Positions 1 through 64,000 of a stretch of DNA of 64,000 nucleotides are shown here, in pieces. The position numbers were made by a program, and so were the translations under genes. Below the pieces are notes generated by a model. The model did no database searches. It worked only from the letters and a program-made list of their open reading frames with translations, and was not told the origin of the DNA. The DNA lies in IMG/VR virus record IMGVR_UViG_3300023174_000033, positions 62,001 to 126,000 of that record. One strand, written 5' to 3'. How positions within the stretch are numbered: position 1 is the first letter of the stretch; every line of letters starts with the position of its first letter.

Positions 1-1
1 A

Positions 2-2311
2 TTCAATATCAGTGTCGACGATGTTGTGGTAATAGTTGTAGAAGGCAGAATTATCATTATCAATATAATTGAATTCCGATAAATATATGTAAGTATTACT
101 GTAGTCAACTGGCTTTTCGGGTATAGACAGAATTTTACAACGCTTTACCACCGATCCAGCTTGAAATTGGGGTATACCAGAATTCGGATAAGATCTTTTA
201 TCGATGAAAGAATTCTCAAGACTACCAGCAAACGGGTTAGGTGTCCAATCACCAACGAACCAAAGATTTCTAATCACAGAGGCAGTTCCAACTCCACAAT
301 CTTTCATAATTTTATTACAAGAACCTATTTTCAGATTTTCAATTCTTATATTATCTAGTTTATTACTCGAAGAAGTGTAAACTTGGAAAGCCTCATCACA
401 AGAAATAGCCTCAATATCCTTATACCAACCACTTATATTGATGCTATTTGCACCCCCAACAAATGTGCTTTTGAAAAAATGTCCTGTGATTGATCCCGCT
501 TTTATCTTTTGATAGGTCCCATCAAATTTACCACTAGACACAAAACAATCACCGCTAACATTACCTACTTGAATATTTTCAAAAAAATTATCTGAAGAAT
601 CAAAAGATCCCGAAGTAAATACGTCACCCAGACAGTCTCCAAGCGTTATATTTCTAAATTTTCTTCCAATTATTTGATCTCCGAAAAATGCCTGTCCTGC
701 AATATTTCCGGTCTTCACATCATAAACATCACAATTTAGTTCTTGGTCTGCTACAAAAAAGTTAATACCTAGGTTATTAATATTAATATTCCTGAAACTA
801 CCCTCAATATTTCCAGCACTTGAATGAAAACAATAATTTCCAACATTTCCACCATAAATGTTAGAAGCGGTACAGGAGGTAAAAGCTTGAGTGTCACAAA
901 AATCATAACAACTCTCAAATATTAAATTTTCAATCTTTCCATATAAGCTTTCTGCCTTTATACAATTTGTTACATTACCAATTATTATATTTTGAACACC
1001 GATCCCCAAGTAAACAGTCGATTCTAAAAACGAATTAAAAGTACCAAGAAATTTAGAATCTTTAATTGTTGCTGTGGTGGTATCTGCCACAAAACAATTA
1101 GTATTCAATGTATTTATGTCACTGAACGTACCTATAATTGTGAGTGAGTTGAATATGGATAAGCTATCCACATTGATATTTTCAAAGACTCCAAGGATTG
1201 TACTCGGGCAATTTAAAACTGTACTACTACTAGATTGTAAAACTGTCAAATCTTGAATTTGCCCCGAAAAATAATTTACGGACAGTACTGATGAAGTTAT
1301 GTTTTTAAGGTTTATATTTTTTAAAGTTCCACTCATAGTATAAATTGAATAGAAAACATTTTCAGCTCCATCAACTTGAATATTTTCAAAGTATCCATCA
1401 TTAAGTCCAGTAATACCAGGTTCAAAAATAGTACTAACATTCTTGAATTTCATATTCTTAAACTTTCCAGTGATTATCCTTGATGAAAATATAGTTGTAT
1501 TGGAATTATTTATTTCGATGTTTTCGAAGGTTCCTATTAAACTAGCTATAGAGGAAAAAGAATCATAGGTCGATGTGGTTACTTCACCTATAAATATATT
1601 ACTAAAAGTTCCTGCAATTGTATTACCGCCGGTAAATAACGTATCGACACTTTTGGCACTAATGTTGGTGAATTTACCATCAATTGAAGTTTGAGCAAAA
1701 AAAGCATTCGCGCCATCTTCTATAATTATATTTGTATACTCACCCCTAATATCACTCCAAAAATTTGTTATATCGAATGTAATACCACCAAAAGCAACAT
1801 TTTTCCATCTAGGATAAGACTGATCAATTGCATAACAAGATCCGTCGCCTGGTAAATAAATGTTTTCCAATCCAAAATCAAAACCAGTACTATCTCTAAC
1901 AACTGGCCCACCTATGGTATTTCTCAAAACCGTGTGATATGGATTACTTGACAACCCGATGTAATCAGTGAACCCTACCGGAATTAATTCGCTTGTAGTG
2001 GTCGCAAAATCATATTCACCTGGCATAAGTAAAATAGAGTACCTGTTATCAACAGCTGGAGTGGATGTCCATAAGGAATTGATTATTCCATTTACATCCA
2101 AAAGACCTTGGGCGTTTTCGGTGGGTGTTCCAGTAGCACCCACGATATAATAATTATATCCACTATTTTTTAGGAAACTGAATGTTGGCCCAGGTAATTG
2201 GGATTCAATCCATTCAACGTTGCTTCCACTATATCCAAGTCCGAGGTTATCACTCCCAGTGTTACCTTGTATCTTAAATTGACCTTGTAAATCTATTAAA
2301 TCGTATCTCAT
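2..2311 (-). CDS. Large beta-solenoid repeat protein, paralog 3 (3' end runs off the window)
   Basis: Not in the ORF track because it has no stop in the window. ATG at 2311 reads MRYDLIDLQGQFKIQGNTG..., homologous to the starts of the two neighbouring ORFs. Frame is open where checked at both ends. Confidence 0.8.
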   Translation of the reverse strand, partial: MRYDLIDLQGQFKIQGNTGSDNLGLGYSGSNVEWIESQLPGPTFSFLKNSGYNYYIVGATGTPTENAQGLLDVNGIINSLWTSTPAVDNRYSILLMPGEYDFATTTSELIPVGFTDYIGLSSNPYHTVLRNTIGGPVVRDSTGFDFGLENIYLPGDGSCYAIDQSYPRWKNVAFGGITFDITNFWSDIRGEYTNIIIEDGANAFFAQTSIDGKFTNISAKSVDTLFTGGNTIAGTFSNIFIGEVTTSTYDSFSSIASLIGTFENIEINNSNTTIFSSRIITGKFKNMKFKNVSTIFEPGITGLNDGYFENIQVDGAENVFYSIYTMSGTLKNINLKNITSSVLSVNYFSGQIQDLTVLQSSSSTVLNCPSTILGVFENINVDSLSIFNSLTIIGTFSDINTLNTNCFVADTTTATIKDSKFLGTFNSFLESTVYLGIGVQNIIIGNVTNCIKAESLYGKIENLIFESCYDFCDTQAFTSCTASNIYGGNVGNYCFHSSAGNIEGSFRNININNLGINFFVADQELNCDVYDVKTGNIAGQAFFGDQIIGRKFRNITLGDCLGDVFTSGSFDSSDNFFENIQVGNVSGDCFVSSGKFDGTYQKIKAGSITGHFFKSTFVGGANSINISGWYKDIEAISCDEAFQVYTSSSNKLDNIRIENLKIGSCNKIMKDCGVGTASVIRNLWFVGDWTPNPFAGSLENSFIDKRSYPNSGIPQFQAGSVVKRCKILSIPEKPVDYSNTYIYLSEFNYIDNDNSAFYNYYHNIVDTDIE

Positions 2312-2316
2312 TGTAA

Positions 2317-4698
2317 TTAATATTTTGGTTCTGACCTGACTGCACTAGAAATAATGTTTTTATCCCCATCAATTAAATTTCTTATTTGTGGATCAATTGC
2401 CCGATTTGATATTAGAAAAGAGATTTTTGAGTTTATAAATGCGACAGTTGCAATACTATATTGACCAGCATCAGCAATAAATCTACATCTATCAATAATC
2501 GCATAATTGTTTATTAGTATAGCAGGTTGCGCAAGACCAGTTGCGTTAATATAAGAATCAGAAATTTTACCGACAAAAAGGGTTGGTATATATGAAGCAG
2601 CGTTTATATTTTTAAAAGTCGCGTTTATCGCAGCATTAAATATTGTAGTAGCAGTACCTAAATATAAATTTTCATATCTACCACTCAAATTTGATGCATT
2701 AAAATACTCTATTCCTACTTCTTCACTGTAGATATAAATGTTGCTATAGGTTCCAGATATACTAAATGCGGATGAAAAAGCTTGTGCTGGAAGTGTATTA
2801 CTACCCCTAATTGTGAAATTATCAACTACCATGTCCATATTACCCCCACTAATGAAAAAAGCAGAATTAATCTTATCCACCACAACATTTGATATTTCAC
2901 CGTAAAGATTTCCACTGGCGTTAAATATACCGCGAGTATCATTAGATTTTACGTTTTTTACTTTAATATTCACATCACCAAAAGTATTAGAAAAAGGAGA
3001 ATTTACATAATTTTCAAATTCTATGTTAAAGAAATCACCAGATAACAATGTCCCATTTACAACACCAAAAGCTCTATTTCCTACATCCTTTATTATTATA
3101 TCACTATAGGTTCCACCCATAGTGGCATCCCCGGACGTGAAAAAAGCGTTAGTAACGACATTTTCTACAAAAATATTTCTGTAAATTCCATCTAAATATC
3201 CACCCTCACTAATCGCCGCGACAGTGATTAAATTCTTACAATCCTTCACATTAATATCGTTGAAATTTCCATTCAAAGTGAAGGTTGATTTGAAAACATC
3301 CAAATTGCTGCATGTTCCAATATTGATATTTCTGAAATTTCCTGAAATTTCACTACCCATAATTATACCACCCGAAACTGATAATAAAGATTTACTAACA
3401 GAAAAATTATTTACATCGATTTGAACAATATTTCCAGAAATGACATTTGGTTCACTTGATGGTCCACCGACCTCATCTACCGATATATCATTGAATGATG
3501 ACACTATATTACCAGTACTGGAAAAAAAAATTTTGCCAGTATCAACATATCCAAAATCCATTTTGCTAAAATTTCCAAGAATGTCTCCGTTATCAGTGTA
3601 GAATACTGATGAAGCTGATTTTACATTTACTCTGCTATAAGTCCCTTTAATGCTACCACCATAATTTAAAAAAACATTTCCCGTGGTAGTACCAATAGTA
3701 ATATCATTCACAACCATATCCAAATCTTTGTCAAGGGATGTAGTGAATAGATCGGAGGAAGAATCTCCGATAGTTATGTTTTCTAATTCTCCAAAAATAT
3801 TACCAAAAATTGACACAAAACTACTACTCAACAGACTTCCTATAGATAAATTTTTGATTTTCACATTTATTTGTTGACCAAAAGATAAGAAACGGTTGCC
3901 ATTCCCTACGTCAAAATTTTCAATGGAACCACTGAATGTAGATCCAGAAAACATACCAAAGAAGTCTCCACCTTTGAAATTACTGAATGTTCCTGAAAAT
4001 AATCCACCACATCCTAAAACCCTACCAACATTATTTTCAAATTTAATATCATCACAAATCAAGTCCATATCGTAATTTGATGTCAGGAAATTTGCATTTT
4101 CCTTGACAGTGATTTTGTTGAACAGTCCATTTAAATAATCAAATGAATTTGTATCATTATTTGGATCATAAAAGCAAGGACTATTGACAATTATGTTTCC
4201 CCATCTCAAATAGGTTGAGGCACTACCAAGAACTCCCAAAGTTGTACCACCGGTCAGTCCAAGGTTATATAAACCACTATCCACCCCCTCATAGTACTGA
4301 ATAGTGTAGGGAGCACTTGAGGCTTTTAAAGTTACAGAACTAGCAGCTGGACCCACACCAACCAAATCAACATAAGATAAAGAAAGACCAAGTGGTTCTG
4401 AATCGAAATCATAAATACCTGGGTTTATTAATATTGCAGCTCTACTTGTAGCAGATATACCAGATAGTGTTGAAGCTGAAGCATAAGCATTTCTCAAACT
4501 TTGACCACTAGCAGTGGCTGAATAAGTGAACGAATTACAAAGTATATAATTAGTACCATATACATTGAATCCTTCTATATTAGGGGATGCGTCTAACCAA
4601 AAAAGGCCACCACCACTGAGTCCCATGAATTGATTTTCACCACCAGTGAGTCCGTTTATTTTAAAATCCCCAAGTATATTTATTTCATCAAACCTCAT
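2317..4698 (-). CDS. Large beta-solenoid repeat protein, paralog 2 (putative virion/surface protein)
   Basis: 793 aa. MRFDEI..G.FKI.G N-terminus, a shared 'AY..A...S.T.R..ILI.PG.Y...YVD.VG' block, then ~22-aa G-x-F-x-N-I-x-I repeats. Confidence 0.7.
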   Translation of the reverse strand: MRFDEINILGDFKINGLTGGENQFMGLSGGGLFWLDASPNIEGFNVYGTNYILCNSFTYSATASGQSLRNAYASASTLSGISATSRAAILINPGIYDFDSEPLGLSLSYVDLVGVGPAASSVTLKASSAPYTIQYYEGVDSGLYNLGLTGGTTLGVLGSASTYLRWGNIIVNSPCFYDPNNDTNSFDYLNGLFNKITVKENANFLTSNYDMDLICDDIKFENNVGRVLGCGGLFSGTFSNFKGGDFFGMFSGSTFSGSIENFDVGNGNRFLSFGQQINVKIKNLSIGSLLSSSFVSIFGNIFGELENITIGDSSSDLFTTSLDKDLDMVVNDITIGTTTGNVFLNYGGSIKGTYSRVNVKSASSVFYTDNGDILGNFSKMDFGYVDTGKIFFSSTGNIVSSFNDISVDEVGGPSSEPNVISGNIVQIDVNNFSVSKSLLSVSGGIIMGSEISGNFRNINIGTCSNLDVFKSTFTLNGNFNDINVKDCKNLITVAAISEGGYLDGIYRNIFVENVVTNAFFTSGDATMGGTYSDIIIKDVGNRAFGVVNGTLLSGDFFNIEFENYVNSPFSNTFGDVNIKVKNVKSNDTRGIFNASGNLYGEISNVVVDKINSAFFISGGNMDMVVDNFTIRGSNTLPAQAFSSAFSISGTYSNIYIYSEEVGIEYFNASNLSGRYENLYLGTATTIFNAAINATFKNINAASYIPTLFVGKISDSYINATGLAQPAILINNYAIIDRCRFIADAGQYSIATVAFINSKISFLISNRAIDPQIRNLIDGDKNIISSAVRSEPKY

Positions 4699-4710
4699 AT
4701 CGTATTTATT

Positions 4711-7194
4711 TTACTTTGGTTGTGGTATTCCTATCACATTTATGCCGCCTGCACCTAAAATGGGTGTTATTCCTTGATTAGATGGAAATGACAATGGGTA
4801 GAGCTCGTTATAGGGAAGTGGAAATCCAATTCGGAGTCCACAATTTAGAATATGAACATTTTCTACATCAAAAGCATATATATTGAAAATATCACCATAA
4901 ACAAAATACGATGAGACAAAAGTTGGGATTTCTATGCTTCCATAATAATGAAAATCTGTATTTTCAATTAAGACGGGATATGTAAAATCAATCTCAAATG
5001 GTTCGTAATTGCTCTCAGAAATTTGGATATTGGGGTCGGACATGACACAATTGCTCATAACACCATTAAAAGGAACTCCAAATAGATTGTAATTTTTTAC
5101 GTTATCAAAAATAGTGCTATATGACATCGATGTAGCTTGGAAACTAGTATTCGACAAGGTGTTAGGAATGTATAAATCTTTGAATTTCCCAGAAATTTCA
5201 TTTGTTGTGGTAAATATATAATTCCAGTTATTTCCAATTCTTATATTACTAAATGTCCCACGTAAATTATCACTGGATGAAAAAATATTGTATCCACTAC
5301 CACTACCACAAATTATATCAGAAAATTCCCCATTTATATCGTAACCTTTGAACACATCATCCACCATCGAAGGATTGCAATATCCAAGTCTAATATTAGA
5401 AAATCTGCCCCTTAAAAAGTTACCAGCGGAAAAAACCGTACCGAACAACTCACCTTCTAAATATATCCTATCATAAGTTCCTTCAACATTATACTTGTTT
5501 GAGGTGAACGCTTTTGTGATAGTATTGGGACCACTCATATATGTTATGTTACTAGATGTGCAAATAACGTTTGAATCGGTGGAATTCATCAATTCGTTGG
5601 AATTAAATTGTAAATTATCTACAATACAAGATACGGTTTTACTAGCTACTAGAATTGAATAAGCAGTTAATTGTAAATTTTTGAAAGTTCCATAAATAAA
5701 ATCATTTGATGTAAAAAAACTACCAATCTGATCAGGTAAATTGGTATTTGATATATTTTCAAAAATTGCATCAATACCACCAGTACCTGGAAGGTAACTT
5801 GATGAAATAAAACATTGAGAGTTGTTCGCACAATTATTAAGTTCAATATTTTTAAAATTCCCAAGAATTTTACCATTTTGTGTTGTAAAACAATCAACTG
5901 ATACTGTGTTTATTTTTATATTTTCAAAATTTCCGGTTAAATTACCCCGTTGGACAACTGAAAATCCAGACAAAATTGATTCAATTTCAATATTTTTGAA
6001 ATTGCCAGATACAGTGCCAAAATTACCATTGTTTTTGAAAATAGAAGAAACGGTTCCGCCAGATAAATAAAAATTATTAATATTTACTCTAACATCATCA
6101 GAATTGAAAAGATCGAGGTTCCCCTCAAACTTGATTGAAACATTTGAAAAAGTTCCATATAAAGGGCGAAAAAAAGCTGTGAAAAATTGGTTTGGGTTAC
6201 CAATTTCAAAATTCATATTTTCCATATCAGCATTGAATGAAAAGGCGTTGAAAACGTAGTTGGAGTTTGGATTTTCAATTTTTACATTTTTCCAAACACC
6301 CTCGAGTCCCTTGGCCAAAAAGAAAATATTATTATTGGTTTTAATATCCAAATTTTCAAATGTTCCAGAAACAGTCCCATTTAAAACCGCAAATTGATAA
6401 TCTCCATTTAAAATCTTGAAATCGTATAAATTTATTTTACAATCGAAATCGGAGTTTAAAGCATGAAATAAAGTGTTGCCTCCAAGGTTTTCGAAAGTTA
6501 TGTTACTAAAAGTTCCTTGAATCATTCCGTTTGTCCCAGCGTTGAAACTTGCATAAGAAGTGCCTTCAAAATAAATATTCTCGAAAATAGCGTCTATTGA
6601 ATTCGTAGCGTTGCCAAAAGATCCTCCTGATAGAACTCTAATGTTTCTGAATTCTCCCCTTAAATCGGTTGATGCAAATGGCTGGTAGTTTACTATCAAA
6701 TTTTCACCGTAAACAAAATTTGACCCGGTATCAAAAACATTAAAATCTACAATAAAAAGATTTTTCAATTTGATTGAAGTTCCAGACAGAGTAATAATAC
6801 CAGAAATACTCGTTGATTTTTGATTTGAGCTTAATCCAACAATATCTATATAACTTTCACCGATTGTCATAGTTGGGATCTGGAAAAATCCAGGAGTCAG
6901 TAAAAATGTGTATCTATTTGTCTCAGACAAATTTAAAGTCGCGACTTCAGCAAGAAATGCATTGTAAGCATTTTGGAAGTTAATACCACTTGCACTTGAA
7001 TCACCACTGACAGATTCCACTATCCTGAAGTTCCCACCTATATTTTTTATAAGTGAATCAATCGCAGTTGGTGTGCTAGCAGTTACCCAAGAAACAATCC
7101 CATCTTTATATTGGATTAAATTCTTATTACCACCTTGAACACCTTGAATGGTCAATTTACCATCCAAATTTAAATCTATTTCATCATACCTCAT
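4711..7194 (-). CDS. Large beta-solenoid repeat protein, paralog 1 (putative virion/surface protein)
   Basis: 827 aa with the same architecture. TAATATATA motif just upstream. Confidence 0.7.
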   Translation of the reverse strand: MRYDEIDLNLDGKLTIQGVQGGNKNLIQYKDGIVSWVTASTPTAIDSLIKNIGGNFRIVESVSGDSSASGINFQNAYNAFLAEVATLNLSETNRYTFLLTPGFFQIPTMTIGESYIDIVGLSSNQKSTSISGIITLSGTSIKLKNLFIVDFNVFDTGSNFVYGENLIVNYQPFASTDLRGEFRNIRVLSGGSFGNATNSIDAIFENIYFEGTSYASFNAGTNGMIQGTFSNITFENLGGNTLFHALNSDFDCKINLYDFKILNGDYQFAVLNGTVSGTFENLDIKTNNNIFFLAKGLEGVWKNVKIENPNSNYVFNAFSFNADMENMNFEIGNPNQFFTAFFRPLYGTFSNVSIKFEGNLDLFNSDDVRVNINNFYLSGGTVSSIFKNNGNFGTVSGNFKNIEIESILSGFSVVQRGNLTGNFENIKINTVSVDCFTTQNGKILGNFKNIELNNCANNSQCFISSSYLPGTGGIDAIFENISNTNLPDQIGSFFTSNDFIYGTFKNLQLTAYSILVASKTVSCIVDNLQFNSNELMNSTDSNVICTSSNITYMSGPNTITKAFTSNKYNVEGTYDRIYLEGELFGTVFSAGNFLRGRFSNIRLGYCNPSMVDDVFKGYDINGEFSDIICGSGSGYNIFSSSDNLRGTFSNIRIGNNWNYIFTTTNEISGKFKDLYIPNTLSNTSFQATSMSYSTIFDNVKNYNLFGVPFNGVMSNCVMSDPNIQISESNYEPFEIDFTYPVLIENTDFHYYGSIEIPTFVSSYFVYGDIFNIYAFDVENVHILNCGLRIGFPLPYNELYPLSFPSNQGITPILGAGGINVIGIPQPK

Positions 7195-7234
7195 TTAAAT
7201 TAGATAAATTCCAATTTTAAGGTATATATTAAAT

Positions 7235-8158
7235 CTAGGTAATGCTGAAGTCTTTCAGGTATTTTCTCACAGCAATATCTTTTTGTTTACATTCCAATTC
7301 AATATCAAGTTCAAATCCACAGGAATCAAATGATTCGTATAAAAAATCCGCATGTGCTGATAAAATAACTTTATCATCTTCATGTAATTTTCTAGATGAA
7401 GAATGGTGACAGAGTGGTTTAGTTTTCCAAGTAGATAGACCAAGTTTCAAAGTGTCCTCCCAAGACATATTATCAGGATGACAACTATAATGTAAACTAT
7501 CAACGACTATGGGTATTCCAATTTTAGAATGGACTAGATCATATAACATCTTAACAGAATATTGAGAAGGTTTATCATCATTCTCAATTGTTAACCTGCA
7601 TTTAGTGGACTCTTTCAGTCTATGAAAGTTATCACAAAACCTATTAGCCGCATCGGTGTGTGATGGGGTTGTGACGTTCAGATGAATATTTATTGGGTAA
7701 TAAGTAGATTGTTCCAATCCCATAAGATCCATAAGTTCAGCGTGCTTGTCGAGTTCATCAATAGTTTTTGATACTACATCTTCTTTCTCACTACCAAGAA
7801 CACAAAAATGTGATGGGTGAAAAGATAATCTCATAGAATTTTGTTTCGCGAAATCCCCACAATCTTTCAGTAAAGATTTTATTATTTCAAATTTTGGCAG
7901 ATCTTCAATTTTATAGAACCCCAAACAAGGTAGCATGTCACTAGACATTCTATATACATGGATATTATTATCTAAATTCCATTCAAGGATTTTTTTCAAG
8001 TCTTTTATATTCTGTATAGCAAGTTCTGACACATATCCCAAACCCTTTGATTCAAAGGTTTTTTTCACCATACCTCTATTAACGGATATAAAATCTTTTT
8101 TTTTCTTTCCGATATTCACAGAAAGGTTTATGCAACAATAACCAATATTTTTTTTCAT
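7235..8158 (-). CDS. uvsE: UV-damage endonuclease (UvsE/UVDE family)
   Basis: GYCCIN, YRMSS, RLSFHPSHF, INIH, IENDDK, HAD, ELECKQKD motifs. Confidence 0.93.
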   Translation of the reverse strand: MKKNIGYCCINLSVNIGKKKKDFISVNRGMVKKTFESKGLGYVSELAIQNIKDLKKILEWNLDNNIHVYRMSSDMLPCLGFYKIEDLPKFEIIKSLLKDCGDFAKQNSMRLSFHPSHFCVLGSEKEDVVSKTIDELDKHAELMDLMGLEQSTYYPINIHLNVTTPSHTDAANRFCDNFHRLKESTKCRLTIENDDKPSQYSVKMLYDLVHSKIGIPIVVDSLHYSCHPDNMSWEDTLKLGLSTWKTKPLCHHSSSRKLHEDDKVILSAHADFLYESFDSCGFELDIELECKQKDIAVRKYLKDFSIT

Positions 8159-8337
8159 TTATACACAAAGATACACACTTTTATTTAATAAATATGTTAA
8201 AGTTAAAAATATTTTAAATAAAGTGAAAGAAATTCAGAGAAGTTTGTGAAATAAAATCAGTTAATATGTCTAAACTCATTCAAAAAATGATGGAAAAGTT
8301 CATACTGGAAAATAAAATTGAATAATAATATAAATAT

Positions 8338-8889
8338 TTATTGTTCCAAAATAGTTCTTTCCAATTTTATATCTCTGTTCAAAGCTCTCTCTGAAGTGAA
8401 CTTATCCCCAAATCTAGCTCTCAATTTATTGATATTACTTTCTAATATTTTCTCAATGTCTATTTTATTCAATAAACAAAATACACACATAGTCTCAAAA
8501 ATATAATTTACATTTTTGGATAATTTTTCAATATCAATTTGTTTGTTGTAGAATAGTTTCTTTTTCAAATGGTCAAGAGCGGAACAAGATGATTTGATAG
8601 TTTGTAGAATAAGTGTTTCGTTTTTCAATTGAAAGAAATTATTATCATTAAGCTTTGGTATTTGTAATTGTAGATTTAATTCTCTATCCAAAAGAGCTAT
8701 ATACCAAAACACATCAGCAACTTCTTCTTTTTTATTCACCTCATCATTCCAATCCATCAATTCTTCAAGTTCCGTCAATATTCCAACAACTCCGTGTAGT
8801 AGATTTTCGGTTTGTTTTCCACAATGGAATTCAGTGGATAGTGTTTTTTCAGATAATTCTTTGTAATCAGACCAGTTCATTTTACTCAT
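8338..8889 (-). CDS. MazG-like nucleotide pyrophosphohydrolase
   Basis: LLHGVVGILTELEEL...EEVADVFWY and NINKLRARFGDKF motifs. Confidence 0.75.
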   Translation of the reverse strand: MSKMNWSDYKELSEKTLSTEFHCGKQTENLLHGVVGILTELEELMDWNDEVNKKEEVADVFWYIALLDRELNLQLQIPKLNDNNFFQLKNETLILQTIKSSCSALDHLKKKLFYNKQIDIEKLSKNVNYIFETMCVFCLLNKIDIEKILESNINKLRARFGDKFTSERALNRDIKLERTILEQ

Positions 8890-9337
8890 GTTTAATTAAT
8901 ACATTCCTTATATTTATTGTGCCAAAAGTGAAAAAGTCTATTTTATTCCTAAATCTTTTGTGCATACAGTCATGTACAGTATAAATTCCTTTCAACTTTT
9001 TTGGGTGCACTACTTCAATTTCACTACCAAATGGATATTTTTTTAACAAATCCCTCGATAACGACACTAGGTTTTTGGTTTTTTTAGAAAGAAATGTCCC
9101 ATCGGCAGTGTGGAATGGTGAGTTGTCACACTGTCCCTTTGTAGGATTGTAGTAACTAGCATTTACTTTTTTTAGGTAGATTGTATCATGTATGTAGATT
9201 GTATCATAAATGATTCTGTCTGGTTTGTGAATTCTAGGTACTAAATAAACTTCTTTGGTAGGACCAACAAACATACATATTAGAAATCCACAACACAAAC
9301 ATAAAAATGGGTAAAGGTTTTGCTTTAAAAACCACAT
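8882..9337 (-). CDS. Membrane-anchored 3D-domain (double-psi beta-barrel) cell-wall-related protein
   Basis: N-terminal hydrophobic segment; ASYY...TADG...SRDLL...FGS...VHD...KIDFF. Confidence 0.65.
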   Translation of the reverse strand: MWFLKQNLYPFLCLCCGFLICMFVGPTKEVYLVPRIHKPDRIIYDTIYIHDTIYLKKVNASYYNPTKGQCDNSPFHTADGTFLSKKTKNLVSLSRDLLKKYPFGSEIEVVHPKKLKGIYTVHDCMHKRFRNKIDFFTFGTINIRNVLIKHE

Positions 9338-9410
9338 AATTTACATTTATTTTTTTTTCAATCATAATATAGATTGATATTTATATTACGAGAAAAATAT
9401 ATATAGTTTT

Positions 9411-9995
9411 ATGGAACATTTAAAAGTCTTTAAATTTGGGGAATTTAGTATTAACGAAAACATCAAAGATGTGCCTGAAAAGTATGTTGAAAACGTATTG
9501 AGAAAACTCAAAAATAGGTTTGAAGAAATGTTCGCTTATGATGTTGTTGACCAAGGAAAAATAAAAAAATTCGGAGAAAAAAGTAAAGAAGGTGGTGAAA
9601 CTATTTCATTCAAAGATTTAAATTTAGAATTGCAAAGTATTGAACTATCAAAATATTCAAAACTTTATGACAATCTCAAAATTAAATTTTCCGATGAGCA
9701 GTTTTTATATGACTTGACCGTTACAATTGATTTAGCAGATGCAGCCAAAACTGAAGAAGGTGAGGAAGAAAAAGATTTTGAACCTGAAGATATTGAAACT
9801 TGTCAGATTAGATTTAAAAAATATGATACTGATAATTTTGATTTAAAAGGTGAACTCATAAAAACTGTTAAAGTGAAAGACGTTGATGAGGATTTATTAG
9901 TTGAATTGAAACTCAAATTAGATGAAGAATATGGTGGTGAAGAAGAGGAATTTGAGATTGAAGTTGAGGAAGGGGAGGAAGAGGAGCCAGAATAA
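9411..9995 (+). CDS. Hypothetical acidic protein (possible internal virion protein)
   Basis: MEHLKVFKFGEFSINE N-terminus, Glu-rich tail, TATATA motif upstream. Confidence 0.6.
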   Translation: MEHLKVFKFGEFSINENIKDVPEKYVENVLRKLKNRFEEMFAYDVVDQGKIKKFGEKSKEGGETISFKDLNLELQSIELSKYSKLYDNLKIKFSDEQFLYDLTVTIDLADAAKTEEGEEEKDFEPEDIETCQIRFKKYDTDNFDLKGELIKTVKVKDVDEDLLVELKLKLDEEYGGEEEEFEIEVEEGEEEEPE

Positions 9996-10003
9996 ATAGT
10001 TCT

Positions 10004-10504
10004 ATGGAATACAACATAGTAACAAATTTTAGGATAAACACCATTTTCAAACAAAAAAGTAAATATTACCGAGTAACTCTTGGTTATACCGCTACCCAAG
10101 AAGCAAATGGTGGTGAAAGAAACTTTAATAAAAAAGATGAGTTCGCTTACTTTTATAATACCAGATATAGAACTACAATACAATGTCAAGGTAAAATAGG
10201 TAATATAAAATTCTATACAGACCATTACATCACACAACCTCAACTAGCTTTCTATTTTGATAAAGAGGAATACATTTTTGATTTTGATGAAGATATAGTA
10301 AACAACAAAGGGGTTGATTTTTATCTCGGACATTTGATTAAAACTATTGAAACCGAACAAAAGGAATCTGAAGATAAGGTAACTGAAGAATCGCCAATTG
10401 ATGAATCAAATCCAAAATTAGTAGCATTCAACCCTGGATCCGTAAAATATACAGATTTAAAAGCTTACCTAGACCAGAAAAATGCCAATAGATTAAATAT
10501 TTAA
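10004..10504 (+). CDS. Hypothetical protein
   Basis: 166-aa ORF with operon-like spacing. Confidence 0.6.
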   Translation: MEYNIVTNFRINTIFKQKSKYYRVTLGYTATQEANGGERNFNKKDEFAYFYNTRYRTTIQCQGKIGNIKFYTDHYITQPQLAFYFDKEEYIFDFDEDIVNNKGVDFYLGHLIKTIETEQKESEDKVTEESPIDESNPKLVAFNPGSVKYTDLKAYLDQKNANRLNI

Positions 10505-10527
10505 TTTTACACTAAAATATATAATGT

Positions 10528-11826
10528 ATGGTAAATAGGTATTTTGAGTTTGTTGATGAAAGAATTTTTGAATCACTAATTCTTGAAAGTAAGTTTGAGT
10601 TCTCGGATAAGTTTAGAAAAATATTGGGAATGATGCCAAAAGATAATGAAATTAAGAATTATCTTTTAGGTATGAAAGGTGTTGATATCAATTTAGTCCA
10701 AAATTATATTGATGTTTCGGATAATAAAGATGAGGTCACATTTATACAAGATAGAAGAGCTCAACAATTAATAAAGGATAATCCAACTGTTTGGAAAACT
10801 AATTCAAGTTTACCAGGTTCTAAATTTCTAACTTTTAATAAAAATGATGGAGGTGAATATAAAAACAAAAAAATATTTGATGCCCTAGGATTTGAGCCAA
10901 TGGAACCCATAAGTGAAAATCATCCTGTACCCGGTCCAAATGTAGTTGGTAAGGTATTGTCTGAACACATCAGCACTTTGAGTGGTAAAACTTATGTTTT
11001 ATTTGCATGGAATGACAATGGTACTGATAAATTTATTTGCTTAAATAAAGAAGCTTTGAATCAACATTCAGAAACAGAAAGGATGATTTATTCAAGTGGT
11101 AGAAACCCAATTAGAATTGGTAGGTTGGTAAATTCCATTATGTCCGCTGCTAAACAACCAGTGACACCAAAGCAAGTTGAGGATTTTACAAATGCTTATA
11201 AGTCTGCTTGGGATATGATGAATGATGCTTTCTTAAAGTTTGATATCGTTAGTGGTTATGATATAGCAAAATGGTATCACGAAGATACTTATGAATCCGA
11301 TGATTCAACTTTGGGTGGTTCTTGTATGAGATATGATTATTGTTCTGAATTCTTTGGGATATACACTGAAAATTCAGACGTTGTTAAACTTGTGATTCTT
11401 TATTCGGATAAAGATGGTAATGTGAAAGATGGTAAGTTTGTGGGTAAATATATCAAAGGTAGAGCACTACTTTGGAAAACAAATCAAGGTGATATGTTTA
11501 TGGATAGAATCTACACTAATAATGATTCAGATGTAGAACTATTCAAACAATTCGCTGAAAAAAATGGGTGGTGGTATAAGAAAGTTCAGAATTCTAACAA
11601 TAGATTCACCGCACAAAGAGGATCCTCCCTCAAAGATCCAACTTATACAGTTGATTTACAATGGGCTGACCACGAATACTATCCATATGTGGATACATTA
11701 TCTTACATGAAATTAAACCAATTAAGTTTAGGAGACACATCGGGAATCATATCAAATGACCAAGATACTATCACCGCTGGATACGATTTGAGAGATACTG
11801 AAGGTGATAGAGACGAACTTTATTAA
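10528..11826 (+). CDS. Conserved-looking phage protein of unknown function
   Basis: 432 aa; GSCMR, GRALLW, FMDRIY, YPYVDTL motifs; TATATA motif upstream. Confidence 0.6.
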   Translation: MVNRYFEFVDERIFESLILESKFEFSDKFRKILGMMPKDNEIKNYLLGMKGVDINLVQNYIDVSDNKDEVTFIQDRRAQQLIKDNPTVWKTNSSLPGSKFLTFNKNDGGEYKNKKIFDALGFEPMEPISENHPVPGPNVVGKVLSEHISTLSGKTYVLFAWNDNGTDKFICLNKEALNQHSETERMIYSSGRNPIRIGRLVNSIMSAAKQPVTPKQVEDFTNAYKSAWDMMNDAFLKFDIVSGYDIAKWYHEDTYESDDSTLGGSCMRYDYCSEFFGIYTENSDVVKLVILYSDKDGNVKDGKFVGKYIKGRALLWKTNQGDMFMDRIYTNNDSDVELFKQFAEKNGWWYKKVQNSNNRFTAQRGSSLKDPTYTVDLQWADHEYYPYVDTLSYMKLNQLSLGDTSGIISNDQDTITAGYDLRDTEGDRDELY

Positions 11827-11878
11827 TTTTTTTAAACTTTTTCAATTCTGACAATATATTATTAACAATCACATAATG

Positions 11879-11920
11879 TATGACATATTGTCATATATTT
11901 TTTTGTGGTATATAAATTGT
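11879..11920 (+). promoter_or_regulatory. Palindromic operator-like site plus sigma54-like -24/-12 element upstream of dnaK
   Basis: TATGACA-TAT-TGTCATA inverted repeat (11879-11895). TGGTATATAAATTGT (11906-11920) fits TGGCAC-N5-TTGC spacing. Confidence 0.4.
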
Positions 11921-11949
11921 AAGTAATTAAAGAAAAAATAAATTAAATT

Positions 11950-13848
11950 ATGGCAAAAAAAGAATATGTATTAGGAATTGACCTCGGGACAACAAACTCT
12001 TGTCTCTCCGTTGTTCAATCAGGAGATCCAATTGTGATCCCAAATCCAGAGGGTAGAAGGACAACCCCTTCAATTGTTGGATTTACTGATAGTGATAGAA
12101 AAGTTGGTGACCCAGCTAAGCGTCAAGCAGTAACCAACCCAACCAAAACTGTTTACTCAATCAAAAGGTTTATTGGAAAAGATTTCAATAATTGTAAAGA
12201 TGAAGTAACTCGAGTACCTTATATAGTTGAAAATACTGGTAACAACGTACCAGGGGTTAAGATTGACGATCGTCATTACACACCACAAGAAATCTCTGCT
12301 ATGATTCTTCAGAAACTAAAAAAGACTGCTGAAGATTATCTTGGACAAGAAGTTAAAAAGGCGGTAATTACCGTACCAGCTTACTTCGGAGATGCTGAAA
12401 GAACCGCAACGATTGAAGCCGGTAGAATTGCTGGTCTTGAGGTAGAAAGGATTATAAACGAACCAACTGCGGCGGCACTAGCTTATGGTTTGGACAAAAA
12501 AGGACAAGACCAAAAGATTATCGTATTTGACCTTGGTGGTGGCACATTTGATATTTCTGTACTTGAAATTGGTGATGGTGTATTTGAAGTAAAATCAACA
12601 GATGGTGACACTCACCTTGGTGGTGATGATTTTGACAACGCGATTATCTCTTGGATGGTGGATGAATTCAAGAAAGATGAAAACATGGATTTGAGTAAAG
12701 ATCCGATGGCTCTTCAACGTCTCAAAGATGCAGCTGAAAAAGCCAAGATCGAACTTTCTTCATCAGCTCAATCTGAAATCAATCTTCCGTATATCACGGC
12801 GGTAGATGGTGTTCCAAAACACTTTGTAAAATCACTTACCAAAGCCAATTTTGAGAAAATGATTTCCAAGTACATTGATAAAACAATCGCTTGTTGTAAA
12901 TCAGCTCTTAAAAATGCTAAAATCTCCGCAAAAGATATTGATGAAGTAATTCTTGTTGGGGGTTCCACAAGGGTACCAGCGGTACAAGAAGCAGTGGAAA
13001 AGTTCTTTGATAAGAAAGCTAACAAATCAGTTAATCCTGACGAAGTAGTGGCAATCGGAGCAGCTATCCAAGGAGCAGTTCTTCAAGGTGATATTACAGA
13101 TGTACTACTACTTGATGTTACTCCACTATCTCTTGGAATTGAAACTATGGGTAATGTAATGACTAGATTGATTGAAGCTAACACTACAATTCCAACTAGA
13201 AAATCAGAAACATTTTCCACCGCGGCCGATAACCAATCATCTGTTGAAATTCACGTTCTTCAAGGTGAGAGATCAATGGCTAAAGATAATCGTTCACTGG
13301 GTCGTTTCCACCTTGATGGTATTATGCCATCCCCAAGAGGGATCCCTCAAATTGAAGTAACTTTTGATATTGACGCTAATGGAATTCTTTCTGTAAGTGC
13401 TAAAGATAAAGCTACAAACAAGGAAAACAAAATTAGAATTGAAGGTGGATCTCAACTTTCCAAGGATGAAATTGAAAGAATGAAGAGAGAAGCTGAAGAA
13501 TTCGCAGAATCGGATAGAATTGAAAGGGAAAAAGTTGAAAAACTGAACAAAGCGGACTCCCTCATTTTCCAAACAGAAAAAAATCTGAAGGAATTTGATG
13601 ATAAGATTAGTGAAGAGGATAAAACTCTGCTTAATGAGAAACTTACTCAATTGAAGAATACTCACCAAGAGAAGAACCTTGATCTAGTTGACCAAAATTG
13701 TGATGAATTGAATGAGGTATGGCAAAAGATTTCAACGAAACTATATGGTCAAGTTCAATCTGATGTTCAGGAAATCAACCCCGAGGATATGAATCCGAAT
13801 GTAGGTGATGGACCTGAAAACGTCCAATTTGAAGAGGTTGTTGAATAA
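11950..13848 (+). CDS. dnaK: Hsp70 chaperone DnaK
   Basis: [42 protein letters not shown] motifs. Confidence 0.98.
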
Positions 13849-13869
13849 TATAATTCCCTCTCTGTCTTG

Positions 13870-13902
13870 AAAAAATACTCCCAATTGGGAGTATTTTTTT
13901 TT
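13870..13902. terminator. Intrinsic (bidirectional) terminator
   Basis: Perfect palindrome AAAAAATACTCCCAATTGGGAGTATTTTTT after dnaK. Confidence 0.85.
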
Positions 13903-13954
13903 GTAAAACTTTTGATCAAAGATTAGTAAAATATATAAGAAAAAAGTTTATAAA

Positions 13955-14218
13955 ATGTATTCAATGAAAGAAACAGCTATAAGACAATATTTATCAAAAA
14001 TTGATTTTAAAAGGGATAATTGGTCTTATGTACAAATTGAGGAGGATATGAAAAAGTTTTTGGGAGAAAGACCATCACTTGAAGTAAGTTATGAAAAAGA
14101 TGTAATGGTCAATGAAATTAGTGGTGAAGCGAAAGAGTTTAAGAAACTTACTACTATATCAGTAATTTTCACAGATTTAGACGATAAAATAAAGAAAGTA
14201 CAAATTTTAATTGATTAA
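13955..14218 (+). CDS. Hypothetical protein
   Basis: 87-aa ORF, first of three tightly packed genes. Confidence 0.6.
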   Translation: MYSMKETAIRQYLSKIDFKRDNWSYVQIEEDMKKFLGERPSLEVSYEKDVMVNEISGEAKEFKKLTTISVIFTDLDDKIKKVQILID

Positions 14219-14220
14219 AA

Positions 14221-14451
14221 ATGCAGAACTTAAGTGAATATTACTTGATTATTGAAAAAATAATTGACTTACCAAGTCCTAAAAGAAATCTTATTATGGA
14301 TATGTACAGGGATATGGTACATAGATTAGGTGATAAAAGTTCAGAGGGTATGGTTAAATCCTATTTCAACACATTAGAAATGGGTGGATTTATTACCAAC
14401 AGAACCATGGCTGAAAGGGATAAAAAATTAGGTGATATCGTAAATGAATAA
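14221..14451 (+). CDS. Small hypothetical protein with C-terminal RDKKLGDIV motif
   Basis: 76 aa; shared C-terminal tag (see findings). Confidence 0.6.
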   Translation: MQNLSEYYLIIEKIIDLPSPKRNLIMDMYRDMVHRLGDKSSEGMVKSYFNTLEMGGFITNRTMAERDKKLGDIVNE

Positions 14452-14812
14452 CTTTGATGTATCAGTTATTGATTATTTAGGTAAATTTCAAAATGGGGTT
14501 TTGGTCTTAATTGCTATAACCTTGGATAGTCAATATTTTGATGCAACTTTTTTTTACACAAAAGAAGAAATAGTTTTAACCATCTCGGACGAGATGGAAG
14601 AAGTTGTTGGGAATATAAAAGAACACCCAAATTATAAGGACCTACTGTTAATAATATTGAAAAAAGTTTTACCTTATCATGATATCGCGGATAGAATTGA
14701 CGATGTTGACTTTGGTAAATGGATTAAAGGGCAAATAGAACTATTTTCAGATGATGAACCAGAAATTATCCCAGATGGAGTAATTAAAAATATAAAAGAA
14801 GATAATGAATAA
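14444..14812 (+). CDS. Hypothetical protein
   Basis: 122-aa ORF overlapping the previous gene. Confidence 0.6.
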   Translation: MNNFDVSVIDYLGKFQNGVLVLIAITLDSQYFDATFFYTKEEIVLTISDEMEEVVGNIKEHPNYKDLLLIILKKVLPYHDIADRIDDVDFGKWIKGQIELFSDDEPEIIPDGVIKNIKEDNE

Positions 14813-14903
14813 AAAAAGATTAATATTATTGATTTGCTTATTGTCACTTTCCCTATCAGCATGTAAGACAAGTAAAACTTGTCCTACATACGAATGGATT
14901 TTC

Positions 14904-15437
14904 TCAAGCTTGAGAAATATCTGATAGTGTTAGGTCTAAAGCTGTAACCCGACCAAAGATACTCACCTCAATCTTTGCCTTCTCTCTTTCATAATCAAGG
15001 TTTGTAATTTTACCTTTGAATGAAGCGAATGGTCCGTTCTTTACAGTAACTTCTTGACCAATTGCGTATAAACCTTTATCAACGCTATTCCTAACCTCAA
15101 CCTCACCGTTCATCCTATCAATTTCAGATTTTCTTAAAATAATTGGATTGCCTTGCGGATCTTTTAAAACACTAGTCATTCCATTAATTACTTTAGTGAA
15201 GTGGAGCACCCTATCAATTGATTCGGTCTCAACGAAAATATATCCTGGGTAAAGAATTTGTTCTTTCTGTTTTACTTTACCATCTTTGATATAAGATATT
15301 TTCTGCGAAGGAATTAGAACAAAGATCTCTTCTTTAAATTCCCTTAACATATCAAATTTCAATTTTTCAGATACACTCTTCTCACGATTGTTCTGTACCT
15401 TTACTGTATACCAGTTTTTTTCTACCAATGTTTCCAT
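14904..15437 (-). CDS. nusG: NusG-family transcription elongation/antitermination factor
   Basis: NGN domain (WYTVKV...YPGYIFVE) and KOW domain (V.VKNGPFASFKGKI...VSIFGR). Confidence 0.92.
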   Translation of the reverse strand: METLVEKNWYTVKVQNNREKSVSEKLKFDMLREFKEEIFVLIPSQKISYIKDGKVKQKEQILYPGYIFVETESIDRVLHFTKVINGMTSVLKDPQGNPIILRKSEIDRMNGEVEVRNSVDKGLYAIGQEVTVKNGPFASFKGKITNLDYEREKAKIEVSIFGRVTALDLTLSDISQA

Positions 15438-15439
15438 AT

Positions 15440-15841
15440 TTATTTGTATAAATTCTTTAAGTATTTGATTTCTTCTTTTAACTCATCGGAATGAAATTTT
15501 ATTATAAACTCCAATTCGGAATCTTTAAACTCAAAATTATTCTTAATCAAAGTGAGTTCCTCATCTGAAAAGATAAAATCTTTCTTCTTTTCTGTTTTGG
15601 ACCAAAACCATTTTGGATATGGTTTATCTTTCATAAAAAGGAAGATTAAATCCATCCCGACTGAATAGTCTATATGTTTATCGTTCAAAAGTTGTGAAAT
15701 TTCTGGGTATTTTTTTGATAACAACCGATTTACGATGAAAAAGTATTTAATCTTTTGTTCATCAGTTACATACTTCCAATCCGAATGATTTTTGAACATA
15801 ACATTCGTAACACCTAAAAGATTGTCATCAATTTTTTTCAC
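15440..15841 (-). CDS. Possible clamp-loader small subunit (T4 gp62-like)
   Basis: FFIVNRLLS...LN...PYPKWFWSK resembles the gp62 pattern. GTG start at 15841 chosen to avoid overlap with the divergent gene. Confidence 0.4.
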   Translation of the reverse strand: MKKIDDNLLGVTNVMFKNHSDWKYVTDEQKIKYFFIVNRLLSKKYPEISQLLNDKHIDYSVGMDLIFLFMKDKPYPKWFWSKTEKKKDFIFSDEELTLIKNNFEFKDSELEFIIKFHSDELKEEIKYLKNLYK

Positions 15842-15902
15842 AGACTTTTTTATAAAATAAGATACAAAAGTTAAATAAATTTTATATCTTTGTAAAAATA
15901 TT

Positions 15903-17186
15903 ATGGCATACAAAGCAAAAATCAGTCAGCTTACCAATCTTAAACCACATCCCAATGCGGATCGTGTACAATTGGCTATTTGTAATGGGAATCAAGTTGT
16001 TGTTGGTATACAACACAAAGAGGGTGATATCGGCGTTTATTTTGACTCCGATGGACAACTATCCGAAGAATTCTGTAAAATGAATAATCTCTATAGAGAT
16101 TTAAAATTGAACTCAAATCCAGATTCTAAACCAGGATTTTTTGATAATAATAGACGAGTTAGAACTCAAAAGTTTCGCGGAGAGGTTTCTGATGGACTTT
16201 GGCTTCCCTTGCAGTGTTTTAGTTACATTTCAGACTATGATGCATTGGAAATTGGAAAAGAATTTGATAGTATAAACGGTCACGTCATTTGCAATAAGTA
16301 TGTTAATAAACAGACTATAGAATTTGCTTCAAAAAATAAAACCGTAAGAACTGCTAGAAAATCCGTAATGTTCAAAGAACATTTTGACACTGAACATTTT
16401 GGAAAAAATATAGAAAAATTCAAAACTGGTGATCTAATCATAATAACCGAAAAGTTACACGGAACTTCGGGCAGAGTAGGATATGTGAAAGTTGAAAAGA
16501 ACTTGAAATGGTATGAACGTATACTTGGGAAATTGGGAGTCAGTATTGAATCCTTTGAATGGCAATATCTAAATGGAACTAGGCGTGTTGTTCTAGAAGA
16601 ATCTACTGGTAAACAGTTTCATGATCCAAACATAAGGGAGAAATCTTTTGAGTTATTCAATGGTAAATTGAAGAAGGGTGAATCTGTTTATTTTGAAATT
16701 GTCGGATTTGAACCAAGTGGTTCTCCAATTATGCCGTCGGTTAATACAAAACTTCTTAACGATAAAAACTTCACCAAGAAGTATGGAGATCATATGATTT
16801 ATTCTTACGGATGCGAGACTAGAGAATGTGATATTTATGTTTACAGGATAACTTCAACCAATGAGGATGGTGATACTGTTGACTATTCTTGGTCTGATGT
16901 TGTTAAAAGGTGTGGAGAGTTGGGAGTAAAAACTGTTCCGGAAATAATGAAATTCGTCTATGGTGATAGTCAATCTGTTTCCGAAAATTGGTTTGATTTA
17001 GTTCCTTACTTTGCAAATGGACAATCAAGTTTAGACGAATCTCACATAAGTGAGGGAGTTTGTGTGAGAATTGAAGGAGGACTTGAAAACAAAACCTTCA
17101 AGTACAAGAGTTTTGAATTCAAAGTACTTGAAGGTATTATTAAAGATCTTGGCCAAATTGACCAAGAAGAAGCTCAATCACTATAA
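15903..17186 (+). CDS. ATP-dependent RNA ligase (DRB0094/Rnl5-like, N-terminal OB-type domain)
   Basis: HPNADRVQLA N-domain; motif I TEKLHGTS; FEIVG; EGVCVR; FKYKS. Confidence 0.85.
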   Translation: MAYKAKISQLTNLKPHPNADRVQLAICNGNQVVVGIQHKEGDIGVYFDSDGQLSEEFCKMNNLYRDLKLNSNPDSKPGFFDNNRRVRTQKFRGEVSDGLWLPLQCFSYISDYDALEIGKEFDSINGHVICNKYVNKQTIEFASKNKTVRTARKSVMFKEHFDTEHFGKNIEKFKTGDLIIITEKLHGTSGRVGYVKVEKNLKWYERILGKLGVSIESFEWQYLNGTRRVVLEESTGKQFHDPNIREKSFELFNGKLKKGESVYFEIVGFEPSGSPIMPSVNTKLLNDKNFTKKYGDHMIYSYGCETRECDIYVYRITSTNEDGDTVDYSWSDVVKRCGELGVKTVPEIMKFVYGDSQSVSENWFDLVPYFANGQSSLDESHISEGVCVRIEGGLENKTFKYKSFEFKVLEGIIKDLGQIDQEEAQSL

Positions 17187-18155
17187 ACCTAGGAAAACAG
17201 TATTCATTTTATCAATTATCTCTGTTGGAAAGTTAACAGTTTCAAGAGAGATAATTCTTTTGTTGCTTTCCAAATTTGAAGCAATTTCAGGGATTATTTT
17301 ATTTGAAATTTTCTTTTTTTCAACAATTAGATCGGCTATGTTCTCCATCAAATCTGGATCGGATAGGTTAAGTTCCCCAAATTCCTGTATATACTTTTGG
17401 TATATACTCATAGCACCATTGACACCTATTCCTCTTCTTTTTCCATTTTTCTCCACCGACCAAGCTGATGATATATTATCACTAGTATCACCTGATATAA
17501 GTTTAACTATCAAACACTCAATTGGATCAACTTCAAATATTTCATATTTATCTATGAACCCATTCATCATATTTTGAAATTCAGAACTATCATTCAAATT
17601 GAAAATATCATCGTTATTTACTTTTCTAATTTCCGATATAAATATTTTATAATTCTTTGGTAGAAATACCTTCTGTTTAGCTTGCATTTCATTTAACATA
17701 AAGTTAATATAAAATGGATTGGTTGAATATTTGATCAACTGTTTGATATCGTGGTCATTTGAAATTGTAATTGTTGACCGACCCTCATTGTTTGACTTTT
17801 CAATTAAAAAGGATATCCAATCATCACCTTCAATTCCTGGTGCTTCCAAAACCTTTATACCCCTTAATTTGATATTATTCTTAAAATCACCGTAACAATT
17901 GTAAACAAAATCCCAATCTACATCGGTATCTCTTTTACGATTTGATTTATAGTTCTTATTGAGTTTTTTCCTCCAAGATTTTTCCTTTGAATCTGAAACT
18001 AGGTAAATGTTTGTGAATGGGTACCATTTTCTATAATTATTAACGGATGTTTCTAAACTTTTCTCTAATGCTCCAAATAAAAGATTATTCTTATGGAGTG
18101 TAAAAACTAATTTGCTGAGGAGATAATTTCCATCAATAATTAAATTACACAACAT
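17181..18155 (-). CDS. rnh: T4 RNase H-like 5'-3' exonuclease / flap endonuclease
   Basis: LIIDGNY, SWRK...YKSNR, EGDD, SNDHDIKQL, GDTSDNI motifs; ATG at 18155. Confidence 0.85.
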   Translation of the reverse strand: MLCNLIIDGNYLLSKLVFTLHKNNLLFGALEKSLETSVNNYRKWYPFTNIYLVSDSKEKSWRKKLNKNYKSNRKRDTDVDWDFVYNCYGDFKNNIKLRGIKVLEAPGIEGDDWISFLIEKSNNEGRSTITISNDHDIKQLIKYSTNPFYINFMLNEMQAKQKVFLPKNYKIFISEIRKVNNDDIFNLNDSSEFQNMMNGFIDKYEIFEVDPIECLIVKLISGDTSDNISSAWSVEKNGKRRGIGVNGAMSIYQKYIQEFGELNLSDPDLMENIADLIVEKKKISNKIIPEIASNLESNKRIISLETVNFPTEIIDKMNTVFLGL

Positions 18156-18206
18156 GATAATTCGTTTTTTTTTGTTTATATTTGTAAAAACTTGTTTTGT
18201 TTCCAA

Positions 18207-18533
18207 ATGAAAAATCATTTAAGGGATAGAGGTTGGAGGAGATTCAAATTGGAATGTTACCACTTGAGACGCATGAAAAGGTGGTCGGGTTTGTATTGGT
18301 ATCGTTGGACTGATGTAAATCTAATATCAATTCAAAAGCCCATATGGATTGATTCTATAGGATTGGGAAACGTGAACATTGCGAAGAAAACAAGAACAAC
18401 AAAATGGGATACAAGACACAAAATGAAATGGGGGAAAAAGGGCAAAAGGAATTATGACTATAGCTCCGACCCCAATACAAGAATAAAAGATAAAGTTAGA
18501 TTTCTTAAAGAACTCAGAGAATATGGATATTGA
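18207..18533 (+). CDS. Small, very basic Trp/Arg-rich hypothetical protein
   Basis: ATG at 18207 downstream of a TATATTTG element; overlaps the next gene. Confidence 0.55.
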   Translation: MKNHLRDRGWRRFKLECYHLRRMKRWSGLYWYRWTDVNLISIQKPIWIDSIGLGNVNIAKKTRTTKWDTRHKMKWGKKGKRNYDYSSDPNTRIKDKVRFLKELREYGY

Positions 18534-19059
18534 GAAATTTATACCAGATACAAATCCCAATTGGGTCATAAGAAACAATACACTATATTATAAAAAGGGA
18601 GGATTAATACCTTTTTTAAAAAAAATTGATGGTAATTACTTTATATCACTTGACAGAAGGGCTACCAAGAAAGTAACCAAACTAATGAAGAAGTTACAAG
18701 ATATGGGTATAATTTTCTATCTATGTGATAGAATGACAATTGCTGAAAAACATATCTATAATCAAGATTTAGAGCGAATAATCAGAAATTATTTATTAGG
18801 ATTGAGTGATGAAAATTTCTTCCATTATGTACAAAATTCAAATTTTGACTACATAAAAAATCTTACTGATTTTTTAAATATGTACGATTGTCATAAACTT
18901 TTCAAAAAAGTTTATGATTCGCTCTTACACGGACATTTTACGAAAGTAACGATGGATTGGTATACTAGAACTAAATATAATATCGTTAAAAATGAGGAGA
19001 TTAGAGATTTCTACCAGATCTTGGAAAGACAAATCAAGTTAAATATCTTTTTTTCCTAG
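18523..19059 (+). CDS. Hypothetical protein
   Basis: 178 aa; ends RQIKLNIFFS. Confidence 0.6.
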   Translation: MDIEKFIPDTNPNWVIRNNTLYYKKGGLIPFLKKIDGNYFISLDRRATKKVTKLMKKLQDMGIIFYLCDRMTIAEKHIYNQDLERIIRNYLLGLSDENFFHYVQNSNFDYIKNLTDFLNMYDCHKLFKKVYDSLLHGHFTKVTMDWYTRTKYNIVKNEEIRDFYQILERQIKLNIFFS

Positions 19060-19257
19060 AATTTTTTCTATCTTCTCCCTTCTCAATCTAAATAAATATT
19101 TCTCCAAGAATTTTTGTATTTCTTCATCAATTCTCAAAGTTATCACAGAATTGTCACGAGATTTATCCAAGAGTCCTCTTATAAACTTTTGGAACTCTTC
19201 CTCAAAAATTGGGTCACCACTCAATTTTTTATAATTTTCATGCCATAGGAATTTCAA
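19039..19257 (-). CDS. Small hypothetical protein with C-terminal RREKIEKIL motif
   Basis: 72 aa; overlaps the topoisomerase stop. Confidence 0.55.
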   Translation of the reverse strand: MKFLWHENYKKLSGDPIFEEEFQKFIRGLLDKSRDNSVITLRIDEEIQKFLEKYLFRLRREKIEKILGKKDI

Positions 19258-21092
19258 GTTTGTAAAAGTTCATTTTTTCTCAAATCGGAATCTTTCCCAA
19301 ACCAAACATTCAAATATTTTTTTGAACTTTCGTCGGTTGTAATCCTTACAAGTTTGGGATTATTTATTATTTCTTTGTATTCATCATCAATCAAGGCACC
19401 AAGACCCTTTTTATATTCAATTTCCCAATCTTTTACATTGATAGTCTCTACCCATTTATTGTATTCTTCTTGATTATAAAAAGAAATCTTCTTCTTATTC
19501 TTTAAATGCTTTGATACCACAATTGGAGTCTCCGCTTTAAATACCATCGGGTTTTCAAATAATTCTGGCCAGTACTTGTGAAAGAAATTTATCAATAAAC
19601 CCACAATTGAACTTCCATCATGGTCAGCATCACAATAAAAAAGAATTTTACCATATCTTAAAGTTCCAGGAACAGCCTTCTGTCCTAATTTCAATCCTAA
19701 AGCCCCCATTAAATTAACAACCTCATTATTTGAAACTAATTTTTGATTGTTAATTTCTAATGCATTTATGAATTTTCCTCTTAAAGAAAAAGCACCTTGA
19801 GTTTGTGGATCGCGATACTTTCTAAAAGCCGATGAAGCAGAGTCACCTTCAAATATTGAAAGTGAGCACTTCCACCTCTCACGACTTTTAGCATCAATTA
19901 ACTTTTCAACCTTTATCTTTGAAAGATTTTTATTCAATTCTCTTGCTAACTTATTTTCATCAGCGGATTTCTTTTTCTGTACCCAATCAAGGATTGAACT
20001 AATTATCTCGGATTTCAAAATTGACTTTATCATCTTTTCAGAAACTTCAAATGTGTATCCAAAATCTTTAACCTCTGTAATTAGTTTTTCTTTTGTTTGG
20101 GAAGAGAAACTTGGATTTACAACTGTTGAACAAATAAAAATCTGAATATGATTCTTCAACTCCGATGGTTTGATATCAACCTTGTGTTTCTTCTGAAAAA
20201 AATCACGAAGATTTGTGACTATTTGGTTCATCACGTAATCAACATGATTTCCACCATCGTAAGTTTCTGTTGAATTAACAAATGATATTTGTTGAAATCC
20301 CTCATCTGAATGAGCGACTCCTAAACTCCAAGATTTATCTTGATTTGTCTCAAAAAAATAATCCTCACGATAAAACTTGATGTAGTCCTCAAAAGACTTA
20401 ACATTTATTAACTCATCATTAAAGTAAATTTTAATTGCGGGATTACAACCAGCAATATCATATACTCGTTTCTTTATAACATCAAACATTTCAGAATTCA
20501 AACAATTGAGTCCGAATTTTTCATAATCTGGAATAAACTTAATTGATGTGTGATTAACCTTACTTTTTTTAATTTGAGGTTCTGTTTTTTTACCCATGTT
20601 ATCAGAAAAAATCTGAAAATAGTGGTTCTTACCATCACAAGTGGATATAATAAATTCTTTTGAATAAATGTTTGTTAGACTTGAGCCAACACCATTTGTA
20701 CCTGCCCAAGTTCTTGATTCAGAATCATCAAAGTTGGAACCAGCTTTAAGATTTGAGAATATCATTTCTGGTATCCATTGATTTTCTTCTTTATGCTTTA
20801 CGACAGGTATACCACCGTTATCCCAAACTTCAATTTGGTCATTTTTAATAGTAATCTTTATTGTGTTTAGTTTACTATCATCTCTTTTATGTTCATCAAC
20901 AGAGTTTGTGATGATTTCGTCAAATATCTTGAGAAGTCCAGGATTATAAGTAATTTCATTTGAAATCATCTTCCCATCATTAATAAGAAATTTCTTGGAT
21001 GTATGTGGTTTTATTGAACCAATATACATTGAAGGTCTTGACAAAACATGAGTTCTATCATCTAATTTCTTAAACTTTTTCTCTATGGACAT
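19254..21092 (-). CDS. Type IIA DNA topoisomerase ATPase+TOPRIM subunit (T4 gp39+gp60-like)
   Basis: RPSMYIGS, EIITNSVDE, DNGGIP, GTNGVG, FEGDSA, DADHDG, YKKGLG; likely start ATG 21092 (MSIEKK). Confidence 0.93.
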   Translation of the reverse strand: MSIEKKFKKLDDRTHVLSRPSMYIGSIKPHTSKKFLINDGKMISNEITYNPGLLKIFDEIITNSVDEHKRDDSKLNTIKITIKNDQIEVWDNGGIPVVKHKEENQWIPEMIFSNLKAGSNFDDSESRTWAGTNGVGSSLTNIYSKEFIISTCDGKNHYFQIFSDNMGKKTEPQIKKSKVNHTSIKFIPDYEKFGLNCLNSEMFDVIKKRVYDIAGCNPAIKIYFNDELINVKSFEDYIKFYREDYFFETNQDKSWSLGVAHSDEGFQQISFVNSTETYDGGNHVDYVMNQIVTNLRDFFQKKHKVDIKPSELKNHIQIFICSTVVNPSFSSQTKEKLITEVKDFGYTFEVSEKMIKSILKSEIISSILDWVQKKKSADENKLARELNKNLSKIKVEKLIDAKSRERWKCSLSIFEGDSASSAFRKYRDPQTQGAFSLRGKFINALEINNQKLVSNNEVVNLMGALGLKLGQKAVPGTLRYGKILFYCDADHDGSSIVGLLINFFHKYWPELFENPMVFKAETPIVVSKHLKNKKKISFYNQEEYNKWVETINVKDWEIEYKKGLGALIDDEYKEIINNPKLVRITTDESSKKYLNVWFGKDSDLRKNELLQT

Positions 21093-21162
21093 TTTTTGGT
21101 GAAATTTGTGATTATATATATCCCTCGATAACTTTTGTTTATTCACCAAATATATTGACAGT

Positions 21163-22506
21163 ATGACCAACGAAAAAACTATATCGGAATTCCTATCACA
21201 AGAATATAAAGATTTTTCTCTTTATACGATTGAAAATAGAGCAATACCATCAGTAATTGATGGATTCAAACCGACACACAGAAAGATAGTACACATTTCA
21301 AACGAGATTTGGAGAAATGGTGGAGAGAAACCTTTGAAAGTGTTTCAATTAGCAGGTAAAGTTGCATCAGACGCATTTTACCATCATGGAAATGCAAGTC
21401 TTGAGTCTGCAATCATCACAATGGCACAGAGTTTTAAGAACAATTTACCCCTACTTCAAGAAATAGGTCAATTTGGATCATTGAGGTCACCAGAACCCGC
21501 TGCTGCTAGATACATTGGAACAAAACTACACCCCAACTTTAAATTACTTTATAAGGACTTTGAATTACTAACCTATAAAGAAGAGGAGGGAGAAATAATT
21601 GAACCACACTTCTTTTTACCAATAGTTCCAACGGTTTTAATAAATGGTTCATCAGGTATAGCCGTTGGATTTTCCTCAAACATCTTGAATAGAAATCCAC
21701 TGGAGGTTTTAATAGCATGTGAGTCCGCATTGAAAGGAAAAAAGTTAATTGATATAAAACCATTCAATAACTACTTTTTTGGCACTTACACAAAAGATTT
21801 GGAAAATCCAAAAAAGTGGATTATTCGTGGTAAATTAACACAACAGAATACTTCAACTGTTAAGATAACTGAACTACCCCCATCAATGACTTTTGAAAAA
21901 TATGAAACACATCTTGACTTTCTTGTTGAAAGTAAATCAATAGTCTCATATGAAGATAATTCAAAAGACAAAATTGACTACACGATAAAGTTTACAAGAG
22001 AATCTTTATCACAGTTTTCAGAGGATAAGCTATATAAATTATTAAAACTTGAAGAAACCGAAACCGAAATATTCACAACGCTTGATGAACATGGCAAATT
22101 GAAAATATTTGAATCGGTGATTGATATAATCAACTATTTTGTTGAATTCCGATTGGAGTTTTATCACAAAAGAAAGGAGTTCCTACTTGACAAACTACAG
22201 AAAGAATTAAAATTGTTAAGTAATAAAGGTAAATTTATCAAAGCAATACTTGATAATAAAATTGAAATAAAAAATACTCCGAAATTGGAGATAATAAAAT
22301 CAATTGAATCTATGAATTTGGATAAAGTGGATGATAGTTATGACTACCTATTGAGAATGCCCCTTTGGTCATTAACCAAAGAAGTTTTTGATAAATTAAA
22401 AGAAGATTATAAAAACAAGAAATCCGAGCACGAAGAGCTTGAAAAGGTTGATCCTAAAACAATGTATCTTGATGATTTGTCCGTTTTGAAAAATAAGTTG
22501 AAGTGA
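21163..22506 (+). CDS. Type IIA DNA topoisomerase cleavage subunit (T4 gp52-like)
   Basis: RAIPSVIDGFKP, YHHG, catalytic AARYI, NGSSGIAVG. Confidence 0.93.
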   Translation: MTNEKTISEFLSQEYKDFSLYTIENRAIPSVIDGFKPTHRKIVHISNEIWRNGGEKPLKVFQLAGKVASDAFYHHGNASLESAIITMAQSFKNNLPLLQEIGQFGSLRSPEPAAARYIGTKLHPNFKLLYKDFELLTYKEEEGEIIEPHFFLPIVPTVLINGSSGIAVGFSSNILNRNPLEVLIACESALKGKKLIDIKPFNNYFFGTYTKDLENPKKWIIRGKLTQQNTSTVKITELPPSMTFEKYETHLDFLVESKSIVSYEDNSKDKIDYTIKFTRESLSQFSEDKLYKLLKLEETETEIFTTLDEHGKLKIFESVIDIINYFVEFRLEFYHKRKEFLLDKLQKELKLLSNKGKFIKAILDNKIEIKNTPKLEIIKSIESMNLDKVDDSYDYLLRMPLWSLTKEVFDKLKEDYKNKKSEHEELEKVDPKTMYLDDLSVLKNKLK

Positions 22507-23292
22507 TTATAATCCCATCATTATCTTATCAAACAAGTCTGTAATGTCCGTACCAGCTCTTTTTAGTTCAAGAACTTTTTCGTTTATAGTAGATTTTGAC
22601 ACATAATCGGAAAAGTTTGACTCTTTTTCATATACCACATTCTCCCTTGATTCTAATTCATTTTCTTTTGAAATAACCAATTGTTCACGATTCTCAATTT
22701 CAGAAGTTTTTGTTTCTAAATTTTTTTGAATTTCATTCAGCTTCTTTTCAAGATTTGATAAATCAAGTTCTTTCTTATTGTTATCAAGTATTTCTTTTTC
22801 AAGTTGTTGCTCTTTTAATTCAAATTTTTTCAATCTTGATTCAAATTCAATTTGAAGTGTATCATCTTTTATGGTCTTCTCAACAAATACCTCCTTTTCA
22901 ACAATTTTAGGTTTTTCAACAACTACTTTTTTCTCAACAATTGTCGGTTTTTCAACAACCACTTCCTTGATTACTTCCTTTTCAACAACCACTTCTTTTA
23001 CAATAGTCTCTTGATCCTCCATCAAGGACTCTATGAAAGGAACAATTTTCTTTGTTATAACCGCGGGTTGTGGTATTTTATTTGTCCTCAAAAAAGATTG
23101 TAATTCTTCCTTCCAATCAAATAGAGTAAAAAAATCTTCGTTATTTTTTATAACCTCGGTCGGAACCTTGACTGTTTCATTTTTATTTTTAAAAGTGAAA
23201 TTTTCAATGATAGTCTTCGCCTTTAAAACAATAATCTTTTTATCTTCAGTTATTAATTGAAAATCTTTCAAAACTTTATATTTTACTGTCAT
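22507..23292 (-). CDS. Coiled-coil protein with EK(E/P)VVV repeats
   Basis: Low-complexity KEVVVEK repeats followed by a heptad-rich segment. Confidence 0.6.
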   Translation of the reverse strand: MTVKYKVLKDFQLITEDKKIIVLKAKTIIENFTFKNKNETVKVPTEVIKNNEDFFTLFDWKEELQSFLRTNKIPQPAVITKKIVPFIESLMEDQETIVKEVVVEKEVIKEVVVEKPTIVEKKVVVEKPKIVEKEVFVEKTIKDDTLQIEFESRLKKFELKEQQLEKEILDNNKKELDLSNLEKKLNEIQKNLETKTSEIENREQLVISKENELESRENVVYEKESNFSDYVSKSTINEKVLELKRAGTDITDLFDKIMMGL

Positions 23293-23378
23293 CGGTAAAT
23301 AAATTTTAATCTATATATAAAAAATTTAAATTTCTTTGAAAATTTATTTTTTTCAAAGATTTTTCATATATTTGCACT

Positions 23379-24566
23379 ATGGAAGAATTAAAAGATACAA
23401 TTGAAATGACTGGAATTTACAAACCAAAAACAAAATTCATAGAATTCATCGGAGCAAAGGGGAATGTTAATTTCCTAGCACAATCTGCAACTATTGACGC
23501 TAAACAACTCTCTGGAATGTACTATGAAGATATCACATTAAAAATGACCATGTATGACGATGGCACGATTGGGTTGGACGAGTTAGATACAAATCATACT
23601 ACACAAGAAGAAAGGATTCGTTTGATTCAAATTATTGAGGATAAGACTCTTTCCACATTCAGAGATAGGTCGGTAATAAATGAGTTGATGTTCACTTCAA
23701 TTGAAAAAGTAAAGGATAAAAATGTTCCCTTATATCTCGCTGTTGATTATCAAAAACCAATTGACAAGTTGGGTTCGCTTCTTGATGATGAAGTTGAAAT
23801 TTCAGACGATGCTATGGATAATCTCAATGACCTATTGAATTCCTGGTTTGAAGATGAAGAATTTGCAAAAGAGGTTGAGGAAATGATTAATGAAGAGAAT
23901 AGTCAATCAGATGGAATTATTAATGATGAATTCATGCAAGATCATGATACAGTATCAACCTCTAATATTAATGATTCATTTTCAAAAATGAAGGAAGAGA
24001 AACTACTTGAACTGAAAAGGAAAAGGGATAAGACTGAAACGGAAATAAACAAACAAACTTTCCAATTGTCTACCACACAGAAACAACTAACCGAACTTGA
24101 ATCGGAGTTGAAACTATTGGAAGATAGAATTGAAAACCTACAACCCTCTCTTGAAAGTAATGGTCTCTATTTCTCCGTTTCTGAAAGACAAAATGAGCAA
24201 ATTAATCTTGACTCAAAAACCGAGGAATTAATTAGAAAGACTGTAACTAAAGTTAAATCAATCAATGCTGACGCATTTATGAGTCTTTTTAAAGATGGTG
24301 AGTTTCATATTTGTGTCGCAACTAAAAATGATACCGAATTTGAAAAAATTACCGATATTGAAAAATTAGACAAGGAAATTCTGGAAAACTTATCAAAGCT
24401 TGATTTATCTTTTGAGGATGGCAAATTTATCTATCATGGAGAACTTAACTGGGGAGATATTGTAAACAAAATGTGCAAGTTTGGATTCCAACAAGATCAT
24501 GAATTTGATTTGATTTGTTTCCCCAAATCAGAAACCGTTGAAAATGATAAAACATCAAAGTTCTGA
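23379..24566 (+). CDS. Hypothetical coiled-coil protein
   Basis: 395 aa; TATATTTG element at 23367. Confidence 0.65.
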   Translation: MEELKDTIEMTGIYKPKTKFIEFIGAKGNVNFLAQSATIDAKQLSGMYYEDITLKMTMYDDGTIGLDELDTNHTTQEERIRLIQIIEDKTLSTFRDRSVINELMFTSIEKVKDKNVPLYLAVDYQKPIDKLGSLLDDEVEISDDAMDNLNDLLNSWFEDEEFAKEVEEMINEENSQSDGIINDEFMQDHDTVSTSNINDSFSKMKEEKLLELKRKRDKTETEINKQTFQLSTTQKQLTELESELKLLEDRIENLQPSLESNGLYFSVSERQNEQINLDSKTEELIRKTVTKVKSINADAFMSLFKDGEFHICVATKNDTEFEKITDIEKLDKEILENLSKLDLSFEDGKFIYHGELNWGDIVNKMCKFGFQQDHEFDLICFPKSETVENDKTSKF

Positions 24567-24610
24567 ATTCTAAAATGTAATATATAGATAAATAAATAAT
24601 TTATATTTTT

Positions 24611-25288
24611 ATGGAATCCAAAATTATGAACCCTGAAATAAAAACCAAAATCAATAGAATTGATTACGAACTAAAAGAATTCTTTGAAAATGTTTATATC
24701 AAAGATAAATTCTATAAGACAGGTTTTTTTGAAATAACCGCTAATCTAGTTAGTTATATAAAAGAATCAAGGGATCACAAAAGGGTTGAGGTTAAAATAA
24801 TAATTAACCAACCAGATTTGTTAACCGATCCTGTAAAATGGAGCTATTCAACAAATCCACTTAATGAAAATGCACTTTGGATTGATAGGGTTTCTAATTT
24901 TGATAATCTATCAGAAGATATTATACAAATCGCAAAAGAGTGTAGATTTGACGAAAGCTATCTTATGGATTTAGAACCGGTCGTTGATGTTATAAATGAG
25001 AGTACAATTGAGGAGGTTATTGAAAAAGAGTTTGATTTCCAAGATACTCTTCTTAACATTTTAGAAAATTATAAAGTTCAGGTAAATATGAAGCAATCCG
25101 AGTTACATTCTGTAAATGAAAATTTATATGGAAGAGCATCAGATAGGATTGTGAGATTTTATCATAAGTCCGACATCAAAGTCTCCGACAAATTCAAGAT
25201 TGAAGCTGAAATGATGACTCTGGAGAATGTAAACTGGTGTCTTTTTAGAGAGGAGTACATTGAGGTAAATTATACCTCTTATCTTTAA
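24611..25288 (+). CDS. Hypothetical protein
   Basis: 225 aa; TATATA motif upstream. Confidence 0.6.
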   Translation: MESKIMNPEIKTKINRIDYELKEFFENVYIKDKFYKTGFFEITANLVSYIKESRDHKRVEVKIIINQPDLLTDPVKWSYSTNPLNENALWIDRVSNFDNLSEDIIQIAKECRFDESYLMDLEPVVDVINESTIEEVIEKEFDFQDTLLNILENYKVQVNMKQSELHSVNENLYGRASDRIVRFYHKSDIKVSDKFKIEAEMMTLENVNWCLFREEYIEVNYTSYL

Positions 25289-25294
25289 TTTTTT

Positions 25295-25326
25295 TTTGGT
25301 GAATTAAATTTTTTGTTCTATATTTG
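25295..25326 (+). promoter_or_regulatory. Bacteroidota-type sigmaA promoter (-33 TTTG / -7 TAnnTTTG)
   Basis: TTTG 25295-25298, 20-nt spacer, TATATTTG 25319-25326. Confidence 0.7.
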
Positions 25327-25347
25327 TATTCTAAATCATAGAACATT

Positions 25348-26739
25348 ATGTATATCAAAAATATTCACGAAAAACTCCTCGAATCAATCCAACAGATGTT
25401 GATTGATACCAAGGTAAATTTACCCTACTATGGTAATTTCAACCTTTTTGTAAGTTTCCACGAAAGAAAGGATATGCCAACCTGCGCTGTCAATATGACA
25501 GCAAGTGGTATGAATTTCTATTATAACTCCGAGTTCCTTAATAATCTTTCCCAAAAAGAAGTAAACTTCATTACACTACATGAAGATTTTCACCTTCTTT
25601 GGAACCACCCAAAACGTACTATCACTGGTCAGTACGATCCAAAGCTATCTAACGTAGCACAAGATATGATTATCAATCATATCATTTGGGAGGATATTCC
25701 ACATAGATATGTGGAAATTCCAAAAGACGCACAAGGAAGAAATATGGCACTGTTTGTACCAAAAGAATATCAAGGTAAACTTATCTTTGAGGAACTATAT
25801 GAGTGGCTACGCGATGAAAAAGAAAAGCGTGACAAAGAAAAACAAGAGAATCAATGCCAATCTTGTGACGGCACTGGCAAACAACAAAATGGTAATCAAG
25901 AGGGTGACCAAGAGGGTGAAGGGGAAGATTGTCAAGATTGCCAAGGTTCTGGTCAGAAAGGTGGTGGTCAAACTCCTGGTGATAAATATGGACCATATGG
26001 TAAAGATCCAAAGAACCCAGGCGGTTCTCTTGACACCTGGTCTCTTGACCAAATCCTTGATGATTTGGATAAAAACCAAGGTGAATATCTTGACCACCAT
26101 CTTGGTGATGAAATACCAGAAGAGATGCGTGATTCTGTTATCAAAGACGCTATGGAAAGACTCTCAGCTCGTGGACTCCAAGGTGGTAATATTGAGCAAA
26201 CACTTGGTAAACTAAGGAAGCAAAGAAAGGATTACCTTAAATATATCAAAAGGTCTGTATCAAATATTATCTTTGGAACCACCAAAACAAGAACCATCAC
26301 TCGCCCAAATCGTAGAGGTATTCTTGGTCTTAAAGGTAATAAGAAAATTAAGAATAAGATTAACTGTATCCTTGATACATCTGGGTCTATGGGAGGAACG
26401 TTTGAAAGAGTACTTTCTTATATCTACAGAAATGATATTGAGGTAAATCTTATTGAAGCCGACACAGAAGTAAAGTGGGTTGAGAATATCAAATCCAAAA
26501 AGAAACTTGAAAGCGTTAAGATTGCCGGCCTTGGTGGAACAATGTTGATGCCAGCTGTGAAGTATGTTGAAAAACACTTCAACCAGTACAATACTCTTAT
26601 CATCACTGATGGATATTGTGATAGTCTTGACCTTTCAAAACTTCAAGGAAATGTACTATTGATTTCAATTGGGGTTGAGGTTCCTATAAGTAAATCAAAC
26701 GGTAAGGTCAAGCAAATCAAAGTAGACCCAGATCAATAA
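25348..26739 (+). CDS. DUF2201-type metallopeptidase-like + VWA domain protein
   Basis: HEDFH (HExxH), N.AQD..IN, two CxxCxGxG motifs, MIDAS DTSGSM, GGGT-like GLGGT, TDG. Confidence 0.85.
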   Translation: MYIKNIHEKLLESIQQMLIDTKVNLPYYGNFNLFVSFHERKDMPTCAVNMTASGMNFYYNSEFLNNLSQKEVNFITLHEDFHLLWNHPKRTITGQYDPKLSNVAQDMIINHIIWEDIPHRYVEIPKDAQGRNMALFVPKEYQGKLIFEELYEWLRDEKEKRDKEKQENQCQSCDGTGKQQNGNQEGDQEGEGEDCQDCQGSGQKGGGQTPGDKYGPYGKDPKNPGGSLDTWSLDQILDDLDKNQGEYLDHHLGDEIPEEMRDSVIKDAMERLSARGLQGGNIEQTLGKLRKQRKDYLKYIKRSVSNIIFGTTKTRTITRPNRRGILGLKGNKKIKNKINCILDTSGSMGGTFERVLSYIYRNDIEVNLIEADTEVKWVENIKSKKKLESVKIAGLGGTMLMPAVKYVEKHFNQYNTLIITDGYCDSLDLSKLQGNVLLISIGVEVPISKSNGKVKQIKVDPDQ

Positions 26740-27510
26740 TTAAAATTTTGAGAAGTTGGTTATCAAATAACCAACTTTTTCAAATTTATAGGACTTTGGA
26801 TCTACGTCTAAGAAGTTAAATTTATCTCTGGTGAGTTCCAAACCAAATGTGAACTTATTAAAGAATTTTAGTAAATCTTCTATTGATTCTTCGGTGTAAC
26901 TAAATACATAATTTGGATCGTGTTTTGAATTGTATCCATTGTAGTGACCAACTTCAACTGTGTTTGGTGGAGTAATCTTAAATTCAAACATCATTGCATC
27001 CCCATAAGTATTTTCCACATTTATTTCAAAAGTATCTCCCCTTTTCATAAAGTTCAAGTCAAAACCTAAATAATCTGGTTCTCCATCGCTCAAAACATCG
27101 CCTGTTTTTTCTGGGGTACTTTGCCAGTATTGGAACATCATTTTTGGAAACTGTATCCAACAATCACACAATTTCAAATCAAATTGACCATTACTTGTTA
27201 CAATTGATAGTGATTGTGGAACTTGTTCTTTTAAATCATCATGAAGAATTGATATTTTTTTACTCTCATTTGCAAATTCAACTTTGTCCACATCGTCTAA
27301 ATCAACATAATATAAATCCCCATCAACATTGATTGTAATTTCACCATTTTCATCAATATCAACCGGAGTTAATGGTTTTTCTGGATTGTTATCTGGTAAC
27401 TCTTTAACAATTTCAGAATAAATTACACCCCCACCTTGTATACACTTCTCAATATCTTCAGAAGTAATATTATTCACTTTAAAATCCTCGTATAATTTAA
27501 TCCTTTTCAT
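26740..27510 (-). CDS. Hypothetical protein (possible internal virion protein)
   Basis: Likely start ATG 27510 (MKRIKLYEDF), directly after TATATATAG. Confidence 0.6.
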   Translation of the reverse strand: MKRIKLYEDFKVNNITSEDIEKCIQGGGVIYSEIVKELPDNNPEKPLTPVDIDENGEITINVDGDLYYVDLDDVDKVEFANESKKISILHDDLKEQVPQSLSIVTSNGQFDLKLCDCWIQFPKMMFQYWQSTPEKTGDVLSDGEPDYLGFDLNFMKRGDTFEINVENTYGDAMMFEFKITPPNTVEVGHYNGYNSKHDPNYVFSYTEESIEDLLKFFNKFTFGLELTRDKFNFLDVDPKSYKFEKVGYLITNFSKF

Positions 27511-27566
27511 ATTTCTATATATAAATTCACTTATTTGATAAAATATATAAGTCAAATTATTCTTAA

Positions 27567-28304
27567 ATGAAACACTTTATAACTTATTTAAAAGACACAC
27601 TAGGATCCAATTATTTGGGGATTGATATAAACATAACTGAAATAAACCCGTTTCTTAATCAACTAAAAGAGATACTGGGAGAACAGTATGAAGAGTATAC
27701 TAAAAATCAACAAAACAGAGATACTGGAGGTTTCCACATCACGGTTTTTAATGTGGTGGAGTATAATGAATTGAGTAGAAAGATTGGTCTTTCCCAATTT
27801 ACAAATATGGTTGATAAGGTTCTCAAGTTCCCAATTTCAGATTTGAAATTGATGGGATTGGGCAAATCCGAAAAAAGTGGTAATACTGCTTACTATGTTG
27901 TTGTACAATCCGACCAGTTAGACCACATCAGAGAACATTTTGAATTACCAATTGAGGATTTTCACGTAACAGTTGGGTTCAAACACAAAGATGTTTATGG
28001 TGTGAGAAAAAATGAAATACTTAAACCTCATAATAATTTTATTAGTGTTTTAAGTAAGAACTGGAAGAAAGAAGGTGAGAGCTTTGAATTTGTGAAGGGT
28101 ATTAAAAATTTTGATGGTGATTTCTATAAACTTATTGAACCCATACAAATAAATGATACCAACGCAATATTTAGGATTGGAATGGAATATTATCAAATAT
28201 CTTTAGTTGATGGAAGCTTATACATAGTCGGACGTTGGCAAGATGAAGATGATAAACCAATCTTATCAAATACAATTGTTACAAAAAAATTAAAAAATCA
28301 ATAA
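27567..28304 (+). CDS. 2H phosphoesterase family protein
   Basis: Two HxT motifs: FHITV and FHVTVGF. Confidence 0.75.
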   Translation: MKHFITYLKDTLGSNYLGIDINITEINPFLNQLKEILGEQYEEYTKNQQNRDTGGFHITVFNVVEYNELSRKIGLSQFTNMVDKVLKFPISDLKLMGLGKSEKSGNTAYYVVVQSDQLDHIREHFELPIEDFHVTVGFKHKDVYGVRKNEILKPHNNFISVLSKNWKKEGESFEFVKGIKNFDGDFYKLIEPIQINDTNAIFRIGMEYYQISLVDGSLYIVGRWQDEDDKPILSNTIVTKKLKNQ

Positions 28305-28308
28305 TAAA

Positions 28309-28587
28309 ATGTTAAGCAAATTTTATAGCCTAGATGAATGCTACAACAAAGACAAAGTATTCGATCATTTAGAGGAATTACAAGGTAATGAAATGATTAT
28401 TTATGAAATAGTTGATACTGATATAATAAAAATCAAGGATATCGGTCTAAGTGAAAAAGACACCAAAGACCTATTGAATTTCTTTGATAATAATGACGTT
28501 ATTGAGTATTCAGATTACGACGAAGATGATGATTCAGATGATTATTTTGACGATGATGATTACTACTCAAGTGAGGACCTCTATTGA
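28309..28587 (+). CDS. Small acidic hypothetical protein
   Basis: 92 aa with an Asp/Tyr-rich tail. Confidence 0.55.
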   Translation: MLSKFYSLDECYNKDKVFDHLEELQGNEMIIYEIVDTDIIKIKDIGLSEKDTKDLLNFFDNNDVIEYSDYDEDDDSDDYFDDDDYYSSEDLY

Positions 28588-28589
28588 TT

Positions 28590-28919
28590 ATGATTACTTT
28601 AACAGAAAATGCCAAGACAAAAGCAATTAGTTTATTCGCCGAGTCAAATCTTGACGCTGATAATTCTTTTATCAGAGTTGGTGTAAAAGGTGGTGGATGT
28701 TCTGGATTGAGTTATGTTTTGGAATTTGATAGTGATTTAAAACCAGGTGATAGTGAGTTTACCGATAAGGGAATTAAAATTGTCTGTGATAAAAAAAGTT
28801 TACTGTATCTGATTGGTACAGAATTGGATCATTCCGATGGATTGAACGGAAAGGGTTTTGAGTTCAAAAATCCAAATGCCGCGCGTGTTTGTGGATGTGG
28901 GGAAAGTTTTTCTTTATAA
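28590..28919 (+). CDS. iscA: Fe-S cluster assembly A-type carrier (IscA/HesB)
   Basis: RVGVKGGGCSGLSY...NPNA..CGCGESF. Confidence 0.95.
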   Translation: MITLTENAKTKAISLFAESNLDADNSFIRVGVKGGGCSGLSYVLEFDSDLKPGDSEFTDKGIKIVCDKKSLLYLIGTELDHSDGLNGKGFEFKNPNAARVCGCGESFSL

Positions 28920-28934
28920 TTTTTTAAAATAATC

Positions 28935-28966
28935 CTTGACAAAACCTTAAAAAGGTAGTATCTTTG
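28935..28966 (+). promoter_or_regulatory. Bacteroidota-type sigmaA promoter
   Basis: CTTG 28935-28938, 20-nt spacer, TATCTTTG 28959-28966. Confidence 0.65.
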
Positions 28967-28986
28967 TATTACAAAACAACGAAGAT

Positions 28987-29604
28987 ATGGCAAACTTATT
29001 CAATAAAGCAAAACAAGTAGCTCCCAAGAAGGCAGCAAAAAAAGATGAAAAGGTAAGAATCAATATCACTGATTCCGACTTCTTTTCCAAAATCCAAACC
29101 CTTGAGCAGATCAATGACTCAATGAAGAACATGAAAGCACAAGCTGACATGATTTCTGATGAAGTTAGAGATCTCTCTAAAGATGCTTGGATTAACCTTT
29201 ATTCAGAAACTGGTAAAAATCCAGGAAGTGTGGTTGTTTACCAAGACTCATTTGGTGAGACTGCACAGTTGATGTTTGTACCAACCGATAAGTACATCAC
29301 AATCACTGCTGATAGGGCTGAAGAGTTACAATCAGAATATGGATCTGATATCGTAGAAGAAGAAACTACTTTCTCCTTTGATTCAGATATGATTGAGAAG
29401 TATGGAGAAGTTCTTTCTTCTCTGATTATGAGTTGTGATGATATTTCTGACTCTGATAAAGAAAAAATTATCAAGGCTTCTACTAAATTTTCCGTAGCAA
29501 AAGGTACCTTGGATAAACTCAACAAATACGGTGAAGTATCGGAAGTTATGGAAGCCGTTCGTCCAGTAGTCGCCCTCAAAAATATTGAGGTAGTAAAAAG
29601 TTAA
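28987..29604 (+). CDS. Hypothetical protein
   Basis: 205 aa following a host-type promoter. Confidence 0.65.
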   Translation: MANLFNKAKQVAPKKAAKKDEKVRINITDSDFFSKIQTLEQINDSMKNMKAQADMISDEVRDLSKDAWINLYSETGKNPGSVVVYQDSFGETAQLMFVPTDKYITITADRAEELQSEYGSDIVEEETTFSFDSDMIEKYGEVLSSLIMSCDDISDSDKEKIIKASTKFSVAKGTLDKLNKYGEVSEVMEAVRPVVALKNIEVVKS

Positions 29605-29611
29605 TAAAAAA

Positions 29612-29643
29612 TTTGTATATCCAATTTATTATAGATACCTTTG
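29612..29643 (+). promoter_or_regulatory. Bacteroidota-type sigmaA promoter
   Basis: TTTG 29612-29615, 20-nt spacer, TACCTTTG 29636-29643. Confidence 0.7.
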
Positions 29644-29664
29644 TAAAACAATTCAAATAAGATT

Positions 29665-30837
29665 ATGACAAACTTCGTAAATATCTCCAACGAGAATCCT
29701 AACTCAAAAATGGATAAAATGTTCGTTGATAAATTATCAACTCTCACCGCCAAGGAGCGCAAGTATTTCATGACCATGTGGCCAAAGTCTGGTGTACTTT
29801 ACATCACTTCAAAACCTGGTATTGCAAAGTCTGCAATCTCAAGGGCAATCGCTGAAAAGATGGGATTCCGTTATATGGATATGCGTCTATCAATGAGTGA
29901 AGAAAGTGATTTCAAATTTCCATACCTTAAAGACCAGAACTATGATGGAAAGAGTATCAAGGTTTCAGGTTACGCAGTACCAGAATGGGCGTTTGAATCA
30001 AATCAACAACCCACAATCATTCACTTTGAAGAGTTGAATCGGGCACCACAGTTTGTTCGTAACGCAGCACTTCAAATCCTTCTTGAGCGTCAGATTGGTG
30101 ACTTCAAATTCAACGACAATGTACTTATGATGGCCTCTGGTAACTTGGGGGACGAGGATGGAACTGACGTAGAAGAGTTTGACAACGCACTCAACAACCG
30201 TCTTATTCACTTCTCACACACACTTGGAGCTGACGAGTGGATTGACAACTTCGCTAAAGATAATGTTCACGCTGTGATTGTATCTTACATCAAAGCTTAT
30301 CCAGAGAAGCTTTATCAGAACCCAACCGAGAACACCAAGGCTTACGCCACCCCACGTTCTTGGACCTTCTTGAGTGATTTTATCACAGAGAACTTTGGTA
30401 AAGATGCTTCTCCAAAAGATTTCTTACCTTATATCCAAGAAATCGCACACGCTTACGTTGGGAATTCAGCTCAAAGGTTCCTCCAATATTGTCAAGAAAT
30501 GGTTAATATCAGTATCAAAGATATCATTGACCGTTATGACCAAATTGAAAAGGAACTTGATAAGTACAATCGTGATAAGAACTCTGAACTTATCAACTCT
30601 CTCAAAGAGTATGATATTAAAAAGTTCTCCGATAAACAACTGGCGAACGTTTCCAAGTTTTTGAAACGTGTTGGTGAAGATGAACTGACAGCTTATCTCC
30701 TACACGTTCTTGACAATGTACCAGATGTTTCAGACGCCAAGGTGAAGAAGTTTATGCAAAACTTCAAGGATGTTCTTCTCAACATCAAAAGGATTAATAA
30801 ACCCGCAGATTCCACAGACAAGAAGTCCTCTAAATGA
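29665..30837 (+). CDS. MoxR/AAA_5-like AAA+ ATPase
   Basis: Walker A variant SKPGIAKS, Walker B IHFEELNRA, ASGN, ALNNR, TPRSW. Confidence 0.85.
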   Translation: MTNFVNISNENPNSKMDKMFVDKLSTLTAKERKYFMTMWPKSGVLYITSKPGIAKSAISRAIAEKMGFRYMDMRLSMSEESDFKFPYLKDQNYDGKSIKVSGYAVPEWAFESNQQPTIIHFEELNRAPQFVRNAALQILLERQIGDFKFNDNVLMMASGNLGDEDGTDVEEFDNALNNRLIHFSHTLGADEWIDNFAKDNVHAVIVSYIKAYPEKLYQNPTENTKAYATPRSWTFLSDFITENFGKDASPKDFLPYIQEIAHAYVGNSAQRFLQYCQEMVNISIKDIIDRYDQIEKELDKYNRDKNSELINSLKEYDIKKFSDKQLANVSKFLKRVGEDELTAYLLHVLDNVPDVSDAKVKKFMQNFKDVLLNIKRINKPADSTDKKSSK

Positions 30838-30847
30838 GGACTTTTTT
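30823..30847 (+). terminator. Intrinsic terminator
   Basis: AAGTCCTC-TAAAT-GAGGACTT followed by a T tract. Confidence 0.7.
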
Positions 30848-30859
30848 CACTAAATAATT

Positions 30860-31090
30860 ATGAAAATATTAGTTAAAATACAAAACAGTTTTGGTCTCTT
30901 TGAGTCCCTCCCAATTAAAATAGATGAAGAGGAATATCCAAAAATTTTGGAAATGGCTAGAAACTTTTATATAACTGGCGGATATGAAATGGTGACAAAA
31001 AATGGTTTCCTTGTAATCCCACCAGAAATTGTTAAACAATCAATTTTAATTATTGAAACATTAAACGATGAAAATCCCACTGAAGAGTAA
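30860..31090 (+). CDS. Hypothetical protein
   Basis: 76-aa ORF. Confidence 0.55.
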   Translation: MKILVKIQNSFGLFESLPIKIDEEEYPKILEMARNFYITGGYEMVTKNGFLVIPPEIVKQSILIIETLNDENPTEE

Positions 31091-31730
31091 ATTCAAAAAG
31101 TTTACTGGCGAATTTATACCAGATATAGTTGAATATGTAAAGGAGCATTTGGAAAATAACCCTCACTCAACAGTTAGTGTTGGTTGTGATTCAATTCAAC
31201 GTAAACGGAAAACCCTTTACACCATAACAATTATGATGTATAATGGTTGTATCAAAAATGGAGCACACGTTGTTTTCTTCAGAGAAAATCATCAGAAAGT
31301 AAGAGATAACTTTGAACGTCTACATAAAGAAGCTGAGTACGTACATAACGTTGGGGAGTTGATTAATTCGGAACTCTCAAATCATTTCACAAGAAGGGAT
31401 CTTGACTTGGACGAAAGGAAAAGATATAAATTCCATTTGCTTAAATGTAATGGGGAAATGGAGAACATATCTCAATTTGATGAACACTCTTATATAAAAA
31501 GTATTCAATTGTCTGACTTTGAATCAATCCAAACATTCAATCTAATTGACTTACATTTGGACTTCAATCCAAGTGAGGGAGGGATTGATAAAAGGGGAAA
31601 TCAAAAAAATAAATCACACGTTGCTTACAAAAGTTTTGTACCTTGGCTTCGTGGATTGGGGTATAGAGTTTTCGCTAAACCCATGTCATACGCCTCAACA
31701 AACGCAGCTGATATACTCTTGAAAAATTAA
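31068..31730 (+). CDS. RNase H-like YkuK/DUF458 family protein
   Basis: VGCDS, GAHVVF, RLHKEA, LHLDFN, KP..YAS..AAD. Confidence 0.75.
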   Translation: MKIPLKSKFKKFTGEFIPDIVEYVKEHLENNPHSTVSVGCDSIQRKRKTLYTITIMMYNGCIKNGAHVVFFRENHQKVRDNFERLHKEAEYVHNVGELINSELSNHFTRRDLDLDERKRYKFHLLKCNGEMENISQFDEHSYIKSIQLSDFESIQTFNLIDLHLDFNPSEGGIDKRGNQKNKSHVAYKSFVPWLRGLGYRVFAKPMSYASTNAADILLKN

Positions 31731-31763
31731 AAAAACTTTCATCTTTTACACTATAAAACTATT

Positions 31764-32366
31764 ATGAAATATAAAGAACTAAAAATCATAGGTCTCTCCT
31801 ACAGTCAAACTCAGGTTGGTTCTTATGTCATTGTACTTTCCGAAAAAAATGGAAATAAAAAACTTCCTATCATAATCAAAGCAAACGAAGCGCAATCTAT
31901 TGCTTTGAAACTAGAAGGCATAAAGACACAAAAAGATCTCACACATGATTTAATTAAGAATGTTTTAGACAAAATGGGTGGTGACCTTTATGAAGTTAGA
32001 ATTACTCATATGTTGGAAGGTATGTTCTACACCAAACTTATATTTCATAATATGATTGAAGAATTTGAAATTGAATCATCAATCGGAGATGCTCTTTGTT
32101 TGGCAGTCACATACAAATGTCCAATTGTTTGCTCAAAGGAAGTTCTAAATCTTGGGGGAATTGAAATGGATGATGATGGAAACATCACAGAAGAACAAAA
32201 TGAGAAGAACCATCAGTCAAAGGATCTTACCTCAATCGTTTCAGTTGCGGATCTTGAAAAGATGCTTGACAAAGCTATTGAGAATGAAGAATATGAAATC
32301 GCTTCTCAATTGAGAGATAAAATTGCAGAATTAAAATTGACAGAAGAAAAAAATAAGAACGTATAA
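31764..32366 (+). CDS. Bifunctional nuclease family (DUF151) protein with C-terminal UvrB/C motif
   Basis: LPIII...EAQSIA...LTHDL...DALCLA...PI; L.KAIENEEYEIASQLRD. Confidence 0.85.
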   Translation: MKYKELKIIGLSYSQTQVGSYVIVLSEKNGNKKLPIIIKANEAQSIALKLEGIKTQKDLTHDLIKNVLDKMGGDLYEVRITHMLEGMFYTKLIFHNMIEEFEIESSIGDALCLAVTYKCPIVCSKEVLNLGGIEMDDDGNITEEQNEKNHQSKDLTSIVSVADLEKMLDKAIENEEYEIASQLRDKIAELKLTEEKNKNV

Positions 32367-33220
32367 TGTGTTTAAGTTACATAGGTGGGAAAAGTAAAAT
32401 AGCGAAATCTTTTATTGTCCCAAGAATACCAAAAGATATTGAGGTTTATGTAGAACCTTTTAGTGGTATGTATTGGACATTTTTTGGTATGGATTTGGAT
32501 CAATATCCAAATCTTAAAACAATCGTTTATAATGATTGGAACCCATTGAATGTAAATTTGTTCAGATGTTTACAGACACCTGAAATTCTATTACAACACT
32601 GTGAGAAAATACCAGTGCAACAAAAAGGTGTTTTCCCAACACCTATTCAATGTAAGAAGTTTTTTCAAGATGCTCAGGATGAATTATATAGAAGTGGTTT
32701 AGAATTAACCGACGAACCAAACTTTGATGTCGCTGCTAAACACGCTCTAATTTTAGCTAGTGTGTTCTCTGGGGCTAATCCAGAGAGATCGACTTTCATT
32801 GATCTGAAAGGTAAATACAATTCAAAGTTTACTTCTTTTATGAATAAATTAAGAAATCCTGGATGGTTGAGGAAATTCAAATCAATAACTTTTGTGAGTC
32901 AAGGTGATTTTGAAGATTGTATCAAGAAGTGGGATGGTGAGAAAACTTACTTTTATTGCGATCCACCATATTATATTGTAGGAGAAGGTAGTTATTACTC
33001 AAACCATTCCTTTTCAAGAAATGATCACGAAAGACTTGCTAACTCTTTAAAGTCAATCAAAGGTAAATTTTCGTTGAGTTATTACTTCTTTGATTTACTA
33101 ACACAATGGTTTCCAAAGTCAGATTACACTTGGACAAGGAAAGAATTCCCCAAAGCAGCTATGGCCAAAGCTGGTCAGAAACAAACAACTGCTGTTGAGC
33201 TTTTGATTATGAATTATTAA
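32366..33220 (+). CDS. DNA adenine methyltransferase (Dam/D12 class)
   Basis: YIGGKS, YVEPFSG, YND, catalytic DPPY. Confidence 0.9.
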   Translation: MCLSYIGGKSKIAKSFIVPRIPKDIEVYVEPFSGMYWTFFGMDLDQYPNLKTIVYNDWNPLNVNLFRCLQTPEILLQHCEKIPVQQKGVFPTPIQCKKFFQDAQDELYRSGLELTDEPNFDVAAKHALILASVFSGANPERSTFIDLKGKYNSKFTSFMNKLRNPGWLRKFKSITFVSQGDFEDCIKKWDGEKTYFYCDPPYYIVGEGSYYSNHSFSRNDHERLANSLKSIKGKFSLSYYFFDLLTQWFPKSDYTWTRKEFPKAAMAKAGQKQTTAVELLIMNY

Positions 33221-33221
33221 T

Positions 33222-33620
33222 ATGTGGATAGTTGTGGCTAAAAAAGGAACCTTCGTACACAGAGACGATATGATTTCTGATATACTTGAAATTTCAAGAG
33301 AAGAATCTGAAGATTTTCAAGAATTCTATGTGACAAAGAATACATCAAATTTTAGGTACAATGTTGTAGCTAGTATTTTTTACGCAAAAATATATAAGTC
33401 CAAGGGATACTGTGAAAGAATAGTAAATAAATTTAAATTCTATAAAAACTCTGAATTCAATAGAAATCCTTTCCACTGGTTAAAAGACTATCATTTAAGT
33501 TTCAGAAAAGTAACCCAAGAAGAATGGAATAGAGTTTGTGATAATGAATTAAAGAAACTTGAACAGAGTTATATTGAACATAAGTCCTTGATTGAAAGAA
33601 AAAAGAGTATGTATAAATGA
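33222..33620 (+). CDS. Hypothetical protein
   Basis: 132-aa ORF in operon. Confidence 0.55.
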   Translation: MWIVVAKKGTFVHRDDMISDILEISREESEDFQEFYVTKNTSNFRYNVVASIFYAKIYKSKGYCERIVNKFKFYKNSEFNRNPFHWLKDYHLSFRKVTQEEWNRVCDNELKKLEQSYIEHKSLIERKKSMYK

Positions 33621-33895
33621 TAAGGTCTAAGACTTGGGTCAAAGATAGATATTTTGATTATGTCATTGGAGATATCGTAAAATTAGTCAGAAAGAAAAAG
33701 AACGGTCACCCAAGGTCTTTATCATTTGGTGTGAGTTACAAAGTTTTGAAAGTTGAAAATGAGGATTTATTTGTGCAAGAACTAAATGAACAACAACTTC
33801 ATTTAGGTGATATACGGATTAAAAAAGTTAATAGGAATTATTTCGTACCAATTGATAAAATGAGGGACGAACTCATAAAGGATATTCTTAATTAA
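33617..33895 (+). CDS. Small hypothetical protein with C-terminal RDELIKDIL motif
   Basis: 92 aa; ATGA overlap with the previous gene. Confidence 0.55.
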   Translation: MIRSKTWVKDRYFDYVIGDIVKLVRKKKNGHPRSLSFGVSYKVLKVENEDLFVQELNEQQLHLGDIRIKKVNRNYFVPIDKMRDELIKDILN

Positions 33896-33899
33896 AATA

Positions 33900-33928
33900 A
33901 AAAAAGGTCTTAAATTAAGACCTTTTTT
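33900..33928. terminator. Bidirectional intrinsic terminator
   Basis: AAAAAAGGTCTTAA-A-TTAAGACCTTTTTT between convergent units. Confidence 0.85.
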
Positions 33929-33978
33929 GTAGCCGAAGCGGGAATCGAACCCGCACGTCCTTGCGGACAAAGGATTTT

Positions 33979-34673
33979 CTTACTACTATAGTTTTCACTA
34001 CCCTTTCGGTTTGTAGTCTGGACTATACCTTAACCTTATCTTACGACTTAGGTTCTCCGTGTCTAGTCTCTACACCTTCTTCATTTCTGAAGCTTGGCTC
34101 GGTATTCCCATTTTAAAGGGTTCACCGAATTTACGGAGTTCTACTCAGAGATTTTCACCTCTGGCACTCATATTTTTCGCTCGATAGTTATCTGTAAATG
34201 AGTGGCAGTTTGGACATAATAATTGTATATTTTCAATTCTATTGTCAAATCTATCACCATTTATGTGATGTAGTTCAAGTGGGATATCAGAATCTAACCA
34301 TTTTGTCAAATTACACTTTACACAAACAGGTTCCATAATTTTCAACTTAAGAAGCTGATTCTTCAATTTATATGAAGAATAAGGTAAACCTGATGAATAA
34401 CATGAATTTTGAACCAATCTTGATGACAAATCTTTATTTTTTGACCAAGTCTTTCCTTTACTCCAAAGTTGGCCATGAAAATGAGAAGTGTCTAATCCAA
34501 ATTGTTTAATTCTAGTTTTTATATTCTGATAGTTTCCACCAGCTTCTTTAAGTCCAAGTTTTTGTAAAACTTGTCTAACAGAATAACACTCACTAACTAT
34601 AAGTTCTAAATTTTCTTTTGTATATTTATTGTTCATACATTATATATAAAAAATAGAATACAAAAAAAGAACC
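33979..34673 (-). mobile_element. Group I intron (IC3-like), 695 nt, in the tRNA-Leu anticodon
   Basis: Follows U34 and ends in G. IGS GAGTGCC (34169-34163) pairs with exon GGACUU. P AAATTCGGTGAA, Q AATACCGAG, R GTAGAGACTAGA, S GGTATAGTCCA. P3 CTCCGT/ACGGAG; P7 GACTA/TAGTC. Confidence 0.9.
34145..34636 (-). CDS. Intron-encoded HNH homing endonuclease
   Basis: CVKC...LELHHINGDRFDNRIENIQLLCPNCH; N-terminal helical DNA-binding-like segment; lies wholly inside the intron. Confidence 0.9.
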   Translation of the reverse strand: MNNKYTKENLELIVSECYSVRQVLQKLGLKEAGGNYQNIKTRIKQFGLDTSHFHGQLWSKGKTWSKNKDLSSRLVQNSCYSSGLPYSSYKLKNQLLKLKIMEPVCVKCNLTKWLDSDIPLELHHINGDRFDNRIENIQLLCPNCHSFTDNYRAKNMSARGENL

Positions 34674-34769
34674 AAGTCCTTCGTGTATACCAGTTTCACC
34701 ATCCGGCCATAATTAAAATTATATAACTTTTTTAGACATAAGTTTTTTTTTTAAAAAAAGTATAAAAAA

Positions 34770-34846
34770 CAGGTTGGGTGTTTTTTGTGTAGTTCTCTAC
34801 ACTGATATTCAATTTGTATTTGTTAATATTTTGCTGAAATCAACCT
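34770..34846 (-). ncRNA. Candidate structured ncRNA copy B (Y-RNA-like?)
   Basis: AGGTTGATTTCAGCAAAATATTAACAAATAC...ATCAGTGTAGAGAACTACACAAAAAACACCCAACCTG. Terminal stem GGTTG/CAACC; internal hairpin GTGTAG/CTACAC. Confidence 0.5.
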
Positions 34847-34870
34847 TTACTTTTACACTTAAAAAAACCA

Positions 34871-34926
34871 CAGGATAATTTTTTACTGATCCATTAGTAT
34901 TGTTAAGTTTTGCTGAACTTATCCCT
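34871..34926 (-). ncRNA. Candidate structured ncRNA copy A (Y-RNA-like?)
   Basis: AGGGATAAGTTCAGCAAAACTTAACAATACTAATGGATCAGTAAAAAATTATCCTG. Terminal stem GGATAA/TTATCC; same core as copy B. Confidence 0.5.
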
Positions 34927-34931
34927 TTTGG

Positions 34932-36335
34932 TTATACTTTTATATCTTTATATCTCACTTTGTTTAGTGTTTCTTCCATAATTTTCACTGGGCTCAAGTC
35001 TTCACCACCCAAGATTGATTTAAGAATTGATGGACTCAATCCAGAAATAAGAGCTGTCCCTTTTTCATCAAACTTCACTGGGAAATTTGAATTTCTTGAT
35101 TGAATGTTCCAGTAAATTATATCTGGCATTTTGTATCCAATATTCTCATACTGATGTCTAATCATTTCTTGAGCGGTGAAAGAGCCTCCTTGTGCTTCAT
35201 CAAACTCCATATCACTCATAATCAGAATTTTGGTGGGCATTTCTGACTCGGATACCTTGTTCTCTAAAGCTTTATTTAGAATAAGGGTAAACACTGCTTC
35301 CAAGTTTGTATTCATCCCCCAAGAAGCGTTCTGTAGTTGCAAAAACCTTTCATTCAAATTACCAAGCAGCTTTTGCAATTGTGGTTTACTTGAGAATGTG
35401 ATGAAGTGATCTTTGAATATACCCTCAATCCTCTCGGAAATATACATTCCGAGTGAGATTGAGACATCCATACAGGTCACACTGCCCTTCCCACCAATTA
35501 GGGTTGACATTGATCCGGATACGTCTACAAGGGGTAAGATTCTCTCACTAGAGTCTTCCATGTAATTTGGAAGTGCTTTCCATTGCTCATTCGCCAATCC
35601 TTGATTACCATATTGCAAAGTCTTGATTACATCATATGGATACAAGGTGGAAGCATTGACTTTGGTTGTTCCCTCTTTTAGAGATTGTAAGTAAGAAGCA
35701 AATCCTACTTGATCTCTGTTTGTGAAGACCTTCGTATATCTTGACATAGCTAATGACGGCACCTTTGAATATTCAATATTTTGCCATTCTTTAGCACACA
35801 TCTTTTGCTCTACCGTGTTAGACAATCTAACCAATAGTTGACGAAGTTCTTTTGGGGTAGTTTTCATCCTTTTACGGATTTTGTTAAAGACTACTCCCTT
35901 TCTGGGAATCCATTTCGAGCAAAGTCCATCACCTTTCTCTAAACCACTCAAAATAAGGTCTAAAACGTCCTCTTCAAGTTCAGTTCCGAACAGAGTGAAA
36001 ATATCGTCCCATCTTCCATATTCGGATATAAGGTGAATATTTTTCCTTAACTCATTCGGGTGAGTTTGGGCTAGGAACTCAATTATATCCTTGAATATCT
36101 GTCGTTCACCGGCACCTTCTCTAACATCCCTTGACCAGAAAAGAATTTTCATAGCCGTTATTGGTGACTCATTAAAGGATTTACTAAACATACTAAGAAG
36201 TCTAGATTTATCCTGTCCACGCATAGCACCGATTGTGAAGAATAAGTTTACACATTCGTTCATAGTAGTTGAATTAGTCAACATACCATTCTCGGTAAAT
36301 ACGTCTTTCGTCTGTAGCGATTCTAGAAAATTCAT
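34932..36335 (-). CDS. DUF2828 family protein (Ro60/TROVE-like helical domain + VWA)
   Basis: TENG, RDVREGAGER, YGRWDD, KWIPR, YSKVPS.AM, MIDAS DVSGSM, SDMEFD, YWN, SG.SP motifs. Confidence 0.85.
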   Translation of the reverse strand: MNFLESLQTKDVFTENGMLTNSTTMNECVNLFFTIGAMRGQDKSRLLSMFSKSFNESPITAMKILFWSRDVREGAGERQIFKDIIEFLAQTHPNELRKNIHLISEYGRWDDIFTLFGTELEEDVLDLILSGLEKGDGLCSKWIPRKGVVFNKIRKRMKTTPKELRQLLVRLSNTVEQKMCAKEWQNIEYSKVPSLAMSRYTKVFTNRDQVGFASYLQSLKEGTTKVNASTLYPYDVIKTLQYGNQGLANEQWKALPNYMEDSSERILPLVDVSGSMSTLIGGKGSVTCMDVSISLGMYISERIEGIFKDHFITFSSKPQLQKLLGNLNERFLQLQNASWGMNTNLEAVFTLILNKALENKVSESEMPTKILIMSDMEFDEAQGGSFTAQEMIRHQYENIGYKMPDIIYWNIQSRNSNFPVKFDEKGTALISGLSPSILKSILGGEDLSPVKIMEETLNKVRYKDIKV

Positions 36336-36400
36336 AATTTTAGACCAGTTTTGTGATTTGTGAGATATTATATCTAACCAAAATCATTAGTTGATAAAGA

Positions 36401-36595
36401 TTATACTTTTTCACCAAAGATTTCCGAAAAAAAACTATTCCAATAATTACAAAATGGCCTCATTATAAAATAAACACCAATAAAGCTGAATAAGTGTAAG
36501 AAGGTTAGATTTTCACTCAAATAAAAGTGTCTCAAAGCAGATAGTCCTATAACAAATAATAGTATCGTCAAAGAGTATATAAGAAATTTTTTCAT
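36401..36595 (-). CDS. Small two-TM membrane protein
   Basis: 64 aa with two hydrophobic stretches. Confidence 0.45.
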   Translation of the reverse strand: MKKFLIYSLTILLFVIGLSALRHFYLSENLTFLHLFSFIGVYFIMRPFCNYWNSFFSEIFGEKV

Positions 36596-36646
36596 AACGG
36601 ATCAAATATTTTCTTATATATTCTTTACAATATCATTTTTTTTTCC

Positions 36647-39600
36647 TTATTTGTATAATATTGTACCTGTTGTGGATGAGGAGAATGTTACCCCAAACGA
36701 ATTAACATCATTGTGAATTATACTAATTGGATTTATTACACTGTTATTAGTATCTAGTATCTGAACGATCGGGAAATATCCTAAGTTGTGTTGGACAAGG
36801 TATTCCGTACCACTGTTGAGTCCTGTGCCATCCAATGAATAACTACATCCAACTAGACTCGGTAACCAAGTTAATTGACCAATACCGTTTACTCCAATTG
36901 CAAAACTCGCAGATCCTCTAACATAATTCAGATTGACCCAACTATTTCCTATGGTGATACTGTTTGACGCACCATACTCAACACTGTTGCTTTCCAAGTG
37001 TATGTAAGGACCACTACCAGCTGTTGAACCGTCAATTAAATCAGATGCGGATACTTCAATTTTCGCCTCAAATGAAGGTGGATCAATATGAGAACCTCCA
37101 ATTATGTATTTACTTCTAATCTTAACTCTTTCCTCAACATCAACATTCGATATTGGGGCTTGGTAGAAATCCGATCTAGAATTATTAATACCAACCCCAG
37201 CTAATCCACCCGATACAAAATTTTCCCTACTTGAGTAAACTGCTGGATATAATTCGTTTGTGGTGTGGTCGTATTTGCTAGCACTTGGGTTAAATCCAAT
37301 AAGACCAGATGATTCAAGTACAAATGCGTATTCACTATTAGCCAAAGTCGCGCCTTTTATGTATCCATCTGTCGTTGAGTTGGAAATTTTAATTACATAA
37401 TCACCATCGTAAGACCATGAAGCGGTATTTCCAATTGTTAGAGTTTGGTCAAATGTGTAGATTGGAGCTGGTCCTTGTGGACCTGTGTCACCTTGATCGC
37501 CTTGAGGTCCCATCTCACCTTGTTCACCTTGTGGGCCCATCTCGCCTTGGTCACCTTGTGGGCCCATCTCGCCTTGGTCACCCTGTGGCCCCATTTCGCC
37601 TTGGTCACCCTGTGGCCCCATCTCACCTTGGTCACCCTGTGGCCCCATCTCACCTTGGTCACCCTGTGGCCCCATCTCACCTTGGTCACCCTGTGGCCCC
37701 ATCTCACCTTGGTCACCCTGTGGCCCCATCTCGCCTTGGTCACCCTGTGGCCCCATCTCACCTTGGTCACCCTGTGGCCCCATCTCACCTTGGTCACCCT
37801 GTGGCCCCATCTCACCTTGGTCACCCTGTGGCCCCATCTCACCTTGGTCACCCTGTGGCCCCATCTCACCTTGGAATCCTTGAGGACCAGTTACTCCTTG
37901 TACACCCTGGACACCCTGTAGACCCTGTGGACCAGTTATTCCTTGAACACCTTGGAATCCTTGTGGGCCAATCATACCTTGATGCCCTTGTGGGCCGAAA
38001 TCACCTTGGAATCCTTGTGGACCAGTAACACCTTGGAAACCTTGTGGACCGGTTGATCCCTGTGGACCAGATAGCCCTTGAAGACCTTGTGGACCAGTCA
38101 TACCTTGGAAACCTTGAGGACCGGTATCTCCTTGATATCCTTGTGGGCCCGTATTACCAAATGGCATGAAAGTGAAATTATAAATACTGTTAGGATAGAA
38201 TTGACCATTTGAGACAACAGGAGAGGAAAGACTCAACCCATAAACATTATTACTCTGTATTAGATTAACACCATAAACTGGGTAAATACCAACATTACTA
38301 GCTGTCAAAGCATCGGATACCTGTATCCATGTATTAATACCCTTATCAACAAATGTTTTTAGTGAATTAAACCAACCAGAGTAGTTTACCCCGTTGACAT
38401 CAGTTTTGTGAATTTTCAGATAATCATTCAGAGCGAAATTTGCATCTTCAATATCAAACTTACCAGTAGCAACACTGCCATTATCTAAACTCTCACATCT
38501 CCACTGTACCACAGTTTGTACTAAAGAAGTAACGGTTCCTTGTGGTCCTTCCAAACCTTGGAATCCCTGTGGACCCATATCACCCTGTGGACCACTTACA
38601 CCTTGGAAACCTTGTGGACCAGTCTCACCCTGTAATCCTTGTGGACCACTATAACCTTGAGGGCCAGTCATACCTTGTGGACCAGTCTCACCCTGTAATC
38701 CTTGTGGACCACTATAACCTTGAGGGCCAGTTACACCCTGTAATCCCTGTGGGCCAATAATACCCTGAAAACCTTGAGGGCCAGTTTCACCCTGTGACCC
38801 TTGAGGCCCAGACAACCCTTGAACCCCCTGTGGACCAGTATCACCTTGATTACCTTGGGGACCACTGTAACCCTGTGGACCACTGTAACCCTGTGGACCA
38901 AAATCACCTTGGAATCCTTGCGGACCTGTAATTCCTTGAACACCAGTTGATCCAGTTGATCCAACCGAACCATTAGCCACCCAAGTTACGTTATAAAGTT
39001 GCTCAGCAGCGAAAGATCCACTTGAAACAACAGCGGTTGAATCCACTTTAACAGAGTAGGTTGTGCCGTTGCCGGTCACACCAGTTACTCTATATAGCCC
39101 TGTATTACTTGGAGTTAAAGCATCGTAAATTTGTAGATAACTAGTGTTTTCATTTTGAACAAATATTCTAAGTTGATCAAACCATAATGAGTAATCTACA
39201 CTTTGTATATCTTGTTTATGGAAATTAAATTCTGAATTATTAGCAAATGTATTATTTTCAGAACTGAAATAATTTGGGTTATTTAATAGAGGATTGAAAC
39301 CTTTATACTTCCACTGGACAATTGTTTGCACTAATGACACAACCGAACCTTGGTCACCTTTGTATCCTTGTGGACCTGTTTCGCCCTGTGGACCAGATAA
39401 TCCCTGTAATCCTTGTGGGCCAGTATTACCTTGGAATCCTTGTGGGCCAGTATTACCTTGAACACCTTGAAAACCTTGAGGACCAATATTACCTTGATTA
39501 CCTTGTGGACCAGTCATTCCTTGATTACCTTGTGGACCAGTCATTCCTTGGAAACCTTGTGGACCAGTCATTCCTTGGAAACCTTGTGGACCAGTTTCAC

Positions 39601-42600
39601 CCTGTGACCCAGTATTTCCCTGTGAACCTTGAACGCCTTGGAAACCTTGTGGACCAGTCATTCCTTGATTACCTTGTGGACCAGTATTGCCTTGCAAACC
39701 TTGTGGACCAGATAAACCTTGAGGGCCAGTCACACCTTGCAAACCTTGTGGACCAGATAAACCTTGAGGACCAGTCACACCTTGCAAACCTTGTGGACCA
39801 GATAAACCTTGAGGACCAGTTCTTCCGAATGGTATCCAAGTAACATTGAAAACACTGGTTGGATTTAGAGTTCCGTTACCAACGATTTTATTCCCAACGT
39901 TAATAGTGTATTTAGGATCCGTGTAAGATAAACTACTAACTGGAAATAAACCAGTGTTACTTACTGTTAGCGAATCGTAAACTTGTATATAAGCTAAACT
40001 TCCACCGTCTACAAATCCTTTTAATTGGTCAAACCAATCGTTATAATCAACACCATTTATATCAAATTTATTGAAAACAAACTGTGTTGGTGGTGATGTA
40101 GTGAAGTTCGAACTGTTTGATTCAAATCTTCCATTCGGAAGTGATCCACCTATCAATCCGTCATATCTCCACTGCACAATTGTTTGCACCACCGAAACAA
40201 CTACACCCTGTGGTCCGGTATCACCTTGTAGTCCTTGATTACCCTGTGGGCCACTGAATCCTTGTGGACCAGTTACACCTTGATATCCTTGTGGACCAAA
40301 TTTTCCTTGTGGTCCTGTATCACCTTGTAATCCTTGTGGACCAGATAATCCTTGTGGACCTGTCTCCCCTTGGAATCCTTGCGGACCGGTGTTACCCTGA
40401 AAACCCTGTGGACCAGATAGACCCTGAAGACCTTGTGGGCCACTGAATCCTTGTGGACCGGTGTCACCTTGATACCCCTGTGGACCCGTATTACCTTGTA
40501 GACCTTGTGGGCCGGTGTTACCCTGGAATCCTTGAGGACCTGTATCACCTTGATAACCTTGAGGACCCGTATTACCTTGTAGACCTTGCGCGCCGGTGTT
40601 ACCCTGGAATCCTTGTGGACCAGTCATACCTTGTAACCCTTGGGGACCAGTCATACCTTGTAACCCTTGTGGGCCGGTGTCACCTTGATAACCTTGTGGA
40701 CCACTATATCCTTGCGGGCCAGTCTCACCTTGGAAACCTTGTGGACCAGTCTCTCCCTGAACGCCAGTTGAACCGGTGCCCCCAACTGAACCATTAGCAA
40801 CCCATGTTACGTTGTATAGTTGTTCAGTCGCAAAACTACCATTTGAAACAACTGCTGTAGAATCAACAGATACAGAATAAGTTGTCCCGTTGCCGGTCAC
40901 ACCAGTTACTCTATATAGCCCTGTATTACTTGGAGTTAAAGCATCGTAAATTTGTAGATAACTAGTATTTTGATTCTCAATGAATATTCTTAATTGTTCA
41001 AACCAAAGAGAATAGTCAACACTTTGTATATCTTGTTTATGGAAATTAAATTCGTTATTACTACCAAATGCAGGATTTTGTGAACTGAAATAATTTGGGA
41101 ATGATCCTAATGGATTCGTACCTTTGTATTTCCACTGAACAATTGTTTGCACTAATGACACAACCGAACCTTGGTCACCTTTGTATCCTTGTGGACCAGA
41201 ATATCCTTGTGGACCAGATAAACCTTGCACACCTTGTGGACCTGTCTCACCTTGGAAACCTTGTGGACCTGTCTCACCTTGGAAACCTTGAGGGCCAGAT
41301 AAACCTTGAAGTCCCTGAGGCCCGGTCATACCTTGGAAACCCTGTGGGCCAGTTGAACCTTGATATCCTTGTGTGCCAGTGTTTCCTTGTGGACCTGTAT
41401 CACCTTGCAAACCTTGTGGACCAGTTGAACCTTGAAACCCCTGTGGACCAGATAATCCCTGTAAACCTTGTGGACCAGATAAACCTTGTAGTCCTTGTGG
41501 ACCGGTATCACCTTGGAAACCTTGTGGGCCGAAATCACCTTGGAAACCTTGTGGGCCTGTAACTCCTTGTAGTCCCTGGGAGCCACTGTATCCTTGTGGA
41601 CCAGTTATTCCTTGGAAACCTTGGGGTCCTGTTTCACCTTGATATCCTTGAGGACCTGTATTACCTTGAGATCCTGTGTTGCCCTGTGGACCTGTATTAC
41701 CTTGGAATCCTTGAGGACCTGTATTACCTTGGAATCCTTGAGGACCTGTGTCGCCTTGATAACCTTGTGGACCACTAAAACCCTGTGGACCAGTGTCACC
41801 TTGTGGACCAGTTGGTCCGGTAGCACCTATGGAACCATTTACGAACCAACCAATGTTATATATGTTGTTACCTGTAAACGTGCCACTACCAACTATAGCT
41901 GGAACGTCTGTAAAGATATAGTAGCTATGGGTACTAAATACTTGAGAAGGACTTGTCTGTGTAGCAGCAAGAACTTTGTAGAATCCAGTTATACTCTGAG
42001 TTGTTGAATCATAGATTTGTAAGTATGAAGGATTTTCATTATTAACAAACTTTTGCAATTGATCAAACCAGAGTGAATAACTAACTGAGTTGATATCCCT
42101 AAATTCAAATCTGAAATAAGGGTTAGTTGGTAAATCAATACTACTAGTTTCAAAATAACCTTGGGTTAGGCCGCCACCCAATAAACCACCATACTTATAT
42201 TGTATTATGGTTTGGACCATGGAAACAACTAATCCGTCAACTCCTTGTGGGCCGGTATCACCTTGGAATCCTTGTGGGCCAAAGTCTCCTTGGAATCCTT
42301 GAGGTCCACTAAATCCTTGGGTGCCTTGTGGGCCGGTATCGCCTTGTGAACCTTGTGGGCCAGATAATCCTTGTGGACCAGTGTTTCCTTGATATCCTTG
42401 TGGACCAGTGTTTCCTTGATATCCTTGTGGGCCAGATAATCCTTGATGTCCCTGTGGACCAGTGTCTCCCTGTGATCCTTGTGGACCAGTATCTCCTTGA
42501 AAACCTTGAGGACCAGTGTCTCCCTGATAACCCTGCGGACCACTTTCGCCTTGAAAACCTTGAGGACCAGTGTCTCCCTGATAACCCTGCGGACCGGTAT

Positions 42601-45196
42601 CACCTTGATAACCCTGCGGACCACTTTCTCCTTGATAACCCTGCGGACCAGTATCACCTTGATAACCCTGCGGACCAGTATTACCTTGGAATCCCTGTGG
42701 ACCACTTTCTCCTTGAAAACCTTGCGGACCAGTATCACCCTGATATCCTTGCGGACCGGTATCTCCCTGTAGTCCCTGTGGGCCAGTATCACCTTGATAT
42801 CCCTGTGCCCCCTGTGGGCCAGTATCACCTTGATATCCTTGCGGACCGGTATCACCTTGAAATCCTTGATCACCTTGTGGGCCAGTATCACCTTGTGATC
42901 CCTGTGGGCCAGTATCACCTTGATAACCCTGTGGGCCAGTATCTCCTTGAAATCCTTGATCACCTTGTGGGCCAGTATCACCTTGATATCCTTGAGGACC
43001 GGTATCTCCCTGAACGCCTTGAGGACCAGTCTCACCTTGGAAACCTTGAGGACCAGTCTCACCTTGAACACCAGTTGAACCAGTACCACCAAATGATCCA
43101 TTAGCAACCCAAGTAACATTATAAACTTGTTCTGTTGCGAAACTTCCATTTGACACTAATGCGGTTGAGTCAACCGAAATTGAATAAGTTGAACTTCCAT
43201 ATGTAACACCAGTCACTCGGTATAGACCAGTGTTACTGGATGTTAAAGCATCATATACTTGTAAATAACTTACATTTTGACTATCTACGAAAGTTAAGAG
43301 TTGTTGAAACCAAACTGAATAATCTATGGATTGATTATCTAGTTTATTGAAAATAAATTCACTATTACTAGCAAAAGTAGGTTGATCGGAAGTAAAATAT
43401 TTTGATACCGGTTCAGTTGCTGAATTTAGACCTTGGTATTTCCACTGAACAACAGTTTGAACTAATGAAACAACAACCCCCTGTGGACCTTGTTCACCTT
43501 GAGTTCCGGAAAAACCTTGAGGACCGGATAATCCTTGAACACCCTGTGGGCCAATTTCCCCTTGTGGGCCACTTTCTCCTTGAAAACCTTGCGGACCAGT
43601 ATCACCTTGATGCCCTTGCGGACCAGTATCACCCTGTAGTCCCTGTGGACCTGTTTCACCTTGATACCCCTGTGCCCCCTGTGGACCTGTTTCACCCTGG
43701 TAACCTTGTGGGCCAGAAATACCTTGCACACCTTGTGGACCAGTTTCTCCTTGGAATCCCTGTGGGCCGGTATCACCTTGATATCCCTGTGGACCTGATA
43801 AACCTTGTAGTCCTTGTGGACCCGTCAAACCTTGTGGACCAGTTAAACCTTGATAACCCTGTGGGCCAGAAAGTCCTTGTGGACCCGTGAAACCTTGTGG
43901 GCCTTGTGGACCGGTGTCACCTTGATAACCTTGAACTCCGGTTTCTCCTTGCCAACCTTGTGGACCAGAAACACCTTGAGGACCTGTAGTGCCTTGGAAA
44001 CCTTGAACACCAGTACTGCCCTGCCATCCTTGTGGACCAGAAAGTCCTTGTGGACCAGTAACACCCTGGAAACCTTGAACACCAGTACTACCCTGCCATC
44101 CTTGTGGACCAGATAACCCCTGTAATCCTTGTGGACCAGTAAAACCTTGATATCCTTGCACACCAGTGTTTCCCTGCCATCCTTGTGGACCAGATAAACC
44201 CTGGAATCCTTGTGGACCAGTCATACCTTGATATCCTTGTGGACCAGATAACCCCTGTAAACCTTGTGGACCTGTATCACCTTGCAAACCTTGTGGGCCG
44301 GTTCTACCTTGGAATCCCTGTGGACCAGTTCTACCTTGATAACCTTGAGGCCCAGATAAACCTTGAAAACCCTGTGGGCCACCAGAACCTTGAGAACCAG
44401 TGGCACCACCACCGGTTATAATCTTACCACTGAATTGTTGGTCAAAAGTAACAACGTAAGTATCTGTACTAATATAATTAACAGAATATGAAGCTGGTTG
44501 AATGTTTACGTTACCATTGGAGGTATCAACTGCTTGTACTAGTGGATATCCATTGAAACTATGTGTAACAGTAACTTGAGTTTTATTAGAAAAGTCTGTT
44601 ATAAAATTTGAGACAGCATCAAGACCTCTCGGACCTTGAACACCTTGTGGTCCACTCAAACCCTGAAAACCAGTATTGCCTCTACCTGGGTTTGTAGCCC
44701 AACCAATTGTATAGGTTCTCCCATCTACAAATACACCACCAACTGCAATTGGTTGCACATTTAGATCAAACCCCGTAAATCCATCATCTACAATATTTGT
44801 TACTTGAAAAAGAGCTCTGTTTAGAGGGTCTTGATCTTCAACTATATTTAAATAACTTATTTGTTCACGGTCAACAAAAACTTTCAATTGTTGTAACCAA
44901 GGGGAATAATCCACACCATAAAGGTCAATATATTGAATACTTAAAGAAGTAATAAATTCAGGATCGTCATTATTTGCAACAAATTTTTGTATGGTTGTAA
45001 GATTACCACCAGCTAGATATTTCCATTTTGATGAAGGTGAAGATAATTGCACTACCACGCCCTGTGGTCCTGTTTCGCCCTTTGGTGGTAAATCTACCGG
45101 ATTCCCAAATCCATCGTAGAATTCATTTCCGTTTATAACTTGTACTAATCGTTGATATGTACCTGATACGGTTGTTCCGGTTAAATTATATGACAT
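36647..45196 (-). CDS. Giant collagen-like fibre protein with seven interspersed globular repeat domains
   Basis: 2849 aa; long (Gly-X-Y)n runs dominated by GPQG; repeated ~125-aa '[13 protein letters not shown]...YNVTW' domains; TAATATATAG upstream. Confidence 0.9.
37500..37875 (-). repeat. Near-perfect 27-bp tandem repeat (about 13 units, GPQGDQGEM)
   Basis: Unit CCTTGGTCACCCTGTGGCCCCATCTCA on the + strand repeated with few substitutions. Confidence 0.9.
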
Positions 45197-45281
45197 ACTT
45201 GTCTATATATTAAAGAAATTCCAATCAAAATATTTTTTTGTAGATTGGTAATAAGTCTTAATATCTTAAATATATAACTTC

Positions 45282-45623
45282 ATGTCAAACAAAGTTTATC
45301 TAGAATGGGAAAAAGTAACGAAGAATTGGGAAAATGTTTTCCAAGTCTGGGAAGAAGTCATTCTAATAGAAGAAGTAGCTAGATTAATCGGAGGCAGTGG
45401 TGGATTGAGTGAGTTTGTAAAACACAACCCTTGGAAACCCATAAGAGAAAAATTAGGTGTAGAAAAAACAAAAAAATTCATAAAAATTTTTGCATTGGTT
45501 AATGATCTGGATTTTAATGAGAAGTTAGAATATAATGAGGATGTGAGAGTCACTGTAAAACAAATGAAAAAAGTTTTTGAACAAATTGAACCAATGGGTG
45601 TAAAAATAACATTTGAAAACTAA
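45282..45623 (+). CDS. Hypothetical protein
   Basis: 113 aa, divergent from the collagen gene; TATATA upstream. Confidence 0.6.
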   Translation: MSNKVYLEWEKVTKNWENVFQVWEEVILIEEVARLIGGSGGLSEFVKHNPWKPIREKLGVEKTKKFIKIFALVNDLDFNEKLEYNEDVRVTVKQMKKVFEQIEPMGVKITFEN

Positions 45624-45634
45624 TATATAGATAG

Positions 45635-46315
45635 ATGGATAAGAAACCTATAATCAATTTTTCTAAATTTTACTCTGATAGTAAACAACAATCTACTCCA
45701 AAAACGGAGAAAAATAAAGATATGGTTGTGGAAAAAAGGAAAATTGAAAAAAAACCTTTGAAAGAATCAAAGGAAAAAGAAATGGAAATTTCTTATCCTA
45801 AAGAAGTTTCAAAGGTTATTGAGGAACCAGTGGTTGATAAATCATTTGATCCAAAAGTTGACCCAGAGTCTTTCATAGTGGATGAACCAGAGGAATTTGA
45901 GTATGAAGATGAAAATTTACCCTCATTAGATAATAAAAATAATTTTAATAAAGTGGAAGAAAATTATTACCCAGTTTATAAAGATAAATTTGAAAGCTTC
46001 ACCTGTAATGTTTTAGTTGAAGGTGCAAAATTAAATAACACAAAAGCTAGACTTATTTTAGAGTCAGATGATTGGAACCTTGTATTTGAGGGTGATATTG
46101 ATCAGACCGGAAAATGTACTATTCCTATCAAGAAACTAAACATTTTAGATGAGGGCACTGTTGGTAAAATAAGATTAGAAGTTATCGCCGATAATACCAT
46201 ATTCAGTCCATGGGAAGATGATTTCAAAGTAAGATTGAGTAAGAAGGTTGAAGTACAAGTTCCAAAGAAAGAAATTCCAAAGGAAACTTCCGTACAAGTA
46301 AAATTCAAAGGTTAA
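45635..46315 (+). CDS. Hypothetical protein (beta-rich C-domain, possibly structural)
   Basis: 226 aa; TAATATATAG upstream. Confidence 0.6.
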   Translation: MDKKPIINFSKFYSDSKQQSTPKTEKNKDMVVEKRKIEKKPLKESKEKEMEISYPKEVSKVIEEPVVDKSFDPKVDPESFIVDEPEEFEYEDENLPSLDNKNNFNKVEENYYPVYKDKFESFTCNVLVEGAKLNNTKARLILESDDWNLVFEGDIDQTGKCTIPIKKLNILDEGTVGKIRLEVIADNTIFSPWEDDFKVRLSKKVEVQVPKKEIPKETSVQVKFKG

Positions 46316-46560
46316 TGAAACATCTGGTTTATTTTAATCAACTAAACGAAAACCTACCAAGACAATCAACAGTTAATCAACTCAAGAGGTTGAGGAAATT
46401 AACAAAGGGAATAGATATCGGTGATAGAATTTCCGATATGACTAAACAAGGAGCAAATATATTGCACATAACTAATCCAGTGGATACTGGGGTTGAATCA
46501 ATTGAACATTTTTGGAAACATAATGACCCCGTAAAATTGTCAACCACAAAATCAAAATAA
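46315..46560 (+). CDS. Small hypothetical protein (MKHLVYFNQLNE N-terminus)
   Basis: 81 aa; translationally coupled on both sides. Confidence 0.6.
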   Translation: MKHLVYFNQLNENLPRQSTVNQLKRLRKLTKGIDIGDRISDMTKQGANILHITNPVDTGVESIEHFWKHNDPVKLSTTKSK

Positions 46561-47114
46561 TGGGGAAAATAAAAACTTACTCCGAATTCATGTTTATTTC
46601 CGAAGATAAATCAGGAACAAATTATGAATACGGATGTCTGATGTTAAATCTAAATTTCCAAAACTGGAAAATTTTCACCTCAAATATTGATAAAGATGAT
46701 TTATACGAATCGGAAAGTGAAAGATATGGAATTGAAACCGAACCCCATGTCACTATATTATATGGAATACACAAATCAGTTGATGATGATGTTGTTTATG
46801 CACTTTTTTCCGATTTGAAAAAGAATGATTTTGATTTAAAAGTCAGTGGGATTGACTGTTTCTTCAATAAAGATTATGATGTACTGAAAATGAACATACT
46901 TTCCGACAAATTGAGTGAGTTAAACAAACTTGCTAAAAGATTACCACACACATCTGATTATCCTGATTATAAACCACACATTACAATAGCCTATCTACAA
47001 AAGGGTAAAGCTAGTCAGTACGCAAACACAAACTTTAATATAAATTTGGATAACATAAATAAAATAGTTTATTCTAAATCAAATGGCCAAAAGATTAGCA
47101 TACCTGTTATTTAA
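46560..47114 (+). CDS. 2H phosphoesterase, T4 57B/Acb1-like
   Basis: EPHVTILYG and HTSDYPDYKPHITIAY, resembling the 57B-type second HxT motif. Confidence 0.75.
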   Translation: MGKIKTYSEFMFISEDKSGTNYEYGCLMLNLNFQNWKIFTSNIDKDDLYESESERYGIETEPHVTILYGIHKSVDDDVVYALFSDLKKNDFDLKVSGIDCFFNKDYDVLKMNILSDKLSELNKLAKRLPHTSDYPDYKPHITIAYLQKGKASQYANTNFNINLDNINKIVYSKSNGQKISIPVI

Positions 47115-47252
47115 GATTTATTCCTCATATTCAGACCGTAGAATTAAAATACGGAAAAACTGGTAAATAATTTAAAACCTTAATTTTACTTTTTTATATA
47201 ATAAATAATCACTCATAGTACGAGTGATATATAAAACAAATTTTAAGAAAAT

Positions 47253-48215
47253 ATGGAAAAATTTAACGAAATGGATGACTTATTTGGAACAAATTTAGAC
47301 ACCAAAATGGATTTTCTCAATGAGAAAAAACCACAAAGCGCTGATGGGGTTTACAGAATTGACCTCACAAAAGTAAAAGACAAGAAAAGAGGTTACAGGT
47401 CTGTAGTCAGATTTCTACCCAACTTGACAAAAGAAGGAAAAGTGGGACAAGCGGCTATTGAAAAAATTGCTCATTATGTTAACATCAAAGAAGCAAAAGA
47501 ACTTTCTGGTTGGTTTGATTCACCGAAAAATTTCGGTGAAAAATGTCCACTGACAGATCTTTATTATCAAATGATGAACTCTAAAAACGTAGTTCTTCAA
47601 GAGAAAGCTAAATGTCTAAACTATTCCAAAAAATATTATTCTTATGTACTTGTTTTGGAAGATGAACAACAACCAGACCTTGTTGGAAAGATTATGTTGT
47701 TCTCATACGGAAAAACAATTAAGGATAAAATCGCAGCTGAAAGGAATGGTGAAATCACTGGTGTTTCTTGTAACATTTTTGATTTGGCACAAGGAAAGGA
47801 TTTTGTACTACTAGCAAAAGAAATTTCAACTGGTGATGAAAATTATCCTGATTACAAAAACTCAATGTTCAAACCAGAGGTAACTTCTCTTCCAATTTTC
47901 AACGAAGAAAAGAATGTTTTCAAAAACGTACCGGTTGTAGATGGTAAAGTAGACGCAAGGGCCCAACAAATGGTGAAAGAATTTCTACTGAAGCGTGAAC
48001 ATGATCTAGAAGAACAAGCTCCAAAGAAAGTTTCAGAAGAGCAACAAGGTAAAATTAGTGAAATAATTTCTTACCTAACTGGAAAAACCAGTGGTTCTTA
48101 TAACAATAGTTCTAAACCTTCTTCGGATGATTTTGAACTTGACGGTCTAGTCACATCTGGTACGAAGGAAGTATCAAATACTTCCACCGATGAAGACGAC
48201 TTCTTTGACTTTTAA
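47253..48215 (+). CDS. Single-stranded DNA-binding protein (T4 gp32-like)
   Basis: VRFLP, KCP, YY..VLV.ED....GK...F.YGKTI.DKI, FDL..GKDF, YPDY..S.F, acidic C-tail DEDDFFDF. Confidence 0.88.
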   Translation: MEKFNEMDDLFGTNLDTKMDFLNEKKPQSADGVYRIDLTKVKDKKRGYRSVVRFLPNLTKEGKVGQAAIEKIAHYVNIKEAKELSGWFDSPKNFGEKCPLTDLYYQMMNSKNVVLQEKAKCLNYSKKYYSYVLVLEDEQQPDLVGKIMLFSYGKTIKDKIAAERNGEITGVSCNIFDLAQGKDFVLLAKEISTGDENYPDYKNSMFKPEVTSLPIFNEEKNVFKNVPVVDGKVDARAQQMVKEFLLKREHDLEEQAPKKVSEEQQGKISEIISYLTGKTSGSYNNSSKPSSDDFELDGLVTSGTKEVSNTSTDEDDFFDF

Positions 48216-48220
48216 AATAT

Positions 48221-48247
48221 AAAGGGTGGGTTACCCCACCCTTTTTT
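48221..48247 (+). terminator. Intrinsic terminator
   Basis: AAAGGGTGGG-TTAC-CCCACCCTTT followed by a T tract. Confidence 0.85.
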
Positions 48248-48259
48248 AATTTTTTGACT

Positions 48260-49069
48260 ATGGTTGTTAATAAGAAATTTGTAGATTTGTCATCAGGTAA
48301 GGTCTTTGAAGTAATTGACCAATTTGAAGATATTGCCATATTGGATAACCGGTTAAAGGTTAAAGTCAATAACTTATTGAATAAGCAATTATATGAAGAG
48401 TATATTGATCCAAGTGCTTTCCTCCGAAATGATAACCTAGTCAATACATTTGCGCAACAAATCAGACAATTACCACTTGATGAAATTTACAAGAAAAAAA
48501 TTGATGATTTTGAGCCGGAAAATAATTTCAGACCCTCTATTACAGATTCTGCTGTTATACCATATGATCCAGAAGAAGAAAAAAGAGAATTATTAGAAAA
48601 GGCTAGAAAAATGTATCAAAATACGCCAATGCAAAATAATAATTTTGAAAAATTAGCAGATTTTATTGACGAAGATGAAAACATTGAAATGCCGAGAAGA
48701 GAACAACAAAGACGTACTCAAGTAAGTGATACAGAAGTCGAAGAAACAAAAATTATAGAAAATACACAGTATATGGATCCAATTTTATCAATGTTCAGAA
48801 ATGTTAAAAGGAATACAGAGTTCAGGATAAATTTTGAGATAAATAACAAAATTCCCAGACTTGATTTCATTGAAATGATGGAAGATTCATATAATACGAG
48901 TATCATAGAATTTTTGGCAGAAGAGTTCACCAATCAGATATTAATAAACCCCGAATTAATTAAAAATAAAATAAGTGAAGAGATTCGGAAAATGGTTTAT
49001 GAATCAACTGATGATACATCTGAAGTATCAGAAAAAAATGAAAAAATGAAAAAAACAAAATCTCAATGA
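48260..49069 (+). CDS. Hypothetical protein
   Basis: About 270 aa; ATG at 48260. Confidence 0.6.
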   Translation: MVVNKKFVDLSSGKVFEVIDQFEDIAILDNRLKVKVNNLLNKQLYEEYIDPSAFLRNDNLVNTFAQQIRQLPLDEIYKKKIDDFEPENNFRPSITDSAVIPYDPEEEKRELLEKARKMYQNTPMQNNNFEKLADFIDEDENIEMPRREQQRRTQVSDTEVEETKIIENTQYMDPILSMFRNVKRNTEFRINFEINNKIPRLDFIEMMEDSYNTSIIEFLAEEFTNQILINPELIKNKISEEIRKMVYESTDDTSEVSEKNEKMKKTKSQ

Positions 49070-49938
49070 AAAATGCTTTTTATATTATAACAATCCATAA
49101 CAAACAAGACCTCATAGGAAAAGTTCTCGAAGGTATTATAAATTCAACATCAAATACGAAATTCAATGTTCACATTTTATGCGTTTTGGATGGATGTACA
49201 GATGAATCTGAAAAAATAATTGATACTTATGTTAAATCACATGGAGAAAAATATAAATTTCATAAAATTTATGAAGATGATGTTCACGAATTGCTTTCTT
49301 TGAATTCTGCATTCAAATATATTGAGGGACTTGACTCTTCACCAGAAGATCTTTTGTTTTTGTTACAGGATGATGTAATTCTGACTGAAGATAATCTGAA
49401 TGAATTAATTGAAAATTTATATTTTAATATACCAAAACTTGGTTATGTATCTTTCAGATGTGGTATGAAAACAAATCTCAATCCAGAGACCGGACTTTTA
49501 ATGGAACATACACACACAGAATCCACTTATGGCCACTGGAAACAGTTAGGGGAAACTTTTTTCAGAGAATTGCAAGACAAGCAATTTGCTTTTTATGAAA
49601 TAGTTATAAAAAGTCCTACGTGTATAAAGAAAAGCATTCTTGACGAGGTTGGTTACTTTGATGAATATCTAGCACCATTCGGACACGACGATCTCGATCT
49701 TTCAATAAGGTTGAATAAGTTGGGATATCAAAATGCTGTTTTCGGAGCTTCTTTTGAAAGTAAAGTGGATTGGGGGGGCACAAGGGAAGAAAAAAATAAA
49801 GAAAAGGATTATCACAAAAAATATAGTGATATCATACAAAGAAATAAAATTTATTTGACAAATAAACATATAGATTATTACGAAGCTAATCAAAAAAGCT
49901 TTTTAGATTTATTAGAAAAAATCAATTCTAGAAAATGA
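49066..49938 (+). CDS. Glycosyltransferase, GT2-like
   Basis: ITIHN, VLDGCTDES, QDD, GYFDE...DDLDLSIR. Confidence 0.85.
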   Translation: MKNAFYIITIHNKQDLIGKVLEGIINSTSNTKFNVHILCVLDGCTDESEKIIDTYVKSHGEKYKFHKIYEDDVHELLSLNSAFKYIEGLDSSPEDLLFLLQDDVILTEDNLNELIENLYFNIPKLGYVSFRCGMKTNLNPETGLLMEHTHTESTYGHWKQLGETFFRELQDKQFAFYEIVIKSPTCIKKSILDEVGYFDEYLAPFGHDDLDLSIRLNKLGYQNAVFGASFESKVDWGGTREEKNKEKDYHKKYSDIIQRNKIYLTNKHIDYYEANQKSFLDLLEKINSRK

Positions 49939-50327
49939 TTGACCAACAGTTAATTGAATCGGCAAAACAAATAAGAAAAAAATATGTTGAAATTATCAAG
50001 GAAATTAATTTCCATGAAGATGATTTAAGAGAATTGGCTAGTTTTCTACAAACCAAAATGTCCGAATTCAAAAGAATACATGAAGAGGAATTTAAAAATA
50101 AACCATCACAAGCAGAAGTTGACCGAATTACTAAATTAGTAGTTTCCGAAATTGAAGATATGGAGGTGAAGGAAGGTAGAATTAAAAAAAGATTTGAACA
50201 CCTAAATGATGAACTTGAGAAACTACAAGTTGAGGAAAAACTTCTTGAAAATACTATTAAGGAAAGATACCCAAGTATGACCACTGAAGAAATAAAATTG
50301 GAAATACATAAGCACTTGGGCGAATAA
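49935..50327 (+). CDS. Coiled-coil hypothetical protein
   Basis: 130 aa. Confidence 0.55.
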   Translation: MIDQQLIESAKQIRKKYVEIIKEINFHEDDLRELASFLQTKMSEFKRIHEEEFKNKPSQAEVDRITKLVVSEIEDMEVKEGRIKKRFEHLNDELEKLQVEEKLLENTIKERYPSMTTEEIKLEIHKHLGE

Positions 50328-50378
50328 TCGCCCAAAGGATTTATATTTTTTATATATAAATCAAAACCATTTTAATTA

Positions 50379-53075
50379 ATGCGGGTTTCCAAATTTATAA
50401 AGGCAAATAAATTCGTACTTTTAGAATACATATACGATACTGAAAATAATATCAGTGATTCTTATGAAATTCTAATAAATCTGAAAGACAACATACTCAA
50501 CCTTTCCTACATGAGTGGGGGAATTGGGGGAGATACTTCATTTACAAATAATGGAGCGACCAGTCAATTATTTAAATTAGATCCAATAAATAATATTTAT
50601 GGACTAATAAATACAACCGACTATAGTTTTTTACAAATTAAAGATTACAACCAGGGATTTCCAGCCAGACATGATTCTATACGCATTCACTTTCCCACAA
50701 ATTACACATTTGGAGAATACATAGGTTTCTATATCAGAGTTTATACACTTGACTATAACAACAATAAAGGATATGATTTAAGTAACTTTTACTTTGATTC
50801 CACAGATTCAACTCAAACAAATATATTAGGGTTTACATCACCACCTTTATTGTTTAATGAAACACTGTGGGGTAAAAATATTCTTCTCAATTTTCCATCT
50901 ATATCTTATTTAGCAAACCAAAGGAAAGATGGATCAACTGCACCAAATACCATAAATTATAACCTAACAAATGGTGCTGGTCTTAGTCAGAATGCACCGG
51001 TCTTTATTGACTTTCACTTTATTAGATCCAAGAAAACTTTAAATAGTGTAACGACTTATACATTAGGACCAAAGACGGCAGTTAGTTTCCCACAATCACC
51101 AGATTATGAGAAGTTAGGTCTTATAATCCAACATTCACAGAACGGTGATTTTTTTGAGATTTTCGGATCATATAATGGAAATATAACAGAGTTTAATACT
51201 TTTATGAATAACTCTGTTTTACAAGGTAAAAGATATTATATTGAATATGAAATAACTCTCTTTGAACAAAATATTCGTGGTAAAACTTTCAAAATAATTG
51301 TCGATGAAGATTTCAACGAGAAGATTGAATATAGACCAATTATTAAGTTTAGCACAACTACTGCAATAATTGAAGTCGTGATGAATCTTATAGATGCGGT
51401 TGACATGAGTACTATACAGAGAAGAGCATCATATGGAATGTTACAAGATGAGGTAGCTAAATATAGTCTTAATTTGACAAAAATAAATTTACAAACCGCA
51501 TCAAAGCCAAAAATTTACAACATTAAAAATCCAGAAGGAGCTGGAATTTTTGGAAACTTGAATGGGTCAGCGTATTCAGATGGTAGACTCTATGGTAACG
51601 CTGGTGGTAGTTTATTTAGCACAAATACATCTAAAAATTTATTTGGTTTGGGGAGAAAGGGTAGAGGTTCAAATATCGGCACCGCTGGTGGAGCTGGTGG
51701 TTCTGGATTAAGTCAGATTTCAGATCAGTCAAGACCACAGGTAATTATTGAGCCATATCCAGTTGATAGGTTGGTTTTAAGTGATAGATTTTCCATACTC
51801 ACAAAGACGGATAGTGTAGCGGTAGGTGGAAAATTATTCTATGGATTGGGTAAGGTTCAAATTATACTCTATACATTTGATAACATAATTCAATTTTTTA
51901 TGGCGAGGGATGTTACAACTAGTGCCACACAGACTACATCAGCTCCTGAATATTTGGATTTAACAAATGTTGGGGAAATAAAGATGGTGATAAAAAATCA
52001 ACAGACATCATTAGACTTCCCCCTATACACAGAATCCCAAGCAATTGATCTCAGTATAGGTCAAATAGTTTTCAGGATAGCAGCTGATAAAATGGGAGAT
52101 GTTAGAAAAATATTTGACTCTGGTGTAAATATTTTTTACGTAACCACCACTAACAATTCAATACAGACAGTAATTTATTCCGGGTTGTTTACAATCTTTG
52201 ACTCAAAGGAAAACATTAATAACTTGAATAATCAACAAGCTGAAGTACAAGCAGCTGCATTGGGTGGGGAACCTGCTATTGTCTCCGAAGTTGAACCAAC
52301 GAAGGTAGGAACCGCTTTAGTTACTAGAAGAATAGTTGCTGGTGGTGCTCCAGGTGGAACTACAACTGGTGCTAATGCTGGTGGAGCTAATGGTGGAGCA
52401 AATACTGATAATCTTACTAACTCGTCAATACCATCAACTATAAAAGAGGATGATTGGACATATGAAGTTACTAGCAGATCAAGTGTGGTTGTTGATGGAT
52501 ATGAATATACTAATTCGCAACTTAAACAAATTTTATTAGGTACTCCAAATGAATCTACCAACTTAACAGGATTAGTTATAAAATCCACAACATCTGGAAT
52601 AAGTCTTCTAGCTAAAGATAATAAATTCTTGGGCCAGATGAGAGAAATTAGGAACAGTCTTTACAACAGTCTGAACGAAACTAATAAGACACAAGCTAGA
52701 CAAACATCGGAATCTTTCAGAATTTCCGAAAGGAATAAACAAACTTCCGGCACAGCATCAAGTGTTGGCCTGGGTCTTGAAAATGGAATCCAATCAACTG
52801 GTAAAATAACCGAGACCACTTTCAATGGTTCAATTTATAAAATAACACCAGGAATAAATGTTGGAGGAAAACCAAGTACAAATATAATATTGAAATATCA
52901 AGGTGTTCAAAACTTTACAATCTATACGGCTCAATTAGAGAAGATCTATCCAAGTGTAACAGATTGGACAAATATGGAATTCAAAAATAATTCTCAATTG
53001 TTCGCAAATGGTGTTTACGTAGATAATTTGAATACACTCACATCCAAATGGTTGGCTGGTGGATTCCAAGTATAA
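50379..53075 (+). CDS. Large putative structural protein
   Basis: 898 aa, Asn/Thr/Gly-rich with Gly linkers; TATATA upstream; next to the tail-tube-like gene. Confidence 0.55.
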   Translation: MRVSKFIKANKFVLLEYIYDTENNISDSYEILINLKDNILNLSYMSGGIGGDTSFTNNGATSQLFKLDPINNIYGLINTTDYSFLQIKDYNQGFPARHDSIRIHFPTNYTFGEYIGFYIRVYTLDYNNNKGYDLSNFYFDSTDSTQTNILGFTSPPLLFNETLWGKNILLNFPSISYLANQRKDGSTAPNTINYNLTNGAGLSQNAPVFIDFHFIRSKKTLNSVTTYTLGPKTAVSFPQSPDYEKLGLIIQHSQNGDFFEIFGSYNGNITEFNTFMNNSVLQGKRYYIEYEITLFEQNIRGKTFKIIVDEDFNEKIEYRPIIKFSTTTAIIEVVMNLIDAVDMSTIQRRASYGMLQDEVAKYSLNLTKINLQTASKPKIYNIKNPEGAGIFGNLNGSAYSDGRLYGNAGGSLFSTNTSKNLFGLGRKGRGSNIGTAGGAGGSGLSQISDQSRPQVIIEPYPVDRLVLSDRFSILTKTDSVAVGGKLFYGLGKVQIILYTFDNIIQFFMARDVTTSATQTTSAPEYLDLTNVGEIKMVIKNQQTSLDFPLYTESQAIDLSIGQIVFRIAADKMGDVRKIFDSGVNIFYVTTTNNSIQTVIYSGLFTIFDSKENINNLNNQQAEVQAAALGGEPAIVSEVEPTKVGTALVTRRIVAGGAPGGTTTGANAGGANGGANTDNLTNSSIPSTIKEDDWTYEVTSRSSVVVDGYEYTNSQLKQILLGTPNESTNLTGLVIKSTTSGISLLAKDNKFLGQMREIRNSLYNSLNETNKTQARQTSESFRISERNKQTSGTASSVGLGLENGIQSTGKITETTFNGSIYKITPGINVGGKPSTNIILKYQGVQNFTIYTAQLEKIYPSVTDWTNMEFKNNSQLFANGVYVDNLNTLTSKWLAGGFQV

Positions 53076-53090
53076 ATAAAATTAGATTAA

Positions 53091-53690
53091 ATGAGGTTAT
53101 CATCACAGAATTCGCAATTTATATTTAACTTACCGAGTGATTTTCTCCCACAAGAGATTATAAATACTTACACACCAATACTAAAAAAGAATTGGATACA
53201 ATATGAGAATGTAATTGACTACTTAAATTCTACAATAAAGTCAATAAATTATCCTGGATTGACAGTTGAAACTCCTCAACAAAATTTGATTCGTGGTAAA
53301 GTAAGAGCATACAAACCATCAAAAAATGTTCAAGATATATTATCAACCAAAGATTTACAAGTAGTTTTCAGATCAGTTGATGCTGATTTAAATTATTGGA
53401 TATTCTATGATATATTCATCAAACACTATTTAGACGTTGGAAATATTTATGTGAACCCACTAACGATAACCGCAGTTGATATATGGAGAGATGGAATTTA
53501 CAAGATAAAATTCTTTGAAATAATGTTAGTTAATTTGAGTGAAAATACTTTTGACTACTCAAAACAACAAGTCAACGCAAAAGAATTTACGTTGACTTTT
53601 AGATTTAATTTTACAGATGTGGAGTTCCTACTCAATCAATCAAAAGTTTTGGAACTTGGAAGAGCTCCGAAAATTATTCAAAAGATTTAA
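53091..53690 (+). CDS. Tail tube-like / tail completion protein (T4 gp19/gp3-like fold)
   Basis: SINYPGL, L.V.F...D..LNYW, LSE..FDYS...F.LTF.F pattern. Confidence 0.5.
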   Translation: MRLSSQNSQFIFNLPSDFLPQEIINTYTPILKKNWIQYENVIDYLNSTIKSINYPGLTVETPQQNLIRGKVRAYKPSKNVQDILSTKDLQVVFRSVDADLNYWIFYDIFIKHYLDVGNIYVNPLTITAVDIWRDGIYKIKFFEIMLVNLSENTFDYSKQQVNAKEFTLTFRFNFTDVEFLLNQSKVLELGRAPKIIQKI

Positions 53691-54448
53691 GCAGTGAATG
53701 GCACTGAAATACCGTTAGTATTATTATACTTCTTCATTGTCCAATTTTGAGGCATAACAAAATGAGCTCCCCAACTTGAATCTTTATTAAAATCATGAAA
53801 AGTTCCTTCTCTGCCCATAGATGTACAAAGATGGATAAAAGAGCTATCAATACAATGTACTTCCTCCGCTTTCTCAATCATCCCACACCAATCAGTAATT
53901 GAACCAGTAATTGGAGTCACCCGAATAATTTTTAAATCTTTTCTAGTTTCCAATGGACAAGTTCCCCAAGAAGCAGTGTCATGTATTAAAATGAAAGGTT
54001 CCCCATTTGGGTTTAGTTGGTCTTCTATTTTTTTCTCTGTTTGATAGTCTCTGTCAATCTTAAACGAGGTCCATCTTTTTTCAAAGGGAATATTCATACT
54101 ATCATAAAAAGAAACATCCCAATCTTTCCTTGTTTTATAGTGACCGATCAAATAAATCTTGGAACAGAATTTGACATGAGGTAGATTATAAATTTCATTC
54201 CAATCTCCTTGAACCGATATCAATATCAATCTTTTTTCATCACTAAACATTTTAAATACGGTTGAATAGTTGTGATGTTTTACAGGCATAAAAAAATATT
54301 CAGCATCGGATTCTTGGTTGATTATTTCCCGAGTAAGACCATTGCAAACTATATGATCGCCTAAACCAAGATGTTGGTGAATAAAAATACACTTAACTGG
54401 TTTTTCAGAAATTCTTTTTACTAATTCATTTAATAAGTTTTCTTGCAT
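53687..54448 (-). CDS. Putative glycosyltransferase (GT-B-like)
   Basis: HQHLGLGDH, FILIHD, IEKAEEVHCIDSSF; part of the glycan cluster. Confidence 0.6.
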   Translation of the reverse strand: MQENLLNELVKRISEKPVKCIFIHQHLGLGDHIVCNGLTREIINQESDAEYFFMPVKHHNYSTVFKMFSDEKRLILISVQGDWNEIYNLPHVKFCSKIYLIGHYKTRKDWDVSFYDSMNIPFEKRWTSFKIDRDYQTEKKIEDQLNPNGEPFILIHDTASWGTCPLETRKDLKIIRVTPITGSITDWCGMIEKAEEVHCIDSSFIHLCTSMGREGTFHDFNKDSSWGAHFVMPQNWTMKKYNNTNGISVPFTA

Positions 54449-54462
54449 AATTTAAATTATTT

Positions 54463-55161
54463 TTATCCACGATATCTATGCACATTTACAAATTGCCAAA
54501 AATTCGGATCCAATTCATTCTCATAACAATATTGGTCAATTTGTGGTAGGTGCATAACCTTATGTTTATGAGCCAACAAAGAAAAAATAGCTTGATCGTG
54601 TCTGTGGTCAATAAAATCATCAAAGTTTTCTTTGTGTTGATTTGGAAGATCGGTTATTGCATTTTTATTTTGAGATACTTCCAACCATTCCTCAACAAAA
54701 CTCATAACAAATTCTGTTTTTCTGAAAAAAATGTATGTAGCGTTGATTTGGTTCAAATCTTTTGATTGGTCCTTATCATCACCATTTGCGAAGTAAAAAC
54801 AATCACCTTTCGTATATTTTGATGTTTTGTGTATCAATTGAAAAGCCAAAATACCCCGATTGTCCATGAGCTTCATTATCGGATCAGGGTCTTTGACAAA
54901 CATGGCACCCGCGTCCATATAAATTAAGTAGTCTCCGAAATTTAATTTTTTTAATGTTTTATATATGAGGTGTGGTTTCCAAAGCCAATATCCACCACCC
55001 CTCGGAGAAGAAAGTATCTCTTTATTCCTCTCAAAAAAATCTGCATCTATATCCTTCTCAGAATATCCAATAGTTGTGAATCCAAGTAAATCTGCAACCC
55101 TCAATCCCTCACTTTGTGATTTTACGAATCCATTTGAGGCGTAATTTATAAAGTATTTCAT
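54463..55161 (-). CDS. Putative nucleotide-sugar transferase
   Basis: RGGGYWLWKP, YMDAG, HRHDQAIFS; paralog of 55847-56587. Confidence 0.65.
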   Translation of the reverse strand: MKYFINYASNGFVKSQSEGLRVADLLGFTTIGYSEKDIDADFFERNKEILSSPRGGGYWLWKPHLIYKTLKKLNFGDYLIYMDAGAMFVKDPDPIMKLMDNRGILAFQLIHKTSKYTKGDCFYFANGDDKDQSKDLNQINATYIFFRKTEFVMSFVEEWLEVSQNKNAITDLPNQHKENFDDFIDHRHDQAIFSLLAHKHKVMHLPQIDQYCYENELDPNFWQFVNVHRYRG

Positions 55162-55172
55162 ATTTTGTGAGA

Positions 55173-55832
55173 TTAAATTTGAACTCTTGAAATTTGGTCA
55201 TGTGGTATAGATTGATACTGAGCTTGTGAAACGGTTGAATTCCAATTATAGTAACACATCACTTTGTCAATAACAATTTCAGACTTAGCTCTTGAAATTG
55301 CTTCCATTACAAAAATTGTATCTTCTTGAGTATTTGAGTCCCCAAATGGAATTTCTTTGGCTAAACTTGTTTTCCACGCGCACCAATGCCAAGGTGGTCT
55401 TCTACACGGTACCGTTCTTCCATAATTATCTAAAGCTAACTGGTCGAACGGGAATTTATTATTATGTTGCAAACTTGTTTTTATAATCCAAGTTTTGCCA
55501 TCAATTTGTGCTTGTTGATCATAACAAATCACATCCACATCGGTATTATTAGTTATATGAGATCTCATAGTTTCAACAAAATCAGAAGAAACATCATCAT
55601 CATCATCAATTATGCAAGTATATTTACCTTGTGCGATTTTGAACAACAAAGTTCTTTTTCTACCGACACTCATTGCTTTATTGTCAATGATGGTAACTAC
55701 TTCTATATCTTTTGCATCACCTATCTGAGATTTCAACTTTTCGTAAAGTGGGGTTAGGTGTGTAAACATTCTATCAGGTAAACTAGGTATACCGATTGTT
55801 AATATTATTTCGTTTTTATTGAAATTTGACAT
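55173..55832 (-). CDS. Glycosyltransferase, GT2-like
   Basis: LTIGIPS, G.KR, AQGKY..IIDDDD, ED motif. Confidence 0.8.
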   Translation of the reverse strand: MSNFNKNEIILTIGIPSLPDRMFTHLTPLYEKLKSQIGDAKDIEVVTIIDNKAMSVGRKRTLLFKIAQGKYTCIIDDDDDVSSDFVETMRSHITNNTDVDVICYDQQAQIDGKTWIIKTSLQHNNKFPFDQLALDNYGRTVPCRRPPWHWCAWKTSLAKEIPFGDSNTQEDTIFVMEAISRAKSEIVIDKVMCYYNWNSTVSQAQYQSIPHDQISRVQI

Positions 55833-55846
55833 TTTTATTATTAATT

Positions 55847-56587
55847 TTATCCCCTTATTCTTGTCGCCAAGAAAGGTACTTTTACAACATTAAACAAATG
55901 CATCCACCCATCATAATCGGGTGAGTAAGTTTCATCAGATACAATTACTGGATCTTTCACCTCTAATTTAACCAAACAAGATGAAACCGATTGGTCATGT
56001 CGATGTACTTGGTTTTTTTCATACTTTTTATAATCATTGTATTCATCGCTGAAAAGATATGGTGCAGTTTGTGTGATTTCTAGAAGTCTTTCTAAATATC
56101 TTTGACTATTTTTATTTTTCTTGAAAATCAATACTCCGGCCATAAGTATGTCTCTCTTTCTGAAATCCATATCATCTAATTTGCCGAAAAATTCAAAAAC
56201 TTTTGAATTAGTATGCCAATGTTCCTCGGTTCCTACGTGCTCATATCTGAAAATACCAGATTCGGTATTATCAATCATTTTTAGAAATTCATGGAGTCTT
56301 TCTTTTCCTTGTGGATTAACTGTACAACCACAATCAACATAAACACAATAATCACCATCATTCATTTTTTCAAATGTTTTCAACAAAATAGGTGCCTTCC
56401 ACATCCAATAACCACCACCCCTTGAGTGATTTATATATGGTTCTGTTTTTTTAATAAAATCTTCTGGAAGATCTTCCCTACCATATGCTTGAACATGGTC
56501 CAAATAACCACAATTTATAGCCTCTTTAACGATTCTCTGTTTTGAGGACAAATAATTTTGGTCACCATAAGTAATAAAATATATCAT
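55847..56587 (-). CDS. Putative nucleotide-sugar transferase
   Basis: RGGGYWMWK, YVDCG, HRHDQSV. Confidence 0.65.
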   Translation of the reverse strand: MIYFITYGDQNYLSSKQRIVKEAINCGYLDHVQAYGREDLPEDFIKKTEPYINHSRGGGYWMWKAPILLKTFEKMNDGDYCVYVDCGCTVNPQGKERLHEFLKMIDNTESGIFRYEHVGTEEHWHTNSKVFEFFGKLDDMDFRKRDILMAGVLIFKKNKNSQRYLERLLEITQTAPYLFSDEYNDYKKYEKNQVHRHDQSVSSCLVKLEVKDPVIVSDETYSPDYDGWMHLFNVVKVPFLATRIRG

Positions 56588-56616
56588 ATGTTTTATAATT
56601 AATTATTTATTTTTGT

Positions 56617-57450
56617 TTATTTAGAATCTATAATATCAAAAAGGAACTTTTTGATATTTTCTTCTTTATTATTTTCAGGAATCTGATTCTCCGGAAACCA
56701 TGGATTTGATATCATTTCAAGGTATTTTTCTTGGTTATTGTCTATCTCAATTATCTTTTCAATCATTTCTTTGAAATCATTGTGATCATAATAATTTATG
56801 AAAGATTTAGTATTGAATTCTTTATAAATATCTGGATTACCCCAATAGATAGGAATTGAATTTACCGTCATTGGTTCCATAATTTTTTCAGTGGTATATC
56901 CTTTATGTTGCGGTCTATAAGCATTGTTTTCAAAAGCAATTGAAAATTTATAAGTGGACTGAAACTCTCTTTTATCTTGAACAACGTATCCAATATTATT
57001 CATCCACCGACCACCACAATCTACCTTTTTATATTTTGACAACTCCTTTACAAAGTTATTTCTTTCTTGACAGTTACCGTTTGAAGCTACAAAATTGCAA
57101 AAATTTCTTTTGGAAAAAGATTCATCTATCACTTTCTCTCTCTGTAATTCATAGTATCCATCATAAAGCAAATAATGTGGTAATCTATAATTCCTTGGAT
57201 TATCCAAATAATCAAAAGAAAATGACCAATCACAATAATCCAAAGGGGGTGCTATATTTTCACCAGTATAAAATATCTTTTTACATTTATAATTTTGGTG
57301 ATTATTTCCAAATATTGAAAAGAATAAGAAATCAGGATTGTTACTGATTTCTATATCATATTCATCTTTTAAAAGATTGTAAAAATAATTATTAGTTTTA
57401 TCATATCCTCCCCAAAAATCAGAAAAATCAATTTTTATTTTCTTTTTCAT
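56617..57450 (-). CDS. Alpha-1,3-fucosyltransferase-like (GT10)
   Basis: FYTGEN, YRLP, FCNFVASN, YKFSIAFEN...GYTTEKI, IPIYWG. Confidence 0.88.
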   Translation of the reverse strand: MKKKIKIDFSDFWGGYDKTNNYFYNLLKDEYDIEISNNPDFLFFSIFGNNHQNYKCKKIFYTGENIAPPLDYCDWSFSFDYLDNPRNYRLPHYLLYDGYYELQREKVIDESFSKRNFCNFVASNGNCQERNNFVKELSKYKKVDCGGRWMNNIGYVVQDKREFQSTYKFSIAFENNAYRPQHKGYTTEKIMEPMTVNSIPIYWGNPDIYKEFNTKSFINYYDHNDFKEMIEKIIEIDNNQEKYLEMISNPWFPENQIPENNKEENIKKFLFDIIDSK

Positions 57451-58142
57451 ATTGAAACTTGCAACCTCTCATTAAGTGATAGCTTTCTTCTTATTTCCCA
57501 TTTATGCTTATCATCCTCAAATTTATTGTAGTAATTTTGGTCATTTTGGTCTGGATTTCTTTTACCATTTGACCAATGAAAATGCTCAAATACAAAATCT
57601 TTATCTTGCAACCTTTCATCAATAATTAATTTCAATTGTTCAGCATTCAAATAGTGTTCAGCATCGGAACACAAATGATTATAAGCCGGATTATAAATTA
57701 TTTTATTCATTTTGAGCAAAGCCGAATAAGTCATAATTGGAATACTAAATACAGGTTCTGCCATATTACTAAAATCAAGAGCTTGGTACCCATCATTGAC
57801 CATCAAACAACCTTCCCTACCTTTTAACTTTTCAGATATATACTTGTCCCAATTATTTGGAGGTAAGAAATCATCAGAAGCAAAAATCACAACATCATCC
57901 GAGTTTCCCTCAACTCTAGAACTTAAATAATATGATGGATAAGCAACCCCTATTCTATCAGGTCTATCAGTTATAACAACATCTAAACTTGGTAAAGTTT
58001 TTAAGATTGAATCTTTCTGTGTTTGTGTGTTTACACAGACATATGTTTTTATCGTTTCATTTTTTGAGGATTTGTCCATCCAAGTTTTGAAAGAAGATAG
58101 AAAAACCTCGGGTCTTATCGTACACCATAATAAATGTATCAT
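57447..58142 (-). CDS. Putative glycosyltransferase (GT-A fold)
   Basis: TIRP, ASDDF.P..WD, Y.H..SD.E, FEH.H. Confidence 0.65.
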   Translation of the reverse strand: MIHLLWCTIRPEVFLSSFKTWMDKSSKNETIKTYVCVNTQTQKDSILKTLPSLDVVITDRPDRIGVAYPSYYLSSRVEGNSDDVVIFASDDFLPPNNWDKYISEKLKGREGCLMVNDGYQALDFSNMAEPVFSIPIMTYSALLKMNKIIYNPAYNHLCSDAEHYLNAEQLKLIIDERLQDKDFVFEHFHWSNGKRNPDQNDQNYYNKFEDDKHKWEIRRKLSLNERLQVSI

Positions 58143-58912
58143 ATTGCCATATTTTTCATTTTATCAACATTACCAATGGCATCCTTTGATTGGACTGTTA
58201 ATTCGTAAAGTTGTTCTTTATTTAGGGTTAAATATCTGTTATATAAATGTAAATTTCTGAAATATAGTTCTTGATTTATATTGCCACGAATATGCCACAA
58301 ATGATAACATTTATCTTTAGCTTGAAAATGGTTTAAATAATTTTTTACTTTTATTGATTGGTAATCATCTTCAGCTCCCCATCCCCAAAAATCCTCGTTC
58401 CATCCACAGATTTTCTCTAAAGCTTGCTTTTGGAATATTATTATCCCACCACAAAAAGGAACTTTTTGGTGGTCAGTTTCTCCTCTACCTGGCCTTACAA
58501 TTGAATATAATTGGTTTATATCACCAGTTTTCCAATATTGTTCTGTTTCATTATATTCCAAATCTACCACCGATGAATATGGGTTTATACATTCATATTC
58601 GGAGACCAAATTAATTGAATTCATTAAAGACTCTTTATTCATAACCAAATCCGCATCTCCGAAAACTATAACGTCAGATTGAGCACTCTTCCAAGCCACA
58701 TTGAAACACCAAGCTTTATTAAAGGGATGTTCATTTTGAAGGAATATGTGTTTAAATTTTACACCCAAATCAACAGTTGAGAGGTAAGAATTCTTATCAC
58801 TTTCCACTACGATTATTTCACAATCAAGTTCCGAAACCCAACCCAAAATTTTTTGTAGATTATGAATTCTGTCTGGTGAATTTCTATAAGCTATTATATA
58901 AGAAAATTTCAT
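58139..58912 (-). CDS. Glycosyltransferase, GT7/GT2 galactosyltransferase-like
   Basis: IIAYR, FNKAW..N, DAD, GWNEDFWGWGAEDD, HLWH. Confidence 0.85.
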   Translation of the reverse strand: MKFSYIIAYRNSPDRIHNLQKILGWVSELDCEIIVVESDKNSYLSTVDLGVKFKHIFLQNEHPFNKAWCFNVAWKSAQSDVIVFGDADLVMNKESLMNSINLVSEYECINPYSSVVDLEYNETEQYWKTGDINQLYSIVRPGRGETDHQKVPFCGGIIIFQKQALEKICGWNEDFWGWGAEDDYQSIKVKNYLNHFQAKDKCYHLWHIRGNINQELYFRNLHLYNRYLTLNKEQLYELTVQSKDAIGNVDKMKNMAI

Positions 58913-60081
58913 TTTTTTGATTTTGACTTTTTAATTTTAACAACCATTTCTTCCTTTTCCTTATTATAATCAAGTAGAATTTTACTCCCCTTTGGTGGAT
59001 TTGACTTGATTATTTCTTCTGTGATTGGATCCTCAATGTACTTTTGTATTGCTCTCTTCAATGGTCTAGCGCCATATTCAGCATCGTATCCTTTTTCTGT
59101 GACATAGTCTTTAGCCGCATCTGTCAAATCAAAATCAAAATCTAAAGATGCGATCCTTTCTATCATTTTTTTCAACTCCACGTTGATTATCTTTTGAATA
59201 TCTTCTTTTTCCAAAGAATTAAAAGTTATCACTTCATCAATTCTGTTTAGAAATTCAGGCGCGAATGTTTTTTTCAATTCTTTCTCAATTACTTCTTTTG
59301 AGTCAGAACCCTTATTTGACTCTTTTGATTTTGTAGTAAACCCTATACCGGTTCCGAAATCTTTTAATTGTCTAGAACCAGTATTTGAGGTCATTATAAT
59401 TATAGTATTCTTAAAATCAACTTTTCTACCCATTGAGTCTGTTAGCTGACCATCATCTAAAACTTGTAGTAACATATTAAAGACTTCTGGGTGAGCTTTC
59501 TCAATTTCATCAAGTAAAATTACAGAATATGGACGCCTTCTTACTTTTTCAGTTAGTTGACCACCCTCGTCATGTCCGACATATCCTGGAGGAGCTCCAA
59601 CCAATCTTGAAGTAGCAAACTTCTCCATGAATTCACTCATGTCAATTCTTATAAGTGATTCAGAAGAATCAAATAAATGTTCAGCAAGTACCTTGGCTAG
59701 TTGAGTATTGTGACTCAATAAACCATTTGTATAATACCTTCTGTCAGAATTTCCATCTAACTCAAGATCAAACATCACTTCATTATAATTCAACTCTTCA
59801 ACAGAATCAACTTCTTCAATTCCATTTTCAGCAATTATTCTATCACCGACTTTTAAGTCTTTCACAAAAACTTCTTCCAAGTTTTCTCTGAAAAGAATAT
59901 GATTATCAGCACAATAAAGTATTGTTTTATTTTTAGTAGTTAGTCTAAATACATCATACTTTACTGTTTGATGTAAATATTTTATATCTACAAATCCTGA
60001 ATCAGTCAATACTTCAAAATCATCAACTTTGTAGGAATCTGTTATTTTTTTATCATATAATGATAATTCGCTTGCTTTCAT
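58909..60081 (-). CDS. clpC: C-intein fused to the C-terminal half of a ClpC-like AAA+ ATPase (split gene)
   Basis: ATG 60081. 125-aa intein fragment, then TQLAK..., RIDMSEF, SRLVGAPPGYVG, LLDEIEKAHP, GIGF loop, PEFLNRID, GARPLKRAI. Confidence 0.88.
   Translation of the reverse strand: MKASELSLYDKKITDSYKVDDFEVLTDSGFVDIKYLHQTVKYDVFRLTTKNKTILYCADNHILFRENLEEVFVKDLKVGDRIIAENGIEEVDSVEELNYNEVMFDLELDGNSDRRYYTNGLLSHNTQLAKVLAEHLFDSSESLIRIDMSEFMEKFATSRLVGAPPGYVGHDEGGQLTEKVRRRPYSVILLDEIEKAHPEVFNMLLQVLDDGQLTDSMGRKVDFKNTIIIMTSNTGSRQLKDFGTGIGFTTKSKESNKGSDSKEVIEKELKKTFAPEFLNRIDEVITFNSLEKEDIQKIINVELKKMIERIASLDFDFDLTDAAKDYVTEKGYDAEYGARPLKRAIQKYIEDPITEEIIKSNPPKGSKILLDYNKEKEEMVVKIKKSKSKK
59707..60081 (-). mobile_element. 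Split intein C-fragment (no block A, no endonuclease)
   Basis: VLTDSGF, block B CADNHIL, block F MFDLEL, block G YYTNGLLSHN followed by +1 Thr. No N-terminal Cys/Ser block A. Confidence 0.85.
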
Positions 60082-60154
60082 AAAATTAAAAAAGATTTTC
60101 AAGGGTTTTTATCAAACTAATTGAATTTGTTTAGAAAAAAATTTGAAAATAAAG

Positions 60155-60225
60155 AGGTCCGCCCTGGAGTCGAACCAGGCTAGATGGTGTTGCAAACCAT
60201 CACATAACCGCTCTGACATCGGACC
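60155..60225 (-). tRNA. trnC: tRNA-Cys(GCA)
   Basis: GGTCCGATGTCAGAGCGGTTATGTGATGGTTTGCAACACCATCTAGCCTGGTTCGACTCCAGGGCGGACCT; U73; A7-G66 mismatch; no encoded CCA. Confidence 0.88.
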
Positions 60226-60393
60226 CTATTTAAGAATCTCTTCTATTTTTTCATCCCTCTGAAGTTGTGTGTAATAATCTTCAGATTGAAGATCAAAAAC
60301 ATAGCATTCATACATACGAATTAAATCACTATAGGATTCAAGTGCAATGTGTTTAGACTCTTGTAGATAATTTAGGTATTCTTCAGAATTCAT
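60226..60393 (-). CDS. 55-aa hypothetical protein with C-terminal RDEKIEEIL motif
   Basis: Below the ORF-track cutoff. MNSEEYLNYL...QRDEKIEEILK*; TATCTTTG element directly upstream. Confidence 0.6.
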   Translation of the reverse strand: MNSEEYLNYLQESKHIALESYSDLIRMYECYVFDLQSEDYYTQLQRDEKIEEILK

Positions 60394-60447
60394 AATACAA
60401 AGATAGGAATTATTAGTTAGAATGTGAGATATTTCTCAAATCTTTAT

Positions 60448-61074
60448 TCAAAGATTTGAGAAATATGTTGGTCTCTTCACAACTGGTAATACTTTATTTA
60501 CCCAAACTTCATGATTGTCACTTAATTTACCAATTGAGGAATATCCGTAATCTTCAAGATAAGAAAAATCATTTGTTTTATTATTCCAAGTATAGTCATG
60601 GTACTCAAGTAAAATAACTCCGAATTTTACGAAGTCAAAATCAATACCACTTAAAACCTCATGCTCATAACCTTCAACATCAAGAGAAAAGAAATCAATA
60701 TTCCTCATATTGTGTTTTTTCAAAAGAGTGTCTAAAATAGTCACTGGCCAAATTGTATAATTTTCTTGGTCAATATCATGAATACCAGGAATATTGTACA
60801 TATGGTCATACTCATGTTTATAAGCTTTGATGGTTTCTTCCTTATAATCTCTACCAACAAGTGCGTAATTCTCAACTATTGATTGGGGTCTCAATATTTT
60901 ATAATCCTCATTATGGTCCATTCTTGGCTCAACTAACAATCCGGACCATCCGTTTTGTTCTAGCCTGTAAGTATTATTTTGATCTGTTGGGTGACTTGAA
61001 CCGGTCTCTAAATAGACTCCTTTGAAGTTTTTAAAGAAGTCTAATATGAATCGGTCTATATTGTGTTGACTCAT
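60448..61074 (-). CDS. FkbM-family SAM-dependent methyltransferase
   Basis: YLETGS, NTY.LE..GWSGLLVEP, IDFFSLDVEGYE. Confidence 0.85.
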   Translation of the reverse strand: MSQHNIDRFILDFFKNFKGVYLETGSSHPTDQNNTYRLEQNGWSGLLVEPRMDHNEDYKILRPQSIVENYALVGRDYKEETIKAYKHEYDHMYNIPGIHDIDQENYTIWPVTILDTLLKKHNMRNIDFFSLDVEGYEHEVLSGIDFDFVKFGVILLEYHDYTWNNKTNDFSYLEDYGYSSIGKLSDNHEVWVNKVLPVVKRPTYFSNL

Positions 61075-61126
61075 AATTTTATTTTTTTTTGTGTGTATTT
61101 TAAGGAACTCATTTAGAGTCCCTTTG

Positions 61127-61198
61127 TAGTCCCGCCAGGAATCGAACCTGGAAGAATTGCTTAGAAGGCAACCAGTATATCCGTTTACTTACAGGACC
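61127..61198 (-). tRNA. trnR: tRNA-Arg(UCU)
   Basis: GGTCCTGTAAGTAAACGGATATACTGGTTGCCTTCTAAGCAATTCTTCCAGGTTCGATTCCTGGCGGGACTA; no encoded CCA. Confidence 0.88.
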
Positions 61199-61210
61199 AT
61201 ATACTTTATA

Positions 61211-61588
61211 TCAAAGACTCTGAAAAAAGTTCTTCAATTTAATCCTTTCATCCCTATAATCGTCCCAGGTACTGCCTTTGCCCAAATCAACCATATGTTT
61301 CTGTTTCTTATGACAAACATAATACTTTTCATTTTCAAATCCAAGTTCAAAGTCAGAATTTTCCCAATATTCATCAATTAACTTATTAATCATTTTCTGA
61401 ATAGATTCTTCTGTTGTGACTTTAATATGGAAAGGATCGATGTAGAATGGGAAATCTCCCAATTCATCTTCATCAAACATTTTATCACCTTCTTTATCAA
61501 GGGATTTTTTCATTTTCTTTTGAAGAACTTTAATCCTTTCAAGGAGTTCAATTTTTTCGTCAATGCAATCAACTTCAATTTGTATCAT
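61211..61588 (-). CDS. Hypothetical protein
   Basis: 125 aa; ends RDERIKLKNFFQSL. Confidence 0.55.
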   Translation of the reverse strand: MIQIEVDCIDEKIELLERIKVLQKKMKKSLDKEGDKMFDEDELGDFPFYIDPFHIKVTTEESIQKMINKLIDEYWENSDFELGFENEKYYVCHKKQKHMVDLGKGSTWDDYRDERIKLKNFFQSL

Positions 61589-61857
61589 GATAATAAATTT
61601 TTAATTTGTTCGTCTCTGTTTAATTGAATAAAATAAGGGTCCTCTTTCATAAATATCTCAATGTTAGATCTGAATTGTCTAGACAAAGGTTTGTATTTGT
61701 GTAAATAAATTTGTAGTTTTTCATTGGGATATAATTTGTGGAAGGTTTTCAAAAATTCTTCATCACTTTCGTCCCATCTACCGAGAGATTTAACACGGTA
61801 TTCACTCCACATTTTATTTGTACCCTGAAACACATGACCTTTGTATAGACCAATCAT
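61585..61857 (-). CDS. Small hypothetical protein with C-terminal RDEQIKNLL motif
   Basis: 90 aa; coupled to greA. Confidence 0.55.
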   Translation of the reverse strand: MIGLYKGHVFQGTNKMWSEYRVKSLGRWDESDEEFLKTFHKLYPNEKLQIYLHKYKPLSRQFRSNIEIFMKEDPYFIQLNRDEQIKNLLS

Positions 61858-62327
61858 TACTTGACTCGGATTTCCAAAATCCCAAGTTCCATTTTACCAA
61901 TAGGAACTTCAGCAATTACTTTATCACCAACTCTTTTACCCATCAGAGCAGCCCCAATCGGACTGAGGTGTGAAATTTTTCCACTCTTGATATCAATTTC
62001 ATTCTCGGGCACAATCCGATATTCAATTGTAACACCACTTTTGGTATTCTTAAATTTAACCCATGTAAGTAGTTGAACTGTACCATCATCAATAATACCC
62101 TCTAAAATTTCAGCATCTGCCAATTTTTGTGAAAGATTATTAATTTTTCTATTCAAATCATCAAGGGCTGTTTTAGCAGCATCATATTCAGCATTTTCAG
62201 ATAAGTCACCCTTATCTTTTGCTTCTGCTAAATTTTGAATATGTTCCCTAAGTTGAGGACCCCTCATATCTCTTAGTTCTTGTTCTAGTTTTTGAAACCC
62301 TTCACGGGTCATAGGTATTCTTGCCAT
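61857..62327 (-). CDS. greA: Transcription elongation factor GreA
   Basis: MTREG..KL..EL, GDLSENAEYDAAK, IS..SPIG.AL.GK.VGD. Confidence 0.95.
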   Translation of the reverse strand: MARIPMTREGFQKLEQELRDMRGPQLREHIQNLAEAKDKGDLSENAEYDAAKTALDDLNRKINNLSQKLADAEILEGIIDDGTVQLLTWVKFKNTKSGVTIEYRIVPENEIDIKSGKISHLSPIGAALMGKRVGDKVIAEVPIGKMELGILEIRVK

Positions 62328-62349
62328 ATTTTTAATTTTAATTTGAATT

Positions 62350-62646
62350 TCAGTTATATTTATCTAATTCTAAAAGTTGATTTATTTTTTTGTCCCTAAG
62401 TTTGTTTTTTATCAAGTCATAACTAAGTATGAAGTGTTTATACATTTCTTCTTCTGTAAAATATGATAAATTTCTATAATCTCCATCAAGTCCAACAGCA
62501 TATCCAAATCCTTTTTTATCAGTAGCATTGTTCCAAGTCAAATCACCACACCCACTTATTCTATAAGTGCATCCATACTTCATGGGCAAGATTTCATTAA
62601 AACAATAAATACTATCCCCTACTTCAAATCCAATTTCTTTTTTCAT
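62350..62646 (-). CDS. Small hypothetical protein with C-terminal RDKKINQLL motif
   Basis: 98 aa. Confidence 0.55.
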   Translation of the reverse strand: MKKEIGFEVGDSIYCFNEILPMKYGCTYRISGCGDLTWNNATDKKGFGYAVGLDGDYRNLSYFTEEEMYKHFILSYDLIKNKLRDKKINQLLELDKYN

Positions 62647-63245
62647 CGGTTTGTATCTGATTCGTGGTGGTCAATAAATTTTATATCAATCTTATCCATG
62701 ATCTTGAAGATTTCATTTATATGGTAGGGTCTAAACTCTGGGTGAGTATCTACCCCAACATCCATAGACCTACCAATCCCCTTTAGACTTCCGTGGCTGT
62801 GACCAAAAAGATGTATAACACCTTTGTGTGAAGCTGGCCATACTTGATGTGAGTAATGTGATAGGTGGAACTCCCTTGAACCAATTTTACCAGTAAAGAC
62901 ATTTTGAACAGATTCAAAAAGGTCCATTGGATTAAAAGAAGTATCATGAAATTTAATTTCTTTGTTTGTGATGTGTTGGTCGTGGTTGCCCAACATTAGG
63001 TGAATGTTTTTGCAGATAAGTGATTTTCTAAAGTAGTAGATATTGTGGACACCCCCAAAGCTCCAATCACCTAGGTGATAAAGAATATCATCTTCACCAA
63101 CAACATTGTTGATGTTCTTAATAAGTGTATCGTTCATTTCTTGAACGGAATTGAAGTTTCTATACCCATCTTTCCAAGAAGAAACTTTAGGACCAGCAAT
63201 ATTGGTATGTCCGAAATGAGTGTCTGATGTAAACCATATGTTCAT
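62643..63245 (-). CDS. Calcineurin-like metallophosphoesterase
   Basis: SDTHFGH, LGD, GNHD, GHSHG, DVGVD motifs. Confidence 0.9.
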   Translation of the reverse strand: MNIWFTSDTHFGHTNIAGPKVSSWKDGYRNFNSVQEMNDTLIKNINNVVGEDDILYHLGDWSFGGVHNIYYFRKSLICKNIHLMLGNHDQHITNKEIKFHDTSFNPMDLFESVQNVFTGKIGSREFHLSHYSHQVWPASHKGVIHLFGHSHGSLKGIGRSMDVGVDTHPEFRPYHINEIFKIMDKIDIKFIDHHESDTNR

Positions 63246-63298
63246 AATACAAAAGTAGTATAAATCTTTTCAATTACCAAATTTTAATATATAAAAAT

Positions 63299-63676
63299 AT
63301 GAAGTATCTAAAAAAATTTGAAATGTTCCACTCCACTGGGTTAGATGATGGTAAAGATCACGTTGTTCCCAAGTATAATCCAAAAATAAGAAAGGAAGTG
63401 AGTGATTTTTTAGATGATTTGCCGGAGAGTAGTAAAATACAAGTTTTAAAATGTGTCGGAATTGAAGCGAACACTGAAGAAGATGGTGAGTTTGAGAAAC
63501 AATTTGAATTAGCAAAAAAGAAATTTATTGATTTCTTTGAAAACAACACAAATTTATCTATACAAACTATAGACTTGGAAAAATTCACAATTCCGGGGAA
63601 AGGCGGGGATGGAATACCTAGGGTAATGAATATTGGGGGAACAAGCCAAACTAACTCATTTAGGATAGGTCAGTAA
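63299..63676 (+). CDS. Hypothetical protein (MKYLKKFEMF N-terminus)
   Basis: 125 aa; TAATATATA upstream. Confidence 0.6.
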   Translation: MKYLKKFEMFHSTGLDDGKDHVVPKYNPKIRKEVSDFLDDLPESSKIQVLKCVGIEANTEEDGEFEKQFELAKKKFIDFFENNTNLSIQTIDLEKFTIPGKGGDGIPRVMNIGGTSQTNSFRIGQ

Positions 63677-63729
63677 GAAACAATTTTGTAAAAACTAAAT
63701 ATAAGTAGAAATACAAAATTATTTTTATT

Positions 63730-64000
63730 ATGGCTAAAAAAGAAAAAGATTCCAAGAAATTTGAATTTAGTAAAATCGGTTCTTTGATGAACAATATTGC
63801 AAAAACTGTTCCTATCATAATTGATACCGAAATTAAAGAAAAGAAATTTATATCAACTGGTGTTTATTTATTAGACGCCGCTCTATCATCCAGACTGATT
63901 GGTGGTGGTGTACAAACTAACAGAATTACTTGTTTTGCAGGAGAATCCGGTACAGGAAAATCATTTCTAGCGTATTCAGTTGCTAAAAATGCACAAAAAG
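63730..64000 (+). CDS. uvsX: RecA/UvsX-like recombinase, 5' part (truncated by window end)
   Basis: Manual translation: MAKKEK...FISTGVYLLDAALS...GGG...RITCFAGESGTGKSFLAYSVAKNAQK (Walker A). Confidence 0.88.
   Translation, partial: MAKKEKDSKKFEFSKIGSLMNNIAKTVPIIIDTEIKEKKFISTGVYLLDAALSSRLIGGGVQTNRITCFAGESGTGKSFLAYSVAKNAQK

What the first reader, a model, noticed from the sequence alone, without database searches (positions are those of the whole stretch)
14221..62646. Shared C-terminal R-D/R-x-K-I-x-x-I/L-L tag on many unrelated small proteins
Seen: otherwise dissimilar small ORFs end in nearly the same amphipathic motif. Clear cases: RDKKLGDIV (14221-14451), RREKIEKIL (19039-19257), RDELIKDIL (33617-33895), RDEKIEEIL (60226-60393), RDEQIKNLL (61585-61857), RDKKINQLL (62350-62646). 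Weaker cases: RQIKLNIFF (18523-19059), RDERIKLKNFF (61211-61588). Several lie in operons headed by host-type (early) promoters. Inference: a common docking or sorting signal, for example for a phage AAA+ machine (the split ClpC or the MoxR/VWA pair), a scaffold, or an oligomerisation hub, onto which diverse effector domains have been shuffled.
Basis: partly seen in the sequence, partly recalled or inferred. Interest (0 to 1): 0.65.

Follow-up and report, generated by a model that had tools for sequence, protein, structure and literature searches.

The report
Shared C-terminal helix on huge-phage proteins
About one in twelve proteins of this 465-kb freshwater phage, and one in ten in two related huge phages, ends in the same short arginine-plus-leucine/isoleucine helix, which selection maintains at the protein level; what the helix binds, if anything, is unknown.

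Summary
The window is part of a 464,605-bp huge phage. Genome-wide, 45-48 genes end in R-x-x-[KQ]-[IL]-x-x-[IL]-[ILFV] followed by 0-8 residues. That is 23% of genes of 130 aa or less. The strict pattern occurs 23 times at C-termini, against 0.05 in shuffles, and once internally. Codon use at the motif matches the genome's, and about half the carriers have no overlapping downstream gene, so the constraint is on the protein. Two orthologue series of window genes conserve R0, +3/+4 and +7/+8 while +1, +2, +5 and +6 drift, which points to one face of a helix. Related huge phages carry 118, 98 and 14 such tails, each genome with its own flavour. A fourth relative and the first 76 kb of T4 have none.

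"Unrelated proteins" is only partly right. About 40% of carriers here are one SH3/KOW-like barrel family (DUF6501-like) whose own terminal helix is the motif. Window gene 33617-33895 is a remote member of that family. Most carriers in the relatives show no detectable kinship with it. No link to ClpB, MoxR or any other partner was found.

Best reading: a modular recognition helix, receptor unknown.

The parts
14221..14451 (+). 76-aa protein ending RDKKLGDIV+NE (motif nt 14416-14442). Its N-terminus is not barrel-like by sequence.
   Evidence: Translation. In 73 orthologues (61-95% id), R0 and K+3 are 100% conserved, L/I at +4 and +7 are 100%, and +1, +2, +5, +6 are free. Out-of-window profiles do not recover it.
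19039..19257 (-). 72-aa protein ending RREKIEKIL+GKKDI (motif nt 19057-19083). It has a TTG start that overlaps the stop of the gyrB-like gene.
   Evidence: The profile trained on the relative W01 gives E 0.5.
33617..33895 (+). 92-aa protein ending RDELIKDIL+N (motif nt 33863-33889). It is the last gene of its operon and is an SH3/KOW-like barrel plus C-terminal helix.
   Evidence: In 39 aligned orthologues, R83, D84 and I87 are invariant and I90 and L91 are at least 90% conserved. The AF2 model has pLDDT 83, five strands and a helix at 79-91. Foldseek hits are KOW, PWWP, SH3 and YorP. hhalign against core family A1 gives 94.7% probability.
60226..60393 (-). 55-aa protein ending RDEKIEEIL+K (motif nt 60232-60258). 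It is followed by tRNA-Cys, not by a coupled gene.
   Evidence: It is the best window hit of the W01-trained profile (E 0.0009). Its N-terminus resembles an internal part of 18523-19059.
61585..61857 (-). 90-aa protein ending RDEQIKNLL+S (motif nt 61591-61617). It lies immediately downstream of the GreA homologue.
   Evidence: Profile E is 0.09-0.3. No orthologue was found in four related huge phages.
62350..62646 (-). 98-aa protein ending RDKKINQLL+ELDKYN (motif nt 62371-62397). It lies upstream of the GreA homologue.
   Evidence: Profile E is 0.006-0.01.
18523..19059 (+). 178-aa protein ending RQIKLNIFF+S. This is a doubtful member.
   Evidence: It matches the loose pattern only, and profiles give E 3-8. 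Its last 21 nt are antisense to the 3' end of 19039-19257.
61211..61588 (-). 125-aa protein ending RDERIKLKNFFQSL. It is not a member by any test used.
   Evidence: The spacing is off by two residues, and it is absent from all profile searches.

Best explanation
The motif is a short C-terminal amphipathic alpha-helix of about 13 residues that starts 4 residues before the invariant Arg. It acts as a portable protein-level recognition module.

Its ancestral home is a very large, uncharacterised family of 60-90-aa phage proteins built from an SH3/KOW-like barrel (DUF6501-like) plus this helix. In this clade of huge freshwater phages, the helix alone is also found at the end of hundreds of otherwise dissimilar, mostly small proteins with no known relatives. 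These are encoded in translationally coupled arrays that concentrate near the ends of the genome record.

One face of the helix (R0, K/Q+3, I/L+4, I/L+7, L+8) is kept constant while the rest of each protein diverges. I infer that this face is read in trans by one common receptor, of the phage or of its host, so that a varied repertoire of heads is brought to the same place or machine.

Shown: the motif exists, it is confined to C-termini, selection acts at the protein level and on one helix face, it is predicted to be helical, it is widely distributed, and each genome has its own flavour.

Inferred: recognition in trans. Unknown: the receptor and the purpose (loading, turnover, localisation).
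For: - Enrichment is about 460-fold at C-termini and absent internally.
- Codon use at the motif equals genome usage. Carriers at operon ends, or before a tRNA, keep the motif.
- Two orthologue series with different N-termini conserve R0, +3/+4 and +7/+8, while +1, +2, +5 and +6 vary.
- R is not replaceable by K. K-x3-h-x2-hh shows 1.2-1.6x C-terminal enrichment, against 19-25x for R.
- AF2 places a confident helix from R-4 to the end in two families.
- Carrier counts are 45, 118, 98 and 14 in four related genomes, and background level in a fifth. The first 76 kb of T4 have none.
- N-terminal parts fall into 247 clusters from 273 proteins. 108 of 118 and 98 of 98 carriers in two relatives do not match the barrel profile.
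- Flavours are genome-specific: RD.KI[ND]KIL, RK.[KI]I..LL, KRT.LIDKML, and in unrelated contigs RNQQIDKII and RDKQINEIL.
- In many-repeat proteins found by the family profile, the barrel mostly recurs without the helix, so the helix is a separable unit.
Against: - No receptor was found. The split ClpB, ClpP, DnaK and clamp ideas have no specific support.
- In the barrel families the helix follows the last strand without a linker and is modelled with pLDDT 86-95 in a monomer. This fits a helix packed on its own domain, which would bury the conserved face.
- Y27, F60 and R67 are the only invariant residues of the core family, which could be an intramolecular contact.
- Genome-specific flavours could be founder effects of recent expansions rather than co-evolution.
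- Sequence searches on 50-100-aa proteins are insensitive, so many 'unrelated' heads may be diverged barrels, as 33617-33895 turned out to be.
Confidence: 0.45

Rival explanations
1. The helix is a structural cap acting in cis, inherited by descent. All carriers descend from the barrel-plus-helix family. The helix packs on its own domain, and it is simply the slowest-evolving part of a superfamily that diverges very fast. There is no common partner.
For: - The helix is contiguous with the last strand and confidently modelled in monomers.
- Invariant Y27, F60 and R67 in the core family suggest an internal contact.
- Window gene 33617-33895 looked unrelated but is a remote member.
- Tandem arrays show expansion by duplication.
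- The barrel-plus-tail family is very large: 5370 representatives, and 95 of 105 small hits keep the tail.
Against: - Carriers range from 49 to 622 aa. They include zinc-ribbon, helical and membrane-anchored heads and a glycosyltransferase.
- The barrel signature G..Y.V is present in 82% of core members but only 8-18% of other carriers, against 5-9% in controls.
- The barrel recurs without the helix in repeat proteins.
- Strict R and K/Q conservation on the hydrophobic face is unusual for a buried cap on unrelated folds.
Confidence: 0.3
2. The tail is a turnover or chaperone tag. It is a degron or tether read by an AAA+/protease or Hsp70 system: the phage's ClpP, split ClpB or DnaK, or the host's ClpXP or Lon.
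For: - The phage encodes ClpP, both halves of a ClpB-like ATPase, and DnaK.
- The tail lies within 0-2 residues of the C-terminus in most carriers, and it ends in two aliphatic residues.
- DnaK is present in the four tail-bearing genomes and absent from the tail-free one.
- The layout is analogous to SspB, which has a small barrel plus a C-terminal ClpX-binding peptide (from my own knowledge).
Against: - 50 genes share DnaK's presence pattern.
- ClpP is present in the tail-free relative and not detected in one that has tails.
- There is no Clp_N domain, and the ATPase is of the ClpB type, which does not feed ClpP.
- Up to 8 residues can follow the motif, so a free carboxylate is not part of it.
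- Core tails are acid-rich, which makes them poor Hsp70 sites.
Confidence: 0.1
3. The helices bind one another, as homo- or hetero-oligomers, and so multimerise small heads.
For: The helix is amphipathic with an i, i+3, i+4 aliphatic pattern. R0 with an acidic or amide residue at +5 loosely recalls the R-h-x-x-h-E trimerisation motif of short coiled coils (from my own knowledge; positions).
Against: - Hydrophobic spacing is broken between -1 and +4, and Arg sits in the middle of the face, so this is not a canonical heptad.
- Promiscuous pairing among 45-118 different proteins seems costly.
- The homotetramer prediction returned no verdict, which does not count either way.
Confidence: 0.07
4. 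The tail is a basic amphipathic helix that binds membrane or nucleic acid, as a localisation signal of the MinD/FtsA type.
For: Non-barrel tails carry a net charge of +0.5 to +2.5 over 13 residues, with a K at -4.
Against: - Barrel-family tails have a net charge of -0.9.
- R is never replaced by K.
- The hydrophobic content is small and lacks aromatic residues.
Confidence: 0.05
5. The motif is a by-product of a nucleotide-level signal at gene ends, such as translational coupling, the downstream start region, or a recombination site.
For: 20 of 44 carriers overlap the next start by ATGA, against 9 of 154 other small genes. The overlap explains the last residue (K, E, S, or GI).
Against: - Synonymous codons vary as in the rest of the genome. 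For Arg codons, chi-square P is 0.32.
- I and L interchange through first-base changes.
- 22 of 44 carriers have a gap or an opposite-strand neighbour.
- Orthologues at an operon end keep the motif.
Confidence: 0.02

Closest known systems
DUF6501 (PF20111) and YorP-type small SH3-like barrels of phages and Bacillota
   Same: They share the small five-stranded barrel. Repeat proteins found by the core-family profile pass the DUF6501 cut-off. The YorP NMR structure appears among fold matches of the window protein.
   Different: The phage's own proteins score below the DUF6501 cut-off (17 against 23.8 bits). The function of DUF6501 is unknown. No description of a shared terminal helix on other heads was found.
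SspB-type adaptors with a C-terminal ClpX-binding peptide
   Same: Both have a small beta-barrel body plus a short C-terminal peptide that ends in aliphatic residues and a lysine. Both fit the logic of a variable head with a constant tether.
   Different: There is no sequence relation. No ClpX or N-domain receptor was identified here. The motif is helical with an invariant Arg. The comparison rests on my own knowledge, not on a test.
Terminal cargo or sorting peptides: T4 capsid-targeting sequence, encapsulin cargo-loading peptide, T9SS C-terminal domain
   Same: In each case one short terminal element is shared by many unrelated proteins of one system.
   Different: The T4 signal is N-terminal and is cleaved. 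Encapsulin peptides are extended and Gly- or Ser-rich. The T9SS domain is a 70-100-aa fold. No virion or secretion link is shown here.
Poxvirus ankyrin/PRANC and other viral adaptor multigene families
   Same: They are large, fast-evolving viral families with a constant C-terminal docking element and variable target-binding parts, clustered near genome ends.
   Different: They are eukaryotic viruses with a different fold and a known receptor (SCF). Here the receptor is unknown.
LxxLL and PIP-box helical docking motifs
   Same: The [IL]-x-x-[IL]-[IL] core equals LxxLL. With Q at +1 the spacing equals the PIP box Q-x-x-h-x-x-a-a.
   Different: Q at +1 occurs in only 15 of 275 carriers, and an aromatic pair in only 1 of 275. 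No gp45-type clamp was detected.

Membership tests
DUF6501 (PF20111) | Score at or above the Pfam gathering cut-off of 23.8 bits | tested here: not met
   The best phage protein scores 17 bits, E 0.005. Window proteins give no hit. Distant repeat proteins reached by the family profile do pass, at 26-73 bits, so the relation is remote and not a membership.
SH3/KOW-like small beta-barrel fold | Five-stranded barrel superposable on SH3 or KOW domains | tested here: met
   AF2 models have pLDDT 84 and 83. Foldseek probability is 0.9-1.0 with TM 0.45-0.58 to SH3, KOW, PWWP and YorP. VIA Z is 5-5.9 with rmsd 2.4-2.9 over 52-61 residues. These scores are middling and show fold level only.
PIP-box or clamp-binding motif | Q at the first position, an aromatic pair at the last two positions, and a sliding clamp present | tested here: not met
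   Q at +1 occurs in 7 of 45, 3 of 118, 5 of 98 and 0 of 14 carriers. An aromatic pair occurs in 1 of 275. PF09116 gives no hit in the genome, although that model also rang poorly in the control genomes.
C-terminal degrons of the ssrA or ClpX C-motif type | Recognition needs the free alpha-carboxylate at a fixed distance, with small aliphatic terminal residues | tested here: inconclusive
   0 to 8 residues follow the motif, most often 0-2, and the last residue is set by stop/start overlaps. Binding and turnover are not testable with these tools.
MinD/FtsA-type membrane-targeting helix | A net-basic amphipathic terminal helix in which K and R are interchangeable | tested here: not met
   Core tails have a net charge of -0.9 and non-core tails +0.5 to +2.5. 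K cannot replace R0.
Translational-coupling or downstream start-region signal | Constraint at the nucleotide level, with dependence on a coupled downstream gene | tested here: not met
   Codon use at the motif equals the genome's. Half the carriers have no overlapping downstream gene. Orthologues at an operon end conserve the motif.
   No Clp_N was found. The D2 half matches ClpB residues 608-849, and the D1 half lies elsewhere in the genome. Homologues, though weak, also exist in the tail-free relative.

The most novel reading that the evidence does not exclude
The tail is a proteome-wide address code of a clade of huge phages. One phage-encoded (or host) receptor reads the R-x3-[IL]-x2-[IL]L helix on about 10% of the phage's proteins, for example to load them into the capsid for co-injection or to gather them at one intracellular machine. 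The receptor and the code co-evolve, which gives each phage its own dialect.
Probability: 0.25. Interest if true: 0.85.

Novelty: new variant of a known kind. Interest (0 to 1): 0.62.

Why it matters
Huge phages carry hundreds of small genes that nobody can annotate. A nine-residue ending shared by 8-12% of the proteome sorts a large part of that unknown material into one class. It also provides an experimental handle, because a synthetic tail peptide or a tail-GFP fusion could fish out the receptor.

If the tail is an address or docking code, it would be the first such proteome-scale code described in a bacteriophage. It would also explain how new small effectors can be recruited simply by acquiring a tail.

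Tried and rejected
- Pfam and PHROGs on the 8 window ORFs, 10 array members and 20 of the largest carriers gave nothing above cut-offs, apart from one glycosyltransferase.
- The search for related loci with alignment A1 failed because it has no conserved stretch of 7-10 columns. With a large window protein it found no relatives in viral contigs.
- megablast against GenBank phages gave no match.
- tblastn of two barrel-family representatives against GenBank phages gave no match.
- No solved structure exists for the family.
- Orthologues of three window carriers in four related huge phages: none convincing.
- The PIP-box/clamp idea was rejected.
- Hub made of many barrel repeats: no such protein exists in this genome or in four relatives.
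- Receptor hunt by charge-swap columns across 105 orthologue sets: the two ClpB halves rank 1st and 4th, but P is about 0.006 before 105 tests, and their divergence pattern inflates the count. Not significant.
- Phylogenetic profile: 50 genes, DnaK among them, share the pattern 'present where tails are present'. This is uninformative.
- Four-copy complex prediction of the 33617-33895 family scored 0.00, which the tool calls no verdict. It is not evidence for or against self-association.
- A K-based tail in the tail-free relative: no coherent motif.
- T4 as a possible model carrier (from my recollection and an Atlas hint at PF27001): no annotated T4 gene in the first 76 kb ends in the tail, and PF27001 is not in the local library.
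- Literature searches found no description of the motif.
- No RNA runs hold the region.
Full report
**Setting**

The window is bases 62,001-126,000 of a single 464,605-bp virus record with 32% GC. CheckV puts its completeness at about 98%. The record encodes DnaK, a T4-type topoisomerase II, RNA ligase, ClpP, both halves of a ClpB-like ATPase, GreA and tRNAs. Its nearest GenBank relatives are uncultured huge phages of 460-735 kb:
- LR756502.1, called W01 here
- LR745206.1
- LR756504.1, called W02
- LR756501.1, called W03
- LR756500.1, called W04

The DNA occurs in lake and freshwater metagenomes from several studies. Promoter-like TTTG...TAnnTTTG matches and, by eye, T9SS-like protein ends elsewhere in the genome suggest a Bacteroidota host. 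I did not test that.

I called 542 genes crudely over the whole genome and counted the motif.

| Pattern | C-terminal (within 8 aa of the stop) | Internal | Shuffle means (C-terminal, internal) |
|---|---|---|---|
| Strict, R-[DENQ]-x-[KQ]-[IL]-x-x-[IL]-[IL] | 23 | 1 | 0.05, 0.65 |
| Loose | 33 | 4 | 0.2-0.4, 4.4 |

Shuffling only the last 30 residues gives the same low expectation at C-termini. Reversed proteins give 0 C-terminal matches for these three patterns. N-termini give 0-1.

Profile iteration and a wider pattern bring the census to 45-48 genes. That is 8-9% of all genes, and 44 of the 194 genes of 130 aa or less. About half lie in one array at 427-442 kb. The rest are scattered, seven of them in the window.

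A profile trained only on phage W01 finds 29 C-terminal and 3 internal matches in all six frames of this genome. The window cases are individually modest, because nine residues carry little information. Profiles trained outside the window recover these:

| Window gene | E-value with out-of-window profiles |
|---|---|
| 60226-60393 | 0.001-0.02 |
| 62350-62646 | 0.006-0.01 |
| 33617-33895 | 0.006 with the out-of-window profile; 2.5 with the W01-trained one |
| 61585-61857 | 0.09-0.3 |
| 19039-19257 | 0.5 |
| 14221-14451 | not recovered |

The motif of 14221-14451 is confirmed instead by its orthologues (below). Of the two 'weaker' cases, 61211-61588 is not a member. 18523-19059 is doubtful, and its last seven codons are antisense to the end of 19039-19257.

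**Protein or nucleotide signal?**

- Arg, Ile, Leu, Lys, Glu and Asp codons at the motif follow genome-wide usage. For Arg, P is 0.32. Ile and Leu interchange through first-base changes.
- 20 of 44 carriers overlap the next gene by ATGA. This explains why the last residue is so often K, E or S. The other 24 do not, 22 of them having a gap or an opposite-strand neighbour. They include 33617-33895, which ends its operon, and 60226-60393, which precedes tRNA-Cys.
- Two orthologue series settle the matter.
  - In 39 homologues of 33617-33895 (57-96% identity), R83, D84 and I87 are invariant and I90 and L91 are at least 90% conserved. The residues after the motif vary freely.
  - In 73 homologues of 14221-14451, R0 and K+3 are 100% conserved and L/I at +4 and +7 are 100%. 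Positions +1, +2, +5 and +6 are free.
- On a helical wheel, R0, +3, +4, +7 and +8 form one face.
- K cannot stand in for R0. C-terminal enrichment of K-x3-h-x2-hh is 1.2-1.6x, against 19-25x for R.

**What carries the motif**

The array proteins align over their whole length (alignment A1). The only invariant residues are Y27, F60 and R67. AF2 gives a five-stranded barrel followed directly by a helix at residues 63-75, which runs from R-4 to the end. The model has pLDDT 84 and pTM 0.70. Fold matches are SH3 domains, at middling scores.

A profile search of 1.84 billion representatives finds 5370 relatives at E of 0.001 or better. Of the 105 small hits listed, 95 end in the same tail. Long proteins with 3-14 copies of the barrel mostly lack it and pass the DUF6501 cut-off. 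So barrel-plus-helix is a very large, unnamed phage family, and the helix is a separable addition to a DUF6501-like barrel.

By profile, 17-25 of the roughly 45 carriers in this genome belong to that family. None of the window carriers does by sequence. However, 33617-33895 folds into the same strand order plus a terminal helix at 79-91, with KOW, PWWP, SH3 and YorP as fold matches. It aligns to A1 at 94.7% probability. Without the helix the probability falls to 24%, but the 'G..Y.V' strand stays in the same register. It is therefore a remote member.

Barrel and non-barrel tails also differ in detail:
- An aromatic residue at -7 occurs in 16 of 17 barrel tails and 4 of 28 others.
- Asp at +1 occurs in 0 of 17 barrel tails and 14 of 28 others.
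- Net charge is -0.9 for barrel tails and +0.5 for the others.

**The relatives**

I fetched four related genomes whole and applied the same gene calling.

| Genome | Carriers | Share of genes |
|---|---|---|
| This genome | 45 | 8% |
| W01 | 118 | 12% |
| W02 | 98 | 10% |
| W03 | 14 | 1.4% |
| W04 | 2 | background |

C-terminal over internal density of R-x3-h-x2-hh is 25x, 19x, 24x, 4x and 1.3x in the same order.

Each genome has its own flavour:
- This genome: R[DEQN].KI[DE].[IL]L plus one residue
- W01: K..hRD.KI[ND]KIL
- W02: RK.[KI]I..LL, ending exactly at the stop
- W03: E.KN.KRT.LIDK[MV]L

Two unrelated metagenomic contigs that carry barrel-family arrays have further flavours (RNQQIDKII and RDKQINEIL), again also on non-barrel heads.

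The N-terminal parts of 273 carriers fall into 247 BLAST clusters. 108 of 118 carriers in W01 and 98 of 98 in W02 miss the barrel profile, and they lack the barrel's G..Y.V signature beyond control level. Carriers range from 49 to 622 aa. The largest ones have almost no Pfam matches.

Carriers are clustered. Half have a carrier as neighbour, which is 2-3 times the random expectation, and they concentrate in the first and last twentieth of each record. The first 76 kb of T4 contain no annotated gene with the tail. Flavobacterium phage MaF61 gave no match either.

**Mechanism**

Three facts together argue that the conserved face of the helix is read by something common to all carriers:
- The same face is conserved on very different bodies.
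- Arg at R0 is strict.
- Each genome has its own dialect.

That reading is a docking or address helix, and I hold it at about 0.45.

The main rival, at about 0.3, is that the helix is a cis-packing cap and the slowest-evolving part of one hyper-diverse barrel superfamily. Three things support this rival. The helix abuts the last strand. It is confidently modelled in monomers. And one 'unrelated' window protein proved to be a hidden member of the barrel family. Against it stand the zinc-ribbon, helical, membrane-anchored and large carriers, and the existence of tail-less barrels.

- The ATPase is a split ClpB with no Clp_N domain.
- ClpP occurs in tail-free W04 and was not detected in W03.
- DnaK co-occurs with tails, but so do 49 other genes.
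- A charge-swap co-variation scan was not significant.
- No many-barrel hub protein exists in these genomes.

A four-copy complex prediction returned no verdict. A nucleotide-level explanation is contradicted, as set out above.

**Novelty**

I found no paper describing the motif, and no curated family for the carriers. The kind of thing is familiar: a constant terminal element on a varied multigene repertoire. Its scale in a bacteriophage proteome, its dialects, and its unknown reader make it worth an experiment.

Noticed in passing
window 18523-19059 (+) and 19039-19257 (-): These two convergent genes overlap by 21 nt. The weak tail KLNIFFS-stop of the + gene is encoded antisense to the post-motif extension GKKDI-stop of the - gene.
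   Followed up: partly
window 61857-62327 (-): This is a phage-encoded GreA homologue (152 bits to the GreA equivalog). It is flanked on both sides by tail-bearing small genes. The operon is headed by a Bacteroidota-type TTTG..TAnnTTTG match at 63250-63281.
   Followed up: partly
window 58909-60102 (-); G000 169694-171184 (+); G000 357252-357911 (-); window 11950-13848 (+): The ClpB-like ATPase is split. Its D2 half lies in the window and its D1 half about 48 kb away, with no Clp_N domain. The phage also has a bona fide ClpP (224 bits) and a DnaK that is 77% identical to that of LR756502.1. Together these look like a phage-borne chaperone/protease set.
   Followed up: partly
window 36647-45196 (-): This 2849-aa ORF lies in a region of 42-46% GC in a 32% GC genome. 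Many long shadow ORFs lie on both strands.
   Followed up: no
L001:6222-6578 (-) = G000 432222-432578: This 118-aa array member carries two tails. One is internal (..YRQETIDQLL..) and one is terminal (REIKIKKILE), as if two units had fused.
   Followed up: no
W01 (LR756502.1), e.g. 588119-588202 (-), 20419-20511 (+): A variant of the barrel-family tail ends R..KL.ELGI-stop. The final GI comes from an ATATGA stop/start overlap. The same ending occurs in metagenomic relatives.
   Followed up: partly
window 56617-58912 (-) and 60448-61074 (-): A cluster of a fucosyltransferase, a family-2 glycosyltransferase and an FkbM-type methyltransferase lies next to the ClpB D2 gene.
   Followed up: no
L001:12534-17694 = G000 438534-443694: By eye, three larger genes among the tail arrays look like secreted host-type proteins. 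One has a zinc-protease HExxH motif, and two have endings like T9SS sorting domains. This hints at a Bacteroidota host. It was not checked with any family search.
   Followed up: no
window 29612-29643 (+), 25295-25326 (+), 63250-63281 (-): Bacteroidota-type promoter-like matches sit in intergenic regions ahead of operons, two of which contain tail genes. The window total is 11 against 6.1 expected, and 6 of 100 shuffles reach 11.
   Followed up: partly
L162 (contig of GCA_041890195.1), 4.7-18.4 kb: An unrelated 27% GC contig carries about 50 consecutive small genes, about 28 of them with the tail in the flavour EEYRNQQIDKII. The array phenomenon therefore extends beyond the LR7565xx clade.
   Followed up: partly

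What the first reader, a model, noticed from the sequence alone, without database searches (positions are those of the whole stretch)
33930..34708. Phage tRNA-Leu(UAA) carrying a group I intron with an HNH homing endonuclease in loop L1
Seen: the tRNA is split between U34 and A35 by 695 nt. The last ~190 nt form a compact group I core (P/Q/R/S, P3, P7, terminal G). The 163-aa HNH ORF sits between the 5' splice site and the IGS, and its final codons double as the IGS (GAGTGCC) and the P2 hairpin (CAGAG/CTCTG). The phage's TATATA motif lies inside the intron just upstream of the HNH ATG. Known: this U^AA site is the one used by cyanobacterial/plastid trnL(UAA) IC3 introns, which normally have no ORF. 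Inference: this is a mobile, endonuclease-armed version in a phage. It could home into intron-less trnL alleles of co-infecting phages or cut the host trnL gene, and tRNA supply would depend on splicing.
Basis: partly seen in the sequence, partly recalled or inferred. Interest (0 to 1): 0.8.

Follow-up and report, generated by a model that had tools for sequence, protein, structure and literature searches.

The report
Endonuclease-carrying self-splicing intron in phage tRNA-Leu
A 465-kb lake phage carries a leucine tRNA gene split in its anticodon loop by a self-splicing-type (group I) intron that also encodes a DNA-cutting enzyme, and I found no published description of this kind of mobile tRNA intron in phages although it is common in viral metagenomes.

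Summary
On the minus strand, tRNA-Leu(UAA) (34708-33930) is split between U34 and A35 by a 695-nt intron (34673-33979).

The last 191 nt are a complete group I core. Its helices are 96.8% canonical across 103 homologous tRNA-Leu introns, and 36 of 45 pairs show compensatory changes.

The 163-aa ORF (34636-34145) has an N-terminal helix-turn-helix and a C-terminal HNH domain. It lies in loop L1. Its last codons are the internal guide sequence and P2, and its stop codon lies in the 3' strand of P2.

The element is not unique. Capped scans found 124 intron-bearing tRNA-Leu(UAA) genes in viral contigs: 81 short, 34 long. The same HNH family sits in L1, P6 or the 3' region of different introns. In 10 of 11 isolate or huge-phage records checked it lies free-standing among or beside tRNA genes.

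The best reading is a tRNA-gene-targeting homing endonuclease lodged in a formerly ORF-less tRNA-Leu intron. Splicing and cleavage remain untested, and no intron-less allele of this exact tRNA was found.

A 2014 review states that all phage introns then known were in protein genes, and I found no later description of this combination. I rate it a new variant of a known kind.

The parts
34674..34708 (-). tRNA-Leu(UAA) 5' exon, 35 nt: acceptor 5' strand, D arm, anticodon-stem 5' strand, C32 U33 U34. The last bases ACUU (34677-34674) form the 5' strand of P1.
   Evidence: ARAGORN -i; sequence; P1 pairs conserved, with U.G in 102 of 103 homologues
33979..34673 (-). Group I intron, 695 nt, ending in the terminal G at 33979
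   Evidence: boundaries match 124 homologous viral tRNA-Leu introns
34637..34673 (-). 37-nt AT-rich leader inside L1. It holds ATATATAA (34647-34640), whose first base lies 11 nt upstream of the ATG. No Shine-Dalgarno sequence is present.
34145..34636 (-). 163-aa ORF with an N-terminal three-helix HTH and a C-terminal HNH (beta-beta-alpha-metal) nuclease with a CxxC...CxxC zinc site. It lies in loop L1 and overlaps the IGS and P2.
34163..34169 (-). Internal guide sequence GAGUGCC, the 3' strand of P1, read as codons AUG AGU GCC of the ORF tail
34146..34163 (-). P2 hairpin: 7 bp plus a GAAA tetraloop. The ORF stop codon UGA (34147-34145) lies in its 3' strand.
   Evidence: P2 covaries among ORF-bearing relatives while the protein tail changes
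34055..34138 (-). P3 (34138-34133 with 34060-34055) enclosing P4 (34129-34124 with 34103-34098), P5 (34120-34118 with 34109-34107), P6/P6a (34098-34074) and the 5' strand of P7, GACUA (34068-34064)
34021..34054 (-). P8 (34054-34050 with 34036-34032, GUAA loop) and the 3' strand of P7, UAGUC (34025-34021), which closes the P3/P7 pseudoknot
   Evidence: P7 99.6% canonical, with covarying pairs
33979..34017 (-). P9 domain: closing helix ACUAC/GUAGU (34017-34013 with 33986-33982), two small hairpins with GAAA loops, then AAG with the terminal G at 33979
33930..33978 (-). tRNA-Leu 3' exon, 49 nt: A35 A36, anticodon-stem 3' strand, long variable arm, T arm, acceptor 3' strand, A73. CCA is not encoded.
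33900..33928 (-). Intrinsic-terminator-like hairpin (13-bp stem plus a T run) directly after the tRNA

Best explanation
This is a functional composite mobile element inside a phage tRNA gene. Shown: the element belongs to the same intron lineage as the cyanobacterial tRNA-Leu(UAA) group I introns (textbook-classed as subgroup IC3). It interrupts the phage's tRNA-Leu(UAA) between U34 and A35. Its 191-nt core carries P1 to P9, the P3/P7 pseudoknot, GAAA tetraloops on P2 and P9, a U.G pair at the 5' splice site and a terminal G. Inferred: the precursor splices itself with a guanosine cofactor. P1 forms over about 520 nt between the exon end ACUU and the guide GAGU. The exon-exon anticodon stem substitutes for a weak P10, as established for the Anabaena intron. 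Splicing releases a tRNA that reads UUA, the phage's commonest leucine codon. Shown: loop L1 holds a 163-aa HTH+HNH protein under purifying selection, and its last codons and stop codon are the IGS and P2. Inferred: a ribosome finishing the ORF and a folding ribozyme therefore exclude each other on one RNA molecule. Inferred: the protein nicks or cuts intron-less tRNA-Leu(UAA) DNA of co-infecting phages, possibly also host DNA, and recombinational repair copies the intron and ORF into the cut gene (homing). Inferred from context: the endonuclease descends from free-standing endonucleases of phage tRNA gene clusters and entered an ORF-less intron.
For: tRNA and intron boundaries. Rfam group I hit above gathering. 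Homologous ORF-less intron at the same site in huge phage LR756501, and a homologous HNH lying in P6 in LR756511. Covariation on 103 unique sequences: 96.8% canonical, 36 of 45 pairs with double changes; slid controls give 28-42% and column shuffles 75%. P2 covaries among ORF-bearing relatives while the encoded tail changes (ARGENL, ARGETL, ARS, AKKEIS, AR), so RNA structure is the constraint. HNH residues H124, N136 and H145 and cysteines C105, C108, C141 and C144 are invariant. dN/dS is 0.09-0.20. More than 2,262 homologues exist, and all seven loci checked at 71-76% identity lie in 693-696-nt tRNA-Leu(UAA) introns in different gene neighbourhoods. Intron identity exceeds exon identity (90.1% against 72.6% for L066; intron higher in 80 of 102 comparisons). 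The nearest cores to the window are ORF-less viral introns. Intron-less phage and metagenome tRNA-Leu genes carry an identical 20-34 nt around the insertion site. The HNH family lies among or beside tRNA genes in 10 of 11 isolate or huge-phage records checked, directly abutting a tRNA-Leu gene in six. TTA makes up 31.5% of Leu codons.
Against: No splicing evidence exists for this phage. The one read-laying run showed only unspliced RNA-library contigs of a 93% relative, which could be DNA carry-over, and contiguous tRNA-Leu pieces that belong to other organisms. The Rfam score is barely above threshold, and its P1 alignment uses a local 7-bp hairpin that relatives do not conserve. The Pfam HNH models score below their cut-offs. 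No solved homing endonuclease is a close match. No intron-less allele of this exact tRNA was found (0 hits for a 29-mer), and no close relative genome was found (next best flanking protein 60% identical). A 520-nt L1 could slow P1 formation.
Confidence: 0.75

Rival explanations
1. Safe-harbour model. The HNH is a tRNA-cluster endonuclease whose cleavage site is not the intron insertion site. It might cut a neighbouring tRNA sequence or the intron itself. ORF and intron would then move independently, and the intron merely makes the ORF's insertion harmless.
For: The same HNH family (35-50% identity) occupies L1, P6 or the 3' region in different tRNA-Leu introns. In isolate phages it is free-standing between tRNA genes of several specificities, including Gln/Arg, Glu/Gly, Phe and Asn. 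The nearest cores to the window are ORF-less.
Against: Homologues at 71-76% identity all keep the same L1 position in the same tRNA-Leu(UAA) site across different genomes. In Dulem virus 42 the ORF alone sits at the same post-CUU position of a tRNA-Leu-like gene. Six of eleven records checked abut a tRNA-Leu gene. Together these point to the tRNA-Leu anticodon region as the target.
Confidence: 0.2
2. Weapon model. The main role is phage-phage exclusion or host shut-off. The HNH cuts intron-less tRNA-Leu(UAA) genes of the host and of competitors, while the phage's own copy is protected because the intron splits the recognition site.
For: Bacterial-looking intron-less tRNA-Leu(UAA) genes with encoded CCA share an identical 34 nt or more around the site. 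Marker exclusion by intron HNH enzymes is established for SPO1/SP82 (my recollection of Goodrich-Blair and Shub 1996).
Against: Nothing here links the enzyme to host DNA. The host is unknown; Bacteroidota is only suggested by SD-less genes and TAnnTTTG motifs. The idea also overlaps with, rather than excludes, ordinary homing.
Confidence: 0.12
3. Dead element. The ribozyme or the ORF is defunct and the tRNA-Leu is a pseudogene.
For: Splicing is unproven. The very long L1, the overlap of the ORF with IGS and P2, and a window-specific 7-bp hairpin (CACUCAU/AUGAGUG) that could sequester the guide might all impair folding.
Against: Every core helix in the window is canonical and fits a strongly covarying family. 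The ORF is intact, with invariant catalytic residues and dN/dS near 0.2. The tRNA cloverleaf, A73, the long variable arm and a terminator are all in place. This tRNA decodes the phage's commonest Leu codon.
Confidence: 0.05
4. Assembly artefact: a chimeric metagenome contig joined a tRNA half, an HNH gene and an intron.
For: The source is a metagenome-assembled 464,605-bp contig.
Against: The identical protein is on 3 contigs. An independent run holds 99% of the sampled words and others hold 0.66-0.67. The same architecture recurs in dozens of independent contigs.
Confidence: 0.01

Closest known systems
[quoted passage not shown] 1990, Kuhsel et al. 1990, as cited in PMC3984707)
   Same: Identical insertion site (U34|A35). 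The core is homologous and alignable, with the same helices, the same GAAA tetraloops and the same reliance on the exon anticodon stem. Four cyanobacterial sequences were in my alignment and tree.
   Different: Those introns carry no ORF and reside in cellular or plastid genomes. This one is in a phage and carries a 163-aa HNH gene in L1. The cyanobacterial sequences form their own clade, and the window groups with viral introns.
Synechocystis tRNA-fMet group I intron encoding I-Ssp6803I (Bonocora and Shub 2001, cited in PMC3984707)
   Same: [quoted passage not shown]
   Different: A different tRNA, a different (non-HNH) endonuclease fold by my recollection, and a cellular rather than viral host.
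Phage group I introns with HNH endonucleases (I-HmuI and I-HmuII of SPO1/SP82, I-BasI of Bastille, I-TwoI of Twort, I-TevIII)
   Same: Phage-borne group I intron plus an HNH homing enzyme. ORFs may run into core sequences, with controlled expression (PMC3984707).
   Different: All of those lie in protein-coding genes, and by my recollection their introns are of other subgroups. By my recollection I-HmuI has HNH at the N terminus and DNA-binding modules at the C terminus, whereas here the order is HTH then HNH. No sequence match to any solved structure.
T4 SegB and HNH genes inside phage tRNA clusters (PMC2330249; PMC6409571)
   Same: Homing-type endonucleases living among phage tRNA genes and driving inheritance of the tRNA region. 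The window's HNH family is found in exactly such free-standing positions in isolate phages.
   Different: SegB is GIY-YIG and free-standing. The window's copy is inside an intron within a tRNA gene.
Lak megaphage tRNA introns (Devoto et al. 2019, PMC6784885)
   Same: Introns in tRNA genes of huge phages. That paper says phage tRNA introns had not been reported before, to its authors' knowledge.
   Different: Those were called enigmatic, lie in other tRNAs (Tyr, Thr) and were not assigned to a class in the text I read. No ribozyme or endonuclease was described.

Membership tests
Group I intron (Rfam RF00028) | Covariance-model score at or above the gathering threshold | tested here: met
   51.5 bits against 50; E 5.7e-12 local, 3.5e-10 whole window. 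This is marginal, and the model's P1 is misaligned to a local hairpin.
Group I intron (Rfam RF00028) | P1 formed by the exon end and an internal guide, with a U.G pair at the 5' splice site | tested here: met
   U34 (34674) pairs with G34169. The U.G pair is present in 102 of 103 homologues, and P1 is 94.9% canonical.
Group I intron (Rfam RF00028) | Core helices P3-P9, including the P3/P7 pseudoknot, supported by covariation | tested here: met
   45 pairs are 96.8% canonical and 36 show compensatory changes. Controls give 28-42% (slid) and 75% (shuffled).
Group I intron (Rfam RF00028) | Terminal G before the 3' splice site | tested here: met
   G at 33979; it is G in every sequence displayed from the alignment
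Group I intron (Rfam RF00028) | Guanosine-initiated self-splicing | not testable with these tools
   Needs an in vitro transcript, or raw RNA reads across the exon junction. One search gave no clean spliced read for this allele.
tRNA-Leu(UAA) IC3 intron lineage | Insertion between U34 and A35 of tRNA-Leu(UAA) | tested here: met
tRNA-Leu(UAA) IC3 intron lineage | Core homologous to the cyanobacterial and other bacterial tRNA-Leu introns | tested here: met
   Aligns helix for helix with 41 bacterial introns, 4 of them cyanobacterial
tRNA-Leu(UAA) IC3 intron lineage | Compact core with no P5abc and no P7.1/P7.2; P2 and P9 capped by GNRA loops | tested here: met
   191 nt from the IGS to the terminal G; the helices are listed in parts
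tRNA-Leu(UAA) IC3 intron lineage | Formal subgroup call by subgroup-specific models (GISSD or the 2025 database) | not tested
   Those models are not available here. IC3 is inferred from homology and architecture.
HNH (beta-beta-alpha-metal) homing endonuclease | His...Asn...His catalytic motif with two CxxC zinc ligand pairs | tested here: met
   H124, N136, H145 and C105, C108, C141, C144 are invariant in 42-45 homologues. The model shows beta-beta-alpha at residues 121-145.
HNH (beta-beta-alpha-metal) homing endonuclease | Pfam HNH or HNH_3 at the curated cut-off | tested here: not met
   21.2 against 24.8 and 18.9 against 21.4 bits. PHROG 10822 'HNH endonuclease' matches at E 7.6e-48, so the shortfall reflects a short domain rather than absence of the motif.
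HNH (beta-beta-alpha-metal) homing endonuclease | Site-specific nicking or cleavage of the intron-less allele | not testable with these tools
   Requires a biochemical assay
I-HmuI-type intron HNH enzymes | N-terminal HNH followed by C-terminal DNA-binding modules, with detectable sequence or fold similarity | tested here: not met
   The domain order is reversed (HTH at 7-46, HNH at 105-155). No PDB sequence hit. Foldseek's best match is McrA at E 0.2, and no intron endonuclease appears among the 50 matches listed.
Class II tRNA-Leu | Cloverleaf with a long variable arm, UAA anticodon and A73 discriminator | tested here: met
   ARAGORN model. The anticodon stem is 98.8% canonical in the family. 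CCA is not encoded.

The most novel reading that the evidence does not exclude
Phages carry a large, previously unrecognised pool of tRNA-Leu(UAA) group I introns, some armed with a tRNA-gene-targeting HNH that hops between intergenic tRNA-cluster sites and different intron loops. This pool would be the mobile reservoir that seeds the ORF-less tRNA-Leu introns scattered across bacterial phyla, possibly including the cyanobacterial and plastid lineage long regarded as ancient and immobile.
Probability: 0.25. Interest if true: 0.8.

Novelty: new variant of a known kind. Interest (0 to 1): 0.62.

Why it matters
The 2014 review of bacterial group I introns states that all phage introns then observed were in protein-coding genes, despite the many phage tRNA genes (PMC3984707). 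The 2019 Lak-phage paper called phage tRNA introns enigmatic (PMC6784885). This locus shows what at least one class of them is: a self-splicing-type intron of the tRNA-Leu(UAA) lineage carrying an HNH homing enzyme.

The class is abundant. Capped scans gave 124 viral loci, and the enzyme has more than 2,200 homologues.

It provides a concrete vehicle for horizontal spread of the tRNA-Leu intron. That makes the old question of whether this intron is ancient and vertically inherited or mobile directly testable.

It offers natural examples of one endonuclease family in three intron positions and in intron-free tRNA-cluster sites, which is a good system for studying how endonuclease genes colonise introns.

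In practice, standard tRNA and Rfam scans miss these genes, so phage tRNA repertoires are under-counted.

Tried and rejected
1. Rfam's own P1 assignment (CACUCAU...AUGAGUG, 34205-34165) was rejected. The upstream arm is the conserved Cys-His-Ser/Thr-Phe codons, the exact 7-mer complement occurs only in the window, and the true P1 partner is the exon end.

2. Reading the TATATA motif as a proven promoter was not accepted. Its association with gene starts is real, but at 11-14 nt from the ATG it is too close to act as a classical -10 element with a leader. Its role (promoter or translation-initiation region) stays open.

3. The search for spliced RNA was inconclusive. RNA-library contigs cover exon 3, the core and the ORF of a 93% relative, unspliced. 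The contiguous tRNA-Leu pieces differ in sequence and belong to other organisms, one being tRNA-Leu(CAA).

4. No intron-less allele of this very tRNA was found. The exact 29-mer gave 0 metagenome hits. Looser patterns found many intron-less tRNA-Leu(UAA) genes, but at most about 86% identical overall. No intron-plus and intron-minus pair above 88% exists in my sample.

5. No close relative genome was found. Megablast of 24 kb against the phage collection hit only the intron core, and the flanking 467-aa protein has no relative above 60%, so synteny could not be used.

6. PDB sequence and fold searches gave no informative homing-endonuclease relative.

I removed that row and did not send that sequence anywhere else.

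8. Rfam at E 0.001 on the three comparison loci returned nothing, although they clearly hold homologous introns. This is filter loss, not absence.
Full report
OBSERVATION

The feature lies on the minus strand. Default ARAGORN and Rfam at gathering threshold on the whole window miss it. ARAGORN with intron search returns a tRNA-Leu(UAA) whose anticodon loop is split gactt|aaaat by 695 nt. The coordinates are 5' exon 34708-34674, intron 34673-33979 and 3' exon 33978-33930.

The tRNA has a class II long variable arm, G18G19, a TTCGATT T-loop and an A73 discriminator, and it does not encode CCA. A 13-bp terminator-like hairpin with a T run follows it directly.

Rfam's Intron_gpI model matches 34205-33997 at 51.5 bits against a gathering score of 50. 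The E-value is 5.7e-12 locally and 3.5e-10 on the whole window. It is the only group I hit in the 64 kb.

The ORF 34636-34145 encodes 163 aa.

THE SOURCE GENOME

The window is part of a 464,605-bp viral contig from a lake metagenome. GC content is about 32%. It carries T4-type topoisomerase II genes and other phage genes.

Its genes lack Shine-Dalgarno sequences, and several are preceded by TAnnTTTG. From general knowledge this pattern suggests a Bacteroidota host, but that was not tested. No close relative exists in the phage or IMG/VR collections.

THE RIBOZYME

The core is 83-87% identical to an ORF-less intron at the same site of tRNA-Leu(UAA) in the 735-kb phage LR756501. Related cores interrupt the capsid gene of Pelagibacter phage HTVC120P and lie in or beside protein genes of other phages.

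Two capped pattern scans of IMG/VR followed by ARAGORN gave 124 intron-bearing tRNA-Leu(UAA) genes:
- 81 introns of 185-263 nt
- 9 of 297-499 nt
- 34 of 603-1087 nt

A capped scan of bacterial genomes gave 55 more tRNA-Leu(UAA) introns in Pseudomonadota, Acidobacteriota, Cyanobacteriota, Bacteroidota and other phyla. It also found the same core in tRNA-Met, Ser, Phe, Arg and Thr genes.

I aligned 61 viral ORF-less introns, 41 bacterial introns and the window's intron with the L1 insert removed for alignment only. RNAalifold recovered the tRNA stems and P1-P9.

For helices defined on the window sequence, 45 pairs are 96.8% canonical over 103 unique sequences, and 36 pairs show changes on both sides. 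Sliding the 3' partner by 1-3 columns gives 28-42% canonical. Shuffling within columns gives 75%, with a maximum of 76%.

P7, the pseudoknot strand pair GACUA/UAGUC, is 99.6% canonical and covaries. The U.G pair at the 5' splice site is present in 102 of 103 sequences. The terminal G is G in every sequence displayed from the alignment. P2 and P9b carry GAAA tetraloops, and there is no P5abc or P7.1/7.2.

Taken together with the shared insertion site, this places the intron in the tRNA-Leu(UAA) lineage, which is textbook-classed as IC3. A formal subgroup model was not available.

P10 is at most 1-2 bp. As established for Anabaena (Zaug et al. 1993, cited in PMC3984707), the exon-exon anticodon stem probably takes over that role. 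That stem is 98.8% canonical here.

THE ORF AND ITS PLACE

ORF-less relatives have 8-14 nt between the 5' splice site and the guide GAGUGC(C).

The last codons, AUG AGU GCC AGA GGU GAA AAU CUC UGA, are the guide sequence (34169-34163) and a canonical 7-bp P2 with a GAAA loop (34163-34146). The stop codon lies in the 3' strand of P2.

Among ORF-bearing relatives P2 covaries: CAGAGGU/AUCUCUG, UAGAGGG/CUCUUUA, CAGAAGC/GCUUCUG, CAAGAAA/UUUCUUG and UAGAUAA/CUAUCUA. The encoded tail changes or is truncated in step. The RNA helix is therefore the selected feature, which argues that the ribozyme is in use in ORF-carrying introns.

The local hairpin that Rfam took for P1 is not conserved.

THE PROTEIN

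PHROG 10822 'HNH endonuclease' matches at E 7.6e-48. The Pfam HNH models score just below their cut-offs.

More than 2,262 homologues exist. Residues H124, N136 and H145 and the four cysteines are invariant. dN/dS against five relatives is 0.1-0.2, although dS is saturated.

An AlphaFold model (pLDDT 84) shows an N-terminal three-helix HTH (residues 7-46), a loosely modelled linker and a C-terminal beta-beta-alpha zinc domain. Foldseek finds only HTH regulators and generic HNH enzymes such as McrA, Gme and Cap5, all weakly. There is no sequence match in the PDB.

EVIDENCE BEARING ON MOBILITY

(a) Homologues at 71-76% identity, taken from seven loci, all lie in 693-696-nt tRNA-Leu(UAA) introns. 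Their gene neighbourhoods differ, and some sit inside dense tRNA arrays.

(b) The same family at 35-50% identity sits in P6 or in the 3' region of other tRNA-Leu introns. In LR756511 its stop codon is the UAG of the conserved GUGUAGAGACU.

(c) The window's core is closest to ORF-less viral introns: 90.1% identity from guide to terminal G for L066. The exons of the same genes are only 72.6% identical. The intron is more similar than the exons in 80 of 102 comparisons.

(d) Intron-less tRNA-Leu(UAA) genes with an identical 20-34 nt around the insertion site occur in 94 IMG/VR loci and in more than 120 metagenome contigs.

(e) I checked eleven isolate or huge-phage records holding the family. In ten of them the ORF lies free-standing among or beside tRNA genes: S-CRM01, Michonne, Atu_ph07, phiSA12, LCK69, Vibrio D69, Rhodococcus Dorin, Gordonia GodonK, Enterococcus 113 and LR745208. 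In six of those it directly abuts a tRNA-Leu gene.

(f) The eleventh record, Dulem virus 42, has the ORF alone, without a ribozyme, splitting a tRNA-Leu-like gene at the same post-CUU position.

HNH genes in phage tRNA clusters have been noted before and compared with T4 SegB (PMC6409571, PMC2330249).

WHAT IS NOT SHOWN

Splicing and cleavage are both untested. The single read-laying run gave no clean spliced junction for this allele. It did show that the core family is 30- to 150-fold deeper than the flanks in one lake DNA run, so ORF-less cousins are abundant there.

No intron-less allele of this exact tRNA was found.

MECHANISM (BEST READING, CONFIDENCE 0.75)

The precursor is made. Exon ACUU pairs with GAGU across L1, guanosine attacks after U34, and the exons are ligated after G33979. 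The product is a tRNA for UUA, which makes up 31.5% of the window's Leu codons.

The HNH protein is made either from the precursor or from its own transcript. The recurrent ATATATA[AG] motif begins 11 nt before its ATG, as it does before other phage genes at 11-14 nt. Translation of the last nine codons and formation of P1/P2 cannot coexist on one molecule.

The enzyme then nicks or cuts intron-less tRNA-Leu(UAA) DNA, and repair copies the element in.

The rivals are the safe-harbour model (0.2), the exclusion or host shut-off weapon model (0.12), a dead element (0.05) and an assembly artefact (0.01).

NOVELTY

All the component parts are known. I did not find the combination in the literature I could search. 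The combination has three elements:
- a phage tRNA gene as the host of a group I intron
- an HNH gene in the tRNA-Leu(UAA) intron lineage
- one endonuclease family alternating between intron loops and tRNA-cluster intergenic sites

The 2014 review says phage introns known then were all in protein genes. The 2019 Lak paper reports unclassified phage tRNA introns. The 2020 huge-phage paper, which is probably the source of the LR7565xx records, does not mention introns.

I rate this a new variant of a known kind, with interest 0.62.

Noticed in passing
L650:1392-2009 (Dulem virus 42, PP511876.1): A tRNA-Leu(UAA)-like gene is split after CTT by about 530 nt that hold only an HNH ORF of the same family (46% identical) and no ribozyme core. 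The 3' half starts ATAATCTG, one change from AAAATCTG. It is either an endonuclease-only insertion at its own target or an intron that lost its ribozyme, and the tRNA is probably dead.
   Followed up: partly
L646-L649 and L651-L656 (isolate phages S-CRM01, Atu_ph07, Michonne, phiSA12, LCK69, Vibrio D69, Dorin, GodonK, Enterococcus 113, plus uncultured huge phage LR745208): The same HTH+HNH family lies free-standing among or beside tRNA genes, often filling the gap between two tRNA genes to the base. In Dorin the ORF is 998-1438 between tRNAs ending at 997 and starting at 1439. In S-CRM01 the annotated HNH CDS overlaps the annotated tRNA-Leu.
   Followed up: partly
window, 25 sites, e.g. 9399, 10517, 34647(-), 45210(-), 45623, 63287: ATATATA[AG] recurs 11-14 nt or 24-31 nt upstream of ORF start codons (13 of 25 sites). 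A TTATATAA also begins about 18 nt upstream of the tRNA-Leu 5' end. This is probably a phage-specific expression signal, of unresolved type.
   Followed up: partly
window, upstream of ORFs at 7235-8158(-), 15903, 23379, 25348, 28987, 29665, 62643-63245(-): Genes lack Shine-Dalgarno sequences and several have TAnnTTTG-like motifs, the pattern of Bacteroidota promoters. This hints at a Bacteroidota host for this 465-kb phage.
   Followed up: no
L003:1779-2953 (Pelagibacter phage HTVC120P, MH598807.1): The capsid gene is annotated as two CDSs separated by about 190 nt. That gap is 79.5% identical to the window's intron core and ends at the same terminal G context: an unannotated ORF-less group I intron in a capsid gene.
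   Followed up: partly
L232-L351 (bacterial genome contigs): The same intron core (AGGTGYAGAGACTHGAC) interrupts tRNA-Leu(UAA) in many non-cyanobacterial phyla, and also tRNA-Met, Ser, Phe, Arg, Thr, Asn and Leu(CAA/AAG) genes. Some tRNA-Met introns of 640-660 nt carry unrelated ORFs.
   Followed up: partly
window 33976-34163, run X4: In one lake DNA run the assembler depth over the intron core is 200-1000, against about 4-7 over the flanks and the ORF. Many other genomes in that lake carry near-identical ORF-less cores.
   Followed up: no
window 34165-34205 (-): A perfect 7-bp hairpin, CACUCAU (the Cys-His-Ser codons of the HNH motif) with AUGAGUG, overlaps the guide sequence. It could compete with P1. 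The exact 7-mer complement was found only in this phage, not in its relatives.
   Followed up: yes
window 25348-26739 (+): A second, unrelated 463-aa HNH endonuclease gene (PHROG 1314, E 9e-48). Its context was not examined.
   Followed up: no
window 36647-45196 (-): A 2,849-aa ORF with markedly higher GC (41-46% against about 32% elsewhere). It was not examined.
   Followed up: no
L655:840-1667 (Enterococcus phage 113): ARAGORN proposes a tRNA-Ala split by 743 nt that enclose the HNH gene. This may be spurious or another tRNA intron. It was not checked.
   Followed up: no

What the first reader, a model, noticed from the sequence alone, without database searches (positions are those of the whole stretch)
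34770..36335. Two related stem-closed small RNAs directly downstream of a DUF2828 (Ro60-like) gene: candidate phage Ro/Y-RNA-like RNP
Seen: starting ~5 nt after the DUF2828 stop are two tandem elements (34926-34871 and 34846-34770, minus strand). They share AGG-N4/5-TTCAGCAAAA-(C/TA)TTAACAA-(A)TAC-N-AAT...ATCAGT...AAAAAA...CCTG. Their end-pairing stems differ in sequence but both pair (GGATAA/TTATCC vs GGTTG/CAACC), which looks like compensatory change and argues for a conserved RNA structure rather than a simple duplication. They lie on the same strand between the protein gene and the intron-containing tRNA-Leu. Known: Ro60/TROVE-VWA proteins bind Y RNAs through a 5'/3' terminal stem and are often encoded next to them and to RNA repair genes. 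Inference: DUF2828 binds these 'UUCAGCAA' RNAs, forming an undescribed ribonucleoprotein for tRNA/RNA quality control or counter-defence.
Basis: partly seen in the sequence, partly recalled or inferred. Interest (0 to 1): 0.8.

Follow-up and report, generated by a model that had tools for sequence, protein, structure and literature searches.

The report
Ro60-like phage protein's partner RNAs
Two small stem-closed RNAs sit right after a phage gene for a Ro60-shaped protein; the same RNA type lies beside this gene family in many phage, bacterial and archaeal contigs and looks like the 'Class I' RNAs thought unique to social amoebae.

Summary
Two related elements lie on the minus strand, 4 nt after the DUF2828/DUF7788 stop codon: el1 (34870-34927) and el2 (34769-34848). 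Each has a terminal stem of different sequence, an unpaired UU(C)CAGCAA next to the 5' stem half, an A-run, and a 3' C-UGU.

A covariance model built only from bacterial and archaeal loci finds exactly these two in the 64-kb window (40.3 and 25.7 bits; next best 13.3). Across about 130 related loci, nearly every hit is on the DUF2828 strand (41/41, 63/64, 33/33). All six stem pairs show compensatory changes.

The predicted protein structure (pLDDT 90) superposes full-length on Ro60 structures. Longer neighbouring RNAs carry the same closing module around a YrlA-like tRNA mimic.

Binding, discrete transcripts and function were not shown. My best reading is a Ro60/Y-RNA-type particle built on a divergent protein branch with an uncatalogued RNA family.

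Unexpectedly, the RNA consensus matches the defining features of Dictyostelium Class I RNAs (RF01414). These hits are sub-threshold but recurrent, full-length, and found only at these elements. This suggests DUF2828-type proteins are the missing partner of those RNAs. I could not check whether Dictyostelium encodes such a protein.

The parts
34932..36335 (-). Gene for a 467-aa DUF2828/DUF7788 protein. It is a Ro60-like HEAT-repeat ring plus a vWA domain with an intact MIDAS motif.
   Evidence: Pfam hits. AlphaFold model with pLDDT 90.2 and pTM 0.90. Full-length Foldseek matches to Ro60 structures. Invariant DxSxS...T...D residues.
34870..34927 (-). el1, a short-form partner RNA of 58 nt. Sub-features: 5' AAG; stem GGAUAA (34919-34924) pairing with UUAUCC (34873-34878); unpaired GUU-CAGCAA (CAGCAA at 34910-34915); an A-run; 3' UGU (34870-34872). 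A U-run follows at 34855-34869.
   Evidence: sequence. R2 40.3 bits, E 9.5e-7. R1 54.5 bits, but el1 was in that model's training set.
34769..34848 (-). el2, a short-form partner RNA of 80 nt with an extra inner hairpin. Sub-features: 5' AAA; stem GGUUG (34841-34845) pairing with CAACC (34772-34776); AUUU-CAGCAA (CAGCAA at 34831-34836); hairpin at 34787-34802; an A-run; 3' UGU (34769-34771). A U-run follows.
   Evidence: R1 25.6 bits, E 0.026 (el2 was not in the training set). R2 25.7 bits, E 0.002. RF01414 full-length match at 16.8 bits. MFE z-score -2.2 to -3.2.
33931..34707 (-). Context, not part of the particle: tRNA-Leu(UAA) on the same strand. Exons are 34674-34707 and about 33931-33978. 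They are interrupted after U34 by a group I intron (33979-34673) that carries an HNH endonuclease ORF (34145-34636). An intrinsic terminator follows at 33900-33928.
   Evidence: Rfam Intron_gpI 51.5 bits. HNH Pfam hits. Sequence reading. Terminator scan.

Best explanation
el1 and el2 are small non-coding RNAs that serve as the RNA subunits of a Ro60/Y-RNA-type ribonucleoprotein. The protein subunit is the DUF2828/DUF7788 protein encoded immediately upstream.

Proposed protein-binding module (inferred): the 5-6-bp terminal stem, whose sequence is free but whose outermost G-C pair is fixed, together with the adjacent single-stranded U-U-A/C-CAGCAA, the A-rich 3' loop segment, and the 3' C-UGU.

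Proposed variable module (inferred): the interior of the RNA. It is a plain A/U-rich loop in el1 and a loop plus hairpin in el2. In long-form relatives it is a permuted T-arm/acceptor-like hairpin/D-arm tRNA mimic, as in YrlA.

Proposed function, by analogy with Ro60-Y RNA: the RNA gates the protein ring or tethers it to other factors such as exoribonucleases or tRNA-handling enzymes. This would serve RNA surveillance or repair during infection.

Likely biogenesis in this phage: the two RNAs are made as the 3' part of the DUF2828 transcript, or of a DUF2828-RNA-tRNA-Leu transcript, and then trimmed out.

What is shown: the sequences, the conserved structure, the gene linkage and the protein fold. 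What is inferred: binding, processing and function.
For: Linkage between gene and RNA:
- Model R1 on the window plus 52 viral loci gave 41 hits at E<=1, all on the DUF2828 strand.
- R1 on 80 bacterial and archaeal loci with homologs of 33-55% identity gave 64 hits, 63 on the gene's strand, mostly within 1 kb upstream.
- R2, trained on bacterial and archaeal loci only, gave 33/33 same-strand hits on viral loci and exactly two hits in this window.
- A fixed sequence-plus-stem rule gave 64 same-strand hits, 4 opposite-strand hits, and about 3 in shuffles, over 58 non-redundant viral loci.
- Conversely, of 102 exact matches to one 15-mer of the motif in viral contigs, 47 have the complementary stem half. 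Of those, 39 have DUF2828 on the same strand within the held flank. All 43 DUF2828 co-occurrences were same-strand.

Structure: all six stem pairs covary in two independent sets.

Protein: full-length structural match to Ro60 and to phage phiLo Ro60, with an invariant MIDAS motif. Homologs in mycobacteriophages are annotated 'Ro-like RNA binding protein'.

Y-RNA kinship: long forms beside the same genes give full-length but sub-threshold YrlA matches of 37-40.5 bits. They carry the same closing stem plus CAGCAA, for example L073 2275-2391.

Hint of direct protein recognition: in KVP40 a mini-copy of the module encloses the gene's own Shine-Dalgarno sequence in its loop and its likely ATG start codon (ATG at L068 2992) in its 3' stem half (L068 2957-2998). 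This is the layout of a translational operator. Similar mini-copies lie about 20 nt upstream of the Shine-Dalgarno sequence in L075 and L066.

Precedent: phage phiLo Ro60 binds two Y-like RNAs encoded next to its gene (PMC12135203). YrlA RNAs lie within 4 kb of Ro60 genes on the same strand (PMC4201824).

Weak expression hint: a lake metatranscriptome holds one 168-nt contig, 34836-35005, covering el1 plus the 3' end of the ORF.
Against: - There are no binding data and no evidence of discrete RNA ends. The RNA-library contig could be DNA carry-over, and it spans ORF and element rather than a 58-nt species.
- No Rfam family reaches its gathering score on el1 or el2. No Pfam TROVE hit was found, and there is no sequence-level match to solved Ro60 structures.
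- el1's fold is not more stable than shuffles.
- These loci are rich in RNA genes generally (tRNA arrays, tmRNA). Some of the co-location may therefore reflect a shared 'RNA gene neighbourhood' rather than a specific partnership.
- No sigma-70-like promoter stands out for the elements.
- For the look-alike Dictyostelium Class I RNAs, the one proven direct binder is an RRM protein, not a Ro-like one (PMC7919456).
Confidence: 0.7

Rival explanations
1. The elements are cis-acting protein-binding sites in the DUF2828 mRNA, acting as 3'-UTR or 5'-UTR operators for autoregulation or mRNA stability. On this view they are not free-standing trans-acting RNAs.
For: el1 starts 4 nt after the stop codon and no promoter is evident. 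The RNA-library contig joins the ORF 3' end to el1. The KVP40, L075 and L066 mini-copies overlap or abut the translation start region.
Against: In many loci the elements are separated from the gene by an inserted ORF of about 360-660 nt, or lie up to 1-3 kb away. They also occur in arrays of 3-5 copies, or interleaved between tRNA genes as in Felix O1. Long forms contain tRNA-like modules typical of stand-alone Y RNAs. The operator-like copies are truncated at 33-42 nt, so they look like mimics of the full RNA rather than the full RNA itself.
Confidence: 0.15
2. The RNAs are real small RNAs but work with a different partner, such as a host or phage RRM-type or other RNA-binding protein, or they act by base-pairing. 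Their position next to DUF2828 would then only reflect clustering of RNA genes.
For: The loci are full of tRNAs, tmRNA and other non-coding RNAs. The Dictyostelium look-alikes bind an RRM protein directly (PMC7919456).
Against: The linkage holds across very distant hosts and in loci without tRNA arrays. It is strictly same-strand and usually within a few hundred nt. The exact-15-mer search recovers DUF2828 neighbours. Operator-like copies sit on the DUF2828 start site itself.
Confidence: 0.1
3. The elements are only transcription terminators, RNA-processing signals, or DNA-level repeats such as recombination or homing sites.
For: Both are followed by U-runs. They lie between a protein gene and a tRNA gene.
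Against: A 5-6-bp closing stem spanning a 40-65-nt loop is not an intrinsic terminator, and the terminator scan finds none here. The invariant part, CAGCAA, is single-stranded and is conserved across proteins only 33-60% identical, while the stem covaries. The strict strand bias argues for an RNA-level function.
Confidence: 0.04

Closest known systems
Ro60 with Y RNAs: bacterial Rsr with YrlA/Yrn1, and Thermus phage phiLo Ro60 with Yrl1/Yrl2
   Same: The protein is a ring-shaped HEAT-repeat plus vWA/MIDAS fold. The small RNAs are encoded next to the gene on the same strand, are closed by pairing of their 5' and 3' ends, often occur in two or more copies per locus, and some carry a tRNA-like module (PMC4201824, PMC12135203).
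   Different: The protein is detected by DUF2828/DUF7788 models, not by the TROVE model, and has no sequence-level match to solved Ro60 structures. el1 and el2 have no tRNA-like domain and are about half the length of YrlA. The conserved element is a single-stranded CAGCAA beside a short stem, rather than the YrlA closing helix or the CGAA motif used to find the phiLo Yrls. YrlA scores stay below the gathering score (37-40 bits against 69).
Dictyostelid Class I RNAs (Rfam RF01414; Kjellin et al. 2021, PMC7919456)
   Same: Both are about 60 nt long and about 30-40% G+C. Both have a 5' AAG and a 3' CUGU, and a 6-bp terminal stem whose sequence varies with compensatory changes. The outermost G is fixed and pairs with the C of CUGU. 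An unpaired conserved motif follows the 5' stem half. Many phage copies read CCUUACAGCAA, identical to the RF01414 consensus. The rest of the loop is variable and A/U-rich. RF01414 was the only Rfam family that repeatedly gave full-length matches at the short-form elements (16.8-29.2 bits), and it matched nowhere else in the DNA searched.
   Different: All scores are below the gathering score of 41.5. The stem-to-CAGCAA spacing is one nt shorter in the prokaryotic and viral family. The near-invariant U is at motif position 4 rather than 3. The Dictyostelium genes are dispersed, multi-copy and driven by a DUSE promoter, not linked to a protein gene. The known direct binder there is the RRM protein Rnp1A. 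Whether Dictyostelium has a DUF2828 protein was not testable here.
Other TROVE-module particles (vault TEP1 with vault RNA, telomerase p80)
   Same: A TROVE-like ring protein is paired with a small structured RNA.
   Different: The proteins are far larger and multidomain, and the RNAs are unrelated. I did not test this beyond the fold match to Ro60.

Membership tests
Ro60 / TROVE-vWA proteins | [quoted passage not shown] | tested here: met
   Foldseek against PDB: 2i91, 1yvp, 1yvr, 9nfa and 9kop at E 6e-9 to 2e-7 and TMq 0.54-0.66, aligned over the whole protein. Model pLDDT is 90.
Ro60 / TROVE-vWA proteins | MIDAS motif (DxSxS...T...D) in the vWA domain | tested here: met
   D271, S273, S275, T343 and D375 are invariant in 31 homologs.
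Ro60 / TROVE-vWA proteins | Recognition by the Pfam TROVE model (PF05731), or sequence similarity to solved Ro60 structures | tested here: not met
   Only PF11443 and PF25043 hit. phmmer against PDB sequences found nothing relevant. An Atlas cluster mixing TROVE, DUF7788 and DUF2828 labels hints at a bridge between the families.
Ro60 / TROVE-vWA proteins | Binds Y RNA on the outer ring surface and misfolded RNA ends in the central cavity | not testable with these tools
   This needs biochemistry or a solved complex.
Y RNA / YrlA (RF02553) | 5' and 3' ends pair into a closing stem that carries the protein-binding site | tested here: met
   The terminal stem has full covariation support.
Y RNA / YrlA (RF02553) | tRNA-like domain (T-arm, acceptor-like hairpin, D-arm) | tested here: not met
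   It is absent from el1 and el2. It is present in long-form relatives at other loci: L071, L073, L256, L191, L249 and L263.
Y RNA / YrlA (RF02553) | Score at or above the Rfam gathering threshold (69 bits) | tested here: not met
   There is no hit on el1 or el2. Relatives' long forms score 29.6-40.5 bits.
Y RNA / YrlA (RF02553) | Encoded within a few kb of the Ro-type gene, on the same strand | tested here: met
Dictyostelid Class I RNA (RF01414) | Length about 42-65 nt with a short (6-bp) stem joining the 5' and 3' ends; stem sequence variable, outermost G fixed | tested here: met
   el1 is 58 nt with a 6-bp stem. el2 is 80 nt with a 5-6-bp stem, so it is longer than the class range. The first pair is G-C in 39 of 40 viral copies.
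Dictyostelid Class I RNA (RF01414) | 11-nt motif next to the 5' stem half, with U3, C6, C9, A10 and A11 near-invariant | tested here: inconclusive
   C6, A7, G8, C9, A10 and A11 are invariant or nearly so in the family. The conserved U is one position off, and the spacing to the stem is 1 nt shorter. Many loci carry the exact CCUUACAGCAA.
Dictyostelid Class I RNA (RF01414) | Conserved termini: 5' AAG and 3' CUGU | tested here: met
   el1 reads AAG...CCUGU and el2 reads AAAG...CCUGU. The family consensus is WWA-G...C-UGU.
Dictyostelid Class I RNA (RF01414) | Score at or above the Rfam gathering threshold (41.5 bits) | tested here: not met
   el2 scores 16.8 bits and el1 is not reported. Relatives score 17.5-29.2 bits. 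For this reason I do not file the elements as members of RF01414.
Dictyostelid Class I RNA (RF01414) | DUSE promoter about 60 nt upstream; dispersed multi-copy nuclear genes | tested here: not met
   This is a phage context, directly downstream of a protein gene.

The most novel reading that the evidence does not exclude
The Class I RNAs of dictyostelid social amoebae were reported as unique to that group and have no known mechanism. On this reading they are the eukaryotic branch of a DUF2828-partner RNA family that is also present in phages, bacteria and archaeal MAGs.

DUF2828/DUF7788 proteins are Ro60-shaped, and structural relatives carrying the DUF7788 name, one of them named 'Plant/T31B5-30 protein', appear in the AlphaFold cluster search (organisms not shown). 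They would then be the missing core protein of Class I RNPs.

The uncharacterised protein DDB_G0281243, pulled down with Class I RNA DdR-21, is an obvious candidate to check.

If this holds, other DUF2828-bearing eukaryotes may hide an unrecognised Y-RNA-like class.
Probability: 0.4. Interest if true: 0.92.

Novelty: new variant of a known kind. Interest (0 to 1): 0.82.

Why it matters
The finding extends the Ro60/Y-RNA paradigm to a large protein family labelled 'unknown function'. That family has more than 7,000 hits in the protein search, appears in 711 phage records, and includes model phages such as Felix O1, KVP40 and Listeria P100-like phages.

It also defines a compact RNA family with clear sequence rules that is absent from Rfam. 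That family can be annotated immediately in hundreds of genomes. Culturable phage-host pairs are available in which a minimal Ro-type particle can be dissected.

The KVP40 layout suggests the protein represses its own translation through a mimic of its RNA partner.

The match to Dictyostelium Class I RNAs would overturn the view that these RNAs are a dictyostelid invention tied to multicellularity. It would also give a concrete, testable candidate for their protein partner and mechanism.

Tried and rejected
- Rfam at gathering thresholds found nothing at the elements, either in the window or in 18 related loci.
- MAFFT alignments of the elements misplaced the 3' stem halves. I solved this by seeding a model from 7 equal-length copies.
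- A simple regex-plus-stem rule works in AT-rich viral loci (64 same-strand against 4 opposite-strand hits). It is uninformative in GC-richer bacterial contigs (51 against 40), so I used covariance models there.
- A possible third element at about 18696-18759 (-) was rejected: 11.4 bits, E 4.2, and no 5' G.
- The exact 15-mer scan includes roughly 40 chance matches inside coding regions. Only the matches with a complementary stem half are informative.
- Foldseek against Swiss-Prot models returned only vWA-domain matches. The AFDB-cluster, Atlas and feature searches confirmed the family but hid or lacked Dictyostelium information.
- I could not establish what DDB_G0281243 is, or whether Dictyostelium has a DUF2828 gene. 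Avesson 2011 and Aspegren 2004 are not held. The supplements and full-text searches were silent.
- Promoter and terminator scans were at background level.
- The only RNA run gave a single contig, which does not prove transcription.
Full report
**What is in the window**

On the minus strand, the ORF at 34932-36335 encodes a 467-aa protein. It matches Pfam DUF2828 (1e-37) and DUF7788 (2e-49). Four nucleotides after its TAA stop codon comes el1 (34870-34927). After a 21-nt U-rich spacer comes el2 (34769-34848).

Both elements have the same plan:
- A/A/G-rich leader;
- a terminal stem, GGAUAA/UUAUCC in el1 and GGUUG/CAACC in el2;
- three or four unpaired nucleotides and then CAGCAA;
- an A/U-rich interior, to which el2 adds a 6-bp hairpin at 34787-34802;
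- an A-run, the 3' stem half, and UGU followed by a U-run.

A tRNA-Leu(UAA) lies downstream on the same strand. It is split by a group I intron (Rfam 51.5 bits) that carries an HNH ORF, and it ends at a clean intrinsic terminator.

Other neighbours:
- a 2849-aa collagen-repeat protein upstream on the same strand;
- a bifunctional-nuclease/UVR gene and a Dam-type methylase on the other strand.

The window is part of a 464.6-kb freshwater viral contig.

**Is it more than chance?**

Yes. I extracted the DNA downstream of 80 viral homologs of the protein (42-60% identical). Most showed the same arrangement directly after the gene or after one inserted ORF, often as a short RNA followed by a longer one.

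I built covariance model R1 from seven equal-length copies.
- In the window plus 52 viral loci (843 kb, both strands), R1 found 41 matches at E<=1. All were on the strand of the DUF2828 gene. el2 was not in the training set and scored 25.6 bits.
- In 80 bacterial and archaeal assemblies with more distant homologs (33-55% identity), R1 found 64 matches. Of these, 63 were on the gene's strand and most were within 1 kb upstream. The assemblies include Bacillota, Chloroflexi, Micavibrio, Treponema, Synergistales and Promethearchaeota MAGs.

I built a second model, R2, only from that second set.
- An unfiltered R2 search of the window returns el1 (40.3 bits, E 9.5e-7) and el2 (25.7 bits, E 0.002). 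Nothing else scores above 13.3 bits.
- On the viral loci R2 gives 33/33 same-strand hits.

The converse test also holds. There are 102 exact occurrences of one 15-nt version of the motif in the viral collection. Of these, 47 have the complementary stem half 30-100 nt downstream. Of those 47, 39 have a DUF2828 gene on the same strand within the DNA held. About a dozen more are long forms with a T-arm, and the remainder sit in coding regions as chance matches.

**RNA structure**

All six positions of the terminal stem show compensatory changes.
- Viral set: 97.5% of cells pair, against 62% after shuffling partners and 23-57% after sliding the partner by 1-3 columns. There are 83 cells with changes on both sides.
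- Independent bacterial set: 100% of 236 cells pair, against 71% shuffled and 31-49% slid.

These alignments were fitted to the model, which favours pairing. Even so, the diversity of stems leaves little doubt. Examples are GGAUAA, GGUUG, GGAAGG, GGUUCC, GAUUCC, GGCUGA, GAAUAC, GAGGUU, GACGC and GGCAC.

The invariant part is single-stranded. C, G, C, A, A of CAGCAA are found in 40/40 viral copies. A U two positions before it is found in 37/40, the outermost G-C pair in 39/40, and U-G after the stem in most copies.

el1's folding energy is no better than that of shuffled sequence, while el2's is better. This fits an RNA held together by a protein rather than by its own stability.

**The protein**

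An AlphaFold model built with 31 homologs has pLDDT 90.2 and pTM 0.90. It aligns over its full length with Xenopus and human Ro60 structures (2i91, 1yvp, 1yvr, 9nfa: TMq 0.61-0.66, E about 1e-8). It also aligns with the Ro60 of Thermus phage phiLo (9kop).

The MIDAS residues of the vWA domain are invariant.

There is no Pfam TROVE hit and no sequence-level match to solved structures. This is therefore a divergent Ro60-like branch.

The family is very large:
- more than 7,000 hits in the protein search;
- 711 phage records, including Felix O1-like, KVP40-like, Listeria, Staphylococcus, Campylobacter, Enterococcus and cluster-L mycobacteriophages.

Some of these are already annotated 'Ro-like RNA binding protein' or 'RNA-binding protein'.

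**Long forms and operators**

Beside the same genes lie longer RNAs of about 100-250 nt. They have the same closing stem, the same CAGCAA and the same CUGU end. Their interior is a T-arm, a short hairpin and a D-arm, which is a permuted tRNA mimic. Examples are L071 1314-1413 and 1903-2010, and L073 2275-2391.

Rfam's YrlA model gives full-length but sub-threshold matches of 37-40.5 bits (gathering score 69) at such RNAs in viral loci, bacterial loci and mycobacteriophage LeBron. The family therefore grades into classical bacterial Y RNAs.

In KVP40, a 42-nt mini-copy (L068 2957-2998) follows a good promoter. It holds the gene's Shine-Dalgarno sequence in its loop and its likely ATG start codon (ATG at L068 2992) in its 3' stem half. 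L075 and L066 have a 33-nt mini-copy about 20 nt before the Shine-Dalgarno sequence.

I read these as translational operators that mimic the partner RNA. This is inference, but it is the most direct hint that the protein recognises this module.

**Model phages**

- Felix O1 has four unannotated copies interleaved with its tRNA genes just downstream of the DUF2828 gene.
- Listeria phage LMTA-57 has two strong copies and one long form in the unannotated 400 nt upstream of its gene. An RtcB ligase gene lies nearby.

**Expression**

Only one RNA library held any of the region. It gave a single 168-nt contig, 34836-35005, spanning the ORF's 3' end, all of el1 and the first bases of el2.

This is compatible with co-transcription with the gene. 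It does not prove transcription or discrete species.

No promoter stands out for the elements.

**Comparison with known families**

The system works like Ro60/Y RNA. Phage Ro60-Y-like pairs are already described (PMC4201824, PMC12135203).

Three things are not described in Rfam 15 or in the searchable literature:
- the DUF2828 branch as a Ro-type protein with its own RNAs;
- the short CAGCAA RNA family;
- its grading into YrlA-like forms.

The unexpected result concerns Dictyostelium Class I RNA (RF01414). It was the only Rfam family that repeatedly gave full-length matches at the short elements. The scores were:
- el2: 16.8 bits;
- L043: 28.9 bits;
- L053: 23.9 bits;
- L073: 22.3 and 17.5 bits;
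- L191: 29.2 bits;
- L184: 28.1 bits;
- L183: 25.9 bits;
- L249: 25.8 bits.

All were on the DUF2828 strand. No RF01414 hit occurred anywhere else in the DNA searched.

Kjellin et al. define Class I RNAs by these features:
- about 60 nt long and 32-41% G+C;
- a 6-bp terminal stem of variable sequence with compensatory changes;
- an invariant 5'-most G that pairs with the C of a conserved 3' CUGU;
- a 5' AAG;
- an unpaired 11-nt motif next to the 5' stem half.

The prokaryotic and viral family has every one of these. Many copies read CCUUACAGCAA, identical to the Rfam consensus.

The differences are:
- scores below the gathering score of 41.5;
- spacing 1 nt shorter;
- the conserved U shifted by one position;
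- different gene organisation.

I therefore do not file el1 and el2 as members of RF01414. I do consider a common origin, or a common type of protein partner, a serious possibility.

[quoted passage not shown] It does not mention Ro60, Y RNAs or phages.

One protein pulled down with Class I RNA DdR-21, DDB_G0281243, is of unknown function. I could not determine its domains or whether Dictyostelium has a DUF2828 gene.

**Verdict**

It is a new variant of a known kind, a Ro60/Y-RNA-type particle. It also carries a plausible and easily testable link to an unexplained eukaryotic RNA class.

Noticed in passing
window 33931-34707 (-): tRNA-Leu(UAA) is interrupted after U34 by a 695-nt group I intron that carries an HNH homing-endonuclease ORF (34145-34636). 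ARAGORN and the Rfam gathering run miss the tRNA because of the intron.
   Followed up: partly
window 36647-45196 (-): A 2849-aa ORF made largely of collagen triple-helix repeats (26 Pfam Collagen stretches, E 7e-232) lies directly upstream of the DUF2828 gene on the same strand.
   Followed up: no
L068 2957-2998 (Vibrio phage KVP40); L070 2953-2999; L075 2911-2947; L066 2921-2957: Truncated 33-42-nt copies of the stem+CAGCAA module lie at the DUF2828 gene's own translation start. In KVP40 the Shine-Dalgarno sequence is in the loop and the likely ATG start codon (L068 2992) is in the 3' stem half. This looks like an autoregulatory operator.
   Followed up: partly
L262 4711-4781, 4878-4939, 5332-5403, 5419-5547 (Salmonella phage Felix O1): Four unannotated copies of the RNA family lie between annotated tRNA genes just downstream of the DUF2828 gene. 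This suggests co-processing with tRNAs.
   Followed up: partly
L264 1422-1973 (Listeria phage LMTA-57): A ROOL-RNA-like match (88.5 bits; gathering score 99.1) lies about 1 kb upstream of the DUF2828 gene and its small RNAs. An RtcB-type 'tRNA-splicing ligase' is 1.3 kb downstream.
   Followed up: no
L184 1007-1068 (Micavibrio MAG contig): A freshwater-1 RNA (RF02979, 82.7 bits, above its gathering score) sits among tRNAs just upstream of a DUF2828 gene and near a Class I-like element at 658-722.
   Followed up: no
L047 6749-7240; L072 775-1031: A phage-encoded tmRNA (87 bits) and a permuted tmRNA (89.8 bits) lie within a few kb of DUF2828 genes. These loci are general hubs of RNA genes.
   Followed up: no
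L187 1410-1469 (Promethearchaeota MAG contig); L200: DUF2828 homologs occur on contigs binned as Asgard archaea. One has an upstream element (R2 27.1 bits, E 0.006). These contigs may be viral.
   Followed up: no
window 34836-35005: This is the only piece of the 1.8-kb stretch present in a lake metatranscriptome assembly. It is a 168-nt contig covering el1 and the ORF's 3' end, with 3 substitutions and a 2-nt shorter U-run.
   Followed up: partly
window 31764-33220 (+): A bifunctional-nuclease/UVR-motif gene and a D12-class N6-adenine DNA methyltransferase converge on the locus from the other strand.
   Followed up: no

Follow-up and report, generated by a model that had tools for sequence, protein, structure and literature searches.

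Two distant phage genes predicted to form one ClpC-like ATPase through an atypically split intein

Introduction

How can a phage gene that begins with the end of an intein and continues from the middle of an ATPase contribute to a working protein? The question is raised by an open reading frame (ORF) in IMGVR_UViG_3300023174_000033 (= Ga0214921_10000006), a phage contig of 464,605 bp. The stretch of DNA analysed here, referred to as the window, comprises bases 62001-126000 of this contig (64 kb). A first, sequence-only reading of the window had predicted that a distant gene encodes the missing N-terminal half and ends in GVGK-C plus 15-40 aa and a stop. Such a gene is present on the same contig. 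We consider it highly probable that the two genes carry a naturally and atypically split class-1 intein, inserted in the Walker A motif of the second AAA+ domain (D2; GVGK/T, where the slash marks the splice junction) of a phage ClpC-like Hsp100 protein, and that the halves are joined by protein trans-splicing. Of the contig's 464.6 kb, we read the window and a further stretch of about 5.5 kb; the remainder may contain a second, intact clp gene.

Results

The C-terminal half and its surroundings

The features at the C-half locus are as follows (window numbering unless stated otherwise).

58909-60081, minus strand: IntC-Clp ORF (C-half), 125-aa IntC and 265-aa C-extein
120,912-122,081 in contig numbering, minus strand: the same C-half on IMGVR_UViG_3300023174_000033
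59707..60081, minus strand: IntC, 125 aa with its own ATG start; block B CADNH, block F MFDLEL...RRYYTNG, block G LLSHN
58912..59706, minus strand: C-extein, 265 aa, starting at the Walker A Thr (TQLAK...); Walker B, GIGF loop, D2-small domain
58909-58911, minus strand: stop codon of the C-half
60082..60153, minus strand: 72-nt spacer between tRNA-Cys and the IntC start codon, read directly
60154/60155-60225, minus strand: tRNA-Cys (GCA) just upstream of the C-half (ARAGORN; Rfam 38.6 bits, gathering score 29)
58139..58912, minus strand: GT2 glycosyltransferase gene downstream of the C-half (ORF list, Pfam)

The ATG start of the C-half in the ORF list is also the one picked by the JGI gene caller; an in-frame TTG lies upstream, at 60102. 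The motifs named in the sequence-only reading (CADNH, MFDLEL and, at the IntC/C-extein border, SHN/TQLAK) are present as described. Residues 1-125 have a weak Pfam match to Intein_splicing, limited to model positions 25-93 of 155 (E 0.004), so that roughly the first 24 model positions are absent from IntC. Residues 126-390 match AAA_2 at positions 16-166 (E 7e-59) and ClpB_D2-small (E 2e-23). Because the AAA_2 match begins only at profile position 16, the start of Walker A is missing from the C-half. Both results bear out the statement that block A and the N-terminal part of the ATPase are lacking. The C-extein was also said to start right after the Walker A Lys, and in the alignment its first residue indeed falls on T552 of B. 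subtilis ClpC, which is the Thr of the GKT in D2.

Contiguous homologues without an intein, 701 and 707 aa long, are encoded by the huge uncultured phages LR745206 (635 kb) and LR756502 (642 kb); the C-extein is 73-75% identical to them. When these full-length proteins were used in tblastn searches of the window, they matched the C-half alone, in agreement with the earlier statement that the window does not encode the missing half. The sole other G..G.GK motif in the window belongs to a RecA-like ORF at its end. No N-extein or IntN coding sequence is found in the spacer between the tRNA and the ATG, which had been put at about 70 nt and measures 72 nt. The tRNA-Cys stands at the point where the ancestral N-half is missing.

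The C-half is the first gene of a same-strand glycosyltransferase run (Pfam Glycos_transf_2, Glyco_transf_7C and FucT/GT10 in the following genes), and the Clp stop and the ATG of the GT2 gene share the sequence ATGA at 58909-58912. In 58000-62000 around the C-half, Rfam matched two tRNAs and nothing else, with no group I or II intron; splicing at the RNA level was rejected on this basis. No homing endonuclease gene lies beside either half in this genome.

A partner gene on the same contig

IMG/VR was scanned for the degenerate junction FLGxxGVGK-Cys. Of the 53 loci retrieved, one (L181, contig 166,855-172,329) lies on the window's own contig. A protein query with the N-terminal half of the LR745206 homologue (exact 8-mer seeds) did not have this partner among the matches listed; it was the junction pattern that found it.

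L181:2915-4330, contig 169,769-171,184, plus strand: N-half gene, 440-aa Clp N-half and 31-aa IntN followed by a stop (the ORF probably starts at L181:2915)

The protein ends in ...FLFLGPTGVGK/CVTKDTSITLRNKKTGEIYTCTIFDLLQQIS and a stop. The junction reads GPTGVGK/CVTKDT..., with Cys1 right after the N-extein, then 30 further aa and the stop, which is what had been predicted. The N-half contains AAA (D1), AAA_lid_9, UVR (E 6e-6) and positions 1-33 of AAA_2, and its extein is 76-78% identical to the intact homologues. Directly downstream of the IntN stop is a 77-aa ORF without a family match. N-half and C-half lie about 47.7 kb apart, start to start, on opposite strands and are transcribed divergently.

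The joined product resembles ClpC

The intein-free homologues of LR745206 and LR756502 read GPTGVGKTQLAK. Joining the exteins in silico (440+265 = 705 aa) gives GPTGVGK-TQLAK, the same as in these two phages, and so restores the conserved host motif. Over its length the 705-aa product is 74-75% identical to the 701- and 707-aa homologues, with a gap-free junction.

The layout is of the ClpC type, with two AAA+ modules across both halves and a short UVR-containing middle region. The best PDB match of the C-extein is B. subtilis ClpC (residues 552-805, E 2e-91), and its GTGIGF aligns with the NKYVGF loop of that protein, which is of the ClpP-docking type. The UVR motif, the VGF-type loop and the PDB match together uphold the earlier assignment as ClpC-like rather than ClpB. 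No Clp_N repeat domain was matched in the N-half, and the 701-707-aa homologues are likewise without it; the scores against the NCBIfam ClpB and ClpA equivalogs are below the cut-offs. For these reasons we call the protein ClpC-like and not ClpC. The window ORFs scanned include no ClpP.

The intein belongs to an atypically split family

IntN (31 aa) and IntC (125 aa) add up to 156 aa. Over this whole length they align with other split pairs and with the contiguous 173-aa mini-intein of L174. The canonical class-1 splice residues are all present: Cys1, the block-B His, His-Asn and Thr+1. In an alignment of 23 IntC sequences of the family (A1), Cys57, Ala58, Asp59, His61, the RRY-TN motif and Leu-Ser-His-Asn are invariant, including H124 and N125, and the +1 residue is Thr. 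Block B reads ADNH instead of the usual TxxH, the Thr position being Ala in 23/23 members; owing to this invariance across the family, the Ala is probably tolerated. A second alignment (A2, MAFFT) was discarded, as it placed the 31-aa IntN fragments on block B. The string EVLTDSGF of IntC was considered as a degenerate block A without Cys1, as in a class 2 or 3 intein, and was rejected, because IntN shows a real block A, C-x-x-x-D/E-T.

Compared with the PDB, a profile of the 23 IntC sequences matched intein structures only (gp41-1, 2.9e-9; CatC, 1.8e-8; VidaL, 4.4e-6). By profile comparison these matches are far above chance expectation. A single-sequence phmmer search with IntC placed CatC best (6dsl_B, the consensus atypically split intein 6DSL; E 7.6e-5), and gp41-1 was also found. 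An AlphaFold model of the contiguous relative, built on alignment A3, reached a pLDDT of 84.8 and matched intein folds alone, with VidaL on top (E 1.6e-8) and the RadA intein (TM 0.76), gp41-1 and Cat also matched. Its low-confidence residues, 40-49, correspond to the linker where split members are cut. The IntC profile and this model predict a HINT fold for the IntN/IntC pair. On the same kind of comparison we place the intein in the atypically split AceL-TerL/Cat/VidaL group, with the break between blocks A and B.

Homologues of IntC at 40-45% identity were found in 309 GenBank phage records, and the 30 of these that were listed are all terminase large-subunit genes or unannotated ORFs. A terminase setting is also what has been published for AceL-TerL, GOS-TerL and Cat (PMC11766414, PMC10189870). 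The same IntC type is also found in IMG/VR at the GK/T P-loop of TerL-like and DnaB-like genes.

Relatives with the same Clp split

About 45 of the 53 junction loci in IMG/VR encode a Clp N-half, an IntN of 28-38 aa and a stop. Where there is enough flanking sequence, the IntC-Clp gene usually follows 0-2.7 kb downstream on the same strand, and a homing-endonuclease-like ORF is often found between the halves (PHROG HNH/homing endonuclease, E 4e-31; DUF559/Vsr-like, E 6e-8). Three loci (L010, L016 and L017) show the order N-half plus IntN, Vsr/DUF559- or HNH-like ORF, and IntC plus C-half. In a further one (L167) the halves lie on opposite strands about 5 kb apart, and L174 carries its contiguous mini-intein of the same family at the Clp site. 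The comparison of homologous phages called for in the sequence-only reading was informative, in that contiguous (L174), adjacent split and intein-free (LR745206, LR756502) alleles were all found. In some phages, among them L177, L203 and L209, one Clp protein comes in three pieces, with two paralogous intein pairs, one in D1 and one in D2.

At five of the 53 loci (L022/L189/L190/L204/L207) the intein is of another kind: it is contiguous, measures about 345 aa and has a large insert in its centre, which is putatively LAGLIDADG-like. A scan of 185,579 representative cellular genomes gave just two Clp genes with an intein at this site (L325 and L372), both in CPR bacteria and both with a contiguous intein. 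The 79 pattern matches in bacterial and archaeal genomes, most of them due to chance, include no atypically split Clp. In a metagenome scan with the C-half, the matches listed cover the C-extein alone and include no close IntC relative. With no close relative of the C-half seen in other phages, the separated layout can be compared on the N-half side only.

Both loci are real, and the separated arrangement is old

The exact C-half protein recurs in two ENA scaffolds from other samples (L398 and L399), with the same upstream MTase, 55-aa ORF and tRNA-Cys; one of these scaffolds has 14 mismatches over 5.2 kb. Three further sequences, a 295,671-bp ENA contig, a Logan contig and an ENA scaffold, contain the identical N-half followed by the 77-aa ORF. 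That both loci are real and lie at separate places is established by the agreement of independent JGI, ENA and Logan assemblies.

The N-half locus has syntenic counterparts on two contigs from other metagenomes, L166 and L182 (65-91% protein identity), where no C-half follows the N-half within 2.7-3.7 kb downstream. Among L181, L166 and L182 the length of IntN (31 aa) and the position of its stop are unchanged, and dN ranges over 0.055-0.07 in the N-extein and 0.16-0.30 in IntN, with dS saturated in most comparisons. From the synteny and the low dN with saturated dS, we infer that the separated arrangement is old and that purifying selection acts on the IntN tail. Beyond clp itself, gene order is not shared with the intein-free LR745206 and LR756502, so the rearrangement cannot be reconstructed from them. 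A single inversion would fit the orientation of the two halves.

Discussion

Proposed mechanism and alternatives

We propose that the N-half and C-half precursors (about 53 and 45 kDa, estimated) would associate via IntN and IntC and thereby complete the HINT fold. Cys1 would then form a thioester, Thr+1 would attack it, and cyclisation of Asn125 would release a 705-aa subunit of a ClpC-like hexamer with an intact D2 P-loop. Either half alone would be expected to have an incomplete D2 ATP site, judging from its sequence.

Three other explanations have to be weighed. The contig is metagenomic, and the halves might truly be adjacent in a genome that was assembled as a chimera or with a false inversion. 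We give this a negligible probability, since the flanks of the C-half recur in two ENA scaffolds, those of the N-half in an ENA contig, a Logan contig and an ENA scaffold, and the surroundings of the N-half are the same in L166 and L182, which come from other metagenomes. The locus could instead be a decayed remnant, in which a rearrangement ruined an intein-containing clp gene and left the IntC-Clp ORF as a non-functional leftover. The halves are in fact non-adjacent, neither locus retains a homing endonuclease, and the layout is unlike that of most relatives. However, both ORFs are full length, free of frameshifts and stops, and keep every splice residue; both exteins remain close to the intact homologues (73-75% for the C-extein and 76-78% for the N-extein); two diverged relatives retain the N-half with its 31-aa IntN tail, at a dN much lower than dS; and the overlap of the C-half stop with the start of the next gene is in the style of an expressed operon. 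Decay is therefore very improbable.

It is also conceivable that splicing does not take place, and that the halves either associate non-covalently through the intein fragments or act independently, the N-half as a one-ring D1 ATPase and the C-half as a ClpP-docking module. Split-intein halves bind each other tightly unaided, and the replacement of the block-B Thr by Ala also counts in favour of this reading. Yet all 23 members keep Cys1, the block-B His, the terminal His-Asn and Thr+1 unchanged, as would be expected only if splicing chemistry is at work, and without splicing 156 aa would separate the Lys and Thr of the P-loop. Moreover, the characterised members of the matched group, Cat and VidaL, do splice (PMC11766414). 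We regard an unspliced pair as very improbable and retain trans-splicing as the preferred reading.

Regulation and significance

No promoter motif common to the upstream regions of both halves was found. A conserved motif occurs upstream of the N-half and is absent upstream of the C-half, and scans for Sigma-70 promoters and terminators were uninformative in this AT-rich DNA. The placement of the halves in different transcription units could act as a natural AND-gate or timer for a phage ClpC working beside the phage's own Hsp70, a suggestion that we find rather unlikely. If true, the active unfoldase would assemble only when two loci under separate regulation are expressed together.

An apparently truncated Clp gene of a huge phage is here half of a predicted working gene, which annotation pipelines would miss: the source annotations call the halves as separate proteins, with no name for the C-half or the full-length N-half. 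What makes the case interesting is above all how large the natural family is, together with the three-piece Clp genes. The family comprises about 45 natural split inteins with a short IntN, Cys1 and Thr+1, a type of pair that is wanted for peptide-to-protein ligation and for multi-fragment assembly. The sequence-only reading had proposed a new ligation tool with Thr+1; the natural Cys1/Thr+1 pairs are there, although Thr+1 and short-IntN split inteins were already known, in the same family. The alleles also form an evolutionary series, from a contiguous mini-intein, through neighbouring halves, some of which flank an endonuclease gene, to halves separated by 48 kb, and illustrate a fractured gene becoming a true trans-gene.

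Comparison with known systems

No paper was found in the literature that describes an intein in ClpA, ClpB, ClpC, ClpX or Hsp100 ATPases. In this respect the earlier statement that no Hsp100 case is known stands, but the case is not a one-off, given that about 45 IMG/VR loci share the split. The contiguous Clp inteins (L022/L189/L190/L204/L207; L325, L372) share the insertion point GVGK/C...HN/T with the present one and differ from it in being one-piece, cis-splicing and of another subfamily (CHGKGT...).

Atypically split terminase inteins have an IntN of 25-37 aa and an IntC of 104-115 aa (PMC11766414). Like AceL-TerL, GOS-TerL, Cat and VidaL, the present intein combines a short IntN (31 aa) with a long IntC (125 aa), and it shares Cys1 with AceL-TerL and Cat. 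Unlike in these systems, the host is a ClpC-like Hsp100 protein (D2 P-loop), the +1 residue is Thr and not Cys, and the halves lie about 48 kb apart on opposite strands.

In the 'fractured genes' of Dassa et al. 2009, a split intein divides a phage gene in two, and a free-standing homing-endonuclease gene stands between the parts; eight host enzyme types are given, among which Clp is not listed, and one exception has another break point (PMC2677866). The phage context is the same here, and the relatives L010, L016 and L017 share the exact layout. In contrast, this genome has non-adjacent halves and no flanking endonuclease gene, and the break falls between blocks A and B rather than at the canonical endonuclease-domain site. 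Most likely, the intein arose when a free-standing homing-endonuclease gene broke a mini-intein, as in those fractured genes, a state in which relatives still are. A later genome rearrangement would have separated the halves, a separation that trans-splicing tolerates.

The cyanobacterial DnaE split intein joins the products of two distant genes on one replicon into one essential-type enzyme by protein trans-splicing. It resembles the present case in having its halves far apart on one replicon; unlike it, DnaE is canonically split (IntN about 100-123 aa, IntC about 36 aa), and its host is cellular and a polymerase. The elements of the proposed mechanism, namely P-loop insertion, a short-IntN split, Thr+1 and distant halves, are all known already, and what is new here is a ClpC-like Hsp100 as the host protein of a split intein.

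Sequence elements upstream of the two Clp halves

Two diverged phages, the contig that carries the N-half (L181) and a syntenic relative (L166), share a conserved non-coding element 60-95 nt upstream of the N-half gene's start; it contains GTATCATGATCTTGCAT. Within the element is a ATCATGAT palindrome, followed by a T-run. No copy of the element was found in the region upstream of the C-half, which has a perfect hairpin with an 11-bp stem, overlapping the FkbM-type methyltransferase gene at its end. One more copy of the element, with 2 mismatches, falls within a plus-strand ORF of the window.

Elements upstream of the Clp halves, and the further copy
L181:2820-2858, element with GTATCATGATCTTGCAT
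L166:8620-8657, element with GTATCATGATCTTGCAT
window 23934-23953 (-), copy with 2 mismatches
window 60427-60468, hairpin CTCAAATCTTT-GAATA-AAGATTTGAG

The methyltransferase transcript may end at the hairpin, and therefore the 55-aa ORF, tRNA-Cys and the IntC-Clp gene could be a unit of their own.

Other genes in the window

Huge phages typically carry cell-like information-processing genes, represented here by topoisomerase II, a GreA/GreB-type factor and a RecA-like ORF. The presence of both an Hsp70/DnaK homologue and a Clp ATPase suggests that the phage brings its own chaperone set.

Further genes
11950-13848 (+), full-length phage-encoded Hsp70/DnaK homologue (Pfam HSP70, E 3e-252)
19254-22506, topoisomerase II subunits, GyrB-like and GyrA/ParC-like
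36647-45196 (-), ORF of 2849 aa in which collagen triple-helix repeats match at least 20 times (E 7e-232)
46560-47114 (+), ORF of 184 aa with a match to anti-CBASS protein Acb1 and to the 2'-5' RNA ligase superfamily (E 2e-10)
61857-62327 (-), GreA/GreB-type transcript cleavage factor
63940 onward, RecA-like ORF with a Walker A motif, at the end of the window

Split Clp genes and P-loop inteins elsewhere

A second phage contig (L167:1-7566) also has its Clp halves on opposite strands: the minus strand carries the N-half together with an endonuclease-like ORF, and the plus strand carries the C-half, about 5 kb away and convergent with them. At three loci one Clp protein is cut twice, at the D1 and D2 Walker A motifs (GVGK|C ... 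HN|T), each time by an atypically split intein from the same family, and Vsr/DUF559-like ORFs lie inside the gaps. They would amount to tandem trans-splicing systems of natural origin and would need orthogonal pairs.

Three-piece Clp genes
L209:1773-7468 (+)
L203:2134-9020 (+)
L177:184-5391 (-)

Among cellular genomes, two CPR bacteria, Candidatus Falkowbacteria (L325) and Candidatus Berkelbacteria (L372), have contiguous inteins at the D2 P-loop of Clp. Two archaeal MAGs (L342, L391) have inteins after an FxGxNGVGK P-loop, in a host protein that we would guess to be SRP/FtsY-like.

The IntC family of the split Clp gene also occurs in other IMG/VR phages (L224:1763-2920 (+), L227:9192-9900 (+), L226 and L217/L222/L229/L230), where it sits at GK|T P-loops: in a DnaB-like helicase, in a TerL-like terminase and in the D1 domain of Clp. 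Walker A sites in general seem to be the homing target of this family.
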